DNA of 64,000 nucleotides from a candidate division WOR-3 bacterium. Lineage in GTDB: Bacteria > Hydrothermota > Hydrothermia > LBFQ01. The translations under genes and the position numbers were made by a program. Each line of letters starts with the position of its first letter. The stretch's first letter is position 1. The DNA is taken from assembly GCA_039802605.1 (NCBI GenBank), contig JBDRWW010000002.1, positions 32,001 through 96,000 of the forward strand, written 5' to 3'. This document shows, piece after piece, positions 1 to 64,000 of this stretch. The notes below the pieces were generated by a model. The model had not been told where the DNA came from. It saw only the letters and a list, made by a program, of their open reading frames with translations, and did no database searches.

Positions 1-63
1 GGGTTTTATTGACTTTACCACATATTCCAACTCCTTATAAGCCTCCTCCCATATGTTTTTCAT
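1..63 (-). CDS. 5' end of a gene running off the window (MKNIWEEAYKELEYVVKSIKP...), product unknown
   Basis: ATG at 63, open to position 1. TAAAAT -10 box at 74-79 lies 10 nt upstream, as for other genes here. Confidence 0.5.
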   Translation of the reverse strand, partial: MKNIWEEAYKELEYVVKSIKP

Positions 64-76
64 AAAGGTGTGTATT

Positions 77-710
77 TTATCGTAGAATGACTTTTAGGGT
101 TGATAAAACATCCCCCTCAACACCGCTTGTGGTTATTACAAATTCCCACTTTTCACCGCTGATATACTTTCCCCTTCTGGGGTCATAAATATGGGGTTTA
201 TTATCCCTTAAAGAGGAAGAGGATGAAACGAAAACATCCTTAAATGTTAGCATTTCCCCATTTGGAAGGCGGATTTTCCATACACCCTTCCCGTATATGC
301 TACTTCCCCCAAAGTTTATAAGGAAACTATCGAGTTTAAGCCCTTTTGATACCGATACGAAAACATCCAAGGCAAAACCCTTTGCTATACCCCCCGGGTC
401 AAAGGAACATCCCTTCGGGAAATACCAAATCCCCTTTTCCAACCTTTTGGGAAAACCCCTACCCTTATAAAAGGGATTAAAAATCCCTTCGGTTTTTTTG
501 TAATAATAAATTGATAAAACCAGAAGGCTATCCGTTAAACTATCGACATAAAACCCACCCCTCCCAAAACCCCCTCCAAAGTTTATCCATCTCATTTGCC
601 AATGAAAAAACCGTATCCGCAAAGGCTTCCGCATCTTCACCGTAAACCTCAATTTCAAGTATTGTACCCATAACAAACTGCGCCCTCAAAAGGCAAATAA
701 GGATACTCAT
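77..710 (-). pseudogene. apbE: FAD:protein FMN transferase (ApbE family), frameshifted near 560-580
   Basis: The C-terminal frame (77-676) has DPGGIAKGFALD, INFGGSS and HIYDPRRG. The true N-terminus lies in another frame from the ATG at 710 (MSILICLLRAQFVMGTILEIEVYG...DKLW). Removing one G from the G5 run joins the two into a 633-nt frame. Confidence 0.8.
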
Positions 711-1177
711 AAAAACATATCAATTAAAACTTTTGCCCCCATTATCAGGATACCCGGCAAAAACAACAGGGTGCTTAAAGGTTTGATATACACAATCCAG
801 AAAGGAAAGAATTTTATAAGCCAAGGGGAGAGTATGAAACCCAAGAGACCTATAAATGTAAGGTTTATTATGGCGGATTTTAACTTTTGGCTTGTGTTTG
901 AATACGAGAAAAATACCGAGAACACGAAGGCTATTAAAGGTGATATAAAGGAATGGAAATGGGAAACCTCCGCCAATTCAAGTACCGATTTTCCGAACTT
1001 CATTTCCGAAGGATTTCCCTTATAGTAATCCATCAACCTGTGTAAAAACCCGCTTAACGGGGAATGGGAAACCGTTTGATCAACGATAATGAAGGCAAAG
1101 AGGAAGCCAAGAATTGTAAAAGCGTAAAGCCATAAAAACGAAACCTTTATGCCAGATGGTAAATCCTTTAACTTCAT
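707..1177 (-). CDS. Small integral membrane protein (about 4 TM) with an HxH motif, in the flavinylation operon
   Basis: Hydrophobic segments and ELAEVSHFHSF. ATGA overlaps with both neighbours. Confidence 0.65.
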   Translation of the reverse strand: MKLKDLPSGIKVSFLWLYAFTILGFLFAFIIVDQTVSHSPLSGFLHRLMDYYKGNPSEMKFGKSVLELAEVSHFHSFISPLIAFVFSVFFSYSNTSQKLKSAIINLTFIGLLGFILSPWLIKFFPFWIVYIKPLSTLLFLPGILIMGAKVLIDMFL

Positions 1178-1662
1178 TTCCCGAATACCATATCGTAAAG
1201 GAACAATATCCTCTTTACACCCGCGGTAATTGACTTTACGGATATTGTGGCTCCTGGGATGTTTCTTATAACTTTTCCGTGGGCTAAGTCGTCTTCCTTA
1301 CCCTTGCCCTCAAACTGTTTTAAAAAGGTTTTTTCCTTTATCTCCCACCCGTACTTTTCCCTGTATATCAGAATTTCCACGGCTTTTACCTTACCCTTAT
1401 CATCCAAAACCACCATATATGTTATGGGCATATGCTTTCCCTTTATATCGTCTATAACAAGGGTTGTATATAACTCTCCGCCTTTATATCCCCTGTAAAA
1501 ACGCAAAACTTTACGGGAAAAAGGGGGATGACCCCACCTCCTCAAACTGTCGTTTATCCCCTTATCAACCCTTACATCCACGGTATCAACCCTTTCGCAA
1601 CATTTCAGGTATTTCTCCATTAGGTGTAGGGAATCTATGTAAAACTGGGAGATCGGCATCAT
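1174..1662 (-). CDS. FMN-binding domain protein (RnfG/NqrC-like flavinylation target)
   Basis: IRNIPGATISVKSI resembles the [ST]GA[ST] flavinylation motif. apbE is in the same operon. Confidence 0.8.
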   Translation of the reverse strand: MMPISQFYIDSLHLMEKYLKCCERVDTVDVRVDKGINDSLRRWGHPPFSRKVLRFYRGYKGGELYTTLVIDDIKGKHMPITYMVVLDDKGKVKAVEILIYREKYGWEIKEKTFLKQFEGKGKEDDLAHGKVIRNIPGATISVKSITAGVKRILFLYDMVFGK

Positions 1663-2418
1663 AACAGTATGCCCATTATAAGGCGGAAGTTAAAACTCTC
1701 GTGTTCATCAAGTACCCTTGTTATCTGCGGATAAAGACCTGCCGTTATCCAGAACTTGGTATGGGAGTAGTGTATTACCGGACCTATGAATAGGGCAAAG
1801 TGCTCCGCGTTTCCGGAAGGGAAAACCTTATCCGGCCACTCGCTATGAGACCAACCCTCAAAGCCTACTGAAAAACTTCTATCACCTATGGGGAATTTAT
1901 ACACCAATCCACCGGTTATTGAAAACTCGGCTTCCCTTTCAATTTCATCGTACCCCTCGCGCTCAAACTCCGTTTCACCGATAATATTAGAAGCCAACTG
2001 AAAGTTCCCTATATTCTTGGAGAGTAAGAGCTTGACTTCTCCCTTTACCTCGTGGCCGTAATAGTATAACTCTCCATAAAACCCAAATGGGGGTAACCTG
2101 TAAATCCAGGCCCAAGCCAATCCTTTAAAGGATGTTTTATTAACATTTTGACCGTCTGGATAGGCGATAAACTCCTTTCCAAAATCGAGGTATATATCCG
2201 TACTCAGGTTTGGCGTGAAGGCATGTTCCAATTCAAGCCTTAGGTCCTGCGCGGAATAAAACTGACCTTCCCTACCTTGTTTTATCGTTAACCAGGTTTC
2301 AAACTCCGTGAAACCGCTCGGCAGGAGATCCGTATCGTATGTGTATAGGAATAACCTCTCATGCCCCCAAAGGCCAAAGGAGTGCCGGTAAAACGCTTAA
2401 ATAAATTATTCTTTTCAT
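1659..2418 (-). pseudogene. Outer-membrane beta-barrel protein (DUF6662-like), frameshifted by a 7-bp duplication just after the signal peptide
   Basis: The 1659-2231 frame stays open upstream as HERLFLYTYDTDLLPSGFTEFETW...DLRLELEH. The signal peptide MKRIIYLSVLPALLW starts at 2418 in another frame. ccaaagg is tandemly duplicated at 2367-2380; removing one copy gives a 753-nt ORF. Confidence 0.75.
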
Positions 2419-2616
2419 AGGTTGGGTATTTTTTGGTTGTAATCCTGACTAAAAAGGTCAAGATTTACGAGTAAGTTGCAATTGCATATGGTGGCACATA
2501 ATTTATGCCAACAACCCATATAATTGAGGAATTGAAACATCGCCGGGATCCGGCGTATTAAGAGAAGCCGTGGCTTAGGCCGCACGCATCGGCAAATATA
2601 ACTAAAAAAACCTCTG

Positions 2617-3996
2617 CTATTTTACAATTACTTTTTTAGCCTTGTTCTCATTAACTATGAAATAAACCCCCGAAGACCGCGCACCGCTTCTTCTCCTACC
2701 CAACACATCGTATATCGCTCCATCCTTATAAACCTTGCCATATCGTTTGCTTTTAATTCCCAATTTTCTTATTGGCATAACGGCTACATATATATCAAGA
2801 TGAGAAGAAGTATCTCGCAAATCACCCCAAGCAACATAAATTGCTGTATCCCCCAAGGCACAACTCAAAAAGTCGTTGCCCGACGAGGTTAGAATGGTAT
2901 CGTATTCAGAGGGTTGCCCGGAAACAACGAAATTTCTTCCAAAGGTATTGCCGCCGTCAAACGAAATCGTTCCGTATATTTCAAAAGGTACCGCTCTACC
3001 CATACCTCCATTTCTCCTATCCCTCCAAAAGAAAGCCACCACACTATCTTTAGCACACCCCCAAAGCATATCCTGATAAACACCGTTTACAGGAGTATCA
3101 TCGTTTAATCTGAAAGGGGTAGTCCATGTGTCACCTCCATCACCGCTAACTTGGGCAACGGCATCCGGATCTCCAAATGTTCCATCTATGCGGGTGGCTA
3201 TTATTTTGCCATTTGCGGGTATTACGATTAGAGGAGAACCAATTTTTAACAGGGTATCCGCCACTATAGACCGTGGCAAAAGGGCGGATATTTCTTTATA
3301 CCTGAATGTAAAACCTCCATCGGTACTTATCGCAAGCATATGGCGGGGAAGGGGATAATGGGATGGGTTATAGGAAAAATATCCTATATATATTATGCTG
3401 TCTCCCCAGAGGGCTATTTGACCCATACTACGGACCTGAGAGGGGAAGTTAGTGGAATCTCCTATGGGAATAAGGGGAGACCAAGTAAGACCCCCATCGT
3501 GAGAGTATTTAAGGTACAAATAATATGGAGGGGTAGCCCCCGCGATTTTAGCCTCCATAGTGGTGATATAAAGGTTATTCCCGGAAACCGTTAACCAAGG
3601 CCTGTCTATAGGAAAATCCGGCGCTTCATCGTACCGTATTATTACCCGGGGAGAATACCATGTTGAACCACCATCGGTTGAAACTGTAAGTACTACAAAC
3701 CCAGAATCCAGACTATAATCTACATATACCAAGTATAAAGTTCCGTCTTCGGAAAAAGCCATGGTGGGATCCGCGGATCTAAATCCGCCTACCACATGGG
3801 GCATAATACGAACACTTGACCAAGTAATTCCACCATCATAAGAAGACCGCACCGCTATGAACGATGTTCCAAACATCCCCTTTATCCACGCCACAACTAC
3901 ATTGTTTGGATTCGTAGGATTTACGGCCACTACCGGTTCCCCATCAAAGGCAGGGGAGTTGGATAGATTTACTTCATAAAATGTAAGGAGCAACAT
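2617..3996 (-). CDS. Secreted BNR/Asp-box (sialidase-like beta-propeller) protein with a T9SS-like C-terminal domain
   Basis: Repeated SxDGGxTW/F motifs. C-terminal IYDVLGRR...GVYFIV...KKVIVK. Confidence 0.8.
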   Translation of the reverse strand: MLLLTFYEVNLSNSPAFDGEPVVAVNPTNPNNVVVAWIKGMFGTSFIAVRSSYDGGITWSSVRIMPHVVGGFRSADPTMAFSEDGTLYLVYVDYSLDSGFVVLTVSTDGGSTWYSPRVIIRYDEAPDFPIDRPWLTVSGNNLYITTMEAKIAGATPPYYLYLKYSHDGGLTWSPLIPIGDSTNFPSQVRSMGQIALWGDSIIYIGYFSYNPSHYPLPRHMLAISTDGGFTFRYKEISALLPRSIVADTLLKIGSPLIVIPANGKIIATRIDGTFGDPDAVAQVSGDGGDTWTTPFRLNDDTPVNGVYQDMLWGCAKDSVVAFFWRDRRNGGMGRAVPFEIYGTISFDGGNTFGRNFVVSGQPSEYDTILTSSGNDFLSCALGDTAIYVAWGDLRDTSSHLDIYVAVMPIRKLGIKSKRYGKVYKDGAIYDVLGRRRSGARSSGVYFIVNENKAKKVIVK

Positions 3997-4047
3997 TCAA
4001 TATTAGATCCCGAAATGTTCCACTTTCCTCCTTACAATAGCAAACTT

Positions 4048-5010
4048 ATGAACGAAATCTTGCTAACTGTAATTATAGGTGCCGTTATTATACTTTTATT
4101 ACTCGGCCTATTCTTAAACCTAAAATCCGAAATGAGACAGGAAATTACTAATTTAAATCAGAGAGTAGATAACTTTATCCTACAATTCGGACAAATATCC
4201 GAATCAATTTCGGGAAATGTCAATCAAAAGATGGATAGTTTAATTATACAACTCAATCAGATAACCGAAAGCACAAATAGGAGGGTTGATAACCTTAACA
4301 ATATTCTAACGGAACTTACGAAAAGTATCGGCCAAGAATTCAGGGGAAGATTTGGGGAAATTATGCTTGAAAGGTTGATAGAAGACCTACTTCCGAAGTC
4401 TTATTACGAATTTCAATTTCAATTGGGAAACGGTGTAAAGGTTGATGCGGTTATAAAGTTTCCAAATCCGAATAAAGTTTTACCCATAGACTCAAAATTC
4501 CCTCTTAGTAATTATGAGAAAATGCTGTCATCGGAAAACGATAAGGACAGGAAAAAATATAGGGATGAATTTGTACGCGATGTGAAAAAACGGTGTGAAG
4601 AGATCTCCGACAGGTATATACAACCACACAACGGAACTTTTGATTTCGCCTTTATGTTTATACCATCCGAAAGCATTTATTATGAAATCATTTCCGGGGA
4701 TGATGGTGAGGAAACCCTTAGGTATATGCTGGACAGGAAGGTTATACCAACTTCACCTACAACGCTATACTTTCACCTTTTAATGTTTATGAATCATTTC
4801 AGGATTTGGGAAATACAAAGGAATGTAGGGAAAATAATAGATATGTTATCGGGCTTGGAGAATGAGTTCAAAAACCTACAAAGCGAATTTGAAACCCTCG
4901 GGGGACACCTTAATCGCGCACAATCAAAGTATGCGCAACTAAACGACAAATTTCAACGCTTCAACCTATTAATTGAAAACCTCACAAGAAACGAATTACT
5001 CAACCCTTAG
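4048..5010 (+). CDS. rmuC: DNA recombination protein RmuC family
   Basis: N-terminal TM, coiled coil, RGRFGEIMLE, IDSKFPL, TFDFAFMFIPSE. Start moved to ATG 4048, which follows a TACAAT box. Confidence 0.85.
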   Translation: MNEILLTVIIGAVIILLLLGLFLNLKSEMRQEITNLNQRVDNFILQFGQISESISGNVNQKMDSLIIQLNQITESTNRRVDNLNNILTELTKSIGQEFRGRFGEIMLERLIEDLLPKSYYEFQFQLGNGVKVDAVIKFPNPNKVLPIDSKFPLSNYEKMLSSENDKDRKKYRDEFVRDVKKRCEEISDRYIQPHNGTFDFAFMFIPSESIYYEIISGDDGEETLRYMLDRKVIPTSPTTLYFHLLMFMNHFRIWEIQRNVGKIIDMLSGLENEFKNLQSEFETLGGHLNRAQSKYAQLNDKFQRFNLLIENLTRNELLNP

Positions 5011-6018
5011 AACGACCTTTCCAAAAGGTGAAAAACTTTCAAGTATTCTATGTCCTTCCTTTGCATCCTTTAAATCCAAAACCGTATGGACAACGGGCTT
5101 TAATTTTCCCTCATTTACAAACCTTATAACTTTGAAAAGCACACCCTTGCTACCCATAGTTGAGCCTATTAAGGACACCTGCCTGTAAAATATATGCCTT
5201 AAATCAATGTTTGCGCTGTATCCAGAAGTTGCCCCGTATATCACCACCTTGCCGCCCCACTTGGTTATGTTTATTAGTTTTTGTATGTTTTCTTTACCCG
5301 AATGGTCAATCACCAAATCAACCCTTCCGAACTTTTCAATAACAACTTTTTCAAAATCCTCCTTTTTCCTGTTTATAACAAAATCCGCACCGAGTTTATA
5401 AGCCTTTTCAACCTTTTCATCGGAACCCACCGTAGTTATTACATAAGCGTTATAGAGTTTTGCTATTTGAACGGCGGCGCTACCAACCCCACCACCGGCC
5501 GATGTTATAAAAACCAAATCACCGGGTTTAACTTCCCCCTTTTCAACAACCGCTTGCCAAGCGGTTAAAAACACCAAGGGTATGGCGCTGGCCTCTTCAA
5601 AGGATAGTTTTTCGGGAAACGGTAGGACATTTTCCTGGGGTATCTTAACATACTGGGCATATCCGCCCCATATATGCTCCCCAAGGATTTTATAATCCTT
5701 ACATAGGTTATCCTTACCGGATAAGCACATATCACACTTTCCACAACTAACACCAGGGGAGACGAGAACCTTTTGACCCAATTTTACCCCCTCAACCCCC
5801 TCCCCCACCTTTTCCACAACCCCGGCTATATCGCTTCCCAAAATATGGGGCATTTTTAATTTTGGATATACACCCCTTCTAACCCATACATCCAAGTGGT
5901 TTAAGGATACCGCCTTAACCCTAACCAAAATTTCATTGGGTCCTATCTTGGGTTCCGGTAGTTCTCCGTATTTCAGAACATTTAAATCTCCGAACTCTTC
6001 AATATAAACCGCCTTCAT
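4996..6018 (-). CDS. Zinc-binding alcohol dehydrogenase / quinone oxidoreductase (MDR family)
   Basis: [15 protein letters not shown], structural-Zn motif CGKCDMC...[14 protein letters not shown]. Confidence 0.9.
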
Positions 6019-8381
6019 TCCTCACCCTCCACAATTACAACATCGGCAATCCTATCCCCATCCGAAAGGTTTATAAGCTTAACGCCCTTTGCCGTTCGCG
6101 AATAAAGGGGTATATCCTTCAACTTTATCCTATTCACTATACCCTTTTCCGTAAGGATTACGCATTCGTTGTTATCAACCTGTGGGAATTTCATAAAGGA
6201 GAATATCTTTCCCGATGTTATATAAACCCCGGTTTTTCTGCCCCTTTTCATAAGCGGAATTTCATCAACCTTTAACCTTTTGGCATAACCGTCTTCGGTG
6301 ATAACCATTATTTCATCCGTTTCTTTTACGGGTAATGCGGTTAAAGGCTCACCCTTTATTGTCAATACCCCTTTACTACCCCTTGATAACAGGGGAATCT
6401 CATCAACTTTAACCCTGTAAGCCTTCCCGTTTTTGGATGCTATGACAACCTGATCCTCGTCCAAAATCGTATATACGCTCGCAACCCCTTCCTTTGAAAT
6501 GCTCGTCCCCATCCTACCCTTTAATACATCGGAAAGTTTAACCCTCTTTATTTTACCCGCCTTTGACAGAATAACCAACTGGTATTTTTCGGGGTTTTCG
6601 GGTATTGGGAATGTCCATACAACCCTTTCATCCCTTTCAAGGTTCTTAAAGAAATTCCTCAAAGATTTACCCTTTGCGTTAAAAGAGGTTTCCGGAATTT
6701 CATAAGCCTTTAACCAATAAACCGAACCCCTATCGGTTATAATGGCAACGGTATCATGTGTAGAACAGTAGGTTATGGCGGATGGTATATCGTCCTCGTA
6801 AAACTTTATTGCGGTTTTTCCGCTTGTCCTCCTGTTTAAGAGTTTAAAAGACCTTAAAGGCAACCTCTTCGCATACCCACCCCTTGTAAAGATTAAAACC
6901 ACATCTTCCTCTTTTATAAGCGATTCAATATCAACATCCTCTACCTCTTGGCGGAGTATAACCGTTCTCCTCTTATCTCCGTATTTTTTCTTTATCTCCT
7001 CAAATTCCCCGATCATCACATCTTTTAGCACCTCCTCGTTTTCGAGTATTGACCTGTAATACTTTATATCCTTTTCAAGTTTTTCCCTTTCATCCAATAG
7101 GTTTTTGAGTTGCAGTTTTGTTAGCGATGATAAGCGCATTTCAAGGATGCTGTTGGCTTGTATTTCGGTAAAGCCCAAGGATATTAATCCGTTTCTCGCT
7201 TCCTCCGTGGTTTCGGATTCCCTTATGGTTTTTATTACCGTATCCATTATGTCCATAGCCTTTATGAGGCCTTCAACGATTTCAAGCCTGTGTAAAGCCT
7301 TCCTCAAACGGTAATTTGTCCTCCTTATAACGACATTTTTCCGGTGTTCAAGGTATATACTCAAAGCATCCTTTAAGTTTAGGAGTTTTGGCTGGACGCC
7401 CACGAGGGCGAGCATGTTAATTGAATATGTCTTTTGTATGTTTGAGTATTTCAAAAGTTGGTTTTCAACAACGGAAGGGTCTGCCCCCTTCTTCAAAACT
7501 ATTACAACCCTTAGACCTTCTTTATCGCTTTCATCCCTCAAATCCGCTATTCCCTCAACTTTACCCGCCCTTACCAATTCGGCTATTTGCTTTATTAAAT
7601 CCGCCTTTTTAACCTCATAAGGGATTTCCGTTATGACTATCTTGTTATTATCAACCTTGTATTTTGCCCTTATTGTTATTTTCCCCTGACCGGTTTTATA
7701 GGCCTCAACGAGTCCGGAATATCCGAGGATATAACCACCCGTTGGGAAATCGGGGCCCTTAACGATCTTTATAAGTTCATCAATTGTTATATCCGGGTTT
7801 TTTACCATTGCAATGCAGGCGTCCATAAGTTCGGTTAGGTTGTGGGGTGGGATGTTTGTGGCCATACCAACCGCTATACCGGACGAGCCATTTGCCAAAA
7901 GGTTTGGGAATTTTGATGCCAATATTACGGGTTCTTTGTATTGCCCGTCAAAGTTTGGAACAAAATCAACGGTATCCTCGTCTATTTCTCCAATAACTTC
8001 AAGGGCTATATCGTTAAGCCTCGCCTCCGTATAACGGTATGCGGATGGCGGGTCGCCGTCTATGGAGCCGAAGTTTCCCTGCCCCTGAATTAGGGGGTAT
8101 CTCATGCTGAAATCTTGCGCCAACCTAACCAAAGCTTCATAAACCGCCTGGTCTCCGTGGGGGTGATATTTTCCGATAACCTCACCTACGACGGTTGCGG
8201 ATTTTCTAAAAGGACGATTTGGTAAAAGGTTTAATTCACGCATTGCGTAAAGGATACGCCTCTGGACGGGCTTTAAACCATCCCTCGCATCGGGTATAGC
8301 CCTACCAACTATTACGCTAACCGCATAATCCAAATAACTACTTTTAAGTTCCTCTTCAAGCTCCGCTTCCAATAACTTCAT
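6015..8381 (-). CDS. gyrA: Type IIA topoisomerase subunit A (DNA gyrase A, degenerate GyrA-box)
   Basis: [16 protein letters not shown], catalytic [24 protein letters not shown]-terminal pinwheel repeats. Confidence 0.92.
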
Positions 8382-8536
8382 ACGGGAGTGGGAATTTTAA
8401 GGGTGGAGGGTTGCTTATAGTCAAGGGTTTAAACGCTTTTTGTGGAAGGTTTGCGGGAATTTTTGCCCTATCCGTTGTTCCATATAAAAATCGGCAGTCG
8501 TTAAAATCGTCGATGCTTCAACTTTAAAATTTACGG

Positions 8537-8995
8537 ATGATTGCGGTATTATACCCGAGGGATGATAAGTTGGCTATGGAGATAGCCATAAAGGTGGGTT
8601 TGGATTATGACAATGTATATGTTGCACCTACATACAGGATAAGGGAAAAAAATGTTTTAAGCGAGTTGGAGAAGGCCGAATACGGGATAATGTTGATTTT
8701 TGATCCAAAGGTTGGAATTGATGAAAAAACCAATAAAAGGTTTAATTTTTTGAAAGATAGGGTTAAAAAGATGTTCGTCATAATCCCTGATGTTTTGAAA
8801 ACAAATGTTAAGGCCAATGGGAAAATAGAATTCGTGGAGTTTAGGAGCAACGACTATAACGATTTGATTTCCAAGTTAAACGCTTTGGTGAATAGGTTAA
8901 ATTCGGAAAAGGTACAATCGGAAAACTTTATTTTACTCCTTTTGGTAATTGTTTTCATAATAGCCCTTTTAATAACAATCAAAACCTCAAAGTAA
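8537..8995 (+). CDS. Hypothetical protein: alpha/beta (possibly TIR-like) domain plus a C-terminal TM helix
   Basis: TAAAAT 6 nt before the ATG. Alternating strand/helix pattern. C-terminal FILLLLVIVFIIALLITI. Confidence 0.65.
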   Translation: MIAVLYPRDDKLAMEIAIKVGLDYDNVYVAPTYRIREKNVLSELEKAEYGIMLIFDPKVGIDEKTNKRFNFLKDRVKKMFVIIPDVLKTNVKANGKIEFVEFRSNDYNDLISKLNALVNRLNSEKVQSENFILLLLVIVFIIALLITIKTSK

Positions 8996-9493
8996 ATGCG
9001 AATTGTGGTTATTGATTCCGATGTTTTAATAGATATTGAAAATATCGTTTCAACTAGCCGCGAGATTTTGAGGAAAGTAATAAAAACTTTTCTAATATCT
9101 TTTTGCGGGGCGAATTATATTTTGATACCCAAGACCGTAAGTAAAGAGGTGGGCGAACGCATAATTCAAAACTTACATTATTATTCCAACGACTTTGTAG
9201 GTTTTGAGATTTGCGAGATTTCAAATCAAAGGGAAATTGAAAACCTGGTTAATAGGTTTTTTAAGGTTGTAAAGGCTAGCAAAGAACACCGGGGAGAAGC
9301 CGATGCTATAAATCAGATTTTAAAAATTGGGAAGATGGATAACAAAACCAAAATAAAACGATATGGTTCCAATAGAATTGAACTTATATTTGTATCCGGA
9401 GATAAAGGGGCTTTAAATGTTGCGGAAAATTTGGGGATAGAGTTTATAAACTGGAAGGTTATTAAACCGTATTTAATGGAGATTTCAAGATAA
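8996..9493 (+). CDS. PIN-domain (VapC-like) ribonuclease
   Basis: IVVIDSDVLID, V..E, GEADAI and SGDKGA match the PIN acidic catalytic pattern. Start directly abuts the upstream stop (TAAATG). Confidence 0.7.
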   Translation: MRIVVIDSDVLIDIENIVSTSREILRKVIKTFLISFCGANYILIPKTVSKEVGERIIQNLHYYSNDFVGFEICEISNQREIENLVNRFFKVVKASKEHRGEADAINQILKIGKMDNKTKIKRYGSNRIELIFVSGDKGALNVAENLGIEFINWKVIKPYLMEISR

Positions 9494-12400
9494 TCCACCT
9501 TCAATTAGTTTAACCTCCTCTTCTGTTAAGCCGTAGAGTTTATAGACAATCTCATCTATTTGTTTTTCAATGGCTTTGACCTCTTCCCGTTTTTGCTTGT
9601 TTGTTTCGTAATCGGGAGATTGGGTTAAGGAGAGGATTTTATCCACAAGGTCAACAATTGGTTTTTGTTGTGATTCGGAAATTTTGGGAATGGGAATGCG
9701 TTCTACATATTGATTGGAAAGCAGAAAGCCCTTATCGGCATATTGATGAACATAAGTTTTAACATAATAATCAATGGGGCGAGAATTTAGCACACCTATT
9801 AAAAAGCGAAGATTATTCCCAACCATAAAAGCCATAGAGTCAAGAACATACATACCCTTCGGTGTTAAACAAAACGCGAATTGTTGAGTCACCCTTTGCC
9901 ACACAATCTTTTCCTTTTCAAATTCTTTTAGAAAATCATCTGTTGGATTGTTATCAAGTTCAAGCCAGTGGTGTTGGCCGGGGTAATCTTTATTTTCATT
10001 GTTTTTTCCACCCCTCGTATAGCGACATTGTCCCCTTGCTTTGAGTTGCTTTTCGTATTTTGATAAATGTTCTACAACAGATGGATAAAGATGTGCTTCT
10101 TTATAAAAACCGAATTTTGCCAAAATCACCCACAACCCCGCCCATTTATATCTCCACTTTTCTATATCTCTACCTCTCAAAACCGGCTTGATTATCTCTT
10201 CTGTCCTCTTTCTCTCTTCCTCTGTTTTGCAATTAGCGAGGATTTTGTTTCTCGTTTCCGTATCAATAATAAACGCTTCGTTAAAACCTGTTTTTATTCC
10301 AAAATAAATTTTCACCCTCCAATCCTTCAAAGGTTTCCCAACCTTCTCAATCTTCTCTTTTAATCTCAGAACCCTCAAATCCTCAATTATGAAAATGTTT
10401 TCCGTAAATGCAACATTCTGAGGAACTAAGAACTTGTTTTTGTTGAAGTATTCAAAAATGCTTACGGTTTCCTTTCCCCTCTCTTGATATTCTTTAATTT
10501 CCTCGTATTCCAGGCCTTCCGTAAAAACCAAATCCCTATCCACAACCTTACAAACCTCAACATTGTGGTCGTTATTTGGCTTCTCCTTTTTTATTATGAA
10601 AATCGCCGTATCAACCGTAGCATCCTTGAAAACCCTATAACCTGCAAAATCTATTACCTTGACGATTTTGAAGTTGTTGGAAATATACCTCCTCAAATCC
10701 TTGCCATAAGATGCCCTCATAAATTTGTTTGATGTTATTAAACCCAAATATCCGCCATTCTTCAAAAGACTAAGCCCCCTTTCGTAGAAATAAACATATA
10801 TATCCGCCCTACTATTAAAGGTGTTTTTGAAAAATTTCTCCAAAGACTCCTTAAAACCCTTTAACCTCTCCTGCCTTATATAGGGCGGATTTCCCAGAAC
10901 AACATCAAAGCCATCCTTCGCATCCGGAAACTCAATTATGAAGTGGAAAGGCTTTAAGTTTAAATCCAATTTTGGGATTTCCTCGTTTAACTTTTCCCTA
11001 AATTCAACTATTCCCCTTTCAAATTGTTTATAAATCTCTTCACTCCTTTCAACCTCTTCAATGGTGGCATCGTTTAATTCGTCTATGGTTTTAATGAGGT
11101 GCTGTAATTTTTGAAAGGCCGGTGATTTCCCAAACCAATCCAGTGGTTGAAGCCCATGACCATAAACACTATTTCCAACCTTTATATGGTGGTCTAAGAA
11201 TGTTAAGGGTAATCCGGTGGAAAATGTATGAAGCCATAGAGATACTTTTGCCAATTCGGTGGCAAGGGGGTTTATATCAACACCATAAACGCAACGCTTT
11301 AAGACAATCCTTTTTATCGTGTTTTCATCGTAATCCGCAAATCTGCTTTTATATTCCATCTCCTCTTCAAACCTGTTTATAACCATTAAAATCCTATCCA
11401 CCAAAAAATTAACAACTTCAACCAGAAAATGCCCACTTCCAACAGCAGGGTCAAGAACCTTTAAACTCAAAATCCTCTCAACGGGGTCGTTCATCCTCTT
11501 CAACTCCTCCCTCATCTCCCTCGCACTTTTATCCCTTATTCTTCCGTTTTCCTCAACCTTTGGGTCTAGATTTAACCTCTTAAACTCCTTTAACAGTTCC
11601 TCCTTTCCCATCCCTTCAATCCTTTCAAAATCCCTCTTGGTGTCCTGTATAATCTCGTTAATCTTTAAGCCCAATGTGTTCTCAACTATGAATTTAACCA
11701 CAAAATCGGGCGTGTAATAAACCCCTTCCATCTTCCTCGTAGTGCTTTTACCCTCACCCTTCTCCAAAAACAAACCATCGCGATTAACCTTTAAGTCATA
11801 TTCCAAAACCGTCTCGTAAATACTTCCCAAATTCCTAACCGAAAGCGTCCTGTAATTTATATAATTTCCCTCGTAATACGATAAAGCCCCCAAAACCTCC
11901 GCAATTACCCTATCGCTTAGCCTATATTTATCAAAGAATTCGTCGCTTCTAAACAAACCGCCGTTATACTTCGGAAAGTTTAAATTTTCATCCCCCTCGT
12001 CCATCATTTTGAAAGCCGCTTTTAAGTCTTCCCAAAGAGTATATGACTTATCCGAAAAATTCTTCCCATTTACTTCCTTCCTCAACTTCCTCGTACTATA
12101 ACTGCCTAGGTCTAACAAGCCCCTATCCTCCGCATAGAAAAGGAATAAAAGCCTATACAAAAGGATTAGGGTTTTTTCCTTCAAAACCTGTAAGTTCTTC
12201 TCCCCCTGTTTGTAAAACTCCCCCGCTATTAAAGGTATAACCTCATAGAAAACCTTTTTTGTCAAATCCTCCGAAACCCTGAAACGATAACCCTCGCTCA
12301 TGTATATAGCCTTTTCCAGGTTATCTGGAAAATTTTTTGCATTTAGCAAATGATAGTACAGCGAAAATGATTTTATGTTTTTTTCGTTGTTGAATATGTC

Positions 12401-12889
12401 GTTTTTTGCCAAGGCCGAAAAGTCAAACTCAACATAATCTTCAAGCTTCCCCTCGTAATAAATCCTATACCTAAGTCCATCGGTTAAAACACCAAACCTT
12501 ATGGTTTTCCTAATTTCATAATCAACGAGGTAGTTTTTAACTTGCCTCGCCGGACTTCTTCCACCACTTGCCTTATCAAAATCCACCCCTATCCTTTTGG
12601 CCTCAATTAGCAATACGGGTTTTCCATCCTTATAAACCTCAATGTCCGGCCTGAACCCGCCGCTCCTACCGCCTTCCCTATGCCAATCATCATAACCTAG
12701 TATATCTATAAAAACGGGTCTCAATATGTGATCGACAACATCGGCCTCGTTTTTAACCCTGTTTAGAGCCGTTTTTATAACCCCCTTGAAAGCCTCAAAC
12801 CCGTCCTTATACTTGTCTTTAATTTCATTGTATATAAGTTCTAAGATGAACTCGCTTAAAAGGTTTCCGCTTAGGCCCGTCAAGGACAT
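9485..12889 (-). CDS. Type IIG (Eco57I/TaqI-C-like) fused restriction endonuclease-N6 adenine methyltransferase
   Basis: N-terminal PD...IEAK nuclease motif, YYTPDFVV, LDPAVGSGHFL, GNPPYIRQE, C-terminal TRD ending VYKLYGLTEEE. Confidence 0.92.
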   Translation of the reverse strand: MSLTGLSGNLLSEFILELIYNEIKDKYKDGFEAFKGVIKTALNRVKNEADVVDHILRPVFIDILGYDDWHREGGRSGGFRPDIEVYKDGKPVLLIEAKRIGVDFDKASGGRSPARQVKNYLVDYEIRKTIRFGVLTDGLRYRIYYEGKLEDYVEFDFSALAKNDIFNNEKNIKSFSLYYHLLNAKNFPDNLEKAIYMSEGYRFRVSEDLTKKVFYEVIPLIAGEFYKQGEKNLQVLKEKTLILLYRLLFLFYAEDRGLLDLGSYSTRKLRKEVNGKNFSDKSYTLWEDLKAAFKMMDEGDENLNFPKYNGGLFRSDEFFDKYRLSDRVIAEVLGALSYYEGNYINYRTLSVRNLGSIYETVLEYDLKVNRDGLFLEKGEGKSTTRKMEGVYYTPDFVVKFIVENTLGLKINEIIQDTKRDFERIEGMGKEELLKEFKRLNLDPKVEENGRIRDKSAREMREELKRMNDPVERILSLKVLDPAVGSGHFLVEVVNFLVDRILMVINRFEEEMEYKSRFADYDENTIKRIVLKRCVYGVDINPLATELAKVSLWLHTFSTGLPLTFLDHHIKVGNSVYGHGLQPLDWFGKSPAFQKLQHLIKTIDELNDATIEEVERSEEIYKQFERGIVEFREKLNEEIPKLDLNLKPFHFIIEFPDAKDGFDVVLGNPPYIRQERLKGFKESLEKFFKNTFNSRADIYVYFYERGLSLLKNGGYLGLITSNKFMRASYGKDLRRYISNNFKIVKVIDFAGYRVFKDATVDTAIFIIKKEKPNNDHNVEVCKVVDRDLVFTEGLEYEEIKEYQERGKETVSIFEYFNKNKFLVPQNVAFTENIFIIEDLRVLRLKEKIEKVGKPLKDWRVKIYFGIKTGFNEAFIIDTETRNKILANCKTEEERKRTEEIIKPVLRGRDIEKWRYKWAGLWVILAKFGFYKEAHLYPSVVEHLSKYEKQLKARGQCRYTRGGKNNENKDYPGQHHWLELDNNPTDDFLKEFEKEKIVWQRVTQQFAFCLTPKGMYVLDSMAFMVGNNLRFLIGVLNSRPIDYYVKTYVHQYADKGFLLSNQYVERIPIPKISESQQKPIVDLVDKILSLTQSPDYETNKQKREEVKAIEKQIDEIVYKLYGLTEEEVKLIEGGLS

Positions 12890-12899
12890 TTATACAAAA

Positions 12900-12983
12900 T
12901 GCCGGGAGCGGGACTCGAACCCGCACGGGACTAAGCCCACTGGATCCTAAGTCCAGCGCGTCTGCCAATTCCGCCACCCCGGC
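12900..12983 (-). tRNA. tRNA-Leu (anticodon TAG), CCA not encoded
   Basis: Reverse complement GCCGGGGTGGCGGAATTGGCAGACGCG CTGGA CTTAGGA TCCAG, long variable arm, GGTTCGAGTCC, CCCGGC A. Confidence 0.97.
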
Positions 12984-13056
12984 AAGGCGAATATTATAAA
13001 GATGATAAAACCACCTTAAAACTTTAAGAATTAGCGTTTAACCCGGTTTCTTCGGA

Positions 13057-14397
13057 TTACTTTCCTAGTTCCGCCAAAACCCTCCTAACCTCTTCCCTAG
13101 CCCTTTTCGCATCCTGGACGAATTTCTCAACAAGGTTCATAGGGCAGAATGGACCACACATTGAACATGCAACGGTTTTTGATGCCCTCTGCTCAAATAT
13201 CTCCCTTGCCTTTTTGGGGTCTAACGCTAATGAGAGTTGCGCCTCCCAATCCAAGGCGTACCTGGCCCTTGACATCGCCAAATCCCATTCGGCCGCACCC
13301 TTAACACCCTTTGCTATATCCGCAACATGGGCCGCTATCTTGAATGCTATTACTCCTTCCCTTACATGTTCAACCGTTGGTAACCCCAAGTGTTCGGCGG
13401 GTGTTATATAACACAGCATATCCGCACCCGCCCATCCTGCAACCGCACCGCCTATTGCCCCCGCTATGTGATCCCAACCGGCCGCCACATCCGTTGGAAG
13501 CATTCCGAGGATATAAAACGGAGCCCCCTTTGTTATCTTCTTTTGGGCTATAACCTGAGCCTGGATCTCGTTTAAGGGCACATGCCCCGGACCCTCCACC
13601 ATCACCTGAACGCCCGCATCCCTACACCTATCAACGAGCTCACCCAAAACCAAAAGTTCGTGTATTTGAGGCCTATCAAAACTATCCGCTATGCTTCCGG
13701 GCCTTAGGGAATCGCCGAGGCTAACCGTAACATCGTATGTGCGCATTATATCAAGTATATCGTCAAACCTTTCAAGCAAGGGGTTTTCCCTATTGTGATA
13801 CATCATCCAAGCGGCCAACAAACCACCACCCCTGGAAACAACCCAAGTCGTCCTTCCCTGATTCTTCATAAACCTTAAACCTTCAAGGGTTATACCGGCG
13901 TGTATGGTCATAAAATCAACTCCATCCCTTGCATGCGTCTCTATGGCCTCTATGAAATCGTCGGGTTCAAGGTCAAAAACCGAGCCCTTTTTCTTCGCCG
14001 CATCAAATTCCGCCTCATAAACCGGAACACTACCGAGGGGAACTTCGCATATTTCCATTAAAGCCCTTCTTATAGCCCTTAAATCTCCACCTGTTGATAA
14101 GTCCATAACCGTATCCGCACCGGCTTCAACGGCGACCAAAAGTTTTTGCTTTTCCTCCTCCACATCCACATAATCAAAAGATGTTCCGATATTGGCATTA
14201 ACCTTAGTCTTTAAACCCTTGCCTATTCCTACGAGTTTTCTCAGGTTCTTTGAAAGGTGTATTTTGTTTGCCGGGATAACTATTTCCCCACGGGCCACAC
14301 CCTCCATTATAACCCTCGGGTCAAGCCCCTCAACATCTGCAACATATTCCATTTCGGGGGTAATTATACCCCTCTTTGCCGCTTCCAATTGCGTCAT
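13057..14397 (-). CDS. thiC: Phosphomethylpyrimidine synthase
   Basis: KVNANIGTS, MDLSTGG, SLGDSLRPG, EGPGHVP, CYITPAEHL, C-terminal CSMCGPFC. Confidence 0.97.
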   Translation of the reverse strand: MTQLEAAKRGIITPEMEYVADVEGLDPRVIMEGVARGEIVIPANKIHLSKNLRKLVGIGKGLKTKVNANIGTSFDYVDVEEEKQKLLVAVEAGADTVMDLSTGGDLRAIRRALMEICEVPLGSVPVYEAEFDAAKKKGSVFDLEPDDFIEAIETHARDGVDFMTIHAGITLEGLRFMKNQGRTTWVVSRGGGLLAAWMMYHNRENPLLERFDDILDIMRTYDVTVSLGDSLRPGSIADSFDRPQIHELLVLGELVDRCRDAGVQVMVEGPGHVPLNEIQAQVIAQKKITKGAPFYILGMLPTDVAAGWDHIAGAIGGAVAGWAGADMLCYITPAEHLGLPTVEHVREGVIAFKIAAHVADIAKGVKGAAEWDLAMSRARYALDWEAQLSLALDPKKAREIFEQRASKTVACSMCGPFCPMNLVEKFVQDAKRAREEVRRVLAELGK

Positions 14398-14411
14398 ATT
14401 TTTATCTCCTT

Positions 14412-14433
14412 TGGGGGGCGCGATGGCCCCCCA
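14412..14433 (-). other. Intergenic GC stem-loop between thi4 and thiC, directly before the thiC SD (AGGAG)
   Basis: Minus strand TGGGGGGC-CATCGC-GCCCCCCA. No U-tract follows, so an mRNA stabiliser is more likely than a terminator. Confidence 0.5.
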
Positions 14434-14441
14434 TTTTACCC

Positions 14442-15215
14442 TTAAACTTTAACCTCTAAGTTCTCCAAAACCAAACGCGCAGCCTTCTTTCCGGAAAGGA
14501 GCATTCCGCCGAATGTTGGCCCCATCCTGTTAAGTCCGAAGGTTTCCGCAACGGCCATTCCGCACACTATTAGGCCGGGATATACCTCGGTTGTGTATTC
14601 AACCACCGCATCTTCCGAAGCATTCACATTCATGGCCCCTAATCCCTTTATCTCAACCAGACCCCTGTTCGCCAACTTCTTAACCGCTACGGCGTCGTGT
14701 CCGGATGCATCTATTACGAACTTCCCTTCAAGGGCTATGGGGTCAACGCAGGTTATAGACCTCGGCAATGCCCTTACGGGGCTCCAATTCACAACCACAC
14801 CCGATACCCTGTTATCCTTTACGACTAAGTCGTCTAAGAATGTTAGTTGTAGGAAACGAACACCGCTTTCGGCCGCCGCTGCTATTAACTTTGAGGCTGC
14901 TAAGGGTCCATACGCCGCGTATAAGCCGTCTTCAACCTCCTCGTATCTCACCCCTATCTCGTCAAATATCTCGTTTGCGGGATGGCGCACCGTGACGGTG
15001 TTCATAAAGTATCCACCGAGCCAGAAGCCACCTCCGAGGTAGTTGTTCTGCTCAATTACGAATACCTTTAATCCGGCCTTGGCGAGTTCGTAAGATGCTA
15101 CTAATCCCGAAGGACCCGCACCTATCACAAACACATCCGCGTTTAAAGCCTCGGAGAGGTATATAGCCTTACTAATTGCTGCTTCGCTTATGCCTTTAAA
15201 TATTCCGTTTTTCAT
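14442..15215 (-). CDS. thi4: Thi4-family thiazole (adenosine diphosphate thiazole) synthase, Cys-type
   Basis: GAGPSG, GGGFWLGG, ITCVDP, DASGHDA, RMGPTFGGMLLSG. Confidence 0.93.
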   Translation of the reverse strand: MKNGIFKGISEAAISKAIYLSEALNADVFVIGAGPSGLVASYELAKAGLKVFVIEQNNYLGGGFWLGGYFMNTVTVRHPANEIFDEIGVRYEEVEDGLYAAYGPLAASKLIAAAAESGVRFLQLTFLDDLVVKDNRVSGVVVNWSPVRALPRSITCVDPIALEGKFVIDASGHDAVAVKKLANRGLVEIKGLGAMNVNASEDAVVEYTTEVYPGLIVCGMAVAETFGLNRMGPTFGGMLLSGKKAARLVLENLEVKV

Positions 15216-15275
15216 GGCTTCCCTACTTTTCTATATTGTATTAAACCTACCGGGGAGCCTTGGAACCTGATGGAA

Positions 15276-15375
15276 GGGCACCTTCCCTACGCCGGTATTA
15301 CCCGGATCAGGTTCCAAGGGTTGGACCCATTCGGGTCCTCTCAGCCGGGGCTTGCCCCCAGCACCCCCGGTGCCC
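15276..15375 (-). promoter_or_regulatory. TPP riboswitch
   Basis: Minus strand GGGCACC GGGGGTGC...GCTGAGAGG...ACCCTTGGAACCTGATCCGGGTAATACCGGCGTAGGGAA GGTGCCC, upstream of thi4-thiC. TATAAT at 15385-15390. Confidence 0.97.
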
Positions 15376-15385
15376 GTAATGGGTA

Positions 15386-15775
15386 TTATAAGGGTGTCTT
15401 TTTTATCCTGTTTATGAAGGATTTAACCTTGGATAGTAAATCCACCATTTCTAAAAGTTCTGCCTCCGAAATCCTTTCGTACTCATGGGCTATGAGGTTT
15501 CTTAAAAATATAAGCCTTTTGGTGTAATTGAGTTCATCCTTTGTTATAATTCCCGCTTTATAAAGTATCTCAAATATTTCCCTGTAAGTTGATGGATAAC
15601 CCAGCATTTTCTTGCCCACCAAATATTCCCCAATTTCTATAAGGGAATTTACCGCCTGAAAGCATTCCATAGCCAAGGTGTTGTAGATTAAGTAGTCCGA
15701 AATGTCCTTATTTTTAAGTTTTAACGCCCCATTTAAATGCCTTTCAAACCTTAAAACGGCCTTTGACAATCTCAT
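15386..15775 (-). CDS. hepT: HepT-like HEPN ribonuclease toxin (DUF86)
   Basis: RNLIAHEY (Rx4HxY). Overlaps the upstream MNT gene (ATGA). Confidence 0.88.
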   Translation of the reverse strand: MRLSKAVLRFERHLNGALKLKNKDISDYLIYNTLAMECFQAVNSLIEIGEYLVGKKMLGYPSTYREIFEILYKAGIITKDELNYTKRLIFLRNLIAHEYERISEAELLEMVDLLSKVKSFINRIKKTPL

Positions 15776-16137
15776 TTTAGGATTTCCCTTTCCAAAAACC
15801 TATAAAGTCTTGCGTGTTCCAAGTAATCCCTTATGACCCTAAACCTTATTTCCCCCAAGAATTCTTCGTCGGCAACATATATTTCTTTCCCATACTTTAA
15901 AACTTCGTATTGTATATATACCGGCAATCTGTGGAACAGCACGACATCCACATTCCTTGAATATAAACTCCCTATATCCGCCTCATCCCATCTATCCGGT
16001 TCTTTCAGTATCACCGCAATATCAACATCGGATAAAGGCTTTTCTTCACCCCTTGCAAAAGAACCAAAAATATAAATCGCCACGGTTTTTGGATGTTTCT
16101 TTATGATTTCTATTATCTTTTCAACCTCAGTAGGCAT
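15772..16137 (-). CDS. mntA: MntA-like minimal nucleotidyltransferase antitoxin
   Basis: FGSFARGEEKPLSDVDIAV (GSx10DxD). Paired with the HEPN gene. Confidence 0.88.
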   Translation of the reverse strand: MPTEVEKIIEIIKKHPKTVAIYIFGSFARGEEKPLSDVDIAVILKEPDRWDEADIGSLYSRNVDVVLFHRLPVYIQYEVLKYGKEIYVADEEFLGEIRFRVIRDYLEHARLYRFLEREILK

Positions 16138-16211
16138 AAGGGGATTATAAAGTTGAAGCGTAATTATGATTACTCCGCAAACAGACCTTACCCCCTTATA
16201 ATATCCACATT

Positions 16212-17771
16212 ATGGTAGGTATGCTATTCATAATTGCCGGCGGAGGACCCGATGGATATGGGTATTACTGGTTTGATAACGGTGATGGGGTGCCTTTTGA
16301 GTGGTATGACCTGCAAAATCCACCCTCATGGGCGTATGTCCCTATAATGGATTCCGCGGATGGTACATTGGCAAATGCCATGTGGATACCAACCTCTGCA
16401 CAAACGAGGATAACGGGAGGTGACGAGCAGTATAACAACTCACAAACCCTACCCTTTAATATTACATATTTTGGAAATACCATACCCGCGGGTTCTAATT
16501 TTACAATCTCAACAAACGGTTGGCTTGCATTCGCTTCATACACTTCACCATACCTTTCAAACACATCGTTTCCAAATCCCGCCTTACCAAACAACATAAT
16601 AGCACCTTTTTGGGATGACCTCGCGAGTAGGGTATGGGTGGGTGTAATAAATGATATAAGGACATATTGGCCACTCTGGCCCGATTCAACGGCCGCTTTG
16701 GTTATAACATGGGATAGTGCGGGTTATTGGTTATCCTCCGACTCAAAGGTTGCGGAATTTCAGGTTGTAATACTTGATACCACGGATCCGAACGGGAACA
16801 ACATAATTGCGTTTATATACAAATCCCCATTGGTTGGAACGGCTACGAGAAGCGCATCCATAGGGTTTGAAAATTCAACGGGCACAATGGGGAATGCTTA
16901 CACGGGAGTTTTAAGCGTTGGTACAACACCTTCCGCAACAAACTTTAACCCCGGTGTGGTCGTATTCAACTCGGCTTATATACCGGGTGACTCCGATGTT
17001 GTGTTTTTGGGTAGCGGTGATGAGTACTTATTCACATACAATTTGCCCTTTGATGTCAAGTTTTATGGCACAACATACGCCGCCGGTTCTCCGGTAAAGA
17101 TATCAACAAATGGTTTCATATCCTTTGATGCGAGTATAACATCACCTTATTTGAGTAATTCTTCCATACCTTCAACATTGTCGCCCAACGCTTTATTGGC
17201 AATATGGTGGGATGATAATGTTGTTGATGGGGCGATAAAGACAAAGGTTATAGGAACGGCGCCGAATAGGAAATGGGTTGTTAGGTGGGAGAGGGTTAGG
17301 AGGTATGGGGGTTCAGGTGGCACGGCGGATTTTGAGGTTATAGTTTATGAGGATACAACATCAACGGGCGACAACAAAATAGTATTCTCCTACAACGATA
17401 CAAACTTTGGGTCTTCAACACCAAGTGCCACCATAGGTATAGAGAATCAAACGGGTTCCATTGGATTACCCTATACGGGTAGCAGGATAACCGGGACACA
17501 ACCGAACATATCCGCAATACTTGATAGCACATCTATATTATACCAAACCGAAATCTTCACATCCGTTTCGGAAAGGGCTAATATGTTTAGCGTGTTCATA
17601 ACAAAAGAGGGTGTGAAAGTTATCGGAAAGGCCAATGTGGATGTTTACAACGCCATTGGTAAAAAGGTTTTATCTTCAACTGTTGAGAATTCCACTTTAA
17701 AACTTGAAGACCTTCCAAGGGGTATATACTTCATACGCGTAGGAGACAAAACCTATAAGTTTATCAGGTAA
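16212..17771 (+). CDS. Secreted protein with two tandem NIDO-like domains and a T9SS-like C-terminal domain
   Basis: GGPDGYGYYW start. The unit LPF..F/YG...ISTNG...SPYLSN...PN..[IL]A.[FW]WDD...SA[ST]IG[FI]EN occurs twice. C-terminus VYNAIGKKV...LPRGIYFIRVGDKTYKFIR. Confidence 0.75.
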   Translation: MVGMLFIIAGGGPDGYGYYWFDNGDGVPFEWYDLQNPPSWAYVPIMDSADGTLANAMWIPTSAQTRITGGDEQYNNSQTLPFNITYFGNTIPAGSNFTISTNGWLAFASYTSPYLSNTSFPNPALPNNIIAPFWDDLASRVWVGVINDIRTYWPLWPDSTAALVITWDSAGYWLSSDSKVAEFQVVILDTTDPNGNNIIAFIYKSPLVGTATRSASIGFENSTGTMGNAYTGVLSVGTTPSATNFNPGVVVFNSAYIPGDSDVVFLGSGDEYLFTYNLPFDVKFYGTTYAAGSPVKISTNGFISFDASITSPYLSNSSIPSTLSPNALLAIWWDDNVVDGAIKTKVIGTAPNRKWVVRWERVRRYGGSGGTADFEVIVYEDTTSTGDNKIVFSYNDTNFGSSTPSATIGIENQTGSIGLPYTGSRITGTQPNISAILDSTSILYQTEIFTSVSERANMFSVFITKEGVKVIGKANVDVYNAIGKKVLSSTVENSTLKLEDLPRGIYFIRVGDKTYKFIR

Positions 17772-17778
17772 TACAAAC

Positions 17779-17804
17779 GGGGGAGGGGGAAACCCTTCCC
17801 CCTT
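17779..17804 (+). terminator. Likely intrinsic terminator hairpin after the 16212 gene
   Basis: GGGGGAGGGG-GAAA-CCCTTCCCCC followed by TTAT. Abuts the -10 box of the tRNA promoter. Confidence 0.6.
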
Positions 17805-17819
17805 ATAATATCATCTCGC

Positions 17820-17892
17820 GGGGCCGTAGCTCAATTGGCAGAGCAGCGGACTCATAATCCGTGGGTTGGGGGTTCGAGTCCCTCCGGCCCCA
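17820..17892 (+). tRNA. tRNA with CAT anticodon (probably tRNA-Ile2, possibly elongator Met), CCA not encoded
   Basis: GGGGCCG TAGCTCAATTGGCAGAGCA GCGGA CTCATAA TCCGT...GGTTCGAGTCC...CGGCCCC A. The paired 1-72 position excludes an initiator tRNA. Confidence 0.93.
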
Positions 17893-17895
17893 CTT

Positions 17896-18342
17896 CTGGT
17901 TTCGTTTGATAAACATAAAAACCTCTTAAAACTTTTTCGGGAATTCAGGGATAACGAGGAAAAATACGATAAGGTTTTAAAGGAGTTTGAGAACTTTTTA
18001 AACCTCGAAGAGGAGCCCATAACTTATAGGGCTATGGCCTTTGATGTTTTGAGAACGGCGGCATTAGAAAATCCCAGGGATTTAAGGTATGAACCATATA
18101 TAAGGAGACTCGTGGAAAAACTTTTGAGGTTTAAAACTTTAAGAAAACACCTCATTTACGATTTTGAGTATTTGTTCGGGGAGTATTTCTATTCGGAACA
18201 CATATACCCAATAGCCCTAATCTTTTGGAATACCCTAAACGAATTGGGCGCATACGATTCTTTGGAAAGAATAAAGAAAGAAATCCTATCATCGCGGGTT
18301 GAGGATTGGATAAATAGGGCAAAGGATATGGGTATATTATGA
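17896..18342 (+). CDS. Hypothetical helical protein, start uncertain (CTG 17896 directly after the tRNA)
   Basis: Open frame with host-like codon usage. The ORF-track start at 17866 lies inside the tRNA. Confidence 0.55.
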   Translation: MVSFDKHKNLLKLFREFRDNEEKYDKVLKEFENFLNLEEEPITYRAMAFDVLRTAALENPRDLRYEPYIRRLVEKLLRFKTLRKHLIYDFEYLFGEYFYSEHIYPIALIFWNTLNELGAYDSLERIKKEILSSRVEDWINRAKDMGIL

Positions 18343-18875
18343 TACAGTTGGGAATTGCCCTTTTGCTGTTCCTTATACACTTGTACTATGCGCATTTTAA
18401 AAGGGATTTGAGGCCGGGGGCGATAGCCATAATATTCATGCACTTGTTTGCAATATGGGGGATATTTTCCATTTTTGGGAATATAAAGGGTGCTATAATA
18501 AGCGTAATAGTAATAACCGCTTTGATGGGTATATCCACGATTGTTTATATTTTTCAGAACCTCAGGCTTTCGGATGAAAGGTTAAAGTTTAAAAGGGAGG
18601 TTGATGAACTTTATGAGAGGGTATGGGAAATCGTTGAGGGTTATGGCGACCCTTTTGAGTTTATAAAGGATTTTGATAGGGTATGGATTTTATCCAAAAC
18701 ACTTGGGGATGATGAGGATAAGGAAAAACTTGAAAAAATATTGGTAATAATCCAAAACCGTAGGGATGTATTTGCCTTAGAAGAAATTTATCAATACGCC
18801 CTTAAGAAAGGAATACCCAAGAAAAGGTGGTGGTTTTACCTTTGGGAGTTGGAAAGGAATGCGACCAATATTTGA
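18339..18875 (+). CDS. Hypothetical membrane protein (3 N-terminal TM plus a soluble tail)
   Basis: Hydrophobic N-terminal half. ATGA-coupled to the upstream ORF. Confidence 0.65.
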   Translation: MIQLGIALLLFLIHLYYAHFKRDLRPGAIAIIFMHLFAIWGIFSIFGNIKGAIISVIVITALMGISTIVYIFQNLRLSDERLKFKREVDELYERVWEIVEGYGDPFEFIKDFDRVWILSKTLGDDEDKEKLEKILVIIQNRRDVFALEEIYQYALKKGIPKKRWWFYLWELERNATNI

Positions 18876-19737
18876 AAGTGTCTATCCCGTCTTTTACGAA
18901 TACGCAAAGAAGAGACTTAAAATCGTTAAAGAATTGGGAGATTTCTTTATAATAAGGAAGGCTGGCAAAAATCTAAGGCTTCACTTTGCAATTGACGATT
19001 TCATAGATTGGTGGGATTACGATATCGAACCGAAAGTGTTGGAGAGTTGGCTTAAAGAGGAGGTTTATACAAAGGCCATTTTTAAATGGTTACCGGAAAA
19101 TTCAAAGTTTAAACAAGCCCTTGAAAATTTACCTTTAAAACCCGATAAGGTTTATGAAGGCAAGGTTTATTACTTAAACCTTGAAGAAATTAACGATGAA
19201 GACAAACTCCTAAAAAATATTACTAAAAATCGCCGTAGGGATTTAAAAAATATGATAAATAGGTTAAACAAAGCGGGAAGTTGGAATATGTTTTCAGCAG
19301 ATATAAACGACATTTGGGATGAAATGATAAGGTTTATAAACCTCAGATTTCCAAACAGCCCTTTTAAAGATAAAGTTTTTTCCGAAACCGTAAAAAATGC
19401 CCTGTCAAGTTTGAAAAAGGGTGTATGGGCTTTAAGGTTAAATAACCAAAACATTGCCTATTCCATAGTTTTAGAGGATAAAGGTATAGCATACTGGTAC
19501 TTAAAAGCCTTTAACCCAGAGTTTTCATACTTTTCCCCTGCAAAAATTTTACTTTACAAAATGATTTTACACTATCAAAAGATAGGTTTCAAAGAGTTTA
19601 ACTTTATGAAGGGTGAAAGTCAATATAAGGAATGGTGGGCAAAGGATTACAAAAAGATTTACAGATGCGAATACCTAAACCCTTCAATTCTCAAAAGGGC
19701 TATTAGTATTTTTATAAGCGGTATAAACCTCGTGTAA
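18859..19737 (+). CDS. GNAT-family N-acetyltransferase (CelD/BcsL-like)
   Basis: ITKNRRRDLK, AFNPEFSYFSPAKIL, FNFMKGESQYKEWW. Confidence 0.8.
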   Translation: MRPIFESVYPVFYEYAKKRLKIVKELGDFFIIRKAGKNLRLHFAIDDFIDWWDYDIEPKVLESWLKEEVYTKAIFKWLPENSKFKQALENLPLKPDKVYEGKVYYLNLEEINDEDKLLKNITKNRRRDLKNMINRLNKAGSWNMFSADINDIWDEMIRFINLRFPNSPFKDKVFSETVKNALSSLKKGVWALRLNNQNIAYSIVLEDKGIAYWYLKAFNPEFSYFSPAKILLYKMILHYQKIGFKEFNFMKGESQYKEWWAKDYKKIYRCEYLNPSILKRAISIFISGINLV

Positions 19738-20637
19738 TGTTCCGGGTTTGTATCCCTTATCAATTATTGCCGGTATAATGTTTTCCAAATTCTTCCTTGT
19801 AAATTCTGCATCATAAGGGCTTAAACCCGGTATTACCTCCATATTGTGCATAAACATGTTTAAAACCATATCGCCAAATGTTTTTTCCAAATCCTCAACG
19901 AGTTTTAGCATACTTTTATAATCAAACAAAGAAGGCCTAAGCCATATGGGTCCAAATCTTGAAACCACTTTTCTAAACCTCCCCCACCCGTAAAATGGCG
20001 TATTCCTCAAAACCTTAAAGAGGTTCCAGTTTTTAGTATAAGATGTTATGGGCACTTCAAGTATGTTTTTAACAAAATATGGGATTGGGGGAATGGGGGG
20101 ATGTCCGAAGGAATAAGGTGTTATACTTGAATCAACCGTATAACCCAATTTTTCCAAAAAATCAAATGTTCTATCCGTTATTGAAAACCTACCCGCCCTA
20201 TAAGATGCGGGACGGAATCCGAATACATTTATAAATAAATCTGTAAGATTTTTTAATTTTTGATATTCCACTTCATCATCGTAATTCTCGGCCTTTTCAT
20301 CGGTTTTATAAGCATTTGGGTTTGAAAGGGGTTCAAGGAATTCCCCGTGCAAATGAGTCCCCAATTCCGCCCCGCTTTTTTCAACATCCTTTAAAATCTC
20401 AACGCTTTTATCATCCCCCATAACCTCCGGACTTATAAGGTATGTGGCTTTAATCTTGTGCTTTTCAAACAATGGTTGTAAGTATTCCCCCACCCCCTTA
20501 TATATACCGACAAAGGAGAGGGGTCTTATTATTTCCCAGTTCCTCCCCTTATCGCACTCCGTGTCTATGGATATAACGAAGAGTTTCAAATAAAGTATTG
20601 TAAAGGGGAAAATTTTCATTTTACCAATACCTTCCAA
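19684..20637 (-). CDS. Polysaccharide deacetylase family protein (WalW-like); true start may lie slightly downstream
   Basis: ISIDTECD, ELGTHLH, SYRAGRF, VDSSITP, LEVPIT. Confidence 0.8.
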   Translation of the reverse strand: MEGIGKMKIFPFTILYLKLFVISIDTECDKGRNWEIIRPLSFVGIYKGVGEYLQPLFEKHKIKATYLISPEVMGDDKSVEILKDVEKSGAELGTHLHGEFLEPLSNPNAYKTDEKAENYDDEVEYQKLKNLTDLFINVFGFRPASYRAGRFSITDRTFDFLEKLGYTVDSSITPYSFGHPPIPPIPYFVKNILEVPITSYTKNWNLFKVLRNTPFYGWGRFRKVVSRFGPIWLRPSLFDYKSMLKLVEDLEKTFGDMVLNMFMHNMEVIPGLSPYDAEFTRKNLENIIPAIIDKGYKPGTLHEVYTAYKNTNSPFEN

Positions 20638-23600
20638 ACCCTTGAACCCTCACCACTCGTAATTTTAACCATATAGACGCCCTTAGGATATGTCAGATCA
20701 ACCTCAACGCCGTTTAACCCTTCAAACTCCCCAACCATCCTACCCGCTACGGAATAAACCTTAACCCTTATAAGCCCCTTTCCGAAAACCCTTAAAGTTC
20801 TCCTGCTTATCTCAACATCGGTTTTCCTTTGCGTATTTCCCGCAACACCGCTTGTTGTTATATCGTTATCCATCCTTATAGGCGAGTTTGTGGCCCATGC
20901 GTTAAACCTAAACATATCCCATATGGGGTTGCTCCTTGAAACTTCCCAAGAGAATAGCATGTTCCCATAAATGGGTGCGAATAGGTATGATTTGCCACCG
21001 TAGGTTATCATGGTTGGGGCGGAGACGACGGAATAGTTTCTGTACTTATTGTTATCGGAAAGGTTTATGGGGAAGCCCTTATAGTTTTTACCTCCAAGGG
21101 AATAAGCGTTCAAATATCCGTGGGAGTTTGATATTAGTATTTCCTGTTTGCCGTCGTTGTCTATATCAACCACAATCGGATGCCTGATAGTCGGATACAA
21201 TTCCCTTATCGTATCAAGCATAACCAGCTGATCACCAACCCACTTATACACACCCAACTGTATATTGTTATAGAAAGCCAATTCATACTTTCCATCCCCA
21301 TCAAAATCAACGGGTATGCAATAGGAGTTTGGATAATACGCGGAAGAATCCCTAAGGAGTATATCGCCGTTTTTGGATATTATATAATTTCTATGTCCGC
21401 ATACCACTATCTCCGCATCCCCATCAAAGTTCATATCCCATACGAATAGGTGCCTCGTATAATGCATCCCTATGGGTGCCTTTAGAACTACGGGAAAACC
21501 GGGTTTTTCGTTAAGGTTTTTATCCAACATATAAACCAGTGTATCCGTTTTGAATACTATCTCCCAATTTCCATCCCCATCAAAGTCGTATGTAGCGGGG
21601 AAGGAAAGCATATACCAGGGCTCGGATATAATAAACCTGCGATAAGAATATACACTTCCATCCGTAGTATCCAAAACATACATCCCACCACCTCCGGAAA
21701 TCGCAACAACATAAGCTTTATCCATATCAAGCATAGAGGCCATTAAGAATTTCGGAGTGGTATCGCTTTCTCCACCGTTGAGTTTTGTATTCCACTTAAC
21801 CGTGCCGTCGTATTTTATCATTCTAACATAACCGTCTTCCGTCCCTACGACTATATAATGGCCTATTACTATCGGGGTTGTTGTGATCCTTGTGGGAAGG
21901 TTTATAGTGTTTATATTGTTTCCGTAAAAATCAAGGATGTAGAGTTTGTTAAATGCAGATGCAATTACTATTTCCGGCTCCGATGTTGATGGTATCAGTT
22001 GAGACACTATCGGCGATGAGTTTTCCGGATATTCGCTTCCGGAATTCTTTATGAGTTCAATATCCAGTGCAAACCTCATTCTTGGGTTGGCCCTGAGGGT
22101 TATAGTATCCGAAGGAGGCCCTTCAATTCCTCCAACTACGGGTGTTATGAAAAATGCGTGGTCTTCAAAGTCGTTTAATGGTATTTCCACTCTACCACCC
22201 TTAACCGTGGCTATGCTTAATGGAAAGTTATCCATATAAACCTTCCACCTTACAGTTGTATCCCCTCCAACCCATGCCAAGGATATACCGTTTGTTGTGG
22301 GTTCTCCGAATATGCTGTCCGCCCTAAGATTAACCGTATCTATAACTATTTTCACATCACCCTGAAATACCTTCCCGTTGTATATGTAAAATCTCAAACT
22401 ATCCCCCAAATTTGCCTTAACCTTGAACATCCATCTATAAAGGGATGAAGAGTTTGGCATCAAAGGTGGGAATTCTTTAACGTTATGCCTTTCCTCCAAG
22501 CCTTTGGCATATGTATTTATAACCCTTGTAATCTTTATCGTATCACTAACCGTTTCACCCAAGTTTATGAAGTCAAACATTAACAGAATACTATCCCCCA
22601 CCGGGTACCATTTGGCGGACCTGAAAACAATCCTTGAAACCCTCGGCTTTATTGTCGCTTTATAAACCCCATCGCCGTAATGTATTGTGAAGTTTGTTGG
22701 GGAATCTTCCGTAAATTCAACCAGATATTCAACTTTTGTGGTGGAGTTTGCTTTGATGGTTATGGTTCCGGGTTGGAGTAGTATCCTCGCTTTATCCGAT
22801 GAAAGTATAGGCCTTATAATCACATCTTTGTTCCCTATATTTGAAAATACTGCTATATACGCTATCAACCCTTACATAGTTTCCCGAAAATACGCTTGTG
22901 AAGCTGTCTATCTTTAAAGGTTGTCCCTCCACATTCACACCCCAATAAACTTTATTACCCCTTGGGACATTGTATGTAAGCATAACCTCGCCGTTTTCAT
23001 CGGTATAACCTTTGCTTACAACCCTTCCGCCATCCGTTATAACAACCTTTGCCCCAACAATCGGGGATTTATCGGGCTTATAAACCCAGAATTTGACCTT
23101 TCCGTCCATTACGGTTGTTTTAACCTTGAAGGGTGAAGATTTATCCGTAAATACCCTAACAAGGGGATCCCCCACCAAATGATAGGAAAATGTTAAGTAT
23201 CTATAAAGCGGGGAGTAATAGGCCACGGAACTCAAATAAATTTTCATAACATTGAAGAGATAACCCACCGTTGGGGGTTCCTTTGAGGTATTCAGACTGT
23301 CGTAAAATACCCAATACAGGGAATAAACGGACATGGTAAAATCCGCCTTAGAAGAACCTATAGAGGCCGCGGCTTTACCCCTCATTACAAATTCCTTACC
23401 TACGGAACTTGAAAAGGGCTCGTTTCCAAAGCAGGCCGCAAGACCCACAACCGAAAGGTTTGTGTTTTCTATGTTATCCACATCGCCGTATTCAAAAACA
23501 TCGTTATAATATAGATTCCTATTCACCAAAACCCTATGGTTTGCATGCATTAAGAAAAACGCAACGGCTGGGTTTGTTGAACTTATACTGTCCGTTATAA

Positions 23601-24659
23601 CCCTTGAATCCTTCTCGCATACGAACTTAATGTTGCTCCTCGGAAATGAAGTTAGCCTTTGTGAGAGGTCGTAAATTGATATACAACCATCAGCGCTGTC
23701 TTCGGGTACTGTTGGAGAGCCGAAGAGGTTTGCCGAGAAGAAATTAAAGGAATAGTCGGAATTTGATACATATGTTTGGTGTTTTATAACCGTTTGGACA
23801 TATACTTCAACCTCTTGGGGTGTTGTTGCTGGAAACCTACCAACCACAATATCCGGTACAAAATCCACAGAATCCATATCCCCATACCAATAGTTTCCGT
23901 CCGTATTCCAATCCCCATCAAGGGCGGCGTAATAAAAGTCCGTTAAAACGGTATTTCCGTAGGCTATTTCATATGGCCCACTGAAAAGTGGCACATAAGA
24001 CCTCAAAGGGGGTATTTTGTAAGCATCCGCACCTATTAAAACCGCCGAAATCCCCCAATTACTATAAGCAAACTTTAAGAAGTTGCGAATCTTTTCCTGT
24101 ATCCCGTTGCCCTCAAAATTTTGATTTATCCATTCAACGGTAAATATTTTCCCATTAAAACCTTCAAGGGAATGCAGGTTTATTAAGGGGACATTATACC
24201 AAGGCCCGCAAAAACCCTTCCCCATATTTTCGGGTTTGAGTATTTTGGTTTATCGTATCTGTACGATGAATTAACCGTTATTACATCAAACTCAACCTCC
24301 TCTACGAGATAGGTTTTCCCGTTTATCACCTTTATAGCGGGTACCAAAACGAAAGCCAAATTATGCCCCCTGAAAAACCCTTGATTTCCGAGAAAGGCTG
24401 AGTTTTGGGGATAAGTCTCGGGTAGATTTCCCATTATGCTTATCGTATCTATAACCTTGGCAAAGCGTATTGGATAGTTTATATGCCTTAACCTCTCGCG
24501 CTTAATCCTAATTTCAGACACCCTTTCGTTATCCCTAAGGTTTATGACCATAACCTTTACGGGAATTTCGGGGTATCCGGGCCCTTTTGCCCATAGGGGG
24601 AGTTTATTTATCTCCCCCTCCTCTACGGCAGCCGTGAATGTTGTGATTATCCACATCAT
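20616..24659 (-). pseudogene. Gingipain-like C25 cysteine peptidase (propeptide + C25 + FG-GAP-like repeats + T9SS-like CTD) broken into three ORFs
   Basis: 24183-24659 is the propeptide (GYPEIPV). 22792-24225 is the C25 core (TDFYYAALDGDW, VGRFP, His in LMHAN, Cys in AACF, YHLVGDP). 20616-22868 has D-F-D-G-D-G repeats and the CTD VYSVAGR...GVYMV. The ORFs overlap in different frames. Confidence 0.8.
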
Positions 24660-24791
24660 AGACCACTATGTTATACATATTGCTGCATGCGTTCAAGAGG
24701 TTGAATTTTTAAGCCGATTTTTCCCTTGTTGAAACCGGCAAGCAAACGGAGTATAATGTAATGGGATTTTTTACCGTTTTATAATTCCCTC

Positions 24792-25365
24792 TTGTTAAGG
24801 GTTTTGTTGGGTTTTATCTTGGCGTCGGCATTTTGGGGATTTGCCTTTAAAGGACCTCTAAACTTTTGGCTCGGAATATTTATAGCGGCTATTGTAATAA
24901 TTTCATTCGCACTGACCGATAGAAAAACCCTTAGGATTATCCGCCCGGCAAAGGGAGACTTTATGGTGGGCGTAGTTTCCGGAATAGTTATATTTTCGCT
25001 CTTCTTCGTAATATCGCTCATAACGGGGAAATTTTTTCCAGAACTTTATGCTTTTGTTGAGGATGTAAAGGCCTTAAAACACCTGGCGCCAATTCACATA
25101 ACATTTCCGGTTGCAATGTTTGTATCAATAAGTGAAGAGGTTTTTTGGAGGGGGTTTATACAGAGGAGGTTAATGGAAGAATTTGGTAAGTTAAAGGGTT
25201 ATATATTTGCCGTTGTTTTGTATTCCTTGGGGCATGTTTTTACATTCAACTTGGCGTTAATCGTTGCGGCACTCGGGGCTGGGGCATTTTGGGGGTTTTT
25301 ATTCCTATGGAGGAGGGATTTAACTCCCCTTATAATATCCCACATAACCTGGGATGTTATGCTCT

Positions 25366-25382
<17 letters not shown>
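24792..25382 (+). CDS. CPBP-family (CAAX/Abi) intramembrane glutamic protease
   Basis: EEVFWRG, YSLGH, SHITWD, multiple TM helices. Confidence 0.88.
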
Positions 25383-28690
<3,308 letters not shown>

Positions 28691-28744
28691 AGCGGGGTAT
28701 TATAATGGGGTAATATTTTGATCTTCCGTAGAATTACCACCCAT

Positions 28745-29662
28745 TTGAAAATAGTTTATTTTGGAAGCGGTGAAGTTTCAAAGGGTGTTTTGGAAAACCT
28801 TTTAAGTTTTGTTAAGCCTTTGGCCGTTATAACCAAGCCCGATGCCCCAAAGGGGAGGGGGAAAAGGGTTTTACCGACTCCGGTAAAGGAACTTGCCATA
28901 TCCAAGGGTATTAAGGTGTTAACCCCAAAATCGTTAAAAGATGGGGGATTTTTAAGCGAATTAAAGGCACTAAATCCGGATTTTATAATGCTTGCGGATT
29001 ATGGGGGAATACTTCCAAAAGAAGTGCTTGAAATTCCGAGATTGTACCCCCTTTGCTTTCATCCCTCCCCATTGCCGAAATACAGGGGTGCATCACCCAT
29101 TGAAAGGGCTTTTTTTAATTGTGATGATTTCTTGGGTTTGACGGTTTTCGTCATGAACGAAAAGATTGACGAGGGGGAAATCGTTATGCAGGATAAAATT
29201 CCTTTAAACCCTTGTGAAAACACAAAAGGGGAAGTTCTACCCGAAATTACAAAAAGGGGGGCTAAAATGCTTTACGATTCCGCAAATATGATATTGGAAG
29301 GGTTTAGGAATTTCAAACCGCAAATTGGAGAATCTTCCTATGCCCCGAGATTAAAAAGGGAAGAGGAATTTATAAATCCCAATGAAGGTGTAAAGAGAAC
29401 CGTGGGGAAGATTAACGGGCTATCTCCAAAACCCGGGGCGAGGTATGTTTGGAGGGGTAAAAACTTAAAACTATTAAAGGCAAGGCCTTATCGGGATGGG
29501 TTTATAAAGGGTGATATAGGGGAATTCTTTTACGAAAAGGGGGAGAAAAAATTGCTCCTTATTTGTTCGGATGGGTGTGCGGAAATAATAACGGTTAAGG
29601 TTGAGGGGAAAAATCCAATAAGCGGATACGATTTTGCAAACGGTTATTTAAAACAACCTTAA
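28745..29662 (+). CDS. fmt: Methionyl-tRNA formyltransferase (start TTG 28745 or 28718)
   Basis: KIVYFGS, TKPDAPKGRG, HPSPLPKYRGASPI, IDEGEI. Confidence 0.88.
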   Translation: MKIVYFGSGEVSKGVLENLLSFVKPLAVITKPDAPKGRGKRVLPTPVKELAISKGIKVLTPKSLKDGGFLSELKALNPDFIMLADYGGILPKEVLEIPRLYPLCFHPSPLPKYRGASPIERAFFNCDDFLGLTVFVMNEKIDEGEIVMQDKIPLNPCENTKGEVLPEITKRGAKMLYDSANMILEGFRNFKPQIGESSYAPRLKREEEFINPNEGVKRTVGKINGLSPKPGARYVWRGKNLKLLKARPYRDGFIKGDIGEFFYEKGEKKLLLICSDGCAEIITVKVEGKNPISGYDFANGYLKQP

Positions 29663-29672
29663 AATTCCAACT

Positions 29673-29930
29673 ATGTTAAGGTGGTTATCGGCTTTTTTAA
29701 TTCTCTTTATAGGTTGTGCCACCGTACCCAAGGGTTATGTTAAAAGGGTTGAGAAATTGGAAAGGGAAGTTGATAGTTTGAGGATGGAGATAAAGAGGTT
29801 GAAGGAGGTTGCAAGAGCTTTGGCCGACAGTACGGAAAAATCCGAAGAGTATTACAATCAAATTTACGATTACATATACAAGGAGTACGAGAGGAGGGGA
29901 AGCCCAATAAGACCATCAAAGGCAAAATAA
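29673..29930 (+). CDS. Small coiled-coil lipoprotein
   Basis: Signal with lipobox FIGC, then a heptad-rich helix. Confidence 0.7.
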   Translation: MLRWLSAFLILFIGCATVPKGYVKRVEKLEREVDSLRMEIKRLKEVARALADSTEKSEEYYNQIYDYIYKEYERRGSPIRPSKAK

Positions 29931-29931
29931 T

Positions 29932-30732
29932 TTGGAAATACTAAACAATATAAGTTCCCAAAGATACAACAACCTTTTGGAGTTTTTGGCCTTTTTGGGT
30001 GTTTATGACGATGAGGAAAGGTTGAGAGTTTATAAGGAACTGATTGAAGGGGTAGGAGTTAAGGATAAGGTTGTTGTGGAACTCGGGGCGGGTTTTGGAT
30101 ACTTATCGGTTTTTGCATCGGAAATGGGGGCAAGGCGCGTTTATGCCGTTGAAAGAAACCCTTATGTTTTCAAAATTTTGAAAAAGAATGTTAAAGGATA
30201 CAAGAATATCCAACCCATAAAAGCCGACGCCTTAAAGTTCGATCCGGGGGAGGAAGTTGATGTTTTAATACACGACTTTTACGGCCCCCTACTCTACGAC
30301 GAATCCCTTTACATACTTGATAACTTAAAGTTTAAACCAAAAGCGGTTATACCGAACGGTGGGGTTTTAAAATGTGGGGTTTTGGAACTTGAAAGGATAG
30401 GAGACCCTACGGTTGATATAGATGTTTTAAAGACCTTCAAAAACATTTTGGTGGCGGATCTGTTTGATTATTACATTAAACCCAAAAGGGAGTTTTTGGT
30501 GGCGAGTTGGGAATTCGGTAAGGGTTTAAAAACCTTTCAACCCGAAATTCCTAAAACCGGTGAGGTTTTGGTTTTCTGGTTGGAGATTTTACACAACGGT
30601 AAGACCTTATGCTCTTCGTACGATTGCAGAAATTGGCCACTTGTGTTTACATACAACCAAGGTGGAAGGTTTATCCTTAAATTTTCTTGGCGGGGTGATT
30701 ATTCCGTTGTGCGTTTTGGGTGGATTACCTAA
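29932..30732 (+). CDS. Class I SAM-dependent methyltransferase, PRMT-like
   Basis: D..R...Y helix, VVELGAGFG, VYAVE, VDVLIHDFYGPLLYDE, VIPNGG. Confidence 0.75.
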   Translation: MEILNNISSQRYNNLLEFLAFLGVYDDEERLRVYKELIEGVGVKDKVVVELGAGFGYLSVFASEMGARRVYAVERNPYVFKILKKNVKGYKNIQPIKADALKFDPGEEVDVLIHDFYGPLLYDESLYILDNLKFKPKAVIPNGGVLKCGVLELERIGDPTVDIDVLKTFKNILVADLFDYYIKPKREFLVASWEFGKGLKTFQPEIPKTGEVLVFWLEILHNGKTLCSSYDCRNWPLVFTYNQGGRFILKFSWRGDYSVVRFGWIT

Positions 30733-33073
30733 CTATATGTTTGAAAACACCTTCCATTTTGTCGCCTTTGTATATCGCAACCATATACACACCTTTTGCC
30801 GGCATGAGGATTTCCGTCTCCCCATTAACAACCCTCTCTATAACCTTTCTTCCCAGAGGAGAATAAACCATAACCTTTGCATTCTCACCGTTGAGGATTA
30901 ACCCACTTCTCGTAGTTATAACCTTAACACCCCCTATCGTTCTCTCTTTAATTGCCAATTCGTCGTCATCACCCAAAATACAGGCCCCCAATCCACCTGA
31001 AACCACCAAAGCAAAGGGTTGAGGCCCGTTTGGAACATTAAAACCTTTAACCTTTATGGTGAATGTGCCCCTTAAACCTTTAACCCTTATAATCTCCCAA
31101 GTGTTTGCCCTGTCAGGCGGTATAGTATTATCGTTCGGTGTTAGGTTATCCGCACCCGTTGTGGGGGCATTACCTATGAATGTTTCCCCTCCCGGCCCTA
31201 TCACGGTTAGATCAAGGTCATTAACCAAACAACCACCGCCACTTGCACAGTTCGTTGAGGCCCTGTAATCGCTCCAAGAAAGGACAAACCTTGTGACCAT
31301 ATGAGGGTTACAAACCTCAACCGAATAAACCGCTGAGTCCCCAGTGTTTAACCCTCTACCCTCATCAACGAACCAAAGCCTTGACTTTCTTTCATCCGAA
31401 GAATCCGCCAAAGAGTTCCAATTATCCTCCGGAGAGAAATACATAAAGTTATCCAAAACGAACCTGCCGGCACCTTCATTGCCGTTTGGAACATTTGTAT
31501 TACCTGCCGAATATTCGTTTCCAAAGGATACATCACGGTCGCGGGCTATCGGAACAGCCGAAGCCAGTAAAGACGCCTTAACCAAGGCGGCGGAAGGGTT
31601 GTGTGAGGGGGCGGAGTTCCTCGTCCCGTTTCCGTACCAACCCTCTTTGTAATACTGCCTTATAAGTATTGCACCGCCGGCCGTGGCGGGTGTGGCCATG
31701 GATGTACCCATCCACCACCAGGCGTTTGTGATCCCACACGATGTACCACCCCATGCCGAGTATGTGGTATCTCCTATTGCCATTATATCTATCCCGAACC
31801 TTCCGCTGGGATAACTACCATAGGCGCTCCAACCCATCTTTGCATCAACCGCCCTACCCATAGCACCCACTGTTATATCACTCTTAGCCGTTGCGGGGTC
31901 GGAAGGTGTCCTATAACATCCGGGATTACAAGCGTCATCTCCATGATTACCAGCCGCAAAAACAACCACCATATCCCTGTTGTTCCAAACGAAGTCATCT
32001 ATTGTCCGCGCATCGGTGTTGTAATTCGACGGGGCACAGCGGGTAGTAATGGAACCGCATATATATCCCCAACTGTTCGTATGGACCCTTGCACCCCTTG
32101 TATAAGCATCGGTTAATACCGTGTTAAACCCGGAACTTCCTCCCCCAAGTGGGGCTTGCGAGATGATCCTTGACATATAGGCCAATCCCCTGTATAAAGC
32201 GGAAGACGCGCTCGTGGCACTGGAATAACCGACGGCAGTTCCGGCCGTATGCGTTCCATGGCAACCCGTTCCGGGACTGCTATTACAGTTTGTCCCAGCA
32301 GGTAGGGATGCCACACCGCAACCACCTCCTCCATAATTGCAAAGCGTTACGATTTTCGGTTGCCCCAATACACTGCCGGAGAAGAAACAGTGATTTCTAT
32401 CAAGACCGTCGTCGTTATGCCCGAGAATCTCGCCCTCCCCGTGCAGCCCTTTATACCATACGATGGTATCGGTTGGATTGGTTGAAGATTGTATATCAAA
32501 CCAGAGACCGGATTGGTGGGTTACGGCTTTTCTGTTGTTCCAGTTTATTATAGGATGTTTGAACTCAACAAAGAAAACCTCCGGTAAATTTGCAAATTTC
32601 CGTATTTTATCAACATCGCCCGCGACTTCAACATACGGGTTTTGGGGGTCTATACCCCTTACTTCCAAACCTTCCTTTTGCGCTATTAGGGTTATTTTAT
32701 AAATGTCGTTGGAATCTATTAAAACAAGCCTTGCGACATACTTGCCGTTTTCTGTATAGTAGCATCCGTTTTTTAACTTTTCATTTAAGAATACGGGTAA
32801 TTTGTACTCCGGGGGTATTGGTACTATCCTCGCCACATATGGCCTTTTAAGCGCTTCTTTTAAGGAGAACTCCGAACCGGAAACCACAAAAGCGTATTGG
32901 GGTAGATAATCGTAAAACCTTATACCAAGGCTTGATAATTCTTCTTTGTATTGGGGATATATGGGTCCTTTGAATTGCAGGATATGATAGGGATTGTCCG
33001 TTACCCTACTCTCCACATTCAACTTATGCCCATTTACCCATAAAGACGGCGAAAATAAAACTAACCACATCAT
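30725..33073 (-). CDS. Secreted S8 (subtilisin, KP-43-like) serine peptidase with a T9SS-like CTD
   Basis: Triad DDGLD / HGTHTAGT / GTSMATP, oxyanion AAGN, PSAALVKA, C-terminal VYSPLGRKV...GVYMV. Confidence 0.92.
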   Translation of the reverse strand: MMWLVLFSPSLWVNGHKLNVESRVTDNPYHILQFKGPIYPQYKEELSSLGIRFYDYLPQYAFVVSGSEFSLKEALKRPYVARIVPIPPEYKLPVFLNEKLKNGCYYTENGKYVARLVLIDSNDIYKITLIAQKEGLEVRGIDPQNPYVEVAGDVDKIRKFANLPEVFFVEFKHPIINWNNRKAVTHQSGLWFDIQSSTNPTDTIVWYKGLHGEGEILGHNDDGLDRNHCFFSGSVLGQPKIVTLCNYGGGGCGVASLPAGTNCNSSPGTGCHGTHTAGTAVGYSSATSASSALYRGLAYMSRIISQAPLGGGSSGFNTVLTDAYTRGARVHTNSWGYICGSITTRCAPSNYNTDARTIDDFVWNNRDMVVVFAAGNHGDDACNPGCYRTPSDPATAKSDITVGAMGRAVDAKMGWSAYGSYPSGRFGIDIMAIGDTTYSAWGGTSCGITNAWWWMGTSMATPATAGGAILIRQYYKEGWYGNGTRNSAPSHNPSAALVKASLLASAVPIARDRDVSFGNEYSAGNTNVPNGNEGAGRFVLDNFMYFSPEDNWNSLADSSDERKSRLWFVDEGRGLNTGDSAVYSVEVCNPHMVTRFVLSWSDYRASTNCASGGGCLVNDLDLTVIGPGGETFIGNAPTTGADNLTPNDNTIPPDRANTWEIIRVKGLRGTFTIKVKGFNVPNGPQPFALVVSGGLGACILGDDDELAIKERTIGGVKVITTRSGLILNGENAKVMVYSPLGRKVIERVVNGETEILMPAKGVYMVAIYKGDKMEGVFKHIVR

Positions 33074-33151
33074 AACACCAGATATTGTAAAGTTGTGAGG
33101 TTTGTTATTTCAAGTCATAATGAACCTGCAAGCAACCTTAAAATCTCTAAT

Positions 33152-33850
33152 ATGAGTCTTTTTATTTCCTTTGTTTATATGAAGCACGAGGCTTGGGCAT
33201 CCTTTTCAAAGTTCTCCTATAAGTATAGGGATAAGAGTGCGGTGGCGGATATAGGGGGATATATGAGGTTGTTTAAGTGGGGTGATCACGGTTTGGCGGT
33301 TGGAGGGGATTTTGTGGTTTGGCTGGGTTATGATGTGGGTCTAATCCAGTTGGACCCAATATATGCGGATTATTATGTTTGGTTTGGTGGTTTTAAAGAG
33401 GCAAATAGCGGAACATGGTACTTATTCGTTGAACATCCCTGCTTCCACTACATAGACAGACTTGATACATTACCCCTGTACTGGAATGCTATAAGGTTAA
33501 TGTATAGGGAAAGGGATTTTGAGATTTCCGCTGCCCAGTACATACATAGCGAAAAGTATCAATTCCTTTCAAGGGGGACGGATTGGGGTACGGATTTGAA
33601 GGTTTTTAAAAGGTTAAGGAAAAACCTTGGGAAGGATATTTCAATGTTTTTGGATTGGTATTCGTTTCTGGCTTTGGGTAGAAATTACCGAAGTTTATAC
33701 GCATCCTTGGAAGTAAAGGGGGGATTGGAGTTTATAAATGAAAATGGGGATTTTACCATATCCCTGGGTTTTAGGCCCTATGAAAGGACAGGTATAATAA
33801 GGGATGCCGAGGGTGTCCCTTATATTTCTTTAAAAGTTAGAGGATTTTGA
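33152..33850 (+). CDS. Hypothetical protein, probable outer-membrane beta-barrel
   Basis: Aromatic-rich alternating strands and a terminal Phe (ISLKVRGF). Start moved to ATG 33152, 7 nt after TAAAAT. Confidence 0.55.
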   Translation: MSLFISFVYMKHEAWASFSKFSYKYRDKSAVADIGGYMRLFKWGDHGLAVGGDFVVWLGYDVGLIQLDPIYADYYVWFGGFKEANSGTWYLFVEHPCFHYIDRLDTLPLYWNAIRLMYRERDFEISAAQYIHSEKYQFLSRGTDWGTDLKVFKRLRKNLGKDISMFLDWYSFLALGRNYRSLYASLEVKGGLEFINENGDFTISLGFRPYERTGIIRDAEGVPYISLKVRGF

Positions 33851-33885
33851 CAAGAAATGGATTTCAGCCTTAAAATTCTGGGCGT

Positions 33886-35283
33886 ATGATATATTATATT
33901 TTAAGCGCTTGCGGATGTCCCACATACAATGTCAATTTAAGCAATAGGGTGGGGAGGGATTTACCGTACAACGACCTAAACTATATCTCAACCGAAAGGA
34001 GCATAAAAAATGTCGCATCCTGCAAGGGTAAGGTTCATGTCGCTTGGTTTGCAAGGGATTTTTCGGGGAATACGGCCATACTTTACCGTAGAAGCGCCGA
34101 CGGTGGAATAACTTGGGATCCCGCCGTACAACTAACAATCGGAAACTTGGACCTTGAACTTTGGGTTCAGTGCTATGGGGATACCGTGGTAGTTGCGTAT
34201 GAAAAACTTTTCTCTGACAAGGAAATATATTATAGGTATTCCACAAACGGTGGTGCAACTTGGAGTGCGGAAGCCGTTATGAGAGGGGGTTCTTATAACC
34301 AAGAGGGGCCATCTGTGTGGATAGGTGGGAATAAACTACACTTGGCATGGGCTGATAATACACCACTCCTTCTAACCCCCATATATTATATATTCTACAA
34401 CAATAGCACAAATTTGGGTTTGAGTTGGTCGTCAAATACCAGGTTGGATTTATCAGATTCACCCATAATAGTCGGAGACCCTACAAACCCAAACATATTG
34501 CACATTTGGTTTATGATATTCAATACCCTTGAAAGTAAGGCGAGATATATAAGGAGTGTTGATGGAGGCGCCACTTGGTCTTCAACATTTGACCTTTCAG
34601 GCGGTGTAGATGCCTCCGGAAGCGGATTTTGGAGAAGACCTGTAGGTTCAATTACGGCATACGGCATATATGTACATGCGGTCTTTGTTGATGATAGGTT
34701 TGGGAATAAGGAGGTTTTATATAGAAGATCAACGAATTCCGGCGCCTCTTGGTCGGGTATAATAAGATTGACAAATACACCCGGAACATCTTGGAGCCCA
34801 TTTATATTAACAAATCCTTTGGGGGAGGTTAGGCTTTATTGGGTTGATGATAGCGATGGGGATTACGAGGTTATGTGTAAGATTTCAACGGATAACGGTG
34901 CCAATTGGTCATCCGACGATAGGCTAACAAACAATTCCGCAAGGGATGTAATGGTTAGCCTTGATTACGACCCAACGAATTCAAGATGGCATATTGTATG
35001 GGCTTCAAACGAGACGGGCGATTGGGAGGTATATTACACATCCGACCCATGTCCTATGGGAAACGACGACGAATTGGGTGTTGAAGAAAAGGCGGATAAT
35101 GGGAATTTGAGGATATTAAGGGATGGAATAGTTTTCGATTCCGATGGAGAGGTTAAGGTTTTCGGTTGGTCGGGTAGAACTTACAAAAAGGTTTGGGTTT
35201 ATAAGGGTTATATGTTAAAACTACCCAAGGGGGTTTGGTTTGTGGAGTTTAAGGGGAGGATGTACAAGGTCGTCATAAATTAA
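33886..35283 (+). CDS. Secreted BNR/Asp-box repeat protein with a T9SS-like CTD
   Basis: Six S-x-[DN]-x-G-x-x-W repeats. C-terminal VFGWSGR...LPKGVWFV...KVVIN. TTGACA (33847) and TAAAAT (33871) promoter boxes. Confidence 0.8.
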   Translation: MIYYILSACGCPTYNVNLSNRVGRDLPYNDLNYISTERSIKNVASCKGKVHVAWFARDFSGNTAILYRRSADGGITWDPAVQLTIGNLDLELWVQCYGDTVVVAYEKLFSDKEIYYRYSTNGGATWSAEAVMRGGSYNQEGPSVWIGGNKLHLAWADNTPLLLTPIYYIFYNNSTNLGLSWSSNTRLDLSDSPIIVGDPTNPNILHIWFMIFNTLESKARYIRSVDGGATWSSTFDLSGGVDASGSGFWRRPVGSITAYGIYVHAVFVDDRFGNKEVLYRRSTNSGASWSGIIRLTNTPGTSWSPFILTNPLGEVRLYWVDDSDGDYEVMCKISTDNGANWSSDDRLTNNSARDVMVSLDYDPTNSRWHIVWASNETGDWEVYYTSDPCPMGNDDELGVEEKADNGNLRILRDGIVFDSDGEVKVFGWSGRTYKKVWVYKGYMLKLPKGVWFVEFKGRMYKVVIN

Positions 35284-35309
35284 GTAAAACGGGGGTATAA
35301 TACCCGTTT

Positions 35310-36437
35310 ATGAAATTAAGAACCGAAGAAGTTGTGTTGAACATGGGTCCTCAGCACCCTTCAACACATGGGGTTTTAAGGTTAATATTGCACCTTGAAG
35401 GTGAGAAAATAATAAAGGTTGAGCCGGTTATAGGCTATCTACATAGGGGGGTAGAAAAGTTATGCGAGTATAGGGGTTATGACAACATAGTTCCCATACT
35501 CGAAAGGAACGACTACTTGGCACCCTCTTTAAACGCCCTTCCATTTGTTTTGGCCGTGGAAAAAGGCGCAAATATAGAGGTTCCGAAAAGGGCACAATAT
35601 TTGAGGGTACTTTTGGCGGAAATTGAAAGGATAACATCGCACCTTGTGGCAATAGGTACATACGGTTTGGATCTGGGTGGCGCTTTTGGAGGTGGTACAA
35701 ACTTGGCAATGTTTTGCTTTAGGGATAGGGAAAAACTCTTGGATTTGAAAGAAATCCTTACGGGTTCAAGGTTTCACCCGAATTTTGTATTCATAGGTGG
35801 CGTTAGGTATGATGTTCCGGCGGGTTTCGATAAAAAGGTTAAAGAAACCGTAAAGTATTTAAGGAAATCCTTTGAGGATTACGAACCATTTTTAACAAAT
35901 CCGGTGTTTAAGGCGAGAACCCAAGGGGTAGGGGTTTTACCAAAGGATTTGGCCCTGAAACTCGGAACATCGGGACCCACTTTAAGGGGAAGCGGCGTCC
36001 CCTATGATATAAGAAAATCCGATGGTTATTCATCCTATAACGACTTTCAATTTAATGTTATAACCCTTGAAAGCGGGGATGCATTCGCGAGGGCAACCGT
36101 CAGGTACTTGGAAATGTTTGAGTCTTTAAAGATTATAGAACAGGTTATAGATGGATTGCCGGAAGGCCCCATAAGCTCCCGTATGCCCGTAAAAACCCCC
36201 GTTGGTATAAAACTCCCAGCGGATACCTGGGTGTACGCAAAGGTTGAAAGTCCGAGGGGCGAGTTGGGAGCGTTTATTTATTCCGATGGGAAGCCTCAAC
36301 CCGCAAGGGTAAAGCTCCGTTCCCCATCCTTCTCAAACCTTATGGCCATACAACACATATTGCCGGGGCATTACATTGCGGATACAATAGCCGTTTTGGG
36401 TTCCCTTGACCCCGTATTCGGGGATGTGGATAGGTAA
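35310..36437 (+). CDS. nuoD: NADH-quinone oxidoreductase subunit D (49-kDa subunit)
   Basis: NMGPQHPSTHGVLRL, GYLHRGVEK, ESPRGELG, DPVFGDVDR. No Ni-binding CxxC motifs, so not a hydrogenase. Confidence 0.92.
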   Translation: MKLRTEEVVLNMGPQHPSTHGVLRLILHLEGEKIIKVEPVIGYLHRGVEKLCEYRGYDNIVPILERNDYLAPSLNALPFVLAVEKGANIEVPKRAQYLRVLLAEIERITSHLVAIGTYGLDLGGAFGGGTNLAMFCFRDREKLLDLKEILTGSRFHPNFVFIGGVRYDVPAGFDKKVKETVKYLRKSFEDYEPFLTNPVFKARTQGVGVLPKDLALKLGTSGPTLRGSGVPYDIRKSDGYSSYNDFQFNVITLESGDAFARATVRYLEMFESLKIIEQVIDGLPEGPISSRMPVKTPVGIKLPADTWVYAKVESPRGELGAFIYSDGKPQPARVKLRSPSFSNLMAIQHILPGHYIADTIAVLGSLDPVFGDVDR

Positions 36438-36439
36438 AG

Positions 36440-37789
36440 ATGGATAGGGGAACAAGATTAATACTATACTTCGTTTTTGTGTTTGTTTTTTTCTTTGTAT
36501 GGGATTACTTTGTTTTGAGACCTAAAAGGGAGGCCCTTTTAAAGGAAAGCGAAAAAACCGAAAAGGTTGAAAAAAGACATGAATCCACTCCCAAAATAGC
36601 ACACTTAAAGTTCAACGGATACGAATATTTAATAGATTCAAACACGGGGGCCATTTTCGGATTAAGGGATGAAAAACACAAGGCTAAAATCTCCGGATAC
36701 ATAGTTAAGCCCCTACGCGTTGATTCCCAAGGGGTTGAGGTTGTCAAAAACGGAGTTATAACGGATAGGTTCGAGATAGCACACCTGGGAAATTTTAGGC
36801 TAAAAGTGGTTTTAAAGGAGGAAATACCCTTTGAAATAACCACACCCCTAACGGAATACAATGGTTATAGGGGTGAAAGGAAACAACTTTTTATACAATA
36901 TTTGAACGGAAAAACTAAGAAATACGATTATAAAAATGCGAATATGGACTTCTATACGGATACCGTGAAATGGATGGGTTTGAGGTCAAGGTATTATTTG
37001 GCATCGGTATGGGATTTTAAGGGTTTTGCATCCTCTTTTAAGGATGGCGATAGGATAACCATAAGGTTGTATCCGAAAGGGGATAAGGAGTTTTACATAT
37101 TTCTTGGACCCGCGGAGAGGAATTTGCTTTCCGGAGAACCCGATATGAGGGCGGCTTTTGACCTCGGGGGTGGGTGGTCCACATTTATCGCATGGCCCAT
37201 ATACTGGGCTTTAATATGGTTTGAGGGTTTAACAAAAAATTACGGGCTTGCCATAATCCTTTTGGCAATACTTATAAAAATCCTAACATCACCCCTATCA
37301 ATAAATATTTACAAATCCTCTCAGAAAATGCAGAAGTTAAAACCAAAACTTGAAAAAATACAAAAACTCTATAAGGATGACCCAGAAAGGTTGCAATGGG
37401 AAACCATGAAACTTTACAGGGAAGCCGGCTTTAATCCCCTGAGCGGATGCTTGCCCCTACTCTTGCAACTTCCCATATTCTTTGCTTTATATCAGGTTTT
37501 GCAGAACGCAATAGAGTTAAAGGGGGCGGAGTTTCTATTATGGATAAAGGATTTAAGCCATAAGGACCCGTACTATGTTCTCCCGATAGTGATGGGGGGT
37601 ATAAGCCTATTGAACGCTTACCTTCAACCCGGTTTGGATCCGCAGGCGAAAAGGACATCAATGATTATGTCCGCCTTATTCGTGTTTATTTTCCTAAGTT
37701 TTCCCGCGGGTATAGTTCTGTATTGGTTAATATACTCCCTTTTGGGCATCGTTGAGCAGAGAATATACAAAGCATTATGGAAACTATAA
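36440..37789 (+). CDS. yidC: Membrane protein insertase YidC
   Basis: NYGLAIILL, NPLSGCLPLLLQLPIF, WIKDLS..DPYYVLP, PAGIVLYW. Confidence 0.94.
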   Translation: MDRGTRLILYFVFVFVFFFVWDYFVLRPKREALLKESEKTEKVEKRHESTPKIAHLKFNGYEYLIDSNTGAIFGLRDEKHKAKISGYIVKPLRVDSQGVEVVKNGVITDRFEIAHLGNFRLKVVLKEEIPFEITTPLTEYNGYRGERKQLFIQYLNGKTKKYDYKNANMDFYTDTVKWMGLRSRYYLASVWDFKGFASSFKDGDRITIRLYPKGDKEFYIFLGPAERNLLSGEPDMRAAFDLGGGWSTFIAWPIYWALIWFEGLTKNYGLAIILLAILIKILTSPLSINIYKSSQKMQKLKPKLEKIQKLYKDDPERLQWETMKLYREAGFNPLSGCLPLLLQLPIFFALYQVLQNAIELKGAEFLLWIKDLSHKDPYYVLPIVMGGISLLNAYLQPGLDPQAKRTSMIMSALFVFIFLSFPAGIVLYWLIYSLLGIVEQRIYKALWKL

Positions 37790-38367
37790 TCCTAAGGATA
37801 ATAATCAGTCCCTTTTTGATATTATCCTTAACATTTCACGAGTTTGCCCACGCTTGGAGTGCTTACAAACTTGGAGACCCAACCGCAAAGTATGAAGGTA
37901 GGTTATCGTTAAACCCTTTGGTGCATTTGGATTTGATAGGCCTCTTAATGGTTATCCTTGTGGGGTTTGGTTGGGCAAAACCCGTACCCGTCAACCCCTA
38001 CAACTTTAAAAATCCCCCATTGCATACATCCATAGTGGCATTCGCGGGTCCCCTTTCCAACATAATTTTAGCCTTAGTAGGTGTTATAGTTTCAAAGTTT
38101 ATAAACCCCGTAGGAATTGATACATTCGTGTGGATAAACATATATTTGGCGGTTTTTAACCTTATACCCCTTCCACCATTGGACGGTTGGAGAATCCTTC
38201 AAGGCTTATATCCGAGGTTTTACGGCGATTATTCCCTTGAAGTAAAACTTTCCTATGTATTACTCGGCATAATCTTTGTTTCCATACTAACCCCAATTGA
38301 TATAATAGGGTGGTTCCTCTATCCAATTTCATCGTTTATATACCTCCTGTTGCACTCGTTGGTATGA
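37777..38367 (+). CDS. Site-2 protease (M50 family)
   Basis: HEFAH, GDPT, FGWAKPVP, AGPLSN, NLIPLPPLDG. Confidence 0.92.
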   Translation: METIILRIIISPFLILSLTFHEFAHAWSAYKLGDPTAKYEGRLSLNPLVHLDLIGLLMVILVGFGWAKPVPVNPYNFKNPPLHTSIVAFAGPLSNIILALVGVIVSKFINPVGIDTFVWINIYLAVFNLIPLPPLDGWRILQGLYPRFYGDYSLEVKLSYVLLGIIFVSILTPIDIIGWFLYPISSFIYLLLHSLV

Positions 38368-39683
38368 GGTTAAAATCGGTTTTGTCCTTTTTTGTGGGAA
38401 CATTAATAAGTAGAATCTTGGGTTTTTTCCGGGAAATGGTTTTTGCCTATGCCCTCGGTTCAACATACTACGCGGATGCGGTTGTTGTGGCGATAAGGAT
38501 ACCCACGATGTTGAGGGGGATCCTCGCGGAAGGTATTTCGCAAAACGCCTTCATACCGGTTTTTACAAGGTGGAAAGATGGAAGGCTTTTATGGGCGTTA
38601 ATATTTATAGTTTTAATCGCAACAACAATTGCGGTTTTGTTGGGTATCCTGCTTTCCCCTTACATATTAAAAATAATGGTTCCCGGTTTCGTTGAGGACC
38701 AGGAAAAGTTTTCGTTTACATTATGGGCAACGGTTATAACATTCCCCTCTTTATTCTTTATAAGCGCAGCATCCATAGAAATGGGGGTTTTAAACTCAAA
38801 GGGTAAATTTTTCTTATCATCTATATCACCGGTATTCTTCAACCTGGGAATGATAATTTTCCTCCCCTTCGCAAAAAACTATCCCATACTCGGGGCGTTT
38901 TCGTTTTTATTCGGTTGTTTTTTACAATTTCTGTTTTTATTGTTTTTTATAGGGGAAAGGTATCAAAAACCCGATTTCAAACACCCCGCCATTTCGGATT
39001 TTTTAAAAAACTGGCTATCCTTGGGTTTAAACAGCGGATTTTTACAATTGGCGACATTTGTTAATACATTTATGGCATCCTTCTTACCCACGGGTTCGCT
39101 GGCTTATCTAAATTATGCTTTTAGGTTGGTTCAATTACCCCAAGGGTTGGTGGGGGTATCCTTTGGAACGGTTTTATCAAAGGAAACATCGGAGAAGGAA
39201 GGGTTATCATTAAAAAACCTCAAAAAATCCCTTGTAATTGCCTCCGTTTTGGCGTTAATTTTTGTTTTAATTTTCGGGCTTTTCGGGGAATTTATAATAA
39301 GGGTTTTGTTCGTTAGGGGAAAATTTACGGTGGAAGATGCCCACAACACATATATGGCGGTTGTGGGTTATTTGGCAACCGTTCCTTCATTTATATATTC
39401 CTCAATATTTCTATCCCACCTTTTCGCTACTTTTAAGAGGAAGTGGGCGAATACCGGATTGGCCATATCAACGATTGTAAATATAATCTTTGCCCCAATT
39501 TTGGTAAAACTACTTGGATTTGTGGGAATTGCATTGGCGGTTTCCATATCCCAAAGTTCCGCCATAGTATACTGGTCAATTAAAACCTTGAACTTAAACC
39601 GTTTCTCGGCCCTTGTAATCCTTGCGCTTTTATTAACCCTTACCTTTTCGTTGGTTTTAATACTTTTTAACCTACCTGTTTAA
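38364..39683 (+). CDS. murJ: Lipid II flippase MurJ (MviN)
   Basis: SRILGFFRE, RIPTMLR...EG, AFIPVF, YAFRLVQLPQG, RGKF. Start moved to ATG 38364. Confidence 0.9.
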   Translation: MRLKSVLSFFVGTLISRILGFFREMVFAYALGSTYYADAVVVAIRIPTMLRGILAEGISQNAFIPVFTRWKDGRLLWALIFIVLIATTIAVLLGILLSPYILKIMVPGFVEDQEKFSFTLWATVITFPSLFFISAASIEMGVLNSKGKFFLSSISPVFFNLGMIIFLPFAKNYPILGAFSFLFGCFLQFLFLLFFIGERYQKPDFKHPAISDFLKNWLSLGLNSGFLQLATFVNTFMASFLPTGSLAYLNYAFRLVQLPQGLVGVSFGTVLSKETSEKEGLSLKNLKKSLVIASVLALIFVLIFGLFGEFIIRVLFVRGKFTVEDAHNTYMAVVGYLATVPSFIYSSIFLSHLFATFKRKWANTGLAISTIVNIIFAPILVKLLGFVGIALAVSISQSSAIVYWSIKTLNLNRFSALVILALLLTLTFSLVLILFNLPV

Positions 39684-40307
39684 CATCCTTTTTGTCCTTT
39701 CCAATGCATCTTTTGCCTTATCAAATGTTGGATCCTCTTTCAAAGACATCTCAAAATACTCCGAAGCCTTTTCGTAATTCCCCTTTGAATACTCGTTTAA
39801 ACCCAGCTTATAGTAGTACTCGGCTTTTTCCCTATTGCCTCTTTTCACTTCAACGGGTCTTTCCAAAGCACCACCTTTATACACATAAAGGGTTTCCACT
39901 TTAACCACCTTTTTAACATTTACATCCCGCCATTTTAGGGAGAGGTTTGGAGAAAACAGGGGTTTAAAGTCTATAATATTAACCCCCAACTCAACGGATA
40001 CACCCAAGGGGAAATCCCTTATGATACCCTCCAAACCAATGGGTATATACAACCCGTAATCCAAATTCCCCCTTTTATACCCCAAAACCGGGCCAAAACC
40101 CGAGTAAAAGAACAGATTATCAAACATATAAAAATTGTAGGAACCCAATCCCTGGACATAAAAGTCCAAATAATCCCTTAAATGCACCCCCATTCCCGAG
40201 CGGGCCTCCAAGGAAAACCTTTCCCTATAAACCTTTAAAGAAACACCGAAAGGTTCTCCGATTAAAACACCCACTGACCATCCGGATAATGATACCAAAA
40301 GGACCAT
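39672..40307 (-). CDS. Hypothetical protein: small beta-barrel-like domain plus a C-terminal TPR
   Basis: GVLIGEPFGVSLK...IPIGLE strands. AEYYYKLGLNEYSKGNYEKASEYFEMSL TPR. Confidence 0.65.
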   Translation of the reverse strand: MVLLVSLSGWSVGVLIGEPFGVSLKVYRERFSLEARSGMGVHLRDYLDFYVQGLGSYNFYMFDNLFFYSGFGPVLGYKRGNLDYGLYIPIGLEGIIRDFPLGVSVELGVNIIDFKPLFSPNLSLKWRDVNVKKVVKVETLYVYKGGALERPVEVKRGNREKAEYYYKLGLNEYSKGNYEKASEYFEMSLKEDPTFDKAKDALERTKRMLNR

Positions 40308-40345
40308 AAACGGTAAGAATTATAACCGCGTTTATAATAGCGGTA

Positions 40346-41302
40346 TTGGATAAAACTTTAAATGCCCGGAAATACAGGAGCATGGAGGAAATAACCCATG
40401 AAGATTATTTGAATTTTTTAAAGGAGCATGATACGGTGGAGATTGAGAATGTTAAAATAAAACTCCAAAAAAATTGGAAAATCAAATCCTATGGACCCCC
40501 GGCGGATTATGTTCCTGAACGCACAACCGTTTGGAGTTTTCCCGATCGCGGGGATTGGGCTACTCACAAAGGAAATTATAGAGGAAATTGGTCTCCATAT
40601 ATTCCAAGGAATTTAATATTAAAATACACCCAACCTGGCGACTGGGTACTTGACCAAATGATGGGCAGTGGAACAACACTGATTGAGGCGAAACTATTGG
40701 GGAGAAATGCAATAGGAGTGGATATAAACCTTGATGCCGTAATGGTTGCGAGGAATCGGCTTGATTTTAGGTATAACCCCCTTTTTCCAGAATATAAGGA
40801 ACCTATAATAAAAACATATTTGGGTGATGCAAGAAACCTTGATAAAATCCAAAATGAAAGTATAGATCTAATTGCAACCCATCCCCCATACGCCAATATA
40901 ATATCCTATACCAAGAACAAAAAACAGAGTGATGACCTTTCGCAACTACCTTTTAGAGAATACATTAAAGAAATGAGGAAGGTGGCAGAAGAATCTTTTA
41001 GGGTATTGAAACCCGGTAAGATATGCGCCATCCTTATAGGTGATACGAGGAAGCACAAACATTATGTTCCAATATCCTTTATGGTTATGCAAATATTCTT
41101 GGAAATGGGGTTTATACTAAAAGAAGATATAATAAAGTTGCAGTGGAATATGAAAACTACGAGAGAAAGATGGAGGGCAAGAGAATACGAATTTTATCTA
41201 ATAGCCCACGAACACATTTTCGTTTTTAAAAAACCGGAAAACGAGAAGGAATACAAGAAATACAAGTTAAGCGCAAAATGGTGGGAAAATGGTAAGATTT
41301 AA
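40346..41302 (+). CDS. DNA methyltransferase (N6/N4 family, HPPY motif), partner of the DpnII-like endonuclease
   Basis: VLDQMMGSGTT (motif I), IATHPPY (motif IV), RVLKPG, HEHIFVFKK. Overlaps the REase gene. Confidence 0.85.
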   Translation: MDKTLNARKYRSMEEITHEDYLNFLKEHDTVEIENVKIKLQKNWKIKSYGPPADYVPERTTVWSFPDRGDWATHKGNYRGNWSPYIPRNLILKYTQPGDWVLDQMMGSGTTLIEAKLLGRNAIGVDINLDAVMVARNRLDFRYNPLFPEYKEPIIKTYLGDARNLDKIQNESIDLIATHPPYANIISYTKNKKQSDDLSQLPFREYIKEMRKVAEESFRVLKPGKICAILIGDTRKHKHYVPISFMVMQIFLEMGFILKEDIIKLQWNMKTTRERWRAREYEFYLIAHEHIFVFKKPENEKEYKKYKLSAKWWENGKI

Positions 41303-42158
41303 GGAGTTGGGATTTCCAACTTTTGAGGAATATAAAAAAACTTTTTTTGAAACATTGTTAAAAACAAACAAAACTTACGAATATTTTGTAGATTGGAATA
41401 AGGTAAGAAGAAATTTAAAAATTTATCTAAATGAAATCCAACTTTTGAACTCCTTAACCAAAGTAGGGTCGGAAGAAAGGGAAAATCATCTCGCAAAGTT
41501 ATTGAAAGAATATCCCAAAACAGTTGAGGTGATTCCTCTTATTATCGCCGAAAGGGTCAAGAACAAAAAGATTGACATATTTGATCCGGAAATAGAAAAT
41601 TATATAACCTTGGAATTTGAAAAAAGCAGAGTAAATGAAAGAACAATTCCCGAAATTGTAGAATTTTGTAAGAAGGCGGGAATTTTGGAATTATTTCAAA
41701 ATATAAAGGATTTATACGATTATCTCCTTGGGGTTGAAGTGGGCATGGATACCAATGCCAGAAAAAATAGAAGTGGTGAGATTTTCCAAAAAATGTGTGG
41801 AGAAAAGTTCAAACGGCTTTTGGGTAAAGGATACAAAATTGTAGAAGAAGATCGCAAATTTTCACTATTTGAAGATGAAGATAAAAATAAAAAACACGAT
41901 TTTGTAATTTACAGGGGTGAAAACCCCATCCTTGTAATTGAATGCAACTTTTATAATGTAGCAGGAAGCAAACCCATTTCTATAGCAGAAAGTTATATTG
42001 AAATGAACAGGAAAGCGAAAAATATTGGGATAAGCTTCCTATGGATTACCGATGGACCCGGATGGGAAAATATGCAAAATTCCCTTTTAATGAGTATGAA
42101 AGAAATGGACTGGATATTGAATTTCAGGATGTTGGAGTTAATAACCAAAATTTTATAA
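41289..42158 (+). CDS. DpnII/MboI-family type II restriction endonuclease
   Basis: YFVDWNKV, GVEVGMDTNARKNRSG, KHDF...IECNFY...GSK, WITDGPGW. Confidence 0.9.
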   Translation: MVRFKELGFPTFEEYKKTFFETLLKTNKTYEYFVDWNKVRRNLKIYLNEIQLLNSLTKVGSEERENHLAKLLKEYPKTVEVIPLIIAERVKNKKIDIFDPEIENYITLEFEKSRVNERTIPEIVEFCKKAGILELFQNIKDLYDYLLGVEVGMDTNARKNRSGEIFQKMCGEKFKRLLGKGYKIVEEDRKFSLFEDEDKNKKHDFVIYRGENPILVIECNFYNVAGSKPISIAESYIEMNRKAKNIGISFLWITDGPGWENMQNSLLMSMKEMDWILNFRMLELITKIL

Positions 42159-42196
42159 CCCACAAGCAAATAAAACAACAGTATAATACCGGGTTT

Positions 42197-42484
42197 ATGA
42201 GGGAATACGAGGTGGCTTTATTGCTAAGCCCTCAGCAGGGCGACGAGTCCCATGCTGAGTCCATAGAAAAGGTAAAGGATTTTATATTGAAAAACGGCGG
42301 GGAGATTTTGGAAGAGGAGGATTGGGGCATTAGAAAGTTGGCATATCCCATAAAAAAGCAGGAATACGGAAGGTATTACTTCATACGCTTTAAATCCCCC
42401 CCGAATGTCGCCTACGACTTGAACAATCACATAAGGCTTATGAGGGCATTTCTAAGGCATATGATAGTAAGGAGGGATGACTGA
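42197..42484 (+). CDS. rpsF: 30S ribosomal protein S6
   Basis: MREYE..., WGIRKLAYPIKK, LRHMIVR. Start ATG 42197, 9 nt after TATAAT. Confidence 0.95.
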   Translation: MREYEVALLLSPQQGDESHAESIEKVKDFILKNGGEILEEEDWGIRKLAYPIKKQEYGRYYFIRFKSPPNVAYDLNNHIRLMRAFLRHMIVRRDD

Positions 42485-42918
42485 TGGGTGAGGAAAAGCT
42501 TATACGTATGCCTAATATAAATTTTGTTATACTGAGTGGGAGGTTGGTTGCGGATGCGGAGAGGAGGGTTTCAAATAACGGCAAAGGATACTTAAAAATG
42601 AGGATAGCGGTGGATCAAAGTTTCAAAAGTGGAGACACTTGGAAAAACGATACCCTTTTCATAAATGTCTTGTATTCCATACGGGACAGCCTTAGAATGG
42701 ATGAAGTGCTTAAAAGGCTTTTAAAGGGGGTACCCGTTGTGGTTGAGGGGAAATTGAGGTATAGGGAATGGGAAACGGAAGGCAAAAGGTATCAGGATTA
42801 TTTCATAAACGCTTATAGGGTTCAGATTTTGGAAAAGAAGGTGGGGCAACAGATTGAAGGGGAATTTTCCGATTTGGACGAGGAAGAAGGTTTGCCGCCG
42901 GAGGATATACCATTTTAA
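42484..42918 (+). CDS. ssb: Single-stranded DNA-binding protein
   Basis: INFVILSGRL, KGVPVVVEGKL, C-terminal EDIPF. rpsF-ssb-rpsR synteny. Confidence 0.95.
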   Translation: MGEEKLIRMPNINFVILSGRLVADAERRVSNNGKGYLKMRIAVDQSFKSGDTWKNDTLFINVLYSIRDSLRMDEVLKRLLKGVPVVVEGKLRYREWETEGKRYQDYFINAYRVQILEKKVGQQIEGEFSDLDEEEGLPPEDIPF

Positions 42919-42931
42919 AAGGAGGTGAAAT

Positions 42932-43126
42932 ATGGGGAACAAAAAGGGAAGGACATTTGATTATAAGGATGTGGAAACTTTAAGCAAATACATTTCGCCT
43001 ACCGGTAAAATCCTCCCGAGGAAATATACAAAACTCTCCGCAAAGGAGCAGAGGAGACTGGCAAAAGCCATAAAGAGGGCGAGGATAATGGCGTTATTAC
43101 CATTCGTAAGGGAGTATGTGGTATGA
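42932..43126 (+). CDS. rpsR: 30S ribosomal protein S18 (short, Cys-free form)
   Basis: DYKD...GKILPR...[27 protein letters not shown]. Confidence 0.96.
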
Positions 43127-43575
43127 AATATATGAACGTATTTCTGGTTAGGGATGTGCCAAAACTCGGAAAAGCGGGGAGTGTAGTTAAGGTAAAATGG
43201 GGATATGCCAAAAACTACCTAATACCTAAGGGGTTTGCGGTTGAAGCCACGGAATCCGTGTTGAAATCCTACGAAAATATGCAAAAGATGAGACAACTAT
43301 CCCTTCAAAGGAAAAAGAAAAGGTTGGAAAAGTTGGCCTCCGAAATATCAAAGCAAAAACTCTTATTCATACTCAAAACGAATGAAGAGGGAAAACCCTA
43401 TGGCTCCGTTTCGCCTTCGGATATAGCCAATAAATTAAAGGAAAAGGGTATAGGGGTGGATAGGAATATGGTTCAAACGGAACCCATATCGGAATTTGGG
43501 ACATTCCAGGTGCCCATAAAACTCCACCCAGAAATCGTAGCAACCGTCAAAGTTGTTGTAGAACCGGAAAAATGA
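43123..43575 (+). CDS. rplI: 50S ribosomal protein L9
   Basis: [33 protein letters not shown]. Confidence 0.95.
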
Positions 43576-44027
43576 AAAACCTTATTGAATTAGAAGTTAA
43601 ATCCGTAGTTATGATAAGCACCACCGAGGGTATACCACAAGCCTTTGCTGTCGTATTAAAGGAGAAAGGTGGTTCCCGTTTGTTGCCCATATACATAGGG
43701 GGTTTTGAGGCCAACGCCATACAAATGGCCAAAGATGGCGAAAGGTTTGAAAGACCTTTAACCCACAACTTAATAGTCAGTATCATAGAAACCTTAGGGG
43801 CAAGGGTTGAGAGGGTTGTAATAAACGATCTAATGGATAACACATTTTTCGCGAGGATAATCCTCAGTAAGGATGATAGAACTTACAGCATTGACGCAAG
43901 GCCATCGGATTCCATAGCGATTGCCCTATTAACAAATGCCCCTATATATGTTAGTGCCCATGTTTTAGAAGAGGCGGGGGAATATTCCGCAGATTGGGAC
44001 GAGGAAGGCCAAGGGGATTGGGAATAA
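43572..44027 (+). CDS. Bifunctional nuclease family protein (DUF151)
   Basis: LPIYIGGFEANAI, RPLTH, IDARPSDSIAIAL. Confidence 0.92.
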   Translation: MKNLIELEVKSVVMISTTEGIPQAFAVVLKEKGGSRLLPIYIGGFEANAIQMAKDGERFERPLTHNLIVSIIETLGARVERVVINDLMDNTFFARIILSKDDRTYSIDARPSDSIAIALLTNAPIYVSAHVLEEAGEYSADWDEEGQGDWE

Positions 44028-44485
44028 CCCTGCTGGTAATTTCTTTACCCAACGACCTTGAAGTTTTATATTATGCCCTTGATTCCGCGTGCGCCTTTGG
44101 GTGCGATTTTAACGGCTATATAGAGTTTTCCGGTATAAGAAATCCCCAATTGGAAAACTATGTATTGTTAAAATATTTAAACATTTCACCGGAATGCACA
44201 ACCCGTATAAACATTATTTCAAGCCGCGTGTCTTATAGCTTTTCTTGGATAAATTATAAAAGGGAGGCGGAGGTTAAAATGATAATAAGATCTTGCGATG
44301 GAAAGGTGGCGTATAGGTATGGCAAATATTCGGATAGGGTACCATTCAACAGGACGAACGATATAAGGGTTCCGGGAATTTCCCCGGATATAAACACAAT
44401 AACACCCTCGTATTTTGAAATAGGCATTACGAGTTTAATGGTTTTGGGTATTTTATATGCCTTTTATGTAATAGAAGGGCAATGA
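44018..44485 (+). CDS. Hypothetical protein with a C-terminal TM helix (start TTG 44018 inferred)
   Basis: Open frame inside the operon. C-terminal hydrophobic helix. Confidence 0.55.
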   Translation: MGITLLVISLPNDLEVLYYALDSACAFGCDFNGYIEFSGIRNPQLENYVLLKYLNISPECTTRINIISSRVSYSFSWINYKREAEVKMIIRSCDGKVAYRYGKYSDRVPFNRTNDIRVPGISPDINTITPSYFEIGITSLMVLGILYAFYVIEGQ

Positions 44486-44766
44486 TGATGTTTAAATTTA
44501 CGGCGGTAATAAGGCTTCTGGAAGATGGGAATTACGAGATACGCTTTCCGGCGATAAAGGGAATTAGGGCGAGGGGTTTTACGGTCATTGACGCCATTGA
44601 GAACGGGGAAAGGGCTTTGAGGAGGTTCTTAGAAGGTAAAATAAACAGGGGTGAGGATATACCATTGGATGTTAAAACCGTTTCCGTTAACACCGAAGAA
44701 TCCGAGGAAATAATTATAACCAAAGTTATAGTTTTCATTGATGAGAAGGGTATGCTTGAAGCGTAA
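44482..44766 (+). CDS. HicB-like antitoxin domain protein (no hicA adjacent)
   Basis: FTAVI...DGNYEIRFPAIKG...G.T..DAI...GEDIP. Confidence 0.75.
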   Translation: MMMFKFTAVIRLLEDGNYEIRFPAIKGIRARGFTVIDAIENGERALRRFLEGKINRGEDIPLDVKTVSVNTEESEEIIITKVIVFIDEKGMLEA

Positions 44767-45797
44767 TGAGAATTCTAATCCTTGCGGATGCGTCCGTATC
44801 CCACCCATACAAATGGGCTAAGATTTTGGAAGATTTGGGGAACGATGTAAGGATATTGACATTTGAAAAACCTTTAAATCACGACCTCGTGGAAAGTTTC
44901 AAATTACCCTTGGGAAGGTTTAAGTATATTTTTGGAATACCAAAAATTGCGGGATATGTTAGGGAGTTTAAACCCCATATCCTTTTCCCCCACTTTTTAC
45001 CCAACTACGGCTTTGTATCGTACTTTTTTAAAGGTTTTAAAATCTTGGCCCTTTGGGGTTCGGACATAATGGCATGGCCTTATAAATCCCCCCTACATAA
45101 AAGATTAGCCGAAAATGTTTTAAAAAAATTTAACTTTATCGTATGCGATGCCTTAATCGTAAAGGATATTCTCGTAAAAGATTTTGGGATTTTGGCCGAA
45201 AAAATATATGTTATTCCCTTTGGCGTTGAAAGGGAAATTAGGGAAAAACCCTTAAAGGATTTACCTACGGATGTTTTAACATTTGTATCAACGCGCAGAA
45301 TTGAGAAGCTGTTTAACCACTTTGAGATTTTGAGGTTTATAAAAAAACTTTCGGAAAGGTTTAAGGTTAAAATCCTCTATCTAAACGATGGTTCTTTGAG
45401 GGAAGAGGTTATAAGGTTTGCAAGGGATCTGAAAATTGATTTTGAATATCTCGGAAAGGTTCCATATGAAGAATATGTTGAGGTTTTACAAAACTCACAC
45501 TTCTGCATATCAATACCTTCAAGGGATGCAACTTCTGTATCCCTTTTGGAGTGTATGGCTTTGGGAAGCGTTCCATTGGTTTCGGACATCCCAGCCAACA
45601 GGGAATGGGTGGATAACAACGGAATATTAACAATACCCAATGCGGATGAGATGTTTAAGGGGTTTATAAGCCGTTTTAGTTGGGATTGGTGGAAGGAGGC
45701 AAGGATGAGAAGTAAAGAGATTGTTATAAAAAGGTGCAATTGGGAGGAGAATGTTAAAAGGTTTTGGTATGAGATATTAAAAGGATTCAGTGTCTGA
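44766..45797 (+). CDS. Glycosyltransferase family 4 (GT-B)
   Basis: WGSDI, IPFGV, SLLECMALG.VPLVSDIPANRE. Confidence 0.88.
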   Translation: MRILILADASVSHPYKWAKILEDLGNDVRILTFEKPLNHDLVESFKLPLGRFKYIFGIPKIAGYVREFKPHILFPHFLPNYGFVSYFFKGFKILALWGSDIMAWPYKSPLHKRLAENVLKKFNFIVCDALIVKDILVKDFGILAEKIYVIPFGVEREIREKPLKDLPTDVLTFVSTRRIEKLFNHFEILRFIKKLSERFKVKILYLNDGSLREEVIRFARDLKIDFEYLGKVPYEEYVEVLQNSHFCISIPSRDATSVSLLECMALGSVPLVSDIPANREWVDNNGILTIPNADEMFKGFISRFSWDWWKEARMRSKEIVIKRCNWEENVKRFWYEILKGFSV

Positions 45798-47853
45798 AAA
45801 GCCTTTTGCCCGTGAAAACGAGCTTTAAACCCAATTCCTTTGCCCTTTCTATGACCAACTCATCCCTTATTGAACCTCCGGGTTCAACCACAACCTTTAT
45901 GCCAAACTTGTGTGCCAATTCCACCGAATCGGGAAACGGGAAAAACCCATCCGAAACCAAAAACCCACCCTTTGCGTTTTCACCGGCCTTTTCAAGGGCT
46001 ACCCTAACCGCGGTAACCCTATCCACCAACCCGCTACCCACACCGAATAGGGTTTTATCCTTAACCACAACGGCCGCGTTTGACTTTGCCCATTTTACCA
46101 TTTTTAAACCGAACAAAATATCGGAAATCTCATTCTCATCAAAATTACCCACCTTATAATCAAAATTCTCATAAGGTGGCGAATAATCGTTGGTTTGTAT
46201 AAGTATATCGTTTCCGAGCATTAAAAGGTTTATATGCGGAAACCGATATTTAAAGGGGTCTATCCGCAATATGCGCAAGTTTTTCCTTTTGGATAATATC
46301 TCAATTGCCTTTGGAGAGTAATCCGTGGCTATTATTACCTCAAAGAAGTGTTCCCCTAACATCTCCGCCAAATCCTCCTCAACGGCAAAGTTAAAGGCCA
46401 CTATACCCCCAAAGGCGGCCATCATATCACCTTTTAGGGTTTTTTGATAAACTTCCATGGGCGATTCCCCTTCCGCACCCGCGCAGGGGGACATGTGCTT
46501 AACTATAACGCAGGCATACCCTTCAAATTCCGAAACGCAAGAAAATGCGGAAAAGGTATCCAATATGTTGTTGTATGAGAGTTCTTTACCCGAGATTTGT
46601 TCAACGGATGATAAAAATGAGTTGGGGTTTGTTTTTATCCAAGCCTGCTGGTGGGGATTTTCCCCATACCTTAAAGGTTTTGGTTCAGATATATGGATAA
46701 ATATGTTTTTGTGCATATTCGCCCTATCAAGAATTGATGCCAATGTCTCGTATATGTTTATATCGTATTTTGATGTGGTGGCAAAGGCCTTAACCGCAAG
46801 TGAAGCCCTAAGTTCATAAGAAACCTCACCGTTTTCCATTTCATCCATAACCCTCCGTATATCGCTCAAATCGGTTATTACAACCACATACTTAAAGTTT
46901 TTGGCGGCAGCCCTTATAAGTCCAACCCCACCTATGTCTATCATCTCCAGAATCTCTTCAATATCTTCCGTCTTTTGAGCAACTTCCATAAATGGATACA
47001 ATTGTACCAAAACTATATCGATTCTCGGTATGTTCAACTGTTTTGCCACTTCACCCTCGCCATCCCTGCGGTGTAAAATCCCACCAAAGATATAAGGATT
47101 TAAAGTTTTTACCCTACCACCAAATATCTCGGGAAATCCCGTTATTGAAGAAACCTCAAAGGCCAAAATCCCGTTATCGTTGAAAAACTTCGCCGTTCCC
47201 GTTGTGGATATTATGGTATAACCCTTATCCGTTAAAAACTTAGCGAATTCCAAAAGTTCCGGTTTTTTCTCGTAAGCGGTTATTAAAGCATACGGAACCC
47301 TCTCGTTAAAAAGGAATTCAACTATAACATCGAAATACAAAGCGTGTTCAACCGAATGAACCCTATTTTCAAAACTTTCAAGGGATTCTTCATTAAATAA
47401 GGGTATAACCTTCTGGGCGAGTATTGGGCCACCGTCCACCTCCTCCGTCGCTATATGAACGGTTACCCCGGAAAACTTAACCCCACTACTCCAAGCCCTT
47501 TGTATGGCCTTTGTTCCCCTAAAAGATGGCAACAGGGATGGATGAATGTTCAATATTTTCCCCCTAAATTCTTTAATGGTTTCCGGTGGCAATATTTTCA
47601 TAAAGCCCGCCATTACAACCGCATCGACCTTGCCAAAGGAATTTATGGTATTTATGAGTTCTTCACCGGTATCGGATATAACCCTGTATGGTATTCCCAA
47701 CCTTTTAGCCCTCTCTATCGCATAGGATTCGGGATTATCGGTTATTAACGCCAAAACATTTATGGGAAACTTGCTCACCCTTGCCCTTTTAACTATAACC
47801 TCAAAATTTGAACCGTTGCCGGAAGCCAATATTACTATGCGCTTTTCCTTCAA
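45787..47853 (-). CDS. purH: Fused PurN (GAR transformylase)-PurH (IMP cyclohydrolase / AICAR transformylase)
   Basis: About 180 N-terminal aa with ASGNGSN, NIHPSLLP and VDGGPI (PurN). Then GGRVKTL, IDIGG, LRYGENPHQ, SDGFFPF, RLFRH (PurH). Single open frame. Confidence 0.93.
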   Translation of the reverse strand: MKEKRIVILASGNGSNFEVIVKRARVSKFPINVLALITDNPESYAIERAKRLGIPYRVISDTGEELINTINSFGKVDAVVMAGFMKILPPETIKEFRGKILNIHPSLLPSFRGTKAIQRAWSSGVKFSGVTVHIATEEVDGGPILAQKVIPLFNEESLESFENRVHSVEHALYFDVIVEFLFNERVPYALITAYEKKPELLEFAKFLTDKGYTIISTTGTAKFFNDNGILAFEVSSITGFPEIFGGRVKTLNPYIFGGILHRRDGEGEVAKQLNIPRIDIVLVQLYPFMEVAQKTEDIEEILEMIDIGGVGLIRAAAKNFKYVVVITDLSDIRRVMDEMENGEVSYELRASLAVKAFATTSKYDINIYETLASILDRANMHKNIFIHISEPKPLRYGENPHQQAWIKTNPNSFLSSVEQISGKELSYNNILDTFSAFSCVSEFEGYACVIVKHMSPCAGAEGESPMEVYQKTLKGDMMAAFGGIVAFNFAVEEDLAEMLGEHFFEVIIATDYSPKAIEILSKRKNLRILRIDPFKYRFPHINLLMLGNDILIQTNDYSPPYENFDYKVGNFDENEISDILFGLKMVKWAKSNAAVVVKDKTLFGVGSGLVDRVTAVRVALEKAGENAKGGFLVSDGFFPFPDSVELAHKFGIKVVVEPGGSIRDELVIERAKELGLKLVFTGKRLFRH

Positions 47854-47895
47854 GCGGGAATTTTAATGTTGAAAGTGCAACCGTAAAATTTCCGG

Positions 47896-48531
47896 ATGTA
47901 TAAAGAATTCCTTGAAGAGGTGGAGGAGTTTAAGGAAAAGATAGGTCGTAAGGATGAGATAAAAATAGTTGCCATTTGTAAAGGGGTTTCGGTTGAAAAG
48001 ATTTTAAAAGTTTATGAGGAGGGTTGTAGGGATTTCGGTGAAAATAGGGTTCAAGAGGCGGAGAAAAAAATACCCCTTATCGGAAAACCGGACATAACTT
48101 GGCATATGGTTGGGCATTTACAAAAAAACAAGGTGAACAAGTTTTTAAGGTTATTTGATGTTTTGCACTCCCTTGACGGTGTTGAACTCGCACAAGCAAT
48201 ATCAAAGAGGACATACAAAAAGGTTAAGGTTTTTGTTGAGGTTAATACAAGTGGGGAACCTCAAAAGTTTGGCGTAAAACCAGAAGAAGCCGATAGAATT
48301 ATAGAAATGGTTAAAGAAATCCCAAATTTGGAACTCCTAGGTGTTATGACGGTCGGTCCATATCCGCCTGATGAGTATAAAAGCAGAAAGGCATTTGCCC
48401 TTCTAAGGGAAATAGCGGAGAGGAATAATTTGAGATATATATCCGCGGGTATGACGGAAGATTGGAAATACGCGCTAATGGAAGGGGCAAATGTTTTGAG
48501 GATAAGAAGGGGGATTTTTGGGGAGGGATGA
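47896..48531 (+). CDS. yggS: PLP homeostasis protein YggS family
   Basis: VAICK, FGENRVQE, WHMVGHLQKNK, SAGMTED, EGANVLRI. Confidence 0.93.
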   Translation: MYKEFLEEVEEFKEKIGRKDEIKIVAICKGVSVEKILKVYEEGCRDFGENRVQEAEKKIPLIGKPDITWHMVGHLQKNKVNKFLRLFDVLHSLDGVELAQAISKRTYKKVKVFVEVNTSGEPQKFGVKPEEADRIIEMVKEIPNLELLGVMTVGPYPPDEYKSRKAFALLREIAERNNLRYISAGMTEDWKYALMEGANVLRIRRGIFGEG

Positions 48532-49694
48532 TGTTCCCCTTTATTCCGGATACATCACAAATCGTATATTTTCAAACCTACACATATCAAACCATAAATA
48601 TAAACTCCTGTTATAGGTATGAACTTGAAGCCCTACCCTTTCTAACGCCCGATCAAATAGACATAATCCTTAGGAGGAGACCTTACAGGGATTGGGAGGA
48701 CTTTTTGAGGAAAACCGGTTTTAAGGATTACGAGGTGGAGTATTTAAAAAACTTTTTGGTTTTTGGAAAGGAGAAGTTTTACAAGGTTTTTATAAAGGGT
48801 GGGAATAAAGGATATGTTCTATCATCTGGGGGAAGGAACGAAGATTGGGTATACAACTTCTACCTAGGTAGGGATACATCCTTTTTTATCCTTAAAGAGG
48901 GGTTTTTTAAGGTTTTTCTTGGAAACTCAAAGGTAGTATCTCCGTTGGGTTTTGCCGGACATAGCGGGTATTATTCAAACGAGGGTGAAATATCTTTTGT
49001 TTATTATTCCCAACCTTCGTTTGGAATTGGGATAGGGAAGGCGATTGCGAAAATTGGGAAAAAGGGTGTAATAGGGGGATATTTATCGGAAAATGGTGGG
49101 ATATTGGTATCCAAGGATTCGGTGATTGGGGGAATATCATTTGTTAAATTTGGACCGTTTTCCTTTGAGGGAGCCTTATCAAAGGGATCGTTTGGATTTG
49201 GTGTTAGGGGTTATTCAAGGGATGGGGGCTTTATGGTTAAGTTTTTTAACGGAAAACCATTTTGGAACGAAGGGAGTCAAAGAAATTATTATTCGCTTTG
49301 GTACAGGTGGCACTTTTTGGGGATTAATATGAGGATTTACATATCGTCAAATGGCGAAAGGTTTTCCCTAAGCTTTGGAAAGAACAATGAGAGTGTAAGG
49401 GTTGAATACTTTCAAGTTCCTAGGGTTAATTTAATGCTGAAAAACTTCTTAGCCGGGGCGTGCCCGGGTTGTGTATATGTCGGCATTGAATACCGTTTTT
49501 TCCGGTTTAAGGTTTATTCCTTTACAAAAAGCGGAATCCAGTTTTATGAAGATGCATATTCGTCTAGAACATTTGTTTCATCCGAGGGGTATGCGGCTTT
49601 TTTGGGTTTTAGGTATAAAAACATCGGTTTCTTACTATCCAACAAAGGGAATTCCATAAATTGGGAAATGTGGTTTTTTACCTCTCTGAGATAA
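48528..49694 (+). CDS. Hypothetical protein: N-terminal ComEA-like helix-hairpin-helix plus a probable outer-membrane beta-barrel
   Basis: ININSC..ELEALPFL...I...R, followed by Gly/aromatic-rich strands. Start moved to ATG 48528. Confidence 0.6.
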   Translation: MMFPFIPDTSQIVYFQTYTYQTININSCYRYELEALPFLTPDQIDIILRRRPYRDWEDFLRKTGFKDYEVEYLKNFLVFGKEKFYKVFIKGGNKGYVLSSGGRNEDWVYNFYLGRDTSFFILKEGFFKVFLGNSKVVSPLGFAGHSGYYSNEGEISFVYYSQPSFGIGIGKAIAKIGKKGVIGGYLSENGGILVSKDSVIGGISFVKFGPFSFEGALSKGSFGFGVRGYSRDGGFMVKFFNGKPFWNEGSQRNYYSLWYRWHFLGINMRIYISSNGERFSLSFGKNNESVRVEYFQVPRVNLMLKNFLAGACPGCVYVGIEYRFFRFKVYSFTKSGIQFYEDAYSSRTFVSSEGYAAFLGFRYKNIGFLLSNKGNSINWEMWFFTSLR

Positions 49695-50703
49695 CCGCCA
49701 TCAGGAATTCCTTTGTATAGGGTTCGGTATCAAATACAAAGATTTCCTTAACCTTCAACTTGTTCATTCTGACCTGTTCATACACCCTTTTTGGTTTTCT
49801 CCCGAAGAATACAAAACTATTACCCCATACTTCCGGTATATTTCCCAAAAATCTATCGGTATTTATAACAACCCATTCGTACCTTTCGGTATGGAAAAAG
49901 GAAAAGGACTTAAAACCCAAACTTTCAATTTTAGAAGGTGAGTAGTGAATAATCCTATTCTCCTCCATTTCCCTAAGGATTAGGGGATTTTCCTCAACAT
50001 AGGTGGCAATTGAATTTAATGGGAATAAATAACCCGTCCCCAAAGCCAAAGCGCCCTTAAACCCATCAAAAACCTCCCAAACCTTGGGTAAAATGTAAAG
50101 GTTATCGGGATATATCCCAAAGGGGGAGAGCTTCAACTTAATGCCTTCAACCTCAAAGGGTAAAAACATCTTACCCCTTCCCCCGTTTATGTAATCCATT
50201 TTCCCCTTTACAACCCACCAAATTCCGCCTATACCCTTTCCGGAGTATATTATGTCATAGGTTAGTTTTTTCAAAAAAACTTTCCGCCTAAGGTTCAGGG
50301 TTATAACAACCTCGTCGTCGTTGGTTATGAATGTTATTCCCATTAATTTACCCTTTCCCACCTCCGGGTCCCATGTGCTTATCCTTTCGTTTGAGAGTTG
50401 TTTTTGCAAAAAACCTATAACATCGTTTATCTTAGGCCTCAATATGGGGCATGCGCTTATACCGAAAATTATCCCGGATTCCAAAGAATAGCCCAATATA
50501 ACCTTATCGCGTTTTATCCTCTTTACATTTAAAATCACCCTAAACTTGTAAAACTTATCCTTTGGGGATTCAACTATTTTCGGGTCTATTCCGAAAATTT
50601 CCCTAATTTCGGCAACCTTTATGCGAACACTTCCTTTATAATCAACATCCTGATAAAAACACCTCGGGCATTCTCCGAAGTATCTACAAAAGGGGACCGC
50701 CAA
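49678..50703 (-). CDS. Degenerate RlmD/TrmA-like RNA m5U methyltransferase homologue
   Basis: CRYFGECPRC...CPI Fe-S motif and overall layout are retained. The SAM motif, DPPR and catalytic YVSC are eroded. Confidence 0.65.
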   Translation of the reverse strand: MAVPFCRYFGECPRCFYQDVDYKGSVRIKVAEIREIFGIDPKIVESPKDKFYKFRVILNVKRIKRDKVILGYSLESGIIFGISACPILRPKINDVIGFLQKQLSNERISTWDPEVGKGKLMGITFITNDDEVVITLNLRRKVFLKKLTYDIIYSGKGIGGIWWVVKGKMDYINGGRGKMFLPFEVEGIKLKLSPFGIYPDNLYILPKVWEVFDGFKGALALGTGYLFPLNSIATYVEENPLILREMEENRIIHYSPSKIESLGFKSFSFFHTERYEWVVINTDRFLGNIPEVWGNSFVFFGRKPKRVYEQVRMNKLKVKEIFVFDTEPYTKEFLMAVISER

Positions 50704-51120
50704 TTACCTTTTAGGGCCAAACAAGGCCTTTATTCTACCCCACGAATGCTCGTCCAGAGAGGATGGAATCTCGTTTTTTCTGCCCGGAGTTGCTACCAAG
50801 AACATCCTGAAATCACCGCGGCCGTCTGGATACCTACCCATGCTCCCCTGAGCGGGGAGGCTAATCCAAGTATAGGAATCAACGGTGTTTGAACCGTTTT
50901 TGAGAACAACGCTATCGGAGTTTATACTCAAACCCATGTAAAAAACCTTATATTCTCCGGGATTAATAACACCAAATAGGTTTAGAGTTCTGTTTTTCGT
51001 TATCAAAGTAAAATCGCTTAAATTTACGGGTGTTGAACCCGTATTATAAATCTCCACCCAACCCGAATCCGAACCTACCACCCCCACTTCGTTGATTACC
51101 AAAGAAAAGGTCAATACCAC
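50704..51120 (-). CDS. Lamin-tail-domain (LTD) secreted protein with a C-terminal SWGRIKALF motif
   Basis: VINEV, WVEIYN, SMGRYPDG, TPG..N. Confidence 0.8.
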   Translation of the reverse strand: MVLTFSLVINEVGVVGSDSGWVEIYNTGSTPVNLSDFTLITKNRTLNLFGVINPGEYKVFYMGLSINSDSVVLKNGSNTVDSYTWISLPAQGSMGRYPDGRGDFRMFLVATPGRKNEIPSSLDEHSWGRIKALFGPKR

Positions 51121-51129
51121 CAGCTAGAT

Positions 51130-51191
51130 ATTATAAGGGGGAGAAATCCTTTGTCAAGCGGCTTGACAAATAAATCATACCACCTTATAAT
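51130..51191. promoter_or_regulatory. Back-to-back divergent sigma70-type promoters
   Basis: Plus strand: TTGACA 51163-51168, 17 nt, TATAAT 51186-51191, 9 nt before ATG 51201. Minus strand: TTGACA 51152-51157, 16 nt, TATAAT 51130-51135, 9 nt before GTG 51120. Confidence 0.85.
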
Positions 51192-51200
51192 GCCCGTACT

Positions 51201-52472
51201 ATGCTTTGGACAATATCTTGGGTAGTTGCACCTGTTATAAACGATACAATTTTTAAGGGGGATACATGCCCCGGAACTGCCGTCCACTCCGCATTGGTTG
51301 GAATACCGTCATCTTACGCGTGTGCGGATATAATGTTTGCCTTTGACCTAACGGGTTCAATGGGTGGGGAACTTTCGTATGCGCAAGCAAACGCAAATGC
51401 AATAATGGACAGCCTTATGTCATCAATACCGGATGTTAGGTTTGGAGTGTCATCGCATTCGGATTACCCGGCATCTTACTCCTGGTGCGGATATTCCGAT
51501 ACATACGGAATTTTCGAAGATTTTCCTTATCAACTGAACCAACCCCTAACTTATGATACCGCACTCGTCAGGTCTGCAATATACTCCCTCTCTATATTAT
51601 ATGGAGCAGATAGTCCCGAGGATTATGCGAGGCTTTTATGGGAAATGTTGAACGACCCCGGAATCGATTGGAGAAGATCTTGTGCGAGGTTCGTGGTGTT
51701 TTGGCTTGACAATATACCGCATGCTTGCGATATATACGACCCTTCAAGGCCTTATTGGACAAACACTGGGGTCGAACCCGGAAGGGATGCCACGGCTGGA
51801 ACTCCGGATGACATATATTGGTATCCCCTTTTGAGGGATTTGAGGAGAAACGGAATAAAACCTGTAATAATGGTTAGTGCAACTTATACATACTACCTCC
51901 CTTGGTGGCAGTATTGGATGTCCGATACCCTCGCGGATGGCATAGCAACCATAAGGGGCAGCGGTATAGCGAGGCAAATAGATTCCATTGTGAATTCAAC
52001 GGCCTTAACCATAGACACTTTAAGGCCTGTTGTTAGGGAACCCGCATATACCTCCTGGGTTAGTTTCACACCACCATATTATGCGGGTATAACCCTTTCG
52101 CCACCGGAGGATACATTCGGCTTCACAATAACCTTTAATGTTCCACCTGCCGCCCCATCGGGCTTACACACATTCCACATAGACTATTACAGGGATGCCA
52201 TACTCGTTGACAGCCAGTTGGTGAATTTATGGGTTTATGACTGCACGGCCGGGTACGACGACCCGATAGCTGTCAAGGAGAGGTTGAGCAGGGATAAGGT
52301 TATAATCACGCAAAATGCGGTTTATGTATCCGATGGATATACCGTTGAAGTTTATTCTGCGGACGGTAAGAGGATATACACATTGAATTCCGGAAAATAC
52401 GAGTTCAGGAATAGGGGTATATACTTCGTAAGGGTTAAGGGAGGAAAGACCTTTAAGGTCGTTGTCAGGTAA
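51201..52472 (+). CDS. Secreted vWA-domain protein with a T9SS-like CTD
   Basis: DIMFAFDLTGSMG (MIDAS), GADSPED, IDWR. C-terminal VYSADGKR...GIYFVRV...KVVVR. Confidence 0.82.
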   Translation: MLWTISWVVAPVINDTIFKGDTCPGTAVHSALVGIPSSYACADIMFAFDLTGSMGGELSYAQANANAIMDSLMSSIPDVRFGVSSHSDYPASYSWCGYSDTYGIFEDFPYQLNQPLTYDTALVRSAIYSLSILYGADSPEDYARLLWEMLNDPGIDWRRSCARFVVFWLDNIPHACDIYDPSRPYWTNTGVEPGRDATAGTPDDIYWYPLLRDLRRNGIKPVIMVSATYTYYLPWWQYWMSDTLADGIATIRGSGIARQIDSIVNSTALTIDTLRPVVREPAYTSWVSFTPPYYAGITLSPPEDTFGFTITFNVPPAAPSGLHTFHIDYYRDAILVDSQLVNLWVYDCTAGYDDPIAVKERLSRDKVIITQNAVYVSDGYTVEVYSADGKRIYTLNSGKYEFRNRGIYFVRVKGGKTFKVVVR

Positions 52473-52492
52473 TCGCCCTTAAAATACCCTTA

Positions 52493-52885
52493 ATGGGTGC
52501 GGGGATTATAGCGGTAGCATTTCAATATTTGGGTGTTCCCTACAAGTATGGGGGTAATGACACGGCGGGAATGGATTGTAGTGGATTTGTTAGAAAGGTG
52601 TTTGAACACTTCGGAATAGATGCACCAAGGAGGGCAAGGGATTATATAAATTTTGGGAAACCCGTTCCCTTGGATAGCATAATTCCCGGGGATATATTGC
52701 TCTTCAAGTTTGAACACAAGTATGTGGATCATGTTGGGATATATGTGGGGAACGATGAGGTAATACATTCCGCATCAAAAAGGGGGGTAATAGTTGAGAG
52801 TTTAAAATACATCAGAAAAAACCTCGTAGGTGCCAGGAGGGTTTATATACCTTCAAACATATACGATGCGGTGGTTGAATTTTGA
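52493..52885 (+). CDS. NlpC/P60 (C40) peptidoglycan endopeptidase
   Basis: LGVPYKYGG, DCSGF, HVGIYVG, IHSAS. Confidence 0.92.
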   Translation: MGAGIIAVAFQYLGVPYKYGGNDTAGMDCSGFVRKVFEHFGIDAPRRARDYINFGKPVPLDSIIPGDILLFKFEHKYVDHVGIYVGNDEVIHSASKRGVIVESLKYIRKNLVGARRVYIPSNIYDAVVEF

Positions 52886-52929
52886 TACCCACCACACAAA
52901 TTTTTCCCCCTTATAATATCCACCTCAAC

Positions 52930-53004
52930 GGGGACGTAGTTCAGCCTGGTTAGAACGCCGGCCTGTCACGCCGGAGGTCGCGGGTTCAAATCCCGTCGTC
53001 CCCG
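52930..53004 (+). tRNA. tRNA-Asp (anticodon GTC), CCA not encoded
   Basis: GGGGACG TAGTTCAGCCTGGTTAGAACG CCGGC CTGTCAC GCCGG AGGTC GCGGGTTCAAATCCCGT CGTCCCC G. Confidence 0.97.
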
Positions 53005-53005
53005 T

Positions 53006-53968
53006 TTGTCCCAATTTGGAAGGTTGAGGGTAGGGGTTGTGGGGGTGGGTTATCTCGGTTCCATACATGTATCAAAACTCGTAAATTTCCCAGAGGTTGA
53101 GGGGATATTAGTGTACGACATAAATCCGGAAAAGATGTCAAGGGCCGAAAGGGAATACGGGGTAAAACCTACGGGTTCTTTGGAAGAGATAGTTGAAAAA
53201 TCCGATGTAATTATATGCGCATCCCCCACTACTACCCATTACGGGATAGTTAAGTTTTGCATAGAAAAGGGGAAACCGGTTTTTGTGGAAAAACCCTTAA
53301 CCGACAACATAAAAACCGCAGAGGAAATATTAAATTTGAGCAAGGAGAAAGGGGTTAAGGTTCAGGTTGGGCATGTTGAGAGGTTTAATCCCGCCTTTCT
53401 TTCCGCAAAGAGTTTAATAAAGGATAAGCCTTTTTTTATAGAAAGCGTCCGCATGAGCATTTATAATCCGAGGGGAACGGATGTTGATGTTATCCTTGAC
53501 CTTATGATACACGATATAGACCTAACACTATCCCTTGTATCGGAAATGCCCGAAAATATCAGCGCAATAGGGGTTCCGGTGCTAACCGGGGACATTGATA
53601 TAGCAAATGTAAGGCTTGAATTCCCATCAGGCGCTTTGGCGAATCTGACCGCAAGCAGGATATCCCTTGAAAAGATGAGGAAGTTCAGGGTTTTCACCAA
53701 AGAAAACTACCTTTCCATAGACTTATACCATAAGAAAACGGAGATGGTTAGGAGGTTTGACGGCGAAATCCTACCCTATTTCCCCCCCGTTGATACTTCC
53801 TTAGATGCCATAACCCTTGAGCTAAAATCCTTTATAGAGGCGGTACTCCAAGATAAACCCGTGGTGGTATCCGCAGAGGACGGGTATAAAAATATGCTCG
53901 TGGCGGAAATGATAAAGGAACACATATCAAAAAGGTTGGGAAAAATCCATGAAAATACGAGGCCATAA
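53006..53968 (+). CDS. Gfo/Idh/MocA oxidoreductase (GnnA-like UDP-GlcNAc 3-dehydrogenase candidate)
   Basis: GVVGVGYLG..H, VEKP, GHVERFNP, DLMIHDID, TASRIS. Confidence 0.88.
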   Translation: MSQFGRLRVGVVGVGYLGSIHVSKLVNFPEVEGILVYDINPEKMSRAEREYGVKPTGSLEEIVEKSDVIICASPTTTHYGIVKFCIEKGKPVFVEKPLTDNIKTAEEILNLSKEKGVKVQVGHVERFNPAFLSAKSLIKDKPFFIESVRMSIYNPRGTDVDVILDLMIHDIDLTLSLVSEMPENISAIGVPVLTGDIDIANVRLEFPSGALANLTASRISLEKMRKFRVFTKENYLSIDLYHKKTEMVRRFDGEILPYFPPVDTSLDAITLELKSFIEAVLQDKPVVVSAEDGYKNMLVAEMIKEHISKRLGKIHENTRP

Positions 53969-54329
53969 CCGCTGTTTTATATGCGGCGAGGGTGGTTTGA
54001 ACTTGGATTTTGAAGTTTTTGAAGGGGAAGCAAGGGCATACTTTAAGATTGACGATAGATTCCAAGGTTTTGAGGGTATAACCCATGGGGGGATTATTTC
54101 TTCCATCTTGGCGGAATGTATGGGGGTTTTGGTTTCTTCGCTCAATGGTAAGTTTTTGGGAAGGGAAATATGCGCGGAATTCTTAAAGGTTATGCCCGTT
54201 AATGAAAACTACGAGGTTGTGGCAAGGCTTTTGGAGATTGATGGAAATAGGGTTGTATGCGAAGGATACATTCGCAACAGAAACGGTGAGATTGCGGCAA
54301 GGGGTAAGGGGGTTTTTGTTTTAATATGA
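53949..54329 (+). CDS. PaaI-family hotdog thioesterase
   Basis: CFICG, FQGFEGITHGGII. Confidence 0.82.
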   Translation: MKIRGHNRCFICGEGGLNLDFEVFEGEARAYFKIDDRFQGFEGITHGGIISSILAECMGVLVSSLNGKFLGREICAEFLKVMPVNENYEVVARLLEIDGNRVVCEGYIRNRNGEIAARGKGVFVLI

Positions 54330-55624
54330 GGTTATCGGAATTGGCAAAAATTTTAAACGGTTGCCTTAGGGGATACGATGTCGAATTTGCGGGGGTTTCA
54401 ACGGATAGCAGGGACATTGATATAGGGGATTTATTCGTGGCCATTAAGGGTTTAAGGTTTGATGGGCACGATTTCGTTGAAGATGCCTTAAACAGGGGGG
54501 CGGTTGCGTCCCTGGTGGAGAAACCCGTAAAGGGGAATTATGTACTCGTTGATGATACCGTTAATGCCTTACTGAGATGGGCAAGGTATAAGAGGGAAAG
54601 GTTTAAAGGTGAGGTTATAGGTGTTCTCGGTGCCGTTGGCAAAACCACTACAAAGGGGATGTTGGCCCACACCTTAAAGGAATTTTACAAAATAACATAT
54701 TCACCAAAGAGTTTTAACAACTTTGTGGGGCTATCAATAACTATAACAAAAGCATCCGTAGATGAGGATTTATGGGTTTTGGAATTGGGTACAAACAGAC
54801 CCGGTGAAATAAAAAAACTGGCAAAATCCTCAATACCAAACCATGTAATATTTACCCGCCTTGGTCCGGAACACATAGAGGGTTTTGGGAGTACATTAAA
54901 CGCCATAAGGGAAGAGTATAGTGTTTTGGAATATGTGGATGGGTTGGTTTTGATACATTCTGAGGCCCCCATTTTTCCGGAAGGGAGGTTTTACACATAC
55001 GGGTTTTCCGAAGGGGATTTCGTCGGTAAAAACCTGAATATATCGGAGGATGGTGTAAGGTTTAACTTTGAGGGGGTAGAGTTTTTTGTACCCTATCCGC
55101 ATTTCGGGTTTGCGGAAAACGCCTTAGCCGTTGCGAGCTTTTCAAAGCTTTTCGGATTACCCTTAAAAGAGGTTTCGGATATATTGAGGGAATACAGGGG
55201 TGAGCCTATGAGGATGGAAAGGCTTAAATGCGGTGATCTATTGGTTATAAACGATGCTTACAACTCAAACCCCCTATCCGTTGATATGCTCTTAAAATCG
55301 GTTTATCATATATATCCGGATAAAAAGATATTTTTCGCATTTGGGGATATGTTGGAATTGGGATCCGAATCGGAGTATTGGCACAGGTGGGTGGGGAAAA
55401 AGATGTGCCTTTACGGTATTTCTGCCGTTGCGGGATATGGCGGGTTTTCGGGTTTTGTATTGGATGAGGCGAAGAATTGCGGTATTAAAACCTTCTACGC
55501 CAAAAGTCATGAGGATATAGCGGAGTATATCTTGGCGGGGGATTGGGATATTGTGATAGTTAAAGGGTCGCGGGGTATGGAGATGGAAAGGGTTGTTAAG
55601 ATTCTATGCTCTCGGAATACATAA
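54326..55624 (+). CDS. murF: UDP-N-acetylmuramoyl-tripeptide--D-Ala-D-Ala ligase
   Basis: STDSR, DGHDF, GAVGKTTTK, NDAYNSNP, GDMLELG, KGSRG. Confidence 0.94.
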   Translation: MRLSELAKILNGCLRGYDVEFAGVSTDSRDIDIGDLFVAIKGLRFDGHDFVEDALNRGAVASLVEKPVKGNYVLVDDTVNALLRWARYKRERFKGEVIGVLGAVGKTTTKGMLAHTLKEFYKITYSPKSFNNFVGLSITITKASVDEDLWVLELGTNRPGEIKKLAKSSIPNHVIFTRLGPEHIEGFGSTLNAIREEYSVLEYVDGLVLIHSEAPIFPEGRFYTYGFSEGDFVGKNLNISEDGVRFNFEGVEFFVPYPHFGFAENALAVASFSKLFGLPLKEVSDILREYRGEPMRMERLKCGDLLVINDAYNSNPLSVDMLLKSVYHIYPDKKIFFAFGDMLELGSESEYWHRWVGKKMCLYGISAVAGYGGFSGFVLDEAKNCGIKTFYAKSHEDIAEYILAGDWDIVIVKGSRGMEMERVVKILCSRNT

Positions 55625-56508
55625 GGGAAAACAAATCCCTATTTTCAACCCTTAGGGAAATCCTTGGGGAAGGGTTTGATGAGTTTTTGGATTATATAAC
55701 TTCCTTTAAGTTAAGGCCTTATATAAGGGCCAATACCCTGAAAATTGAACCCGAAAGGTTAAAACAACGCCTTGAAGGTAAAGGTTTTGTATTGAAGGAA
55801 ACCATTTTAAACTACGCTTTTAGGGTTGATTACTATCCGTCGGAATTGGGTAAAACCTTGGAGCACTTTTTGGGTTATTATTATGTTCAGGATTTGGCAT
55901 CCATGCTACCGGCACACATATTAAATCCTAAAAAACACTCTTATGTCTTGGATATAGCATCCGCACCCGGTTCAAAAACAACGCTTTTAAGCATGTTAAT
56001 GGAAAACACGGGTTTTATACTCGCAAACGATTACAGCATGGATAGGACAAAGGCTACGGTTAATAATGTTGAAAGGTTGGGTTGCTTAAATGTTGTCATA
56101 AGCATAAGCAAGGGCGAGAAATTGGTAAAGTATTACAAAAATTATTTTGATTATGCCCTCGTCGATGCCCCTTGCACATCCTTGGGAACATTGCACAAAA
56201 ACCCGGAGGTTATAAGGTGGTGGTCCCCAAGGGAGGTGAATGTTATGGCAAAAACCCAGTTAAACCTACTCCTGGCGGCTTACGAGATGTTAAAGGATGG
56301 CGGAACCTTGGTTTATTCAACATGTACGCTGACATATGAGGAAAACGAGGAAGTCGTTGAGAGATTCTTGAAGATGAGCGGGGCAAAGGTTGAGGAAATA
56401 AGGTTAAATATAGGGGAGGTTTACGGTGGAATTAGGGGTACGGTAAGACTTTACCCTCACAAAACGCAAACCGAGGGGTTTTTTATGGCAAAGTTTAAAA
56501 AGGTATGA
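55606..56508 (+). CDS. RsmB/RsmF/NOP2-family RNA m5C methyltransferase
   Basis: YVQDLASM, ASAPGSKT, VDAPC, VYSTCT, EENE. Confidence 0.92.
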   Translation: MLSEYIRENKSLFSTLREILGEGFDEFLDYITSFKLRPYIRANTLKIEPERLKQRLEGKGFVLKETILNYAFRVDYYPSELGKTLEHFLGYYYVQDLASMLPAHILNPKKHSYVLDIASAPGSKTTLLSMLMENTGFILANDYSMDRTKATVNNVERLGCLNVVISISKGEKLVKYYKNYFDYALVDAPCTSLGTLHKNPEVIRWWSPREVNVMAKTQLNLLLAAYEMLKDGGTLVYSTCTLTYEENEEVVERFLKMSGAKVEEIRLNIGEVYGGIRGTVRLYPHKTQTEGFFMAKFKKV

Positions 56509-57578
56509 GAAACCTGATAGTTTTATCCCTTGTTAGTTTTTTTCAAGACCTTTCAAGTGAAACGATATTCCCAATTTTAACACATATGGTTGGAAGTTTT
56601 GGTGTTCAGTATTTTGGGATAATGGAGGCTATCGCGGAATTAACATCAAACCTTCTAAAACTCGTTTCGGGGAATATTTACGATAGGTTTTCAAAGGCAA
56701 AACCTCTAATATTCGTAGGCTATTTATTATCAACAATGGCGAAAAGCGTATATATATTCGCAAACTTACCGATTTCGTTTATACTCGGGAGGTTTGGTGA
56801 TAGGATAGGTAAGGGTATAAGGACGAGTCCGAGGGATGCCCTATTATCCCTAAGCGTCCCAAAGGAAAAGCAGGGTATTGCCTTCGGTATTCACAGGTTT
56901 TCGGATACATTGGGGGCGGTATTGGGGCCTTTACTTTTATTGTTCCTCATAAGTAGGTTTTCCGAAAGGTATATTATAGCAATTGCATTGATACCAGCGG
57001 TTATAGCCGTGCCGCTCATAACCCTCGCAAAGGAAGTGGGGAAGGTAAAAACCCCAAAATTCACCATAAGGTTTGTTCTACCGTTAAAACTCTCCATATT
57101 CTTGGTTTTTCTATCCATGGGCAATATATCCATAGGCTTTTTCCTACTAAAAGGTGGGGATATACACACCTTCCCGATAAACTATTTGGTTTTTAATGTG
57201 GTATACGCCGTTGTGAATTTGGTTGCCGGATATTTTTACGATAAGTTGGGTTTCAAGGTTTTAATGTTTTTGGGCTTGGCCTTTTTAGTACTTTCCGATA
57301 TTACGGTTATAAAAGGTTTTAACCTACTCATTTCCGTTTCGCTTTTCGGGATATTTTATGGGATATACGATACCATACCCAAAGCGTATATCGGTAAGGT
57401 TATGGGTGAAAGTCTGAAAGGTTCGGCATTCGGTTCGTATTACATATTATCGGGTATATCCCTGTTTGTAGGTAATATCTTGGCGGGTTTTCTGTTTGGC
57501 TTATACGGTAATGTTGGAGCCTTTATACTATCCGCAATTTTCGGCATATCCGCAACAATAATCCTAATCTTCCTTTGA
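56505..57578 (+). CDS. MFS transporter
   Basis: DRIGKGIRTSPRDALL, AFGIHR..DTLGA, many TM helices. Confidence 0.88.
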   Translation: MRNLIVLSLVSFFQDLSSETIFPILTHMVGSFGVQYFGIMEAIAELTSNLLKLVSGNIYDRFSKAKPLIFVGYLLSTMAKSVYIFANLPISFILGRFGDRIGKGIRTSPRDALLSLSVPKEKQGIAFGIHRFSDTLGAVLGPLLLLFLISRFSERYIIAIALIPAVIAVPLITLAKEVGKVKTPKFTIRFVLPLKLSIFLVFLSMGNISIGFFLLKGGDIHTFPINYLVFNVVYAVVNLVAGYFYDKLGFKVLMFLGLAFLVLSDITVIKGFNLLISVSLFGIFYGIYDTIPKAYIGKVMGESLKGSAFGSYYILSGISLFVGNILAGFLFGLYGNVGAFILSAIFGISATIILIFL

Positions 57579-58615
57579 CAGGGCTTTACATTCATATACC
57601 CTTTTGTAGAAAGGTTTGCCCGTATTGCGATTTTTATAGGAGGGTCGGTGAGGTTTGGGATGAATATATATCGGTACTTTGTAAGGAGATGGTGGAGTAT
57701 AAGGGGGAAGTTGTGGATACGGTTTATTTTGGGGGTGGAACGCCTTCCCTGTTAAAACACCATCAACTTTATACCCTGTTTGAGAGCATATACGAGAACT
57801 TTAAACTTAGTCCCAAGGAAATAACCATAGAGGCCAATCCGGAAGATGTTAATGGTAAGAATTTGGAATTCTGGAAAACTTTGGGGATAAACAGGATAAG
57901 CATAGGGGTTCAAACCTTTAACGAAAGGGGTTTAAAAGTTTTGGGCAGGTGGCACACACCGGAGGAATGTATAAAGGCTGTTGAAAAATCTTTAAGTGCG
58001 GGTTTTAACACAAATGTGGATATAATATTCGCCTATCCGGAACAAACCTTAAAGGATTTTGAAAAGGATTTGGAGATGATTTTAAGGTTAAAACCCCAAC
58101 ATATTTCCGTTTATAGCCTCCAAATTGAGGAAAAAACGCTGTACCATTACTGGTACAAAAGGGGTAAATTGAATGTTCCAGAGGACATAAGGGAATTTTA
58201 CGTTTTAAGGGATAGCATTTTGGAGGATGGGGGTTATATAAGGTATGAGATTTCAAACTTTGCCAAAAGGGGATACGAATGCGCCCATAATATGAAATAT
58301 TGGAAAAGGGAGAAATATCTGGGACTTGGACCATCCGCCGCGTCCTTTATTCCCGAAAAAAAGCTGAGGTTTAGGAATTTGCCATCTTTAAACCTTTATA
58401 TGAAAAATCACCCGCCTCCAAGGGAATACGAAATTCTGGACGATTATAAGGAAAGGATTGAAAAAATCTATTTGGGTTTGAGGATAGGGCTGAAAAAAGA
58501 AGAATTGGGCGATATGGGTAAAGTTGGGGAATTTTTGGAAGAGTTTGAAGGTAATATAAGGGTTAAAAAGGAGTTTTTGCACATATTTGATAAAATAGTG
58601 GAGGAATTGATATAG
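57575..58615 (+). CDS. hemW: Radical SAM heme chaperone HemW
   Basis: LYIHIPFCRKVCPYCDF, GGGTPS, YEISNFA, HNMKYW (HNxxYW). Confidence 0.9.
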   Translation: MTGLYIHIPFCRKVCPYCDFYRRVGEVWDEYISVLCKEMVEYKGEVVDTVYFGGGTPSLLKHHQLYTLFESIYENFKLSPKEITIEANPEDVNGKNLEFWKTLGINRISIGVQTFNERGLKVLGRWHTPEECIKAVEKSLSAGFNTNVDIIFAYPEQTLKDFEKDLEMILRLKPQHISVYSLQIEEKTLYHYWYKRGKLNVPEDIREFYVLRDSILEDGGYIRYEISNFAKRGYECAHNMKYWKREKYLGLGPSAASFIPEKKLRFRNLPSLNLYMKNHPPPREYEILDDYKERIEKIYLGLRIGLKKEELGDMGKVGEFLEEFEGNIRVKKEFLHIFDKIVEELI

Positions 58616-58619
58616 GGTT

Positions 58620-59594
58620 TTATCGCACCTTTGCGGCTTCCGATAAAACATCTAAAACCTTCTTCTTTATACCCTCCTTATCAAACCCGTAATGTCTGTA
58701 AAGATCTTTATAGGAACCCGACCTACCAAAACTATCACCCATGTTTATAAAGTTTATGGGTGCGGATATTCCCTCTTTTGCCAAGAAATGGGAAACGGCC
58801 ATACCAAGGCCTCCCCACATAACATGGTCTTCCACAACGATTATACCTCCCCTTGCCTTTGCGGCGTCAACTATTGCCTCCTCATCGTACGGTTTTATCC
58901 CTATGAAATCATAAACGGCTGCCGAAATACCCTCTTTCTCCAATTCAAGGGCGGCCGAAAGGGCGTGGTGCACCGGCAAACCCGTTGCAATTATTGATAT
59001 ATCCTTCCCTTCCTTTAACTTTACGGCCTCACCTATTTTATAATTAAACTCCTCTCTATATATTGTAGGACTTGAAGGCCTAACAAGCCTAACATACGCA
59101 TAACCCTCATACTCATAGACCGCTCTTAAAACGCTCTTTGCGGAATAATAATCCGAGGGCGATAATACAACCATTCCCGGTATTGCGGACATTATGGCTA
59201 TATCCTCACATATCTGGTGGGATGCCCCATCCTCACCGGTTGCAATCCCGGCATGCGTTGCCACGAGTTTTACATTAAAGTTTCCATATGCAACGGATAA
59301 CCTTATCTGCTCCCAAGGCCTACCCGTTGTAAAAACCGCAAAACTTGATGTAAAGGGTATTTTACCAACCGCCGCTAAACCCGCGGCTATACCTATCATA
59401 TTCTGTTCCTGAATGCCGATCTCTATATACCTTTCTGGATATTTCTCCCCAAACTTCGCGGCGTTAGTTGAATGCCCCAAATCGCAATCTATAACCACCA
59501 CCCTTTCATCGTCCCCTATTTCCAAAAGGAAATCACCATAAGCCTTTCTTATAGGAATCTCATTCCCGAGTTTGTCAATGTATATTCTCTTCAT
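58620..59594 (-). CDS. Transketolase C-terminal (pyrimidine-binding) subunit
   Basis: DCDLGHST, GIQEQNM, GEDGASHQ, VEDH..GGLG. Confidence 0.9.
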   Translation of the reverse strand: MKRIYIDKLGNEIPIRKAYGDFLLEIGDDERVVVIDCDLGHSTNAAKFGEKYPERYIEIGIQEQNMIGIAAGLAAVGKIPFTSSFAVFTTGRPWEQIRLSVAYGNFNVKLVATHAGIATGEDGASHQICEDIAIMSAIPGMVVLSPSDYYSAKSVLRAVYEYEGYAYVRLVRPSSPTIYREEFNYKIGEAVKLKEGKDISIIATGLPVHHALSAALELEKEGISAAVYDFIGIKPYDEEAIVDAAKARGGIIVVEDHVMWGGLGMAVSHFLAKEGISAPINFINMGDSFGRSGSYKDLYRHYGFDKEGIKKKVLDVLSEAAKVR

Positions 59595-60686
59595 TTATGT
59601 TAAAGGCACGGTCAGGAAAAACACCTCATCCCTTCCGCTTGGAGATATGTAAATAGGCGTACTCTCGCCGGAAATCTTAATATCAACCCTCTCATATTCC
59701 AACTTTTTCAAAATTTCCCTTATATGATTCCCAAGCATTTTAATGGAGATCTTTCCAAAGGTTTCCCCTTCAACCTCCTCAATCCCCCTACCCTTTGCCG
59801 AAAGCGTGGATATAACCGCCTTGTTTTGCTCAATGTCAAATATTAATTCTCCGGTTTCCGGTAAAAAGGGTTGTAACCTCTCTACCGCAAAGAGTAAATC
59901 GTCCCTATTGGCGGTTATGCCGGCAACGAATTCCCTAGGTATAAACTCCTCATAATCCACATACTCTTCATCTATTAGCCTAACTATTAAGGATACATTC
60001 ACGGGTTCAACGGTGGTTTTTATATAAAGGCGCCCTTTTTCTATGTTCAATATTGCCGAACCCTCATCTATCAACTTAACCACATCCACCATATATGTGG
60101 GTATAATCCCTTTAAATTCACCCTCAAACCTCATAGCCGCAAACTTGCCAAATATGGTCCCATCCGAAGCCACAAAGTTTAAATTCCCATCCTTACTATG
60201 TATATATACACCGTTCAAAAATATCCTGCTGTCGTTTTCCGCCGCACACCAACCCACCACATTTAAACCCTCCACAAAATCCTCCAAGTTTATAGTATAA
60301 CCCTCTGAGATTGAATAATCCGGAGGTTCCGGAAACTCATCCCTGTTTAGTTTATGAAGTTCGTACTGGGATTGGCTACCCTCGCTAAAAATCCTTATAG
60401 AACTTTCCTCTTCAACGACCTTTACGCTTGGGGTTTTAAAGTTTTTCAAAAGGGCCAACATCTCTTTAATCGGTATAAAAACCTCACCATCCGAACCTTC
60501 GTATATGGGCATATCCTGTATCAACCAGCTATCCACATCCGTGGCATATACCGTTAAGCTTCCATCACCAACCTTTAACAACACACCCGGCGATAAAAAC
60601 AGATTTTTCTTAACCTTACTTATAAGTTTGTTTGCCCTGCTCAAAGCCTCATAAAAAATTTCCCTATCAATTAAAAAATTCATCAT
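59595..60686 (-). CDS. dnaN: DNA polymerase III beta sliding clamp
   Basis: ATD, RIFLNGV, VASDG, RLIDEEYVDY, three-domain length of about 363 aa. Confidence 0.88.
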   Translation of the reverse strand: MMNFLIDREIFYEALSRANKLISKVKKNLFLSPGVLLKVGDGSLTVYATDVDSWLIQDMPIYEGSDGEVFIPIKEMLALLKNFKTPSVKVVEEESSIRIFSEGSQSQYELHKLNRDEFPEPPDYSISEGYTINLEDFVEGLNVVGWCAAENDSRIFLNGVYIHSKDGNLNFVASDGTIFGKFAAMRFEGEFKGIIPTYMVDVVKLIDEGSAILNIEKGRLYIKTTVEPVNVSLIVRLIDEEYVDYEEFIPREFVAGITANRDDLLFAVERLQPFLPETGELIFDIEQNKAVISTLSAKGRGIEEVEGETFGKISIKMLGNHIREILKKLEYERVDIKISGESTPIYISPSGRDEVFFLTVPLT

Positions 60687-60723
60687 AAGCGGGTATTTTA
60701 CCTCTGCCGTGTGTGTTTTGTGG

Positions 60724-62193
60724 CTAATCCTGTCTTTTTACCTTTTCCCATATAATCTTTGGGGAGTTTTTTAACAAAAGCCCATAAGGGAAAATGTATA
60801 TATAGTCTCGTACATAAGGGTAAAATTCGGATGAATCTATTTTGTCCAACACCCACACATTAACGATTACATCGGGTTTTAGCTTTCCTATGGAATAGGA
60901 ATAATCCCATTTGTTGTGGCCAGGTGGGAAATATTTGAATTTTTTAACCAGGGAAACTTTCATATTACCCGTTTTAGGTTTTAGTTTTGCTATGTATCTG
61001 TCATTCTTTCCCAAGAGGTCTATAAAGTACCTGTTTTCAAGGTAATACGGTATAATTCCGGCGGCGGCAACCGCTATTTTTGCCCCATCCCTCGTTATCT
61101 CACCGATTTTGTATATTCTCCAAAGGTATCTAGGGTTATAACTTATATGGAATTCCTCATAGGGTCTTAAAAATACCCTTATCCTGCTTGGATGAATACC
61201 CATAAGCGATAAAATCACAAGGATTATTTTTAATTTCCTCGTTATTTCCGAGAGTGTAAAGGAAGTCAAAAGAACCGTAAAGGGAAAAATATTTAGAAAA
61301 AACCTATTACTCTGAAAGGAACTCTCCCAAACATCCCCACCAACCTTTACAACATACAAAACCAAAACTATAAAGGCAAATATGAATACCTTTGAAAGTT
61401 TATCCCTAATTTTAAAAGCCCAATAAAAGGCTAAACCGTATAAAAACGGGTTGTATATTAAAATGTGCTTTAAAGCGACATAAATCCCCCTCAAATATGT
61501 GTATATATCAAGCCCGGTTGCCTTTAAATAGTATGTGTTTGGGAATATATCCCCGTAATAAAGAACCCTAAAAACCGTCATTCCCAAAAGCATAATGAAT
61601 ACTGCCGAGAGTATTTTTAACCTCTCTTTCCATCCGACTAACAAAAAGAAAACCAAAACAACCAAAGCATAATCCATCCTTATTAAAACACCCAAGGCCA
61701 TAAGAAACGGTATCAATGTTGTTTTATCCTTAACATATAGGTATAACGCAAAGAATGTTATGAAAACCAAAGCGCTTACCTCCATTCCCACCAAAGACCA
61801 GTAAATTAAAGGCATGTAAAACAGCGTTAGGGTTAAAGCCCATATGCCCGTCCCTTGTTTTATCTTCTCGGCAACTTTATAGGCAAAATACCCGGAACCC
61901 AGTAAAAGTATTGCCCCTGTAATTTGCACCAATAAGGGTAGTTTTGATGGTGGTAATGGTATTAAGTGCAATAAAGCCATGTATAAAGTCCATCCAAGGT
62001 TTGTAATCCCTTCCACTCTTGGGGCACCGCAAAACCAGACCAATCCGCAACCCCTTACCAAACTCTTGGCGTAATCCATTGATATCATAGCATCGTCAAA
62101 TAGGACAAAATACCTCTCGTTATTCAGTACAAAAGACCCGCTTATGATAAAATAAATGTAATACAATAAGGCGAAAAACCATAAAAATCGCAA
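60724..62193 (-). CDS. Multi-TM GT-C-like membrane glycosyltransferase
   Basis: FDDAMISMDYA, RVEGITN, GME, PNTYYLK, GGD, IDLLGKND. Confidence 0.7.
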   Translation of the reverse strand: MRFLWFFALLYYIYFIISGSFVLNNERYFVLFDDAMISMDYAKSLVRGCGLVWFCGAPRVEGITNLGWTLYMALLHLIPLPPSKLPLLVQITGAILLLGSGYFAYKVAEKIKQGTGIWALTLTLFYMPLIYWSLVGMEVSALVFITFFALYLYVKDKTTLIPFLMALGVLIRMDYALVVLVFFLLVGWKERLKILSAVFIMLLGMTVFRVLYYGDIFPNTYYLKATGLDIYTYLRGIYVALKHILIYNPFLYGLAFYWAFKIRDKLSKVFIFAFIVLVLYVVKVGGDVWESSFQSNRFFLNIFPFTVLLTSFTLSEITRKLKIILVILSLMGIHPSRIRVFLRPYEEFHISYNPRYLWRIYKIGEITRDGAKIAVAAAGIIPYYLENRYFIDLLGKNDRYIAKLKPKTGNMKVSLVKKFKYFPPGHNKWDYSYSIGKLKPDVIVNVWVLDKIDSSEFYPYVRDYIYIFPYGLLLKNSPKIIWEKVKRQD

Positions 62194-62245
62194 GGGGCAA
62201 TATTTTAAGGTTGTTAAAAAATTTTCTCCTTTATACTAACTGCTT

Positions 62246-63385
62246 ATGCGTAAGGTCGTATGGTTTTTAAGCCTTATGGGAGTTTTCTTAATTTTATTTG
62301 CGCAAACAACTCCGGAGCCACAATCCCAATCGGAACAAATGGAAGAGCAGATGGGAGAACCTTCGCCCCAACAACCTGAAACACAACCCCAAACCCCGGA
62401 AGAAACCAAACCACAAGGTGGGACATTGGAATTAAAAGAAGGGGCTTACACATTTGAAATGCCACCAAAGAGTTTGGATTCGTATTATCCCCCTGTTGCC
62501 AAAAGGGCAAGGAATTACAGGGCTTATATGGATACCCTCGGAAGGAGGTTTTACGACCTAATGGTTGATATAAATTCCGTAGATTTGGAGGTTTTAGAGG
62601 ATTCTTATGTCAGGTTTAAAGATTATTATACATTTGTGGCCGAACTCGTGCCAGAGTGGAAGGATAGGTTTTTGTTGAGCGATGTTGAAGAACTTGGCAA
62701 GATTTTGGGGTTTATAAAGGATACCACGGATACAACCAAATCCGCAAAAAAGGATACGGTTTTACCAATAGGGGCACAGAGGAGATTGAACCCCAAAGTT
62801 GATTATATTATGAAAAAGATAGAGTACTCCTGCAAATCCTGTCATTTACAAGAAATACCGAAGGTTTATTTTAGGTATTACTGGCATACCAGGGATATGA
62901 AGATGAACATGGCCACGTTCAAAGTAAAAGATCCATTGAGCGGTAAATTGGTTCCTTATAGGGATTTCAAATCCTTAATGGCAAACGATTATTATACAAT
63001 TTTGAGGGCTATTGACAAGGGTTCAAAAACCGAACTCCGTAAAAATGTTAGGGATTTTATAAAGAGGTTTAATTATAACCAATCCCTGTGTTCAAATTGT
63101 CATGACGAGGATCCATATCTATTCACAACACCAACCATAGCAACGCTTGTAAGGGACCTTGATAATGAGGCGAATAAGAACATACCAAATAAGGATGCCC
63201 TTAGGAGAACATTGTATGAACTTTATAGGGCTAACTGCACAGGATGCCATAGGGTACATTATCCGGCGACTTATGTTCAGAGATTTTGGTATAACGAGCT
63301 TCCAAAACCCCCACAAGAACCCCAAATTCAAGGAACACAGGAGCAACCCTCACAACCCGAACAACAAGAACAACCAACGGAATAA
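62246..63385 (+). CDS. Periplasmic multiheme c-type cytochrome (3 CxxCH) with Q/P/E-rich termini
   Basis: Canonical signal peptide. CKSCH, CSNCH, CTGCH. Confidence 0.8.
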   Translation: MRKVVWFLSLMGVFLILFAQTTPEPQSQSEQMEEQMGEPSPQQPETQPQTPEETKPQGGTLELKEGAYTFEMPPKSLDSYYPPVAKRARNYRAYMDTLGRRFYDLMVDINSVDLEVLEDSYVRFKDYYTFVAELVPEWKDRFLLSDVEELGKILGFIKDTTDTTKSAKKDTVLPIGAQRRLNPKVDYIMKKIEYSCKSCHLQEIPKVYFRYYWHTRDMKMNMATFKVKDPLSGKLVPYRDFKSLMANDYYTILRAIDKGSKTELRKNVRDFIKRFNYNQSLCSNCHDEDPYLFTTPTIATLVRDLDNEANKNIPNKDALRRTLYELYRANCTGCHRVHYPATYVQRFWYNELPKPPQEPQIQGTQEQPSQPEQQEQPTE

Positions 63386-63397
63386 ACCTTTATTATA

Positions 63398-64000
63398 GTG
63401 ATTTTTTTGACAATAGGATATGGTGTTTTTGTTGGCTATTTCTTCTGGAAGGTATTTGAGAATTCAAGTGTTTTAAGGGATCATTATACCAATAAAATAA
63501 GGGGTGCCGGTTTAGTTTTACTTCCATTTCTGCTATGGTATATCTTCCGTGAGTGGAATGTGCCTTTACTTTTATGGACGGTGATTATAACATTAATGGG
63601 TTTATACGACGATTGGAAGGGCCTAGATGGGAGAATTAAGCTGCTCATCACTTTTTTGATATCTTTAAGTGTTTTATTTGTTTTTGGTAAAACCTTACCC
63701 ATAAACATACTTGGATACCAATTTTATATTCCTGCATTAAACGAAATCTTTTGGTTATTGTTCCTGTTGGGTTTTACGAACGCCTTTAATGTTATTGATG
63801 GTAAAGATGGGGTATTATTAACGACTTCATTAACCTCATTGATATTTTTATTTTTAATAACTCAAAGCGATTTTTGGATAAATATCGCGGCGATTTGTGT
63901 AGGGCTACTACTTTATAACTCTCCACCTGCGAAAATCATAATGGGAGATACCGGTTCATACCTTCTGGGTTTTATAATATCCTATGGGTTTTTAAGGAAT
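63398..64000 (+). CDS. MraY/WecA-family polyprenyl-phosphate GlcNAc-1-P transferase, truncated by the window end
   Basis: Not in the ORF track. Manual translation from GTG 63398 gives GLYDDW, NAFNVIDGKDG and YNSPPAKIIMGDTGSYLLGF. Confidence 0.88.
   Translation, partial: MIFLTIGYGVFVGYFFWKVFENSSVLRDHYTNKIRGAGLVLLPFLLWYIFREWNVPLLLWTVIITLMGLYDDWKGLDGRIKLLITFLISLSVLFVFGKTLPINILGYQFYIPALNEIFWLLFLLGFTNAFNVIDGKDGVLLTTSLTSLIFLFLITQSDFWINIAAICVGLLLYNSPPAKIIMGDTGSYLLGFIISYGFLRN

Follow-up and report, generated by a model that had tools for sequence, protein, structure and literature searches.

Ultra-short apolar N-termini as putative minimal Sec-type export signals in a candidate division WOR-3 lineage without a detected SRP pathway

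Canonical Sec/SPase I signals are tripartite (n-h-c), measure about 18–25 aa in Gram-negative bacteria, and feature an apolar core of about 10–15 residues. Sec export can cope with very weak signals or with the lack of an n-region, as known from E. coli prlA (secY) suppressors and from mature-domain targeting. Deinococcus-Thermus and Actinobacteria are lineages rich in leaderless mRNA, and we know of no shortened signal peptides in either. SPase I substrates of Bacteroidetes carry Gln at position +1 (Q-rule; PMC5837995, PMC10653852). S. mutans is viable after SRP loss (PMC8546722), and E. coli SRP-deletion suppressors feature slower translation initiation and elongation (PMC7844537, 10.1101/2021.01.06.425660). 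Export signals as short as those reported below were not found described in the literature.

The DNA analysed is a 64,000-nt window of the candidate division WOR-3 genome GCA_039802605.1 (contig JBDRWW010000002.1, 32,001 to 96,000). A preliminary description held that exported proteins start here with ultra-short, uncharged hydrophobic stubs. The stubs are real and occur genome-wide, and all ten N-termini quoted match the translation. The features of the window are as follows.

687..710, minus strand: stub MSILICLL, followed by RA|QFVMGT, ApbE; about 50 codons farther on the frame shifts, within a G-run, and the rest is ORF 77-676.
2377..2418, minus strand: canonical signal MKRIIYLSVLPALL; gene frameshifted at a G5 run, the rest being ORF 1659-2231.
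3976..3996, minus strand: stub MLLLTFY, BNR protein (gene 2617-3996).
16212..16238, plus strand: stub MVGMLFIIA, NIDO and T9SS-tail protein (gene 16212-17771); TATAAT at 16197-16202, 9 nt upstream.
24636..24659, minus strand: stub MMWIITTF, Peptidase_C25 / FG-GAP / T9SS-tail gene, split in the assembly into three overlapping frames (24659-24183, 24225-22792, 22868-20616).
28718..29662, plus strand: methionyl-tRNA formyltransferase (Fmt).
29673..29717, plus strand: canonical lipoprotein signal MLRWLSAFLILFIGC, for contrast.
33050..33073, minus strand: stub MMWLVLFS, Peptidase_S8 protein (gene 30725-33073); TACAAT at 33084-33089.
33152..33172, plus strand: stub MSLFISF, 232-aa protein without family; TAAAAT at 33139-33144.
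33886..33912, plus strand: stub MIYYILSA, then lipobox Cys, BNR lipoprotein (gene 33886-35283); TAAAAT at 33871-33876.
36440..37789, plus strand: YidC insertase, 60KD_IMP domain; C-terminal ribosome-binding tail absent.
40284..40307, minus strand: N-terminus MVLLVSLS without n-region, C-terminal TPR repeats (gene 39672-40307); TATAAT at 40319-40324.
51103..51120, minus strand: stub VLTFS (GTG start), with a Lamin-tail domain from residue 6, directly after the stub (gene 50704-51120); TATAAT at 51130-51135.
51201..51221, plus strand: stub MLWTISW, 423-aa protein without Pfam family, whose gene (51201-52472) shows the greatest depth in metatranscriptome contigs; TATAAT at 51186-51191.
62246..62305, plus strand: canonical signal MRKVVWFLSLMGVFLILFA|Q, multihaem cytochrome, for contrast.

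Extracytoplasmic families, assumed earlier for all the examples, are recognized by Pfam in seven out of ten: BNR (3996, 33886), NIDO and Por_Secre_tail (16212), Peptidase_C25 and CTD (24659), Peptidase_S8 (33073), LTD (51120) and ApbE (710). Pfam assigns no family to the proteins at 33152 and 51201, and only TPR repeats to that at 40307. The latter lacks an n-region, as described, but features about 20 uncharged residues and is therefore not ultra-short. The normal signals at 2418, 29673 and 62246 were correctly recognized, the first in a frameshifted gene. A -10 box 7–11 nt upstream, said to mark most examples, is present in seven of the ten (those listed above). The box of 24659 (24670-24675, minus strand) is imperfect (TATAAC), that of 3996 lies just 3 nt from the start, and none was found upstream of 710, whose start overlaps the end of the preceding ORF.

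Stubs were defined heuristically as M followed by 5–9 apolar residues without K/R, and 170 of 1594 proteins of the genome fall in this class. Like canonical signals, they reside at the N-terminus of exported proteins, have an apolar core, and often a small residue before the first polar one; unlike them, they have no basic n-region, a core of 5–9 rather than about 10–15 residues, and a total length of 6–12. SecA, SecYEG, LepB and some canonical examples are present, as in genomes using canonical signals, but here stubs are the majority type among non-lipoprotein exported proteins. Families that require export have them: 3/3 Omp85-family proteins, SprA, 2/2 TolC-type proteins, and 13 of 19 Por_Secre_tail (T9SS-tail) ORFs, the others comprising 2 with canonical signals and 4 with ambiguous starts. 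Lipoproteins mostly retain MKR-type signals. Pfam families were tallied for 146 of the 167 referenceable stub proteins, the 21 longest being excluded; they include BamB-like PQQ_2, YfiO/BamD, LolA_like, OmpA, OEP, S8, BNR and periplasmic thioredoxin-like families, as well as Ldh, 2-Hacid_dh, ABC_tran and GT1. The heuristic also picks up cytoplasmic proteins with a hydrophobic first strand, and the stub rate in relatives (2.4–2.9%) implies about 40–45 false positives among the 170.

Gln is the first polar residue in 41/170 stubs, compared with a 5.5% share of all polar residues, a pattern suggestive of SPase I cleavage. In 25 of these 41, Gln follows A, S, G, T or C. Canonical signals of the same genome likewise end in ...FA|Q or ...YA|Q. 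In both signal types Gln is strongly enriched directly after the apolar stretch, as under the Q-rule; T9SS cargo and SprA are also shared with the Bacteroidetes that follow it. The parallel is incomplete, since the PF05096 glutaminyl cyclase was not found in the genome, which encodes two M28 peptidases.

Stubs are conserved across the order, keeping their length among orthologues at 40–50% identity. In a search of 20 relative genomes, all 19 TolC orthologues (two from G019, none usable from G001 and G011) reach the conserved mature start after no more than 13 residues; in the AlphaFold2 model of TolC, pLDDT is below 50 at residues 1–4 and the fold begins around residue 7. Stubs of 8–11 aa are kept in NIDO protein orthologues (gene 16212-17771) from 5 other genomes. 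In all 11 orthologues of the BNR lipoprotein (33886) the stub is uncharged, Cys occupies one of the residues 8–11, and a -10-like box lies 7–10 nt upstream. When equal-sized samples of two relatives were run through the same pipeline, stubs and canonical signals accounted for 12.2% and 7.0% in the own genome, 2.9% and 16.6% in G020 (same class), 2.4% and 19.0% in G049 (another class); G013, of the same order, has 10 stubs and 5 canonical signals among 95. The trait is lineage-specific, a property of the whole order.

Boxes of the type T[TA]A[TA]AAT peak 6–9 nt before the start (212 genes), compared with 1–11 genes per spacing at 12–53 nt. A -10 box at this spacing precedes about one third of the genes, a likeness to the leaderless-rich lineages mentioned above. 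The leaderless-type share is 34–42% in the order, about 3–5 times that of two more distant relatives (14% and 7%), and at lineage level the link with leaderless translation proposed earlier stands. It does not hold within the genome, where 40/170 stubs follow an SD site, TolC doing so in every family examined, and SD-led stubs have GGAGGTGGAGG conserved at normal spacing; leaderless-type genes are 74/170 among stubs and 59/163 among canonical signals.

Inspection of the machinery, also proposed earlier, turned up something unexpected in the SRP pathway. SecY, SecA, LepB and LspA are encoded by one copy each, YidC, Def and Fmt are present, and SecY, SecA, LepB, LspA and YidC look ordinary. Searches for Ffh, FtsY and SRP RNA were negative in every class genome covered: PF00448 had no true match in 60 class genomes, in 56 of which SecA was found; PF02978 was found in 0/21, RF00169 (SRP RNA) in 0/26 distinct class genomes; and with tblastn, Ffh and FtsY of a phylum relative reached no better than E = 0.15 across the entire own genome. 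The five weak PF00448 matches are an AAA_22 ATPase. In the phylum sample SRP RNA occurs in the lineages with two SRP GTPases, G040 being the single exception. Judged from genome sequences, absence of the SRP pathway from the class would be a new finding, and all targeting there must run without SRP. The class resembles the SRP-independent mutants in living without detected Ffh and FtsY; those, however, are laboratory mutants of species naturally endowed with SRP, while here the pathway was not found in 60/60 genomes, and YidC, as compared with the cases of SRP-independent growth, lacks an extended C-terminal tail. SRP loss is not enough to account for stubs, nor are leaderless genes: G020 lacks SRP yet has mostly canonical signals, TolC stubs are SD-led, and G024 has a stub-like TolC N-terminus together with SRP GTPases and SRP RNA.

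Stubs could be decayed remnants of signal peptides, insufficient for export, which would proceed mainly via mature-domain targeting read by SecA, or via a factor or route peculiar to the lineage; stubs might in that case stay attached as small hydrophobic tags. This is unlikely, albeit the alternative deserving most attention. To our knowledge no h-region as short as 5–7 residues functions in E. coli, and many stubs have a large residue before the first polar one (F 6, L 4, V 2, I 2 and P 2 of the 41 Q-type stubs), a poor fit to SPase I. SecY offers no relaxing change at the positions which we take to be pore-ring / prlA sites: F67, I82, I86, I191, I278, F286 and I408 are conserved, and the sole substitution, I187 to A, is shared by Aquifex SecY. 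No translocon adaptation was thus found there to explain acceptance of short signals and, unlike in prlA strains, the stub state is natural and proteome-wide, next to a SecY with wild-type residues at these sites. The class, being devoid of detected SRP, already targets proteins by rules other than the textbook ones. Against decay, stub composition is under constraint: stubs are uncharged, strongly apolar and of conserved length, and the motif M[MILVF]W[ILVMFTA][ILVFM] marks 38/1616 protein N-termini and 9/9130 internal Met positions (about 24-fold enrichment). Gln preceded by small residues points to processing, and no candidate for an alternative machinery was identified.

It is very improbable that starts are miscalled, true upstream starts (non-canonical codons, recoding, read-through) restoring full signal peptides. 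More than 10 upstream codons are open in 63/170 stubs, about 8 of which may indeed be miscalled, with a hydrophobic segment in this upstream region; ambiguity in 4/19 T9SS-tail ORFs goes the same way. But an in-frame stop occurs within 10 codons upstream in 107/170 stubs (within 5 in 75/170), and -10 boxes or SD sites, correctly spaced from the stub ATG, are conserved where upstream sequences diverge across genomes. Among the examples, which have upstream stops in all frames, the nearest in-frame stop is 1 codon before the start of 3996 and 51120, 3 from 24659 and 710, 4 from 33886 and 40307, 10 from 51201, 12 from 33073 and 14 from 16212; those of 51201 and 16212, at 51171 and 16167, had been noted before. 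At 33152 a GTG is open 19 codons upstream, but the stretch encoded is not signal-like, and no K/R plus hydrophobic stretch was found upstream in the other two frames of the ten examples. Upstream stops are of more than one kind, so reassigning one codon would not help.

That indel errors in this MAG cut signal peptides short is hardly credible. The window does have at least 4 frame breaks in its first 25 kb, two (ApbE, 2418 gene) in or beside G-runs, and a T6/T7 difference from an RNA-library contig at 32768, but orthologues in as many as 19 other assemblies have the same stubs, promoters abut stub starts, and this assembly also contains intact canonical signals.

Stubs are thus probably minimal Sec-type signals in an SRP-less lineage. 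The minimal signal proposed in the preliminary description agrees with the genome-wide pattern, the obligately exported families and the orthologues in many independent MAGs, while export and cleavage are what we infer from them. As true N-termini of exported proteins, stubs would consist of fMet and 5–9 apolar residues, in this family frequently M-(M/I/L/V)-W-(I/V/L)-(I/V/L), without basic n-region and with a small residue last. Stub proteins would cross the inner membrane through the single SecA/SecYEG system, and their stubs are probably removed by the one SPase I present, often directly before Gln; lipoproteins, needing Lgt/LspA, mostly retain long MKR-type signals. The stub-bearing order, rich in putatively leaderless genes, lies within a class devoid of detectable SRP. 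SRP loss, leaderless genes and stub signals may be causally linked. By analogy, a leaderless-rich genome could be the natural counterpart to the slowed initiation of the E. coli suppressors.

All ten N-termini quoted in the preliminary description as ultra-short, uncharged stubs (Met followed by about 5–9 apolar residues, no K/R n-region) translate as given there (10/10). They reside in a draft genome of 1.65 Mb, assembled in 23 contigs, about 41% GC and 90% complete. The ten proteins had been taken to belong to extracytoplasmic families, and seven are placed by Pfam as listed below; no family was found for those starting at 33152 and 51201, and TPR repeats only were found in the protein starting at 40307. 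The latter lacks an n-region, as described, but opens with about 20 uncharged residues and is not ultra-short. The three proteins named as carrying canonical signals (starts at 2418, 29673 and 62246) do carry them.

Pfam assignment of window proteins with stub N-termini (start, family)
710, ApbE
3996 and 33886, BNR
16212, NIDO and Por_Secre_tail
24659, Peptidase_C25 and CTD
33073, Peptidase_S8
51120, Lamin-tail domain

Miscalled starts had been judged unlikely, and this is supported by in-frame stops 1–14 codons upstream in 9 of the 10 examples. At 33152 a GTG occurs 19 codons upstream in an open frame, which codes for no signal-like sequence. Translation in three frames of the 240 nt upstream of each example revealed nowhere a hydrophobic stretch preceded by K/R, which rules out a signal hidden in upstream coding sequence. 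The -10 box placed 7–11 nt upstream of most starts is present as a hexamer in 7 of the 10; among the other three, one start has an imperfect -10 box and one a box at a distance of only 3 nt; the third, at 710, overlaps the preceding ORF at its end.

Three genes for exported proteins are broken by frameshifts in the assembly:
540-710 and 77-676, minus strand, ApbE
2231-2418, minus strand, gene of the canonical MKRIIYLS... protein
20616-24659, minus strand, C25 peptidase with a T9SS tail
The breaks in the ApbE gene and in the gene starting at 2418 lie in or beside runs of four to five G; the three may reflect genuine pseudogenes, tracts prone to slippage, or errors of the consensus. The window further contains:
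9485-12889, minus strand, large fused MmeI/Eco57I-type restriction-modification enzyme, 1134 aa
15386-16137, minus strand, nucleotidyltransferase (Polbeta/NTP_transf_2) and HepT-like RNase pair, divergent from the gene starting at 16212; the pair resembles an MNT-HEPN toxin-antitoxin module
40346-42158, plus strand, DNA methylase and DpnII-family endonuclease, a separate pair
52493-52885, plus strand, NlpC/P60 protein of 130 aa directly downstream of the stub gene starting at 51201; the catalytic domain begins at about residue 5–14, and no signal of any kind precedes it

Stubs are far more widespread than the window. The N-termini of 1642 ORF-genes, called in the whole genome by a hexamer model, were sorted by fixed heuristics. 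N-termini were assigned to the stub class if D, E, K, R, N, Q and H were all absent before residue 7–16, residues 2–7 were apolar and no segment of transmembrane length was present.

Heuristic N-terminal classes in the genome (genes)
Stub class, 170
Canonical K/R-type signals, at most one transmembrane segment, 163
Multiple transmembrane segments, 200
Other, 1061
Too short to class, 48

Textbook signal peptides depend on a basic n-region and on a hydrophobic core at least about 10 residues long. The 170 stubs have no positively charged n-region, by definition of the class, and fall short of an h-region of about 10–15 residues: the first polar residue is at position 7–11 in 125 of them, leaving an apolar run of 5–9 residues after Met. 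A Trp-containing variant, M[MILVF]W[ILVMFTA][ILVFM], marks the N-terminus of 38/1616 proteins vs 9/9130 internal Met positions. An in-frame stop lies within 10 codons upstream in 107/170 stubs; the longer open frame found upstream of the other 63 contains a hydrophobic stretch in about 8 cases, and these may be miscalled starts. No twin-arginine (Tat) motif occurs in the stubs, which have no R; RR(E/K)FLK-type N-termini were found in two separate proteins of the genome.

Many proteins with stubs are of exported type. Por_Secre_tail (PF18962) was recognized in 19 ORFs, of which 11 score above the curated cut-off; 13 of the 19 start with clear stubs, 2 with canonical signals, and the 4 with ambiguous starts each include a stub-like option. 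Stub-class genes also coincide with all three Omp85-family ORFs, both TolC-type ORFs and the SprA/Sov ORF, in which the SprA_N domain lies within an open frame of 1842 aa; cargo and SprA/Sov translocon of a T9SS are hence both encoded. Pfam families were tallied, as family counts rather than per protein, for 146 of the 167 referenceable stub proteins, the 21 longest being left out. Exported-type families include Thioredoxin_2/AhpC-TSA/Redoxin, BNR, PQQ_2 (BamB), YfiO (BamD), LolA_like, OmpA, OEP, S8 and LVIVD; Ldh, 2-Hacid_dh, ABC_tran and GT1 are cytoplasmic false positives. Membership in extracytoplasmic families (T9SS cargo, Omp85, SprA, TolC, S8, BNR, BamB/BamD-like proteins) goes together with an encoded Sec/SPase I machinery. 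Lipoproteins are not a major stub class: by one regular expression, the lipobox [LVI][ASTVI][GAS]C was found in 4 stub proteins vs 32 proteins with canonical K/R-type N-termini, the latter visibly mostly MKR...C signals.

Stubs are conserved in relatives. TolC orthologues were collected from 19 of 20 relative genomes spanning genus, family, order and class (two from G019, none usable from G001 and G011), and in 19/19 no more than 13 residues precede the conserved mature start (L-T/S-x-D/E-x-A-V/I). Stops are found just upstream, and within the order a conserved GGAGGTGGAGG SD. In the AlphaFold2 model of the TolC of the WOR-3 genome (mean pLDDT 87.8), residues 1–4 score below 50 and folded structure begins near residue 7. 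The NIDO protein (16212) retains stubs of 8–11 aa in 5 other genomes. The BNR lipoprotein (33886) features an uncharged stub and a Cys at residue 8–11 in 11/11 orthologues, all with a -10-like box 7–10 nt upstream. Across the phylum, 28 sampled TolC loci are mixed: some have canonical K/R signals, a few stubs, and many 12–20-aa signals devoid of an n-region. Stub sequences vary between two families compared (loci L001-L024, L234-L238). In f1, the family of the WOR-3 genome, stubs typically have Trp as third residue (M-x-W); the stubs observed in its sister family f2 lack it, and those of TolC there carry Asn at positions 3 and 7 (MINIIFNL...).

Residues following the apolar run hint at processing. 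Gln is the first strongly polar residue in 41/170 stubs, and the first polar residue in 51/259 N-termini having it at position 7–14; overall, Gln makes up 5.5% of polar residues. The residue before Gln is small in 25 of the 41 stubs (10 S, 10 A, 2 G, 2 T, 1 C) and large in 16. Canonical signals of the same genome likewise end in ...FA↓Q or ...YA↓Q, as at 62246-62305 (LFA↓Q) in the window; the ApbE stub (687-710) has RA↓Q. This enrichment of Gln at the predicted +1 position of SPase I substrates, cleavage sites being placed by sequence, resembles the Q-rule of Bacteroidetes, which reportedly is not valid across the whole FCB group (PMC5837995). No match to glutaminyl cyclase PF05096 was found in the genome; two Peptidase_M28 matches are present, not typed as cyclases.

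The preliminary description proposed a link between stubs and leaderless translation. The strict -10 motif T[TA]A[TA]AAT peaks 6–9 nt before the start (39, 38, 74 and 61 genes, 212 in all), against 1–11 genes at each spacing from 12 to 53 nt; SD-like motifs peak at 5–9 nt, in 552 genes. Among the stubs, 74/170 are leaderless-type (-10 box, no SD), 40 SD-led and 56 neither. The leaderless share in canonical signals is 59/163, which rules out a strong tie of stubs to leaderless promoters at the gene level, and TolC stubs are SD-led; the proposed link stands at the lineage level only.

Contigs from two RNA libraries cover parts of the window with at least 99% identity (18/20 pieces from sediment, 9/9 from a hot spring). 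This shows only that near-identical sequence occurs in sediment and hot-spring RNA libraries. An 821-nt contig of depth 105 lies inside the gene starting at 51201, and between the bins flanking 51177 contig depth jumps from 4.0 to 101.8, the only hint of a transcription start at a start codon, although contigs cannot show transcript ends. Expression of the window sequence is plausible. At 32768, in the S8 peptidase gene, one sediment contig has an extra T in a run of six; this would break the frame, and is therefore a strain difference or an error.

SecA, SecY, Ffh and LepB had been singled out as proteins in which lineage-specific changes might be sought. SecY, SecA, LepB and LspA are each encoded in one copy, and YidC (devoid of a C-terminal tail), Def and Fmt are present as well. 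LepB has normal SSSM...KR motifs and one transmembrane segment. Alignment to E. coli SecY (5abb_A) shows that F67, I82, I86, I191, I278, F286 and I408, which we take to be prlA or pore-ring positions under this numbering, are all kept; the I187 position is Ala, likewise in Aquifex SecY. prlA-like changes are ruled out at these positions. Ffh was not found.

SRP has been described as universally conserved among organisms (PMC7844537). The Ffh M domain (PF02978) was found in 0/21 genomes, including the WOR-3 genome and 20 relatives, one of which is 100% complete in 3 contigs. PF00448, expected to match both Ffh and FtsY, gave in this set a single 28.5-bit match, identified by Pfam as an AAA_22 ATPase. 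In all 60 genomes of the class with a completeness of 80% or more (12 families, 19 genera), PF00448 had no true match; five matches of 26–30 bits, all in the genus of the AAA_22 protein, agree with it in profile range as well as in ORF size. SecA was detected in 56 of these 60 genomes. SRP RNA (RF00169) was detected in 0/26 distinct class genomes, among them all 21, and in 25/34 phylum-sample genomes outside the class; RF01854 had no match in the WOR-3 genome. Ffh (domains SRP54_N, SRP54, SRP_SPB) and FtsY of G049, a genome of another class, were used as tblastn queries against the whole WOR-3 genome, and the best match had E = 0.15; the same queries found one another's loci with E values around 1e-32 to 1e-35. 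SRP controls were positive for proteins in 14/14 genomes and for RNA in 12/14.

In a phylum sample of 41 genomes, families f6-f10, f12-f14 and f16 combine two strong SRP GTPases with SRP RNA, with the exceptions of G040, which misses the RNA, and G030, with one GTPase match only. None of the three components was found in the 7 class members and in G021, G038, G041 and G053; one weaker GTPase and no SRP RNA were found in G027, G034, G047 and G058. Strictly, matches are lacking in the genomes searched; our reading is that the class, like some other lineages of the phylum, has truly lost the pathway. If upheld in closed genomes, class-wide absence of SRP is more surprising than the stubs.

N-terminal classes were compared in four genomes by one pipeline, on a sampled sequence per genome, kin not being independent of each other.

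N-terminal and start classes in four genomes of the phylum
WOR-3 genome, first 20 loci, about 385 kb: stubs 42/345 (12.2%), canonical 24 (7.0%), leaderless-type 116 (34%), MxW motif 11
G013, same order, other family, 100 kb: stubs 10/95, canonical 5, leaderless-type 40 (42%)
G020, same class, other order, 400 kb: stubs 10/343 (2.9%), canonical 57 (16.6%), leaderless-type 47 (14%), MxW motif 0
G049, other class, 400 kb: stubs 8/331 (2.4%), canonical 63 (19.0%), leaderless-type 23 (7%), MxW motif 1

From this comparison, the stub regime and the abundance of leaderless-type genes are order-level traits. SRP loss, extending to the class, is older than the stub regime. In G020, SRP is lacking and signals are mostly of canonical type. 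In G024, SRP GTPases and SRP RNA are both present, and the TolC N-terminus is stub-like nevertheless. Because of these two genomes and of the SD-led TolC stubs, none of the three traits (SRP loss, leaderless starts, stubs) strictly requires another.

The best explanation of the stubs is that they are minimal export signals, and we consider this probable. The preliminary description knew of no account of such N-termini, and none was found among the listings and abstracts searched outside subscription journals; with respect to that literature, stubs are a new variety of Sec signal peptide. The same search, at the same level, yielded no description of a naturally SRP-less free-living lineage. A wider reading, which we hold tentatively and rate somewhat below even, is that a free-living, diderm, T9SS-bearing class lost SRP, and that one of its orders rebuilt Sec targeting on uncharged signals of 6–10 residues and largely leaderless mRNAs. 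Once SRP was lost, secretory signals would no longer need to be kept distinct from SRP substrates, as SecA/SecYEG would handle everything. In the order, genes would have moved to leaderless starts, and signals would have shrunk to the minimum accepted by SecA/SecYEG and LepB; substrates of Lgt/LspA would have been unable to follow the shortening. E. coli is reported to survive SRP deletion via mutations slowing translation initiation and elongation (PMC7844537, 10.1101/2021.01.06.425660), and a proteome translated mainly from leaderless mRNAs might be a natural parallel.

If the wider reading is true, the lineage is a natural case of SRP-independent targeting, in which SecA or SecYEG, perhaps at the ribosome, reads a signal amounting to little beyond fMet and a short apolar patch, and weak leaderless initiation may act as slowed translation does in the E. 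coli suppressors. The lineage appears to break at once two rules, that of the canonical signal and that of universal SRP, and does so for essential envelope proteins, as BamA-type Omp85, TolC and the T9SS translocon. If the stubs do function as signals, they mark a natural minimum of what SecA/SecYEG and SPase I accept, and would explain why secretome predictors that learned from canonical signals would overlook the majority of exported proteins in such MAGs; they might also serve as very short secretion tags. Were SRP absent class-wide, the old question of how membrane proteins are targeted in its absence could be put to the test in nature.

Follow-up and report, generated by a model that had tools for sequence, protein, structure and literature searches.

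A junction motif with an acidic segment precedes the C-terminal sorting domain of secreted proteins in one family of WOR-3 bacteria

About a quarter of the cargo of type IX secretion system (T9SS) type in a candidate division WOR-3 bacterium carries a conserved motif between the passenger and the C-terminal sorting domain (CTD). The motif is more widespread than first noted, and it is restricted to the genome's own family, a group of hot-spring bacteria with two genera. We give about an even chance to the proposal that its acidic stretch serves as a P-side spacer for a PorU-type cut, within a three-part composite junction module whose parts probably differ in age and meaning. In this genome the sorting-domain region generally opens with [A/G/S]-[V/I]-x-E, which closes the motif and matches the Bacteroidota cleavage-site motif; by analogy with Bacteroidota, the predicted cut by a PorU-like C25 peptidase falls right before the small residue. 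At the junction Cys the ordered part of the passenger would end, with this Cys held in an intramolecular disulfide with another passenger Cys. Between this stapled Cys and the cut site, G-x-D-D-[E/P]-[L/I] would be a disordered acidic spacer that was inserted in the common ancestor of the family and that, after cleavage, would stay on the mature protein as its C-terminal end (...C-x-x-G-x-D-D-E-L). Such a spacer may offer the peptidase a defined, exposed P-side segment where the C-terminus of the cargo is pinned to its folded body.

The window analysed is a 64,000-nt stretch of contig JBDRWW010000002.1 (positions 32,001 to 96,000). An earlier note on this DNA had reported three copies of the motif on unrelated passengers, and translation found all three in place (Table 1), 72, 64 and 63 residues from the C-terminus of P0001, P0002 and P0003, respectively. 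The plus-strand reading at 30944-30982 is unrelated to CILGDDDELAIKE. The passengers are of different kinds, as claimed: P0001 and P0002 match Peptidase_S8 and BNR_2, and P0003, for which a Pfam search returned no match, has a D-x-T-G-S-M motif that is invariant in the alignment of its relatives, two of which (P0019 and P0026) carry a precomputed PF00362. The tails of three other CTD proteins in the window agree with the statement that they lack the motif. One of these, the ORF at 20616..22868, represents the 3' portion of a C25-FG-GAP-CTD gene that is split; a 1395-aa paralog is colinear with the split gene, whose pieces use other reading frames.

Table 1. Features of the window that bear on the junction motif (coordinates of the 64,000-nt stretch)
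Feature	Position	Strand	Details
Junction motif CILGDDDELAIKE	30944..30982	-	S8 protease P0001, residues 698-710 of 782; translation
Junction motif CPMGNDDELGVEE	35050..35088	+	BNR propeller protein P0002, residues 389-401 of 465; translation
Junction motif CTAGYDDPIAVKE	52242..52280	+	vWA-like protein P0003, residues 348-360 of 423; translation
S8 subtilase gene P0001	30725..33073	-	Peptidase_S8, 84.9 bits; C-terminal sorting domain by genome-specific CTD HMM
Codon of Cys588 in S8 protease P0001	31310..31312	-	Probable disulfide partner of junction Cys698, from covariation
BNR/sialidase-like beta-propeller gene P0002	33886..35283	+	BNR_2, 45.3 bits; CTD by genome-specific HMM
vWA/integrin-beta-like gene P0003 with CTD	51201..52472	+	D-x-T-G-S-M motif; TIGR04183, 20.7 bits
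CTD protein without Cys/acidic extension	16212..17771	+	General ...TSVSE junction element only; TIGR04183, 25.9 bits
BNR CTD protein without motif	2617..3996	-	BNR_2; tail inspected
FG-GAP and CTD ORF without motif	20616..22868	-	TIGR04183, 30.7 bits

Across the 1.65-Mb genome (7662 ORFs), the strict motif expression matched six times, compared to no match in any of 200 residue shuffles, and the core G.DD[PE][LIV].[VI].E matched 11 times against a shuffled mean of 0.05. Chance origin is therefore excluded. Every match lies close to a C-terminus (58-85 residues away for all six strict matches and 54-82 for 11/11 core matches), which upholds the positional link to the CTD that a pattern search had been expected to reveal. 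In a looser form the motif occurs in 18-20 of the 76 CTD proteins of the genome. It is thus neither restricted to the three proteins first noted nor randomly placed, and it does mark a subset of the cargo, as had been supposed.

These 76 ORFs were collected with a CTD HMM built from the genome itself, which joins motif and non-motif proteins and in 76/76 cases matches at the C-terminus, ending no more than 12 residues from the stop. Against TIGR04183, which together with PF18962 stands for T9SS type A CTD cargo (curated cut-off 23 bits), P0001 (17.3 bits) and P0003 both scored below the cut-off and the model search gave no match in P0002; two window neighbors without the motif exceeded it (25.9 and 30.7 bits). 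Twenty aligned tails share two invariant glycines, G45 and G62, the consensus VY...GR.V ... KG.YF ... KVIVR, and the CTD motifs B (Y..G loop), D (G-x-Y) and E (basic C-terminal strand), as named in the accessible text of PMC11969387. These features suggest that the tails of the motif proteins are T9SS type A-like.

Although the whole motif had been taken as the mark of one cargo class, its [LI]-x-[VI]-x-E portion turned out to be a general junction element. [AGS]-[VI]-x-E is common to most CTD proteins, motif-bearing or not: the anchor x-[VI]-x-E, sought 42-82 residues from the end, is present in 42 of the 67 full-length CTD proteins of our junction table, with or without the acidic extension, while the other 25 lack the anchor as so defined and stand outside the association table described below. 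In the sequences compared, G-x-D-D-[E/P] is the only class-specific part. The comparison system is the T9SS type A cleavage-site motif of Bacteroidota (P. gingivalis, T. forsythia and P. intermedia), for which the accessible text of PMC11969387 gives the consensus PT/GI, as found in P. intermedia, a small G/S/A at +1 and a cut in the coil between passenger and CTD. Motif and non-motif proteins of the WOR-3 genome alike show the pair that defines this site, small at +1 and Ile/Val at +2, and pLDDT is <50 over the stretch in two AlphaFold2 models of motif proteins. As in Bacteroidota, an often acidic residue follows, the unstructured coil runs from the last passenger domain to a CTD beta-sandwich, and the CTD has the Gly in the Y..G loop, G-x-Y and a basic C-terminal motif 45-75 residues on. 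At the corresponding position, ...PTGI... is found in distant BNR homologs whose CTDs are of YPNP type. By this comparison and the AlphaFold2 (AF2) models of P0002 and P0003, the motif does occupy the linker that is cleaved in the T9SS cargo of Bacteroidota, as the earlier note had supposed (PMC11969387, as far as accessible). Unlike the Bacteroidota motif, the motif of the WOR-3 subset has a strongly conserved P-side G-x-D-D-[E/P]-[L/I] after a Cys, at a junction where the cut is predicted; the accessible Bacteroidota descriptions give no Cys/acidic extension and little P-side conservation, and the host here is a WOR-3-type thermophile.

A passenger-specific disulfide of the Cys had been named as the alternative to a signal role for the motif, and the Cys largely fits it. 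Among 32 S8 orthologs, 16 have both the junction Cys and Cys588, 15 have neither, one has the junction Cys only and none has the partner only (Fisher 5.7e-8, a value that ignores phylogeny and may reflect 2-3 independent evolutionary events). Because the two residues covary, the junction Cys probably belongs to the passenger and pairs with an internal Cys. Two passenger families show a fixed partner spacing, C-x7-C and C-x19-22-C, and the partner offset is -20 in two members from the genome itself. One motif protein has exactly two Cys, and all six Cys of P0002 are present in its nine close orthologs only. Passengers with the motif have a Cys density of 1.69% compared to 0.88% for those without it (Mann-Whitney p 1.4e-4). 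The even Cys total in 12/18 motif proteins weakly favors a disulfide; P0001 has 15 Cys in total. The staple, which occurs on Cys-rich passengers, appears to be older than the G-x-D-D part: the sister-family orthologs L042 and L066 keep both Cys at the fixed spacing while G-x-D-D is absent.

The secretion machinery is partly recognizable. The summed score of a SprA-like protein, 374.5 bits, exceeded the cut-off (200), while a PorU-like C25 protein of 1137 aa with its own CTD reached 312 bits (cut-off 420; Peptidase_C25, 210 bits) and a PorV-like protein 58 bits (cut-off 250). GldK and GldM gave no match and GldL was not found (19 bits, cut-off 68), in a genome that is 90% complete and with models built from Bacteroidota, so their absence is not proven. 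These scores suggest that the machinery may differ from that of the model systems.

It is unlikely, in our view, that C-x-x-G-x-D-D-[E/P]-[L/I] is a class-specific sorting or attachment signal recognized as a unit by a dedicated enzyme or anchor, and likewise unlikely that motif cargo is covalently attached to the surface or rerouted while non-motif cargo is released. Such strong conservation of P-side sequence is unusual, and PorU cleavage in P. gingivalis is described as sequence-independent in the accessible text of PMC4804311. The motif is also independent of passenger type and CTD subtype and was apparently gained in parallel on unrelated proteins of one family, and three more C25 peptidase genes are found in the genome besides the PorU-like one. 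However, the Cys is accounted for by a probable passenger disulfide older than G-x-D-D, and S8, BNR and FG-GAP passengers occur both with and without the motif and therefore form no functional class. Phylogenetic profiling had been suggested as a way to a co-occurring processing enzyme; the one candidate profiled, the C25-FG-GAP-CTD paralog, occurs in 55/64 class genomes (E <= 1e-10), including motif-less families, and so does not match the distribution of the motif. Quite unlikely is the fuller version, a true recognition signal that would send disulfide-rich cargo to a dedicated route, for example with an extra C25-FG-GAP-CTD peptidase as a second, sequence-specific sortase and the ...DDEL-type tail fixed covalently or ionically to the surface, non-motif cargo being released.

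An acidic spacer next to the cut fits the anatomy of the linker. In the S8 alignment, G-x-D-x-x-L is inserted where non-family orthologs show C-x-x-TPV or P-x-PTPV, and G-x-D-D-[E/P]-[L/I] accordingly aligns as a family-specific insertion. In the AF2 model of P0003 (mean pLDDT 82.6), the last passenger strand spans residues 334-345 and the CTD strands begin at 367, with pLDDT <50 at 351-364, spanning the G-x-D-D segment; in that of P0002 (mean pLDDT 84.7), the last propeller strand spans 381-386 and pLDDT is <50 at 392-399. The segment is the sole internal near-junction stretch with pLDDT <50 in both models, and the junction Cys stands three residues past the last passenger strand. Residue positions and linker location thus confirm that the motif sits at the passenger/CTD junction. 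When an acidic spacer was scored as at least two acidic residues at P5-P2 and a junction Cys was sought within 12 residues, 15 of the 42 anchored CTD proteins had both, 5 the Cys only, 2 the acidic residues only and 20 neither (p 2e-5). In sister-family orthologs a short, non-acidic linker follows the stapled Cys, so the spacer is no strict requirement for cargo of this kind.

The junction Cys accompanies 15/17 acidic junctions, and this tight linkage could also point to a stabilizing role above 75°C and at alkaline pH, a role unrelated to processing in which the terminal disulfide would be shielded, or a divalent cation bound, by the acids beside the stapled Cys. Several Cys were gained in orthologs of the thermophile lineage, and the accessible text of PMC11696919 reports a hot, alkaline habitat (pH 8-9, above 75°C) for one genus, membership of the host in that genus being assumed. 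We nevertheless hold this role to be improbable: the stretch has pLDDT <50 and makes no contacts in two proteins, its position is fixed to the cut-site element beyond the Cys alone, and it is missing from sister-family orthologs whose genomes are similar. Moreover, we know of no metal-binding pattern that the acidic stretch fits.

The motif recurs in relatives, as had been anticipated. At the DNA level the core pattern was found 65 times across 12 family genomes (none in the control) and never in 7 sister-family genomes, with matches at about chance level in the remaining phylum. The strict pattern gave 22 matches in family genomes, each lying 56-94 codons upstream of a stop with a CTD after it, and 5 outside the family, none of them so placed. 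At least five unrelated passenger types bear the motif, and in genus 2 the CTD that follows it is of another subtype, a longer one. The C, D-D and L-x-V-x-E positions are retained in orthologs down to 46-50% identity while adjacent linker residues vary. In the closest S8 orthologs the motif reads C-x-x-G-x-D-[DNE]-[ED]-L; DPCP...D[DE][DE]L is retained in 9/9 close orthologs of P0002, and C and DD-P in 14/14 aligned close family members of P0003. The codons that encode the motif differ from copy to copy, and the CTD cores show no grouping by presence or absence of the motif (permutation p 0.66; the nearest-neighbor core is also motif-bearing in 5/20 cases compared to 5.8 expected). Unrelated passengers, unclustered cores, two CTD subtypes and differing codons favor selection over shared descent, and the motif was probably gained in parallel by unrelated proteins within the family. 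Least probable of all, for these same reasons and given the conservation amid variable linker residues, is a neutral legacy, in which a linker-plus-CTD cassette spread by recombination within the family and the motif simply came along as part of the ancestral cassette, even though the CTD proteins are numerous (76) and modular and the motif is confined to one family.

The motif is a lineage-specific variation on a known signal and no new kind of system. MYXO-CTERM and CGP-CTERM tags have an invariant Cys, thought to be modified, followed by a hydrophobic helix. The WOR-3 motif resembles them in its invariant Cys just before a C-terminal sorting region, which is cleaved in theirs and predicted to be cleaved here; unlike theirs, the WOR-3 Cys covaries with an internal Cys and is followed by a T9SS-type CTD. 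Sortase signals (LPXTG) are similar in that a short conserved sequence lies just N-terminal of a removable C-terminal sorting region, and here too the conserved part would remain on the mature protein. They differ in that the WOR-3 motif precedes a folded beta-sandwich CTD and no transmembrane helix, is present on only about a quarter of the cargo, and was matched to no dedicated enzyme with one candidate profiled.

To our knowledge, T9SS processing has been investigated almost solely in Bacteroidota. There, the sortase PorU, whose transpeptidation is called 'sortase-like' (PMC4560394), is described as cutting with little sequence preference (PMC4804311 and PMC11969387, all three as far as accessible). 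In this uncultured thermophile family, which does not belong to Bacteroidota, a defined subset of cargo is sharply conserved in sequence on the side of the predicted cut that would stay with the mature protein. If the machinery reads the acidic tail, this would be the first case of a T9SS signal for processing or anchoring that acts by its sequence, and a handle to predict which cargo stays on the cell. If the segment is a spacer only, it would show how a disulfide staples the C-terminal end of proteins that hyperthermophiles secrete, and how the linker adapts to this. Under either reading, the motif is a clean annotation marker for cargo in this lineage.

The motif C-x-x-G-x-D-D-x-[LI]-x-[VI]-x-E, which the earlier note had placed at the junction between passenger and C-terminal sorting domain (CTD) of three unrelated secreted proteins, lies where it was described in all three, with the S8 subtilase copy on the minus strand. 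The pattern and HMM searches suggested in that note were run on the source genome of the window (G000; 1.65 Mb, 23 contigs, 41% G+C; window at C2:32001-96000) and on its family (two genera, 12 genomes), and in both the motif recurs beyond these three proteins and is linked to CTD position. The tails of P0001, P0002 and P0003 resemble the T9SS type A sorting domain but stay below its curated cut-off of 23 (17.3 bits, no hit and 20.7 bits, respectively); two motif-less neighbors in the window exceed that cut-off. The CTD set of G000 was defined by an HMM built on the genome's own tails, which matched 76 ORFs, at the very C-terminus in every case.

Positions of the motif copies and of other features discussed in the text (C2, C4 and C5, contigs of G000)
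Feature	Position	Strand	Remark
S8 subtilase P0001, motif	residues 698-710 of 782	minus	72 residues left to C-terminus
BNR propeller P0002, motif	residues 389-401 of 465		64 residues left to C-terminus
vWA-like protein P0003, motif	residues 348-360 of 423		63 residues left to C-terminus
BNR propeller, six Cys	window 33886-35283		
BNR protein N-terminus	window 33886-33930	plus	MIYYILSACGC
SprA-like protein	C4:5733-9797		374 bits summed, above cut-off
PorU-like gene	C5:49881-52013		312 bits, below cut-off 420
PorU-like protein	C5:48939-52349; L004:559-3969	minus (L004)	1137-aa C25 peptidase with a CTD
PorV-like barrel	C2:177781-178728		weak match, 58 bits
Split C25-FG-GAP-CTD gene	window 24183-24659, 22792-24225, 20616-22868	minus	frame changes near 24190 and 22845
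L044, CTD protein from a different family of the class	G030:C74:466-2580		acidic junction

The strict expression C..G.DD.[LIV].[VIL].E matched six of 7662 ORFs, each time 58-85 residues from the end, and found nothing in 200 shuffles of the residues. The core G.DD[PE][LIV].[VI].E matched 11 times (mean over shuffles, 0.05), in each case 54-82 residues from a C-terminus. With a looser pattern the motif was found in 18 of the 76 CTD proteins, 17 of which carry a Cys 1-6 residues ahead of the Gly, and two further CTD proteins have gapped variants. The motif takes two forms, G-Y-D-D-P-[IV] and G-[GDN]-D-D-E-L.

The strict motif, written as a DNA pattern, was scanned across 272 genomes of the phylum, with the reversed pattern as a control (3 matches). 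Eight of the 12 family genomes held 22 matches, all of them 56-94 codons ahead of a stop and followed by a CTD, while the other 260 genomes held five, none followed by a CTD and two interrupted by a stop. With the Cys left out, the core pattern matched 65 times across the 12 genomes of the family, where its control had no match, and not at all in the seven genomes of the sister family; a rough tally for the other 260 genomes was about 70 matches vs about 45 in the control. In a collection with a single genome for each prokaryotic species, which may leave out very near genomes, the GYDDP form occurred in two records only, both identical to known family sequences. When 1.84 billion representative proteins were searched with a profile, 672 matched (E <= 0.001). 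The best 150 include many long repeat proteins in which only the CTD-core part is matched, in several stretches; among the 67 single-stretch C-terminal matches in these 150, about 25 have motif variants, and three of those (P0053, P0085 and P0158) have no Cys nearby.

For the vWA-like protein we aligned the query with 23 of 27 matches (P0004, P0007, P0018 and P0030 were left out): C-x-x-[GNS]-[YW]-D-D-P-[IT]-x-[VI]-x-E is kept in all 14 close family members (63-100% identity), and the ten distant homologs, which come from other lineages, have ordinary signal peptides and other C-terminal domains, with neither CTD nor motif. In the BNR protein D-P-C-P ... D-[DE]-[DE]-L-[GS]-[VI]-x-E is conserved across all nine close orthologs (46-100% identity); those distant homologs that bear a CTD lack the Cys and read ...P-T-G-I... 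there. At its other end the BNR protein begins with a hydrophobic stretch that is very short, has L-S-A-C resembling a lipobox, and carries a second Cys. All seven close orthologs with a complete N-terminus retain A-C-[GA]-C, which distant homologs lack.

AlphaFold2 models of P0003 and P0002, built with ortholog alignments (mean pLDDT 82.6 and 84.7), place the junction Cys three residues past the last passenger strand. The G-x-D-D... stretch falls within a segment of pLDDT <50 (351-364 in P0003, 392-399 in P0002), and the CTD strands start a few residues after it. In a study of Bacteroidota CTDs (PMC11969387), the cut is located in the coil joining passenger and CTD, with a small residue favored at +1 and Ile at +2, and a cleavage-site motif is described for these CTDs, PT/GI in the case of P. 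intermedia. Among the 67 full-length CTD proteins of G000, 42 have x-[VI]-x-E, mostly after A, G or S, at 42-82 residues from the end; the other 25 lack this anchor under the definition used. Since x-[VI]-x-E occurs with or without the acidic extension, the last part of the motif is a general junction element, shared with motif-less CTD proteins, and this part of the proposed class signal did not hold. By analogy with Bacteroidota we infer a cut between [LI] and [AGS], and C-x-x-G-x-D-D-[E/P]-[L/I] would then remain on the mature protein. Asp-Pro self-cleavage, an idea for the GYDDP form, was dropped, since a D-P bond is missing from the other form and the habitat is reportedly alkaline.

The best interpretation of the junction Cys makes it the end of a disulfide within the passenger, older than the acidic stretch; such a pairing would account for several patterns in the sequences. 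Among 32 S8 orthologs (P0001 and all 31 matches of at least 48% identity among the 120 listed of 274 found), 17 have the junction Cys and 16 have a Cys aligned with C588 of P0001. Sixteen orthologs carry the pair, 15 carry neither, one (P0302) has only the junction Cys, and none has only the partner (Fisher test, 5.7e-8, which ignores relatedness and may reflect only two or three events). The partner spacing is fixed in one FG-GAP group (S-C-x7-C) and in a DUF3344-like group (D-C-[WI]-x...C, partner about 20 residues on). Sister-family orthologs keep both Cys, with C-V-T-Q-I-S-I-D-E or C-D-G-A-E-L-V-T-P-I-S-V-D-E in the position of C-x-x-G-Y-D-D-P..., and in one sister genome a junction Cys was seen by eye in seven of 13 CTD tails. 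In the BNR propeller all six Cys are confined to the nine close orthologs, of the thermophile lineage, and are missing from 17 distant homologs, which suggests wholesale disulfide gain in the secreted proteins of this lineage. Passengers bearing the motif are also richer in Cys (1.69% vs 0.88%, p 1.4e-4). A lipobox reading of the junction Cys was rejected, as the preceding residues vary (DP, YD, GA, YT, LT ...). Near motif-less junctions a count by eye gave about 7/47 with a Cys, near a rough background of about 13% per 12-residue window, which gives little sign of a general Cys enrichment there.

The S8 covariation favors a passenger disulfide over the attachment role that the earlier note had considered for the motif. 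That the motif is a genuine sorting or attachment signal of one cargo class is unlikely: the one C25 paralog that we profiled as a candidate co-occurring processing enzyme gave no family-specific pattern, because its relatives occur in 55 of the 64 genomes of the class. It is one of three C25 genes in G000 besides the PorU-like one. G000, which is 90% complete, also encodes SprA-like and PorV-like proteins; Bacteroidota models of GldK and GldM found no match there and that of GldL reached only 19 bits, and the T9SS may be reduced or divergent. The PorU-like protein has its own classical YPNP-type CTD, unlike the short CTDs of most cargo. A 1395-aa C25 peptidase + FG-GAP + CTD paralog aligns colinearly with three consecutive window ORFs that lie in different frames; a 94%-identical ortholog in a same-genus genome is a single open frame of 1383 aa, and the split gene is either a pseudogene or the product of assembly errors.

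The acidic stretch is the family-specific part. In the S8 alignment G-x-D-[DNE]-[ED]-L is inserted in family members, vs C-x-x-T-P-V or P-x-P-T-P-V in other WOR-3-type orthologs (some from sources named 'candidate division WOR-3' or 'Candidatus Hydrothermia'), and G-x-D-D-[EP] is absent from 33 CTD tails of three genomes of sister families. One of these tails, that of L044, has the junction E-D-S-D-D-V-G-V-G-E, with no Cys or Gly; this junction may have arisen independently or may represent an ancestral form of the stretch. In G000 the acidic stretch and the junction Cys go together (both 15, Cys only 5, acid only 2, neither 20; p 2e-5). A stabilising or metal-binding element, compatible with the acidic residues, is distinctly improbable; the models place the stretch in a low-confidence segment.

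The motif does not mark a distinct CTD subtype, as 20 CTDs with the motif and 47 without it do not cluster when compared over their last 42 residues (p 0.66), and in genus 2 it precedes a longer subtype that is motif-less in G000. In G000 a longer CTD subtype (...SYVGINVYTTSGRLVKRF...KGVF) is present in several near-identical copies in short ORFs (o3916, o5277, o6604, o7239 and o4102) on contigs C4, C6, C11 and C16, at least one (C16) near a contig end, a pattern resembling that of a repeated gene family or of a collapse in the assembly. A single passenger family was likewise rejected: the 20 motif proteins comprise seven FG-GAP propellers, two S8, one BNR, one vWA-like and one DUF3344 protein, the rest having no Pfam match, and S8, BNR and FG-GAP passengers are found both with and without the motif. 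The motif copies are encoded by differing codons. That unrelated cargo ending in a Cys acquired the acidic stretch in parallel, within a single family, speaks for selection; that the motif is the neutral legacy of a cassette is very improbable.

We give about an even chance to a composite junction module. Its Cys would be the terminal disulfide residue of the passenger; a disordered acidic spacer, specific to the family, would form the P-side of the cut and stay on as the tail of the mature protein; the last part of the module would be the general element of the cleavage site. No joint treatment of T9SS and WOR-3 was found in the literature, and the main-text portions covered describe no Cys/acidic junction motif. 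The T9SS cleavage region itself is known; what is new here is a lineage-specific conserved P-side extension of it.
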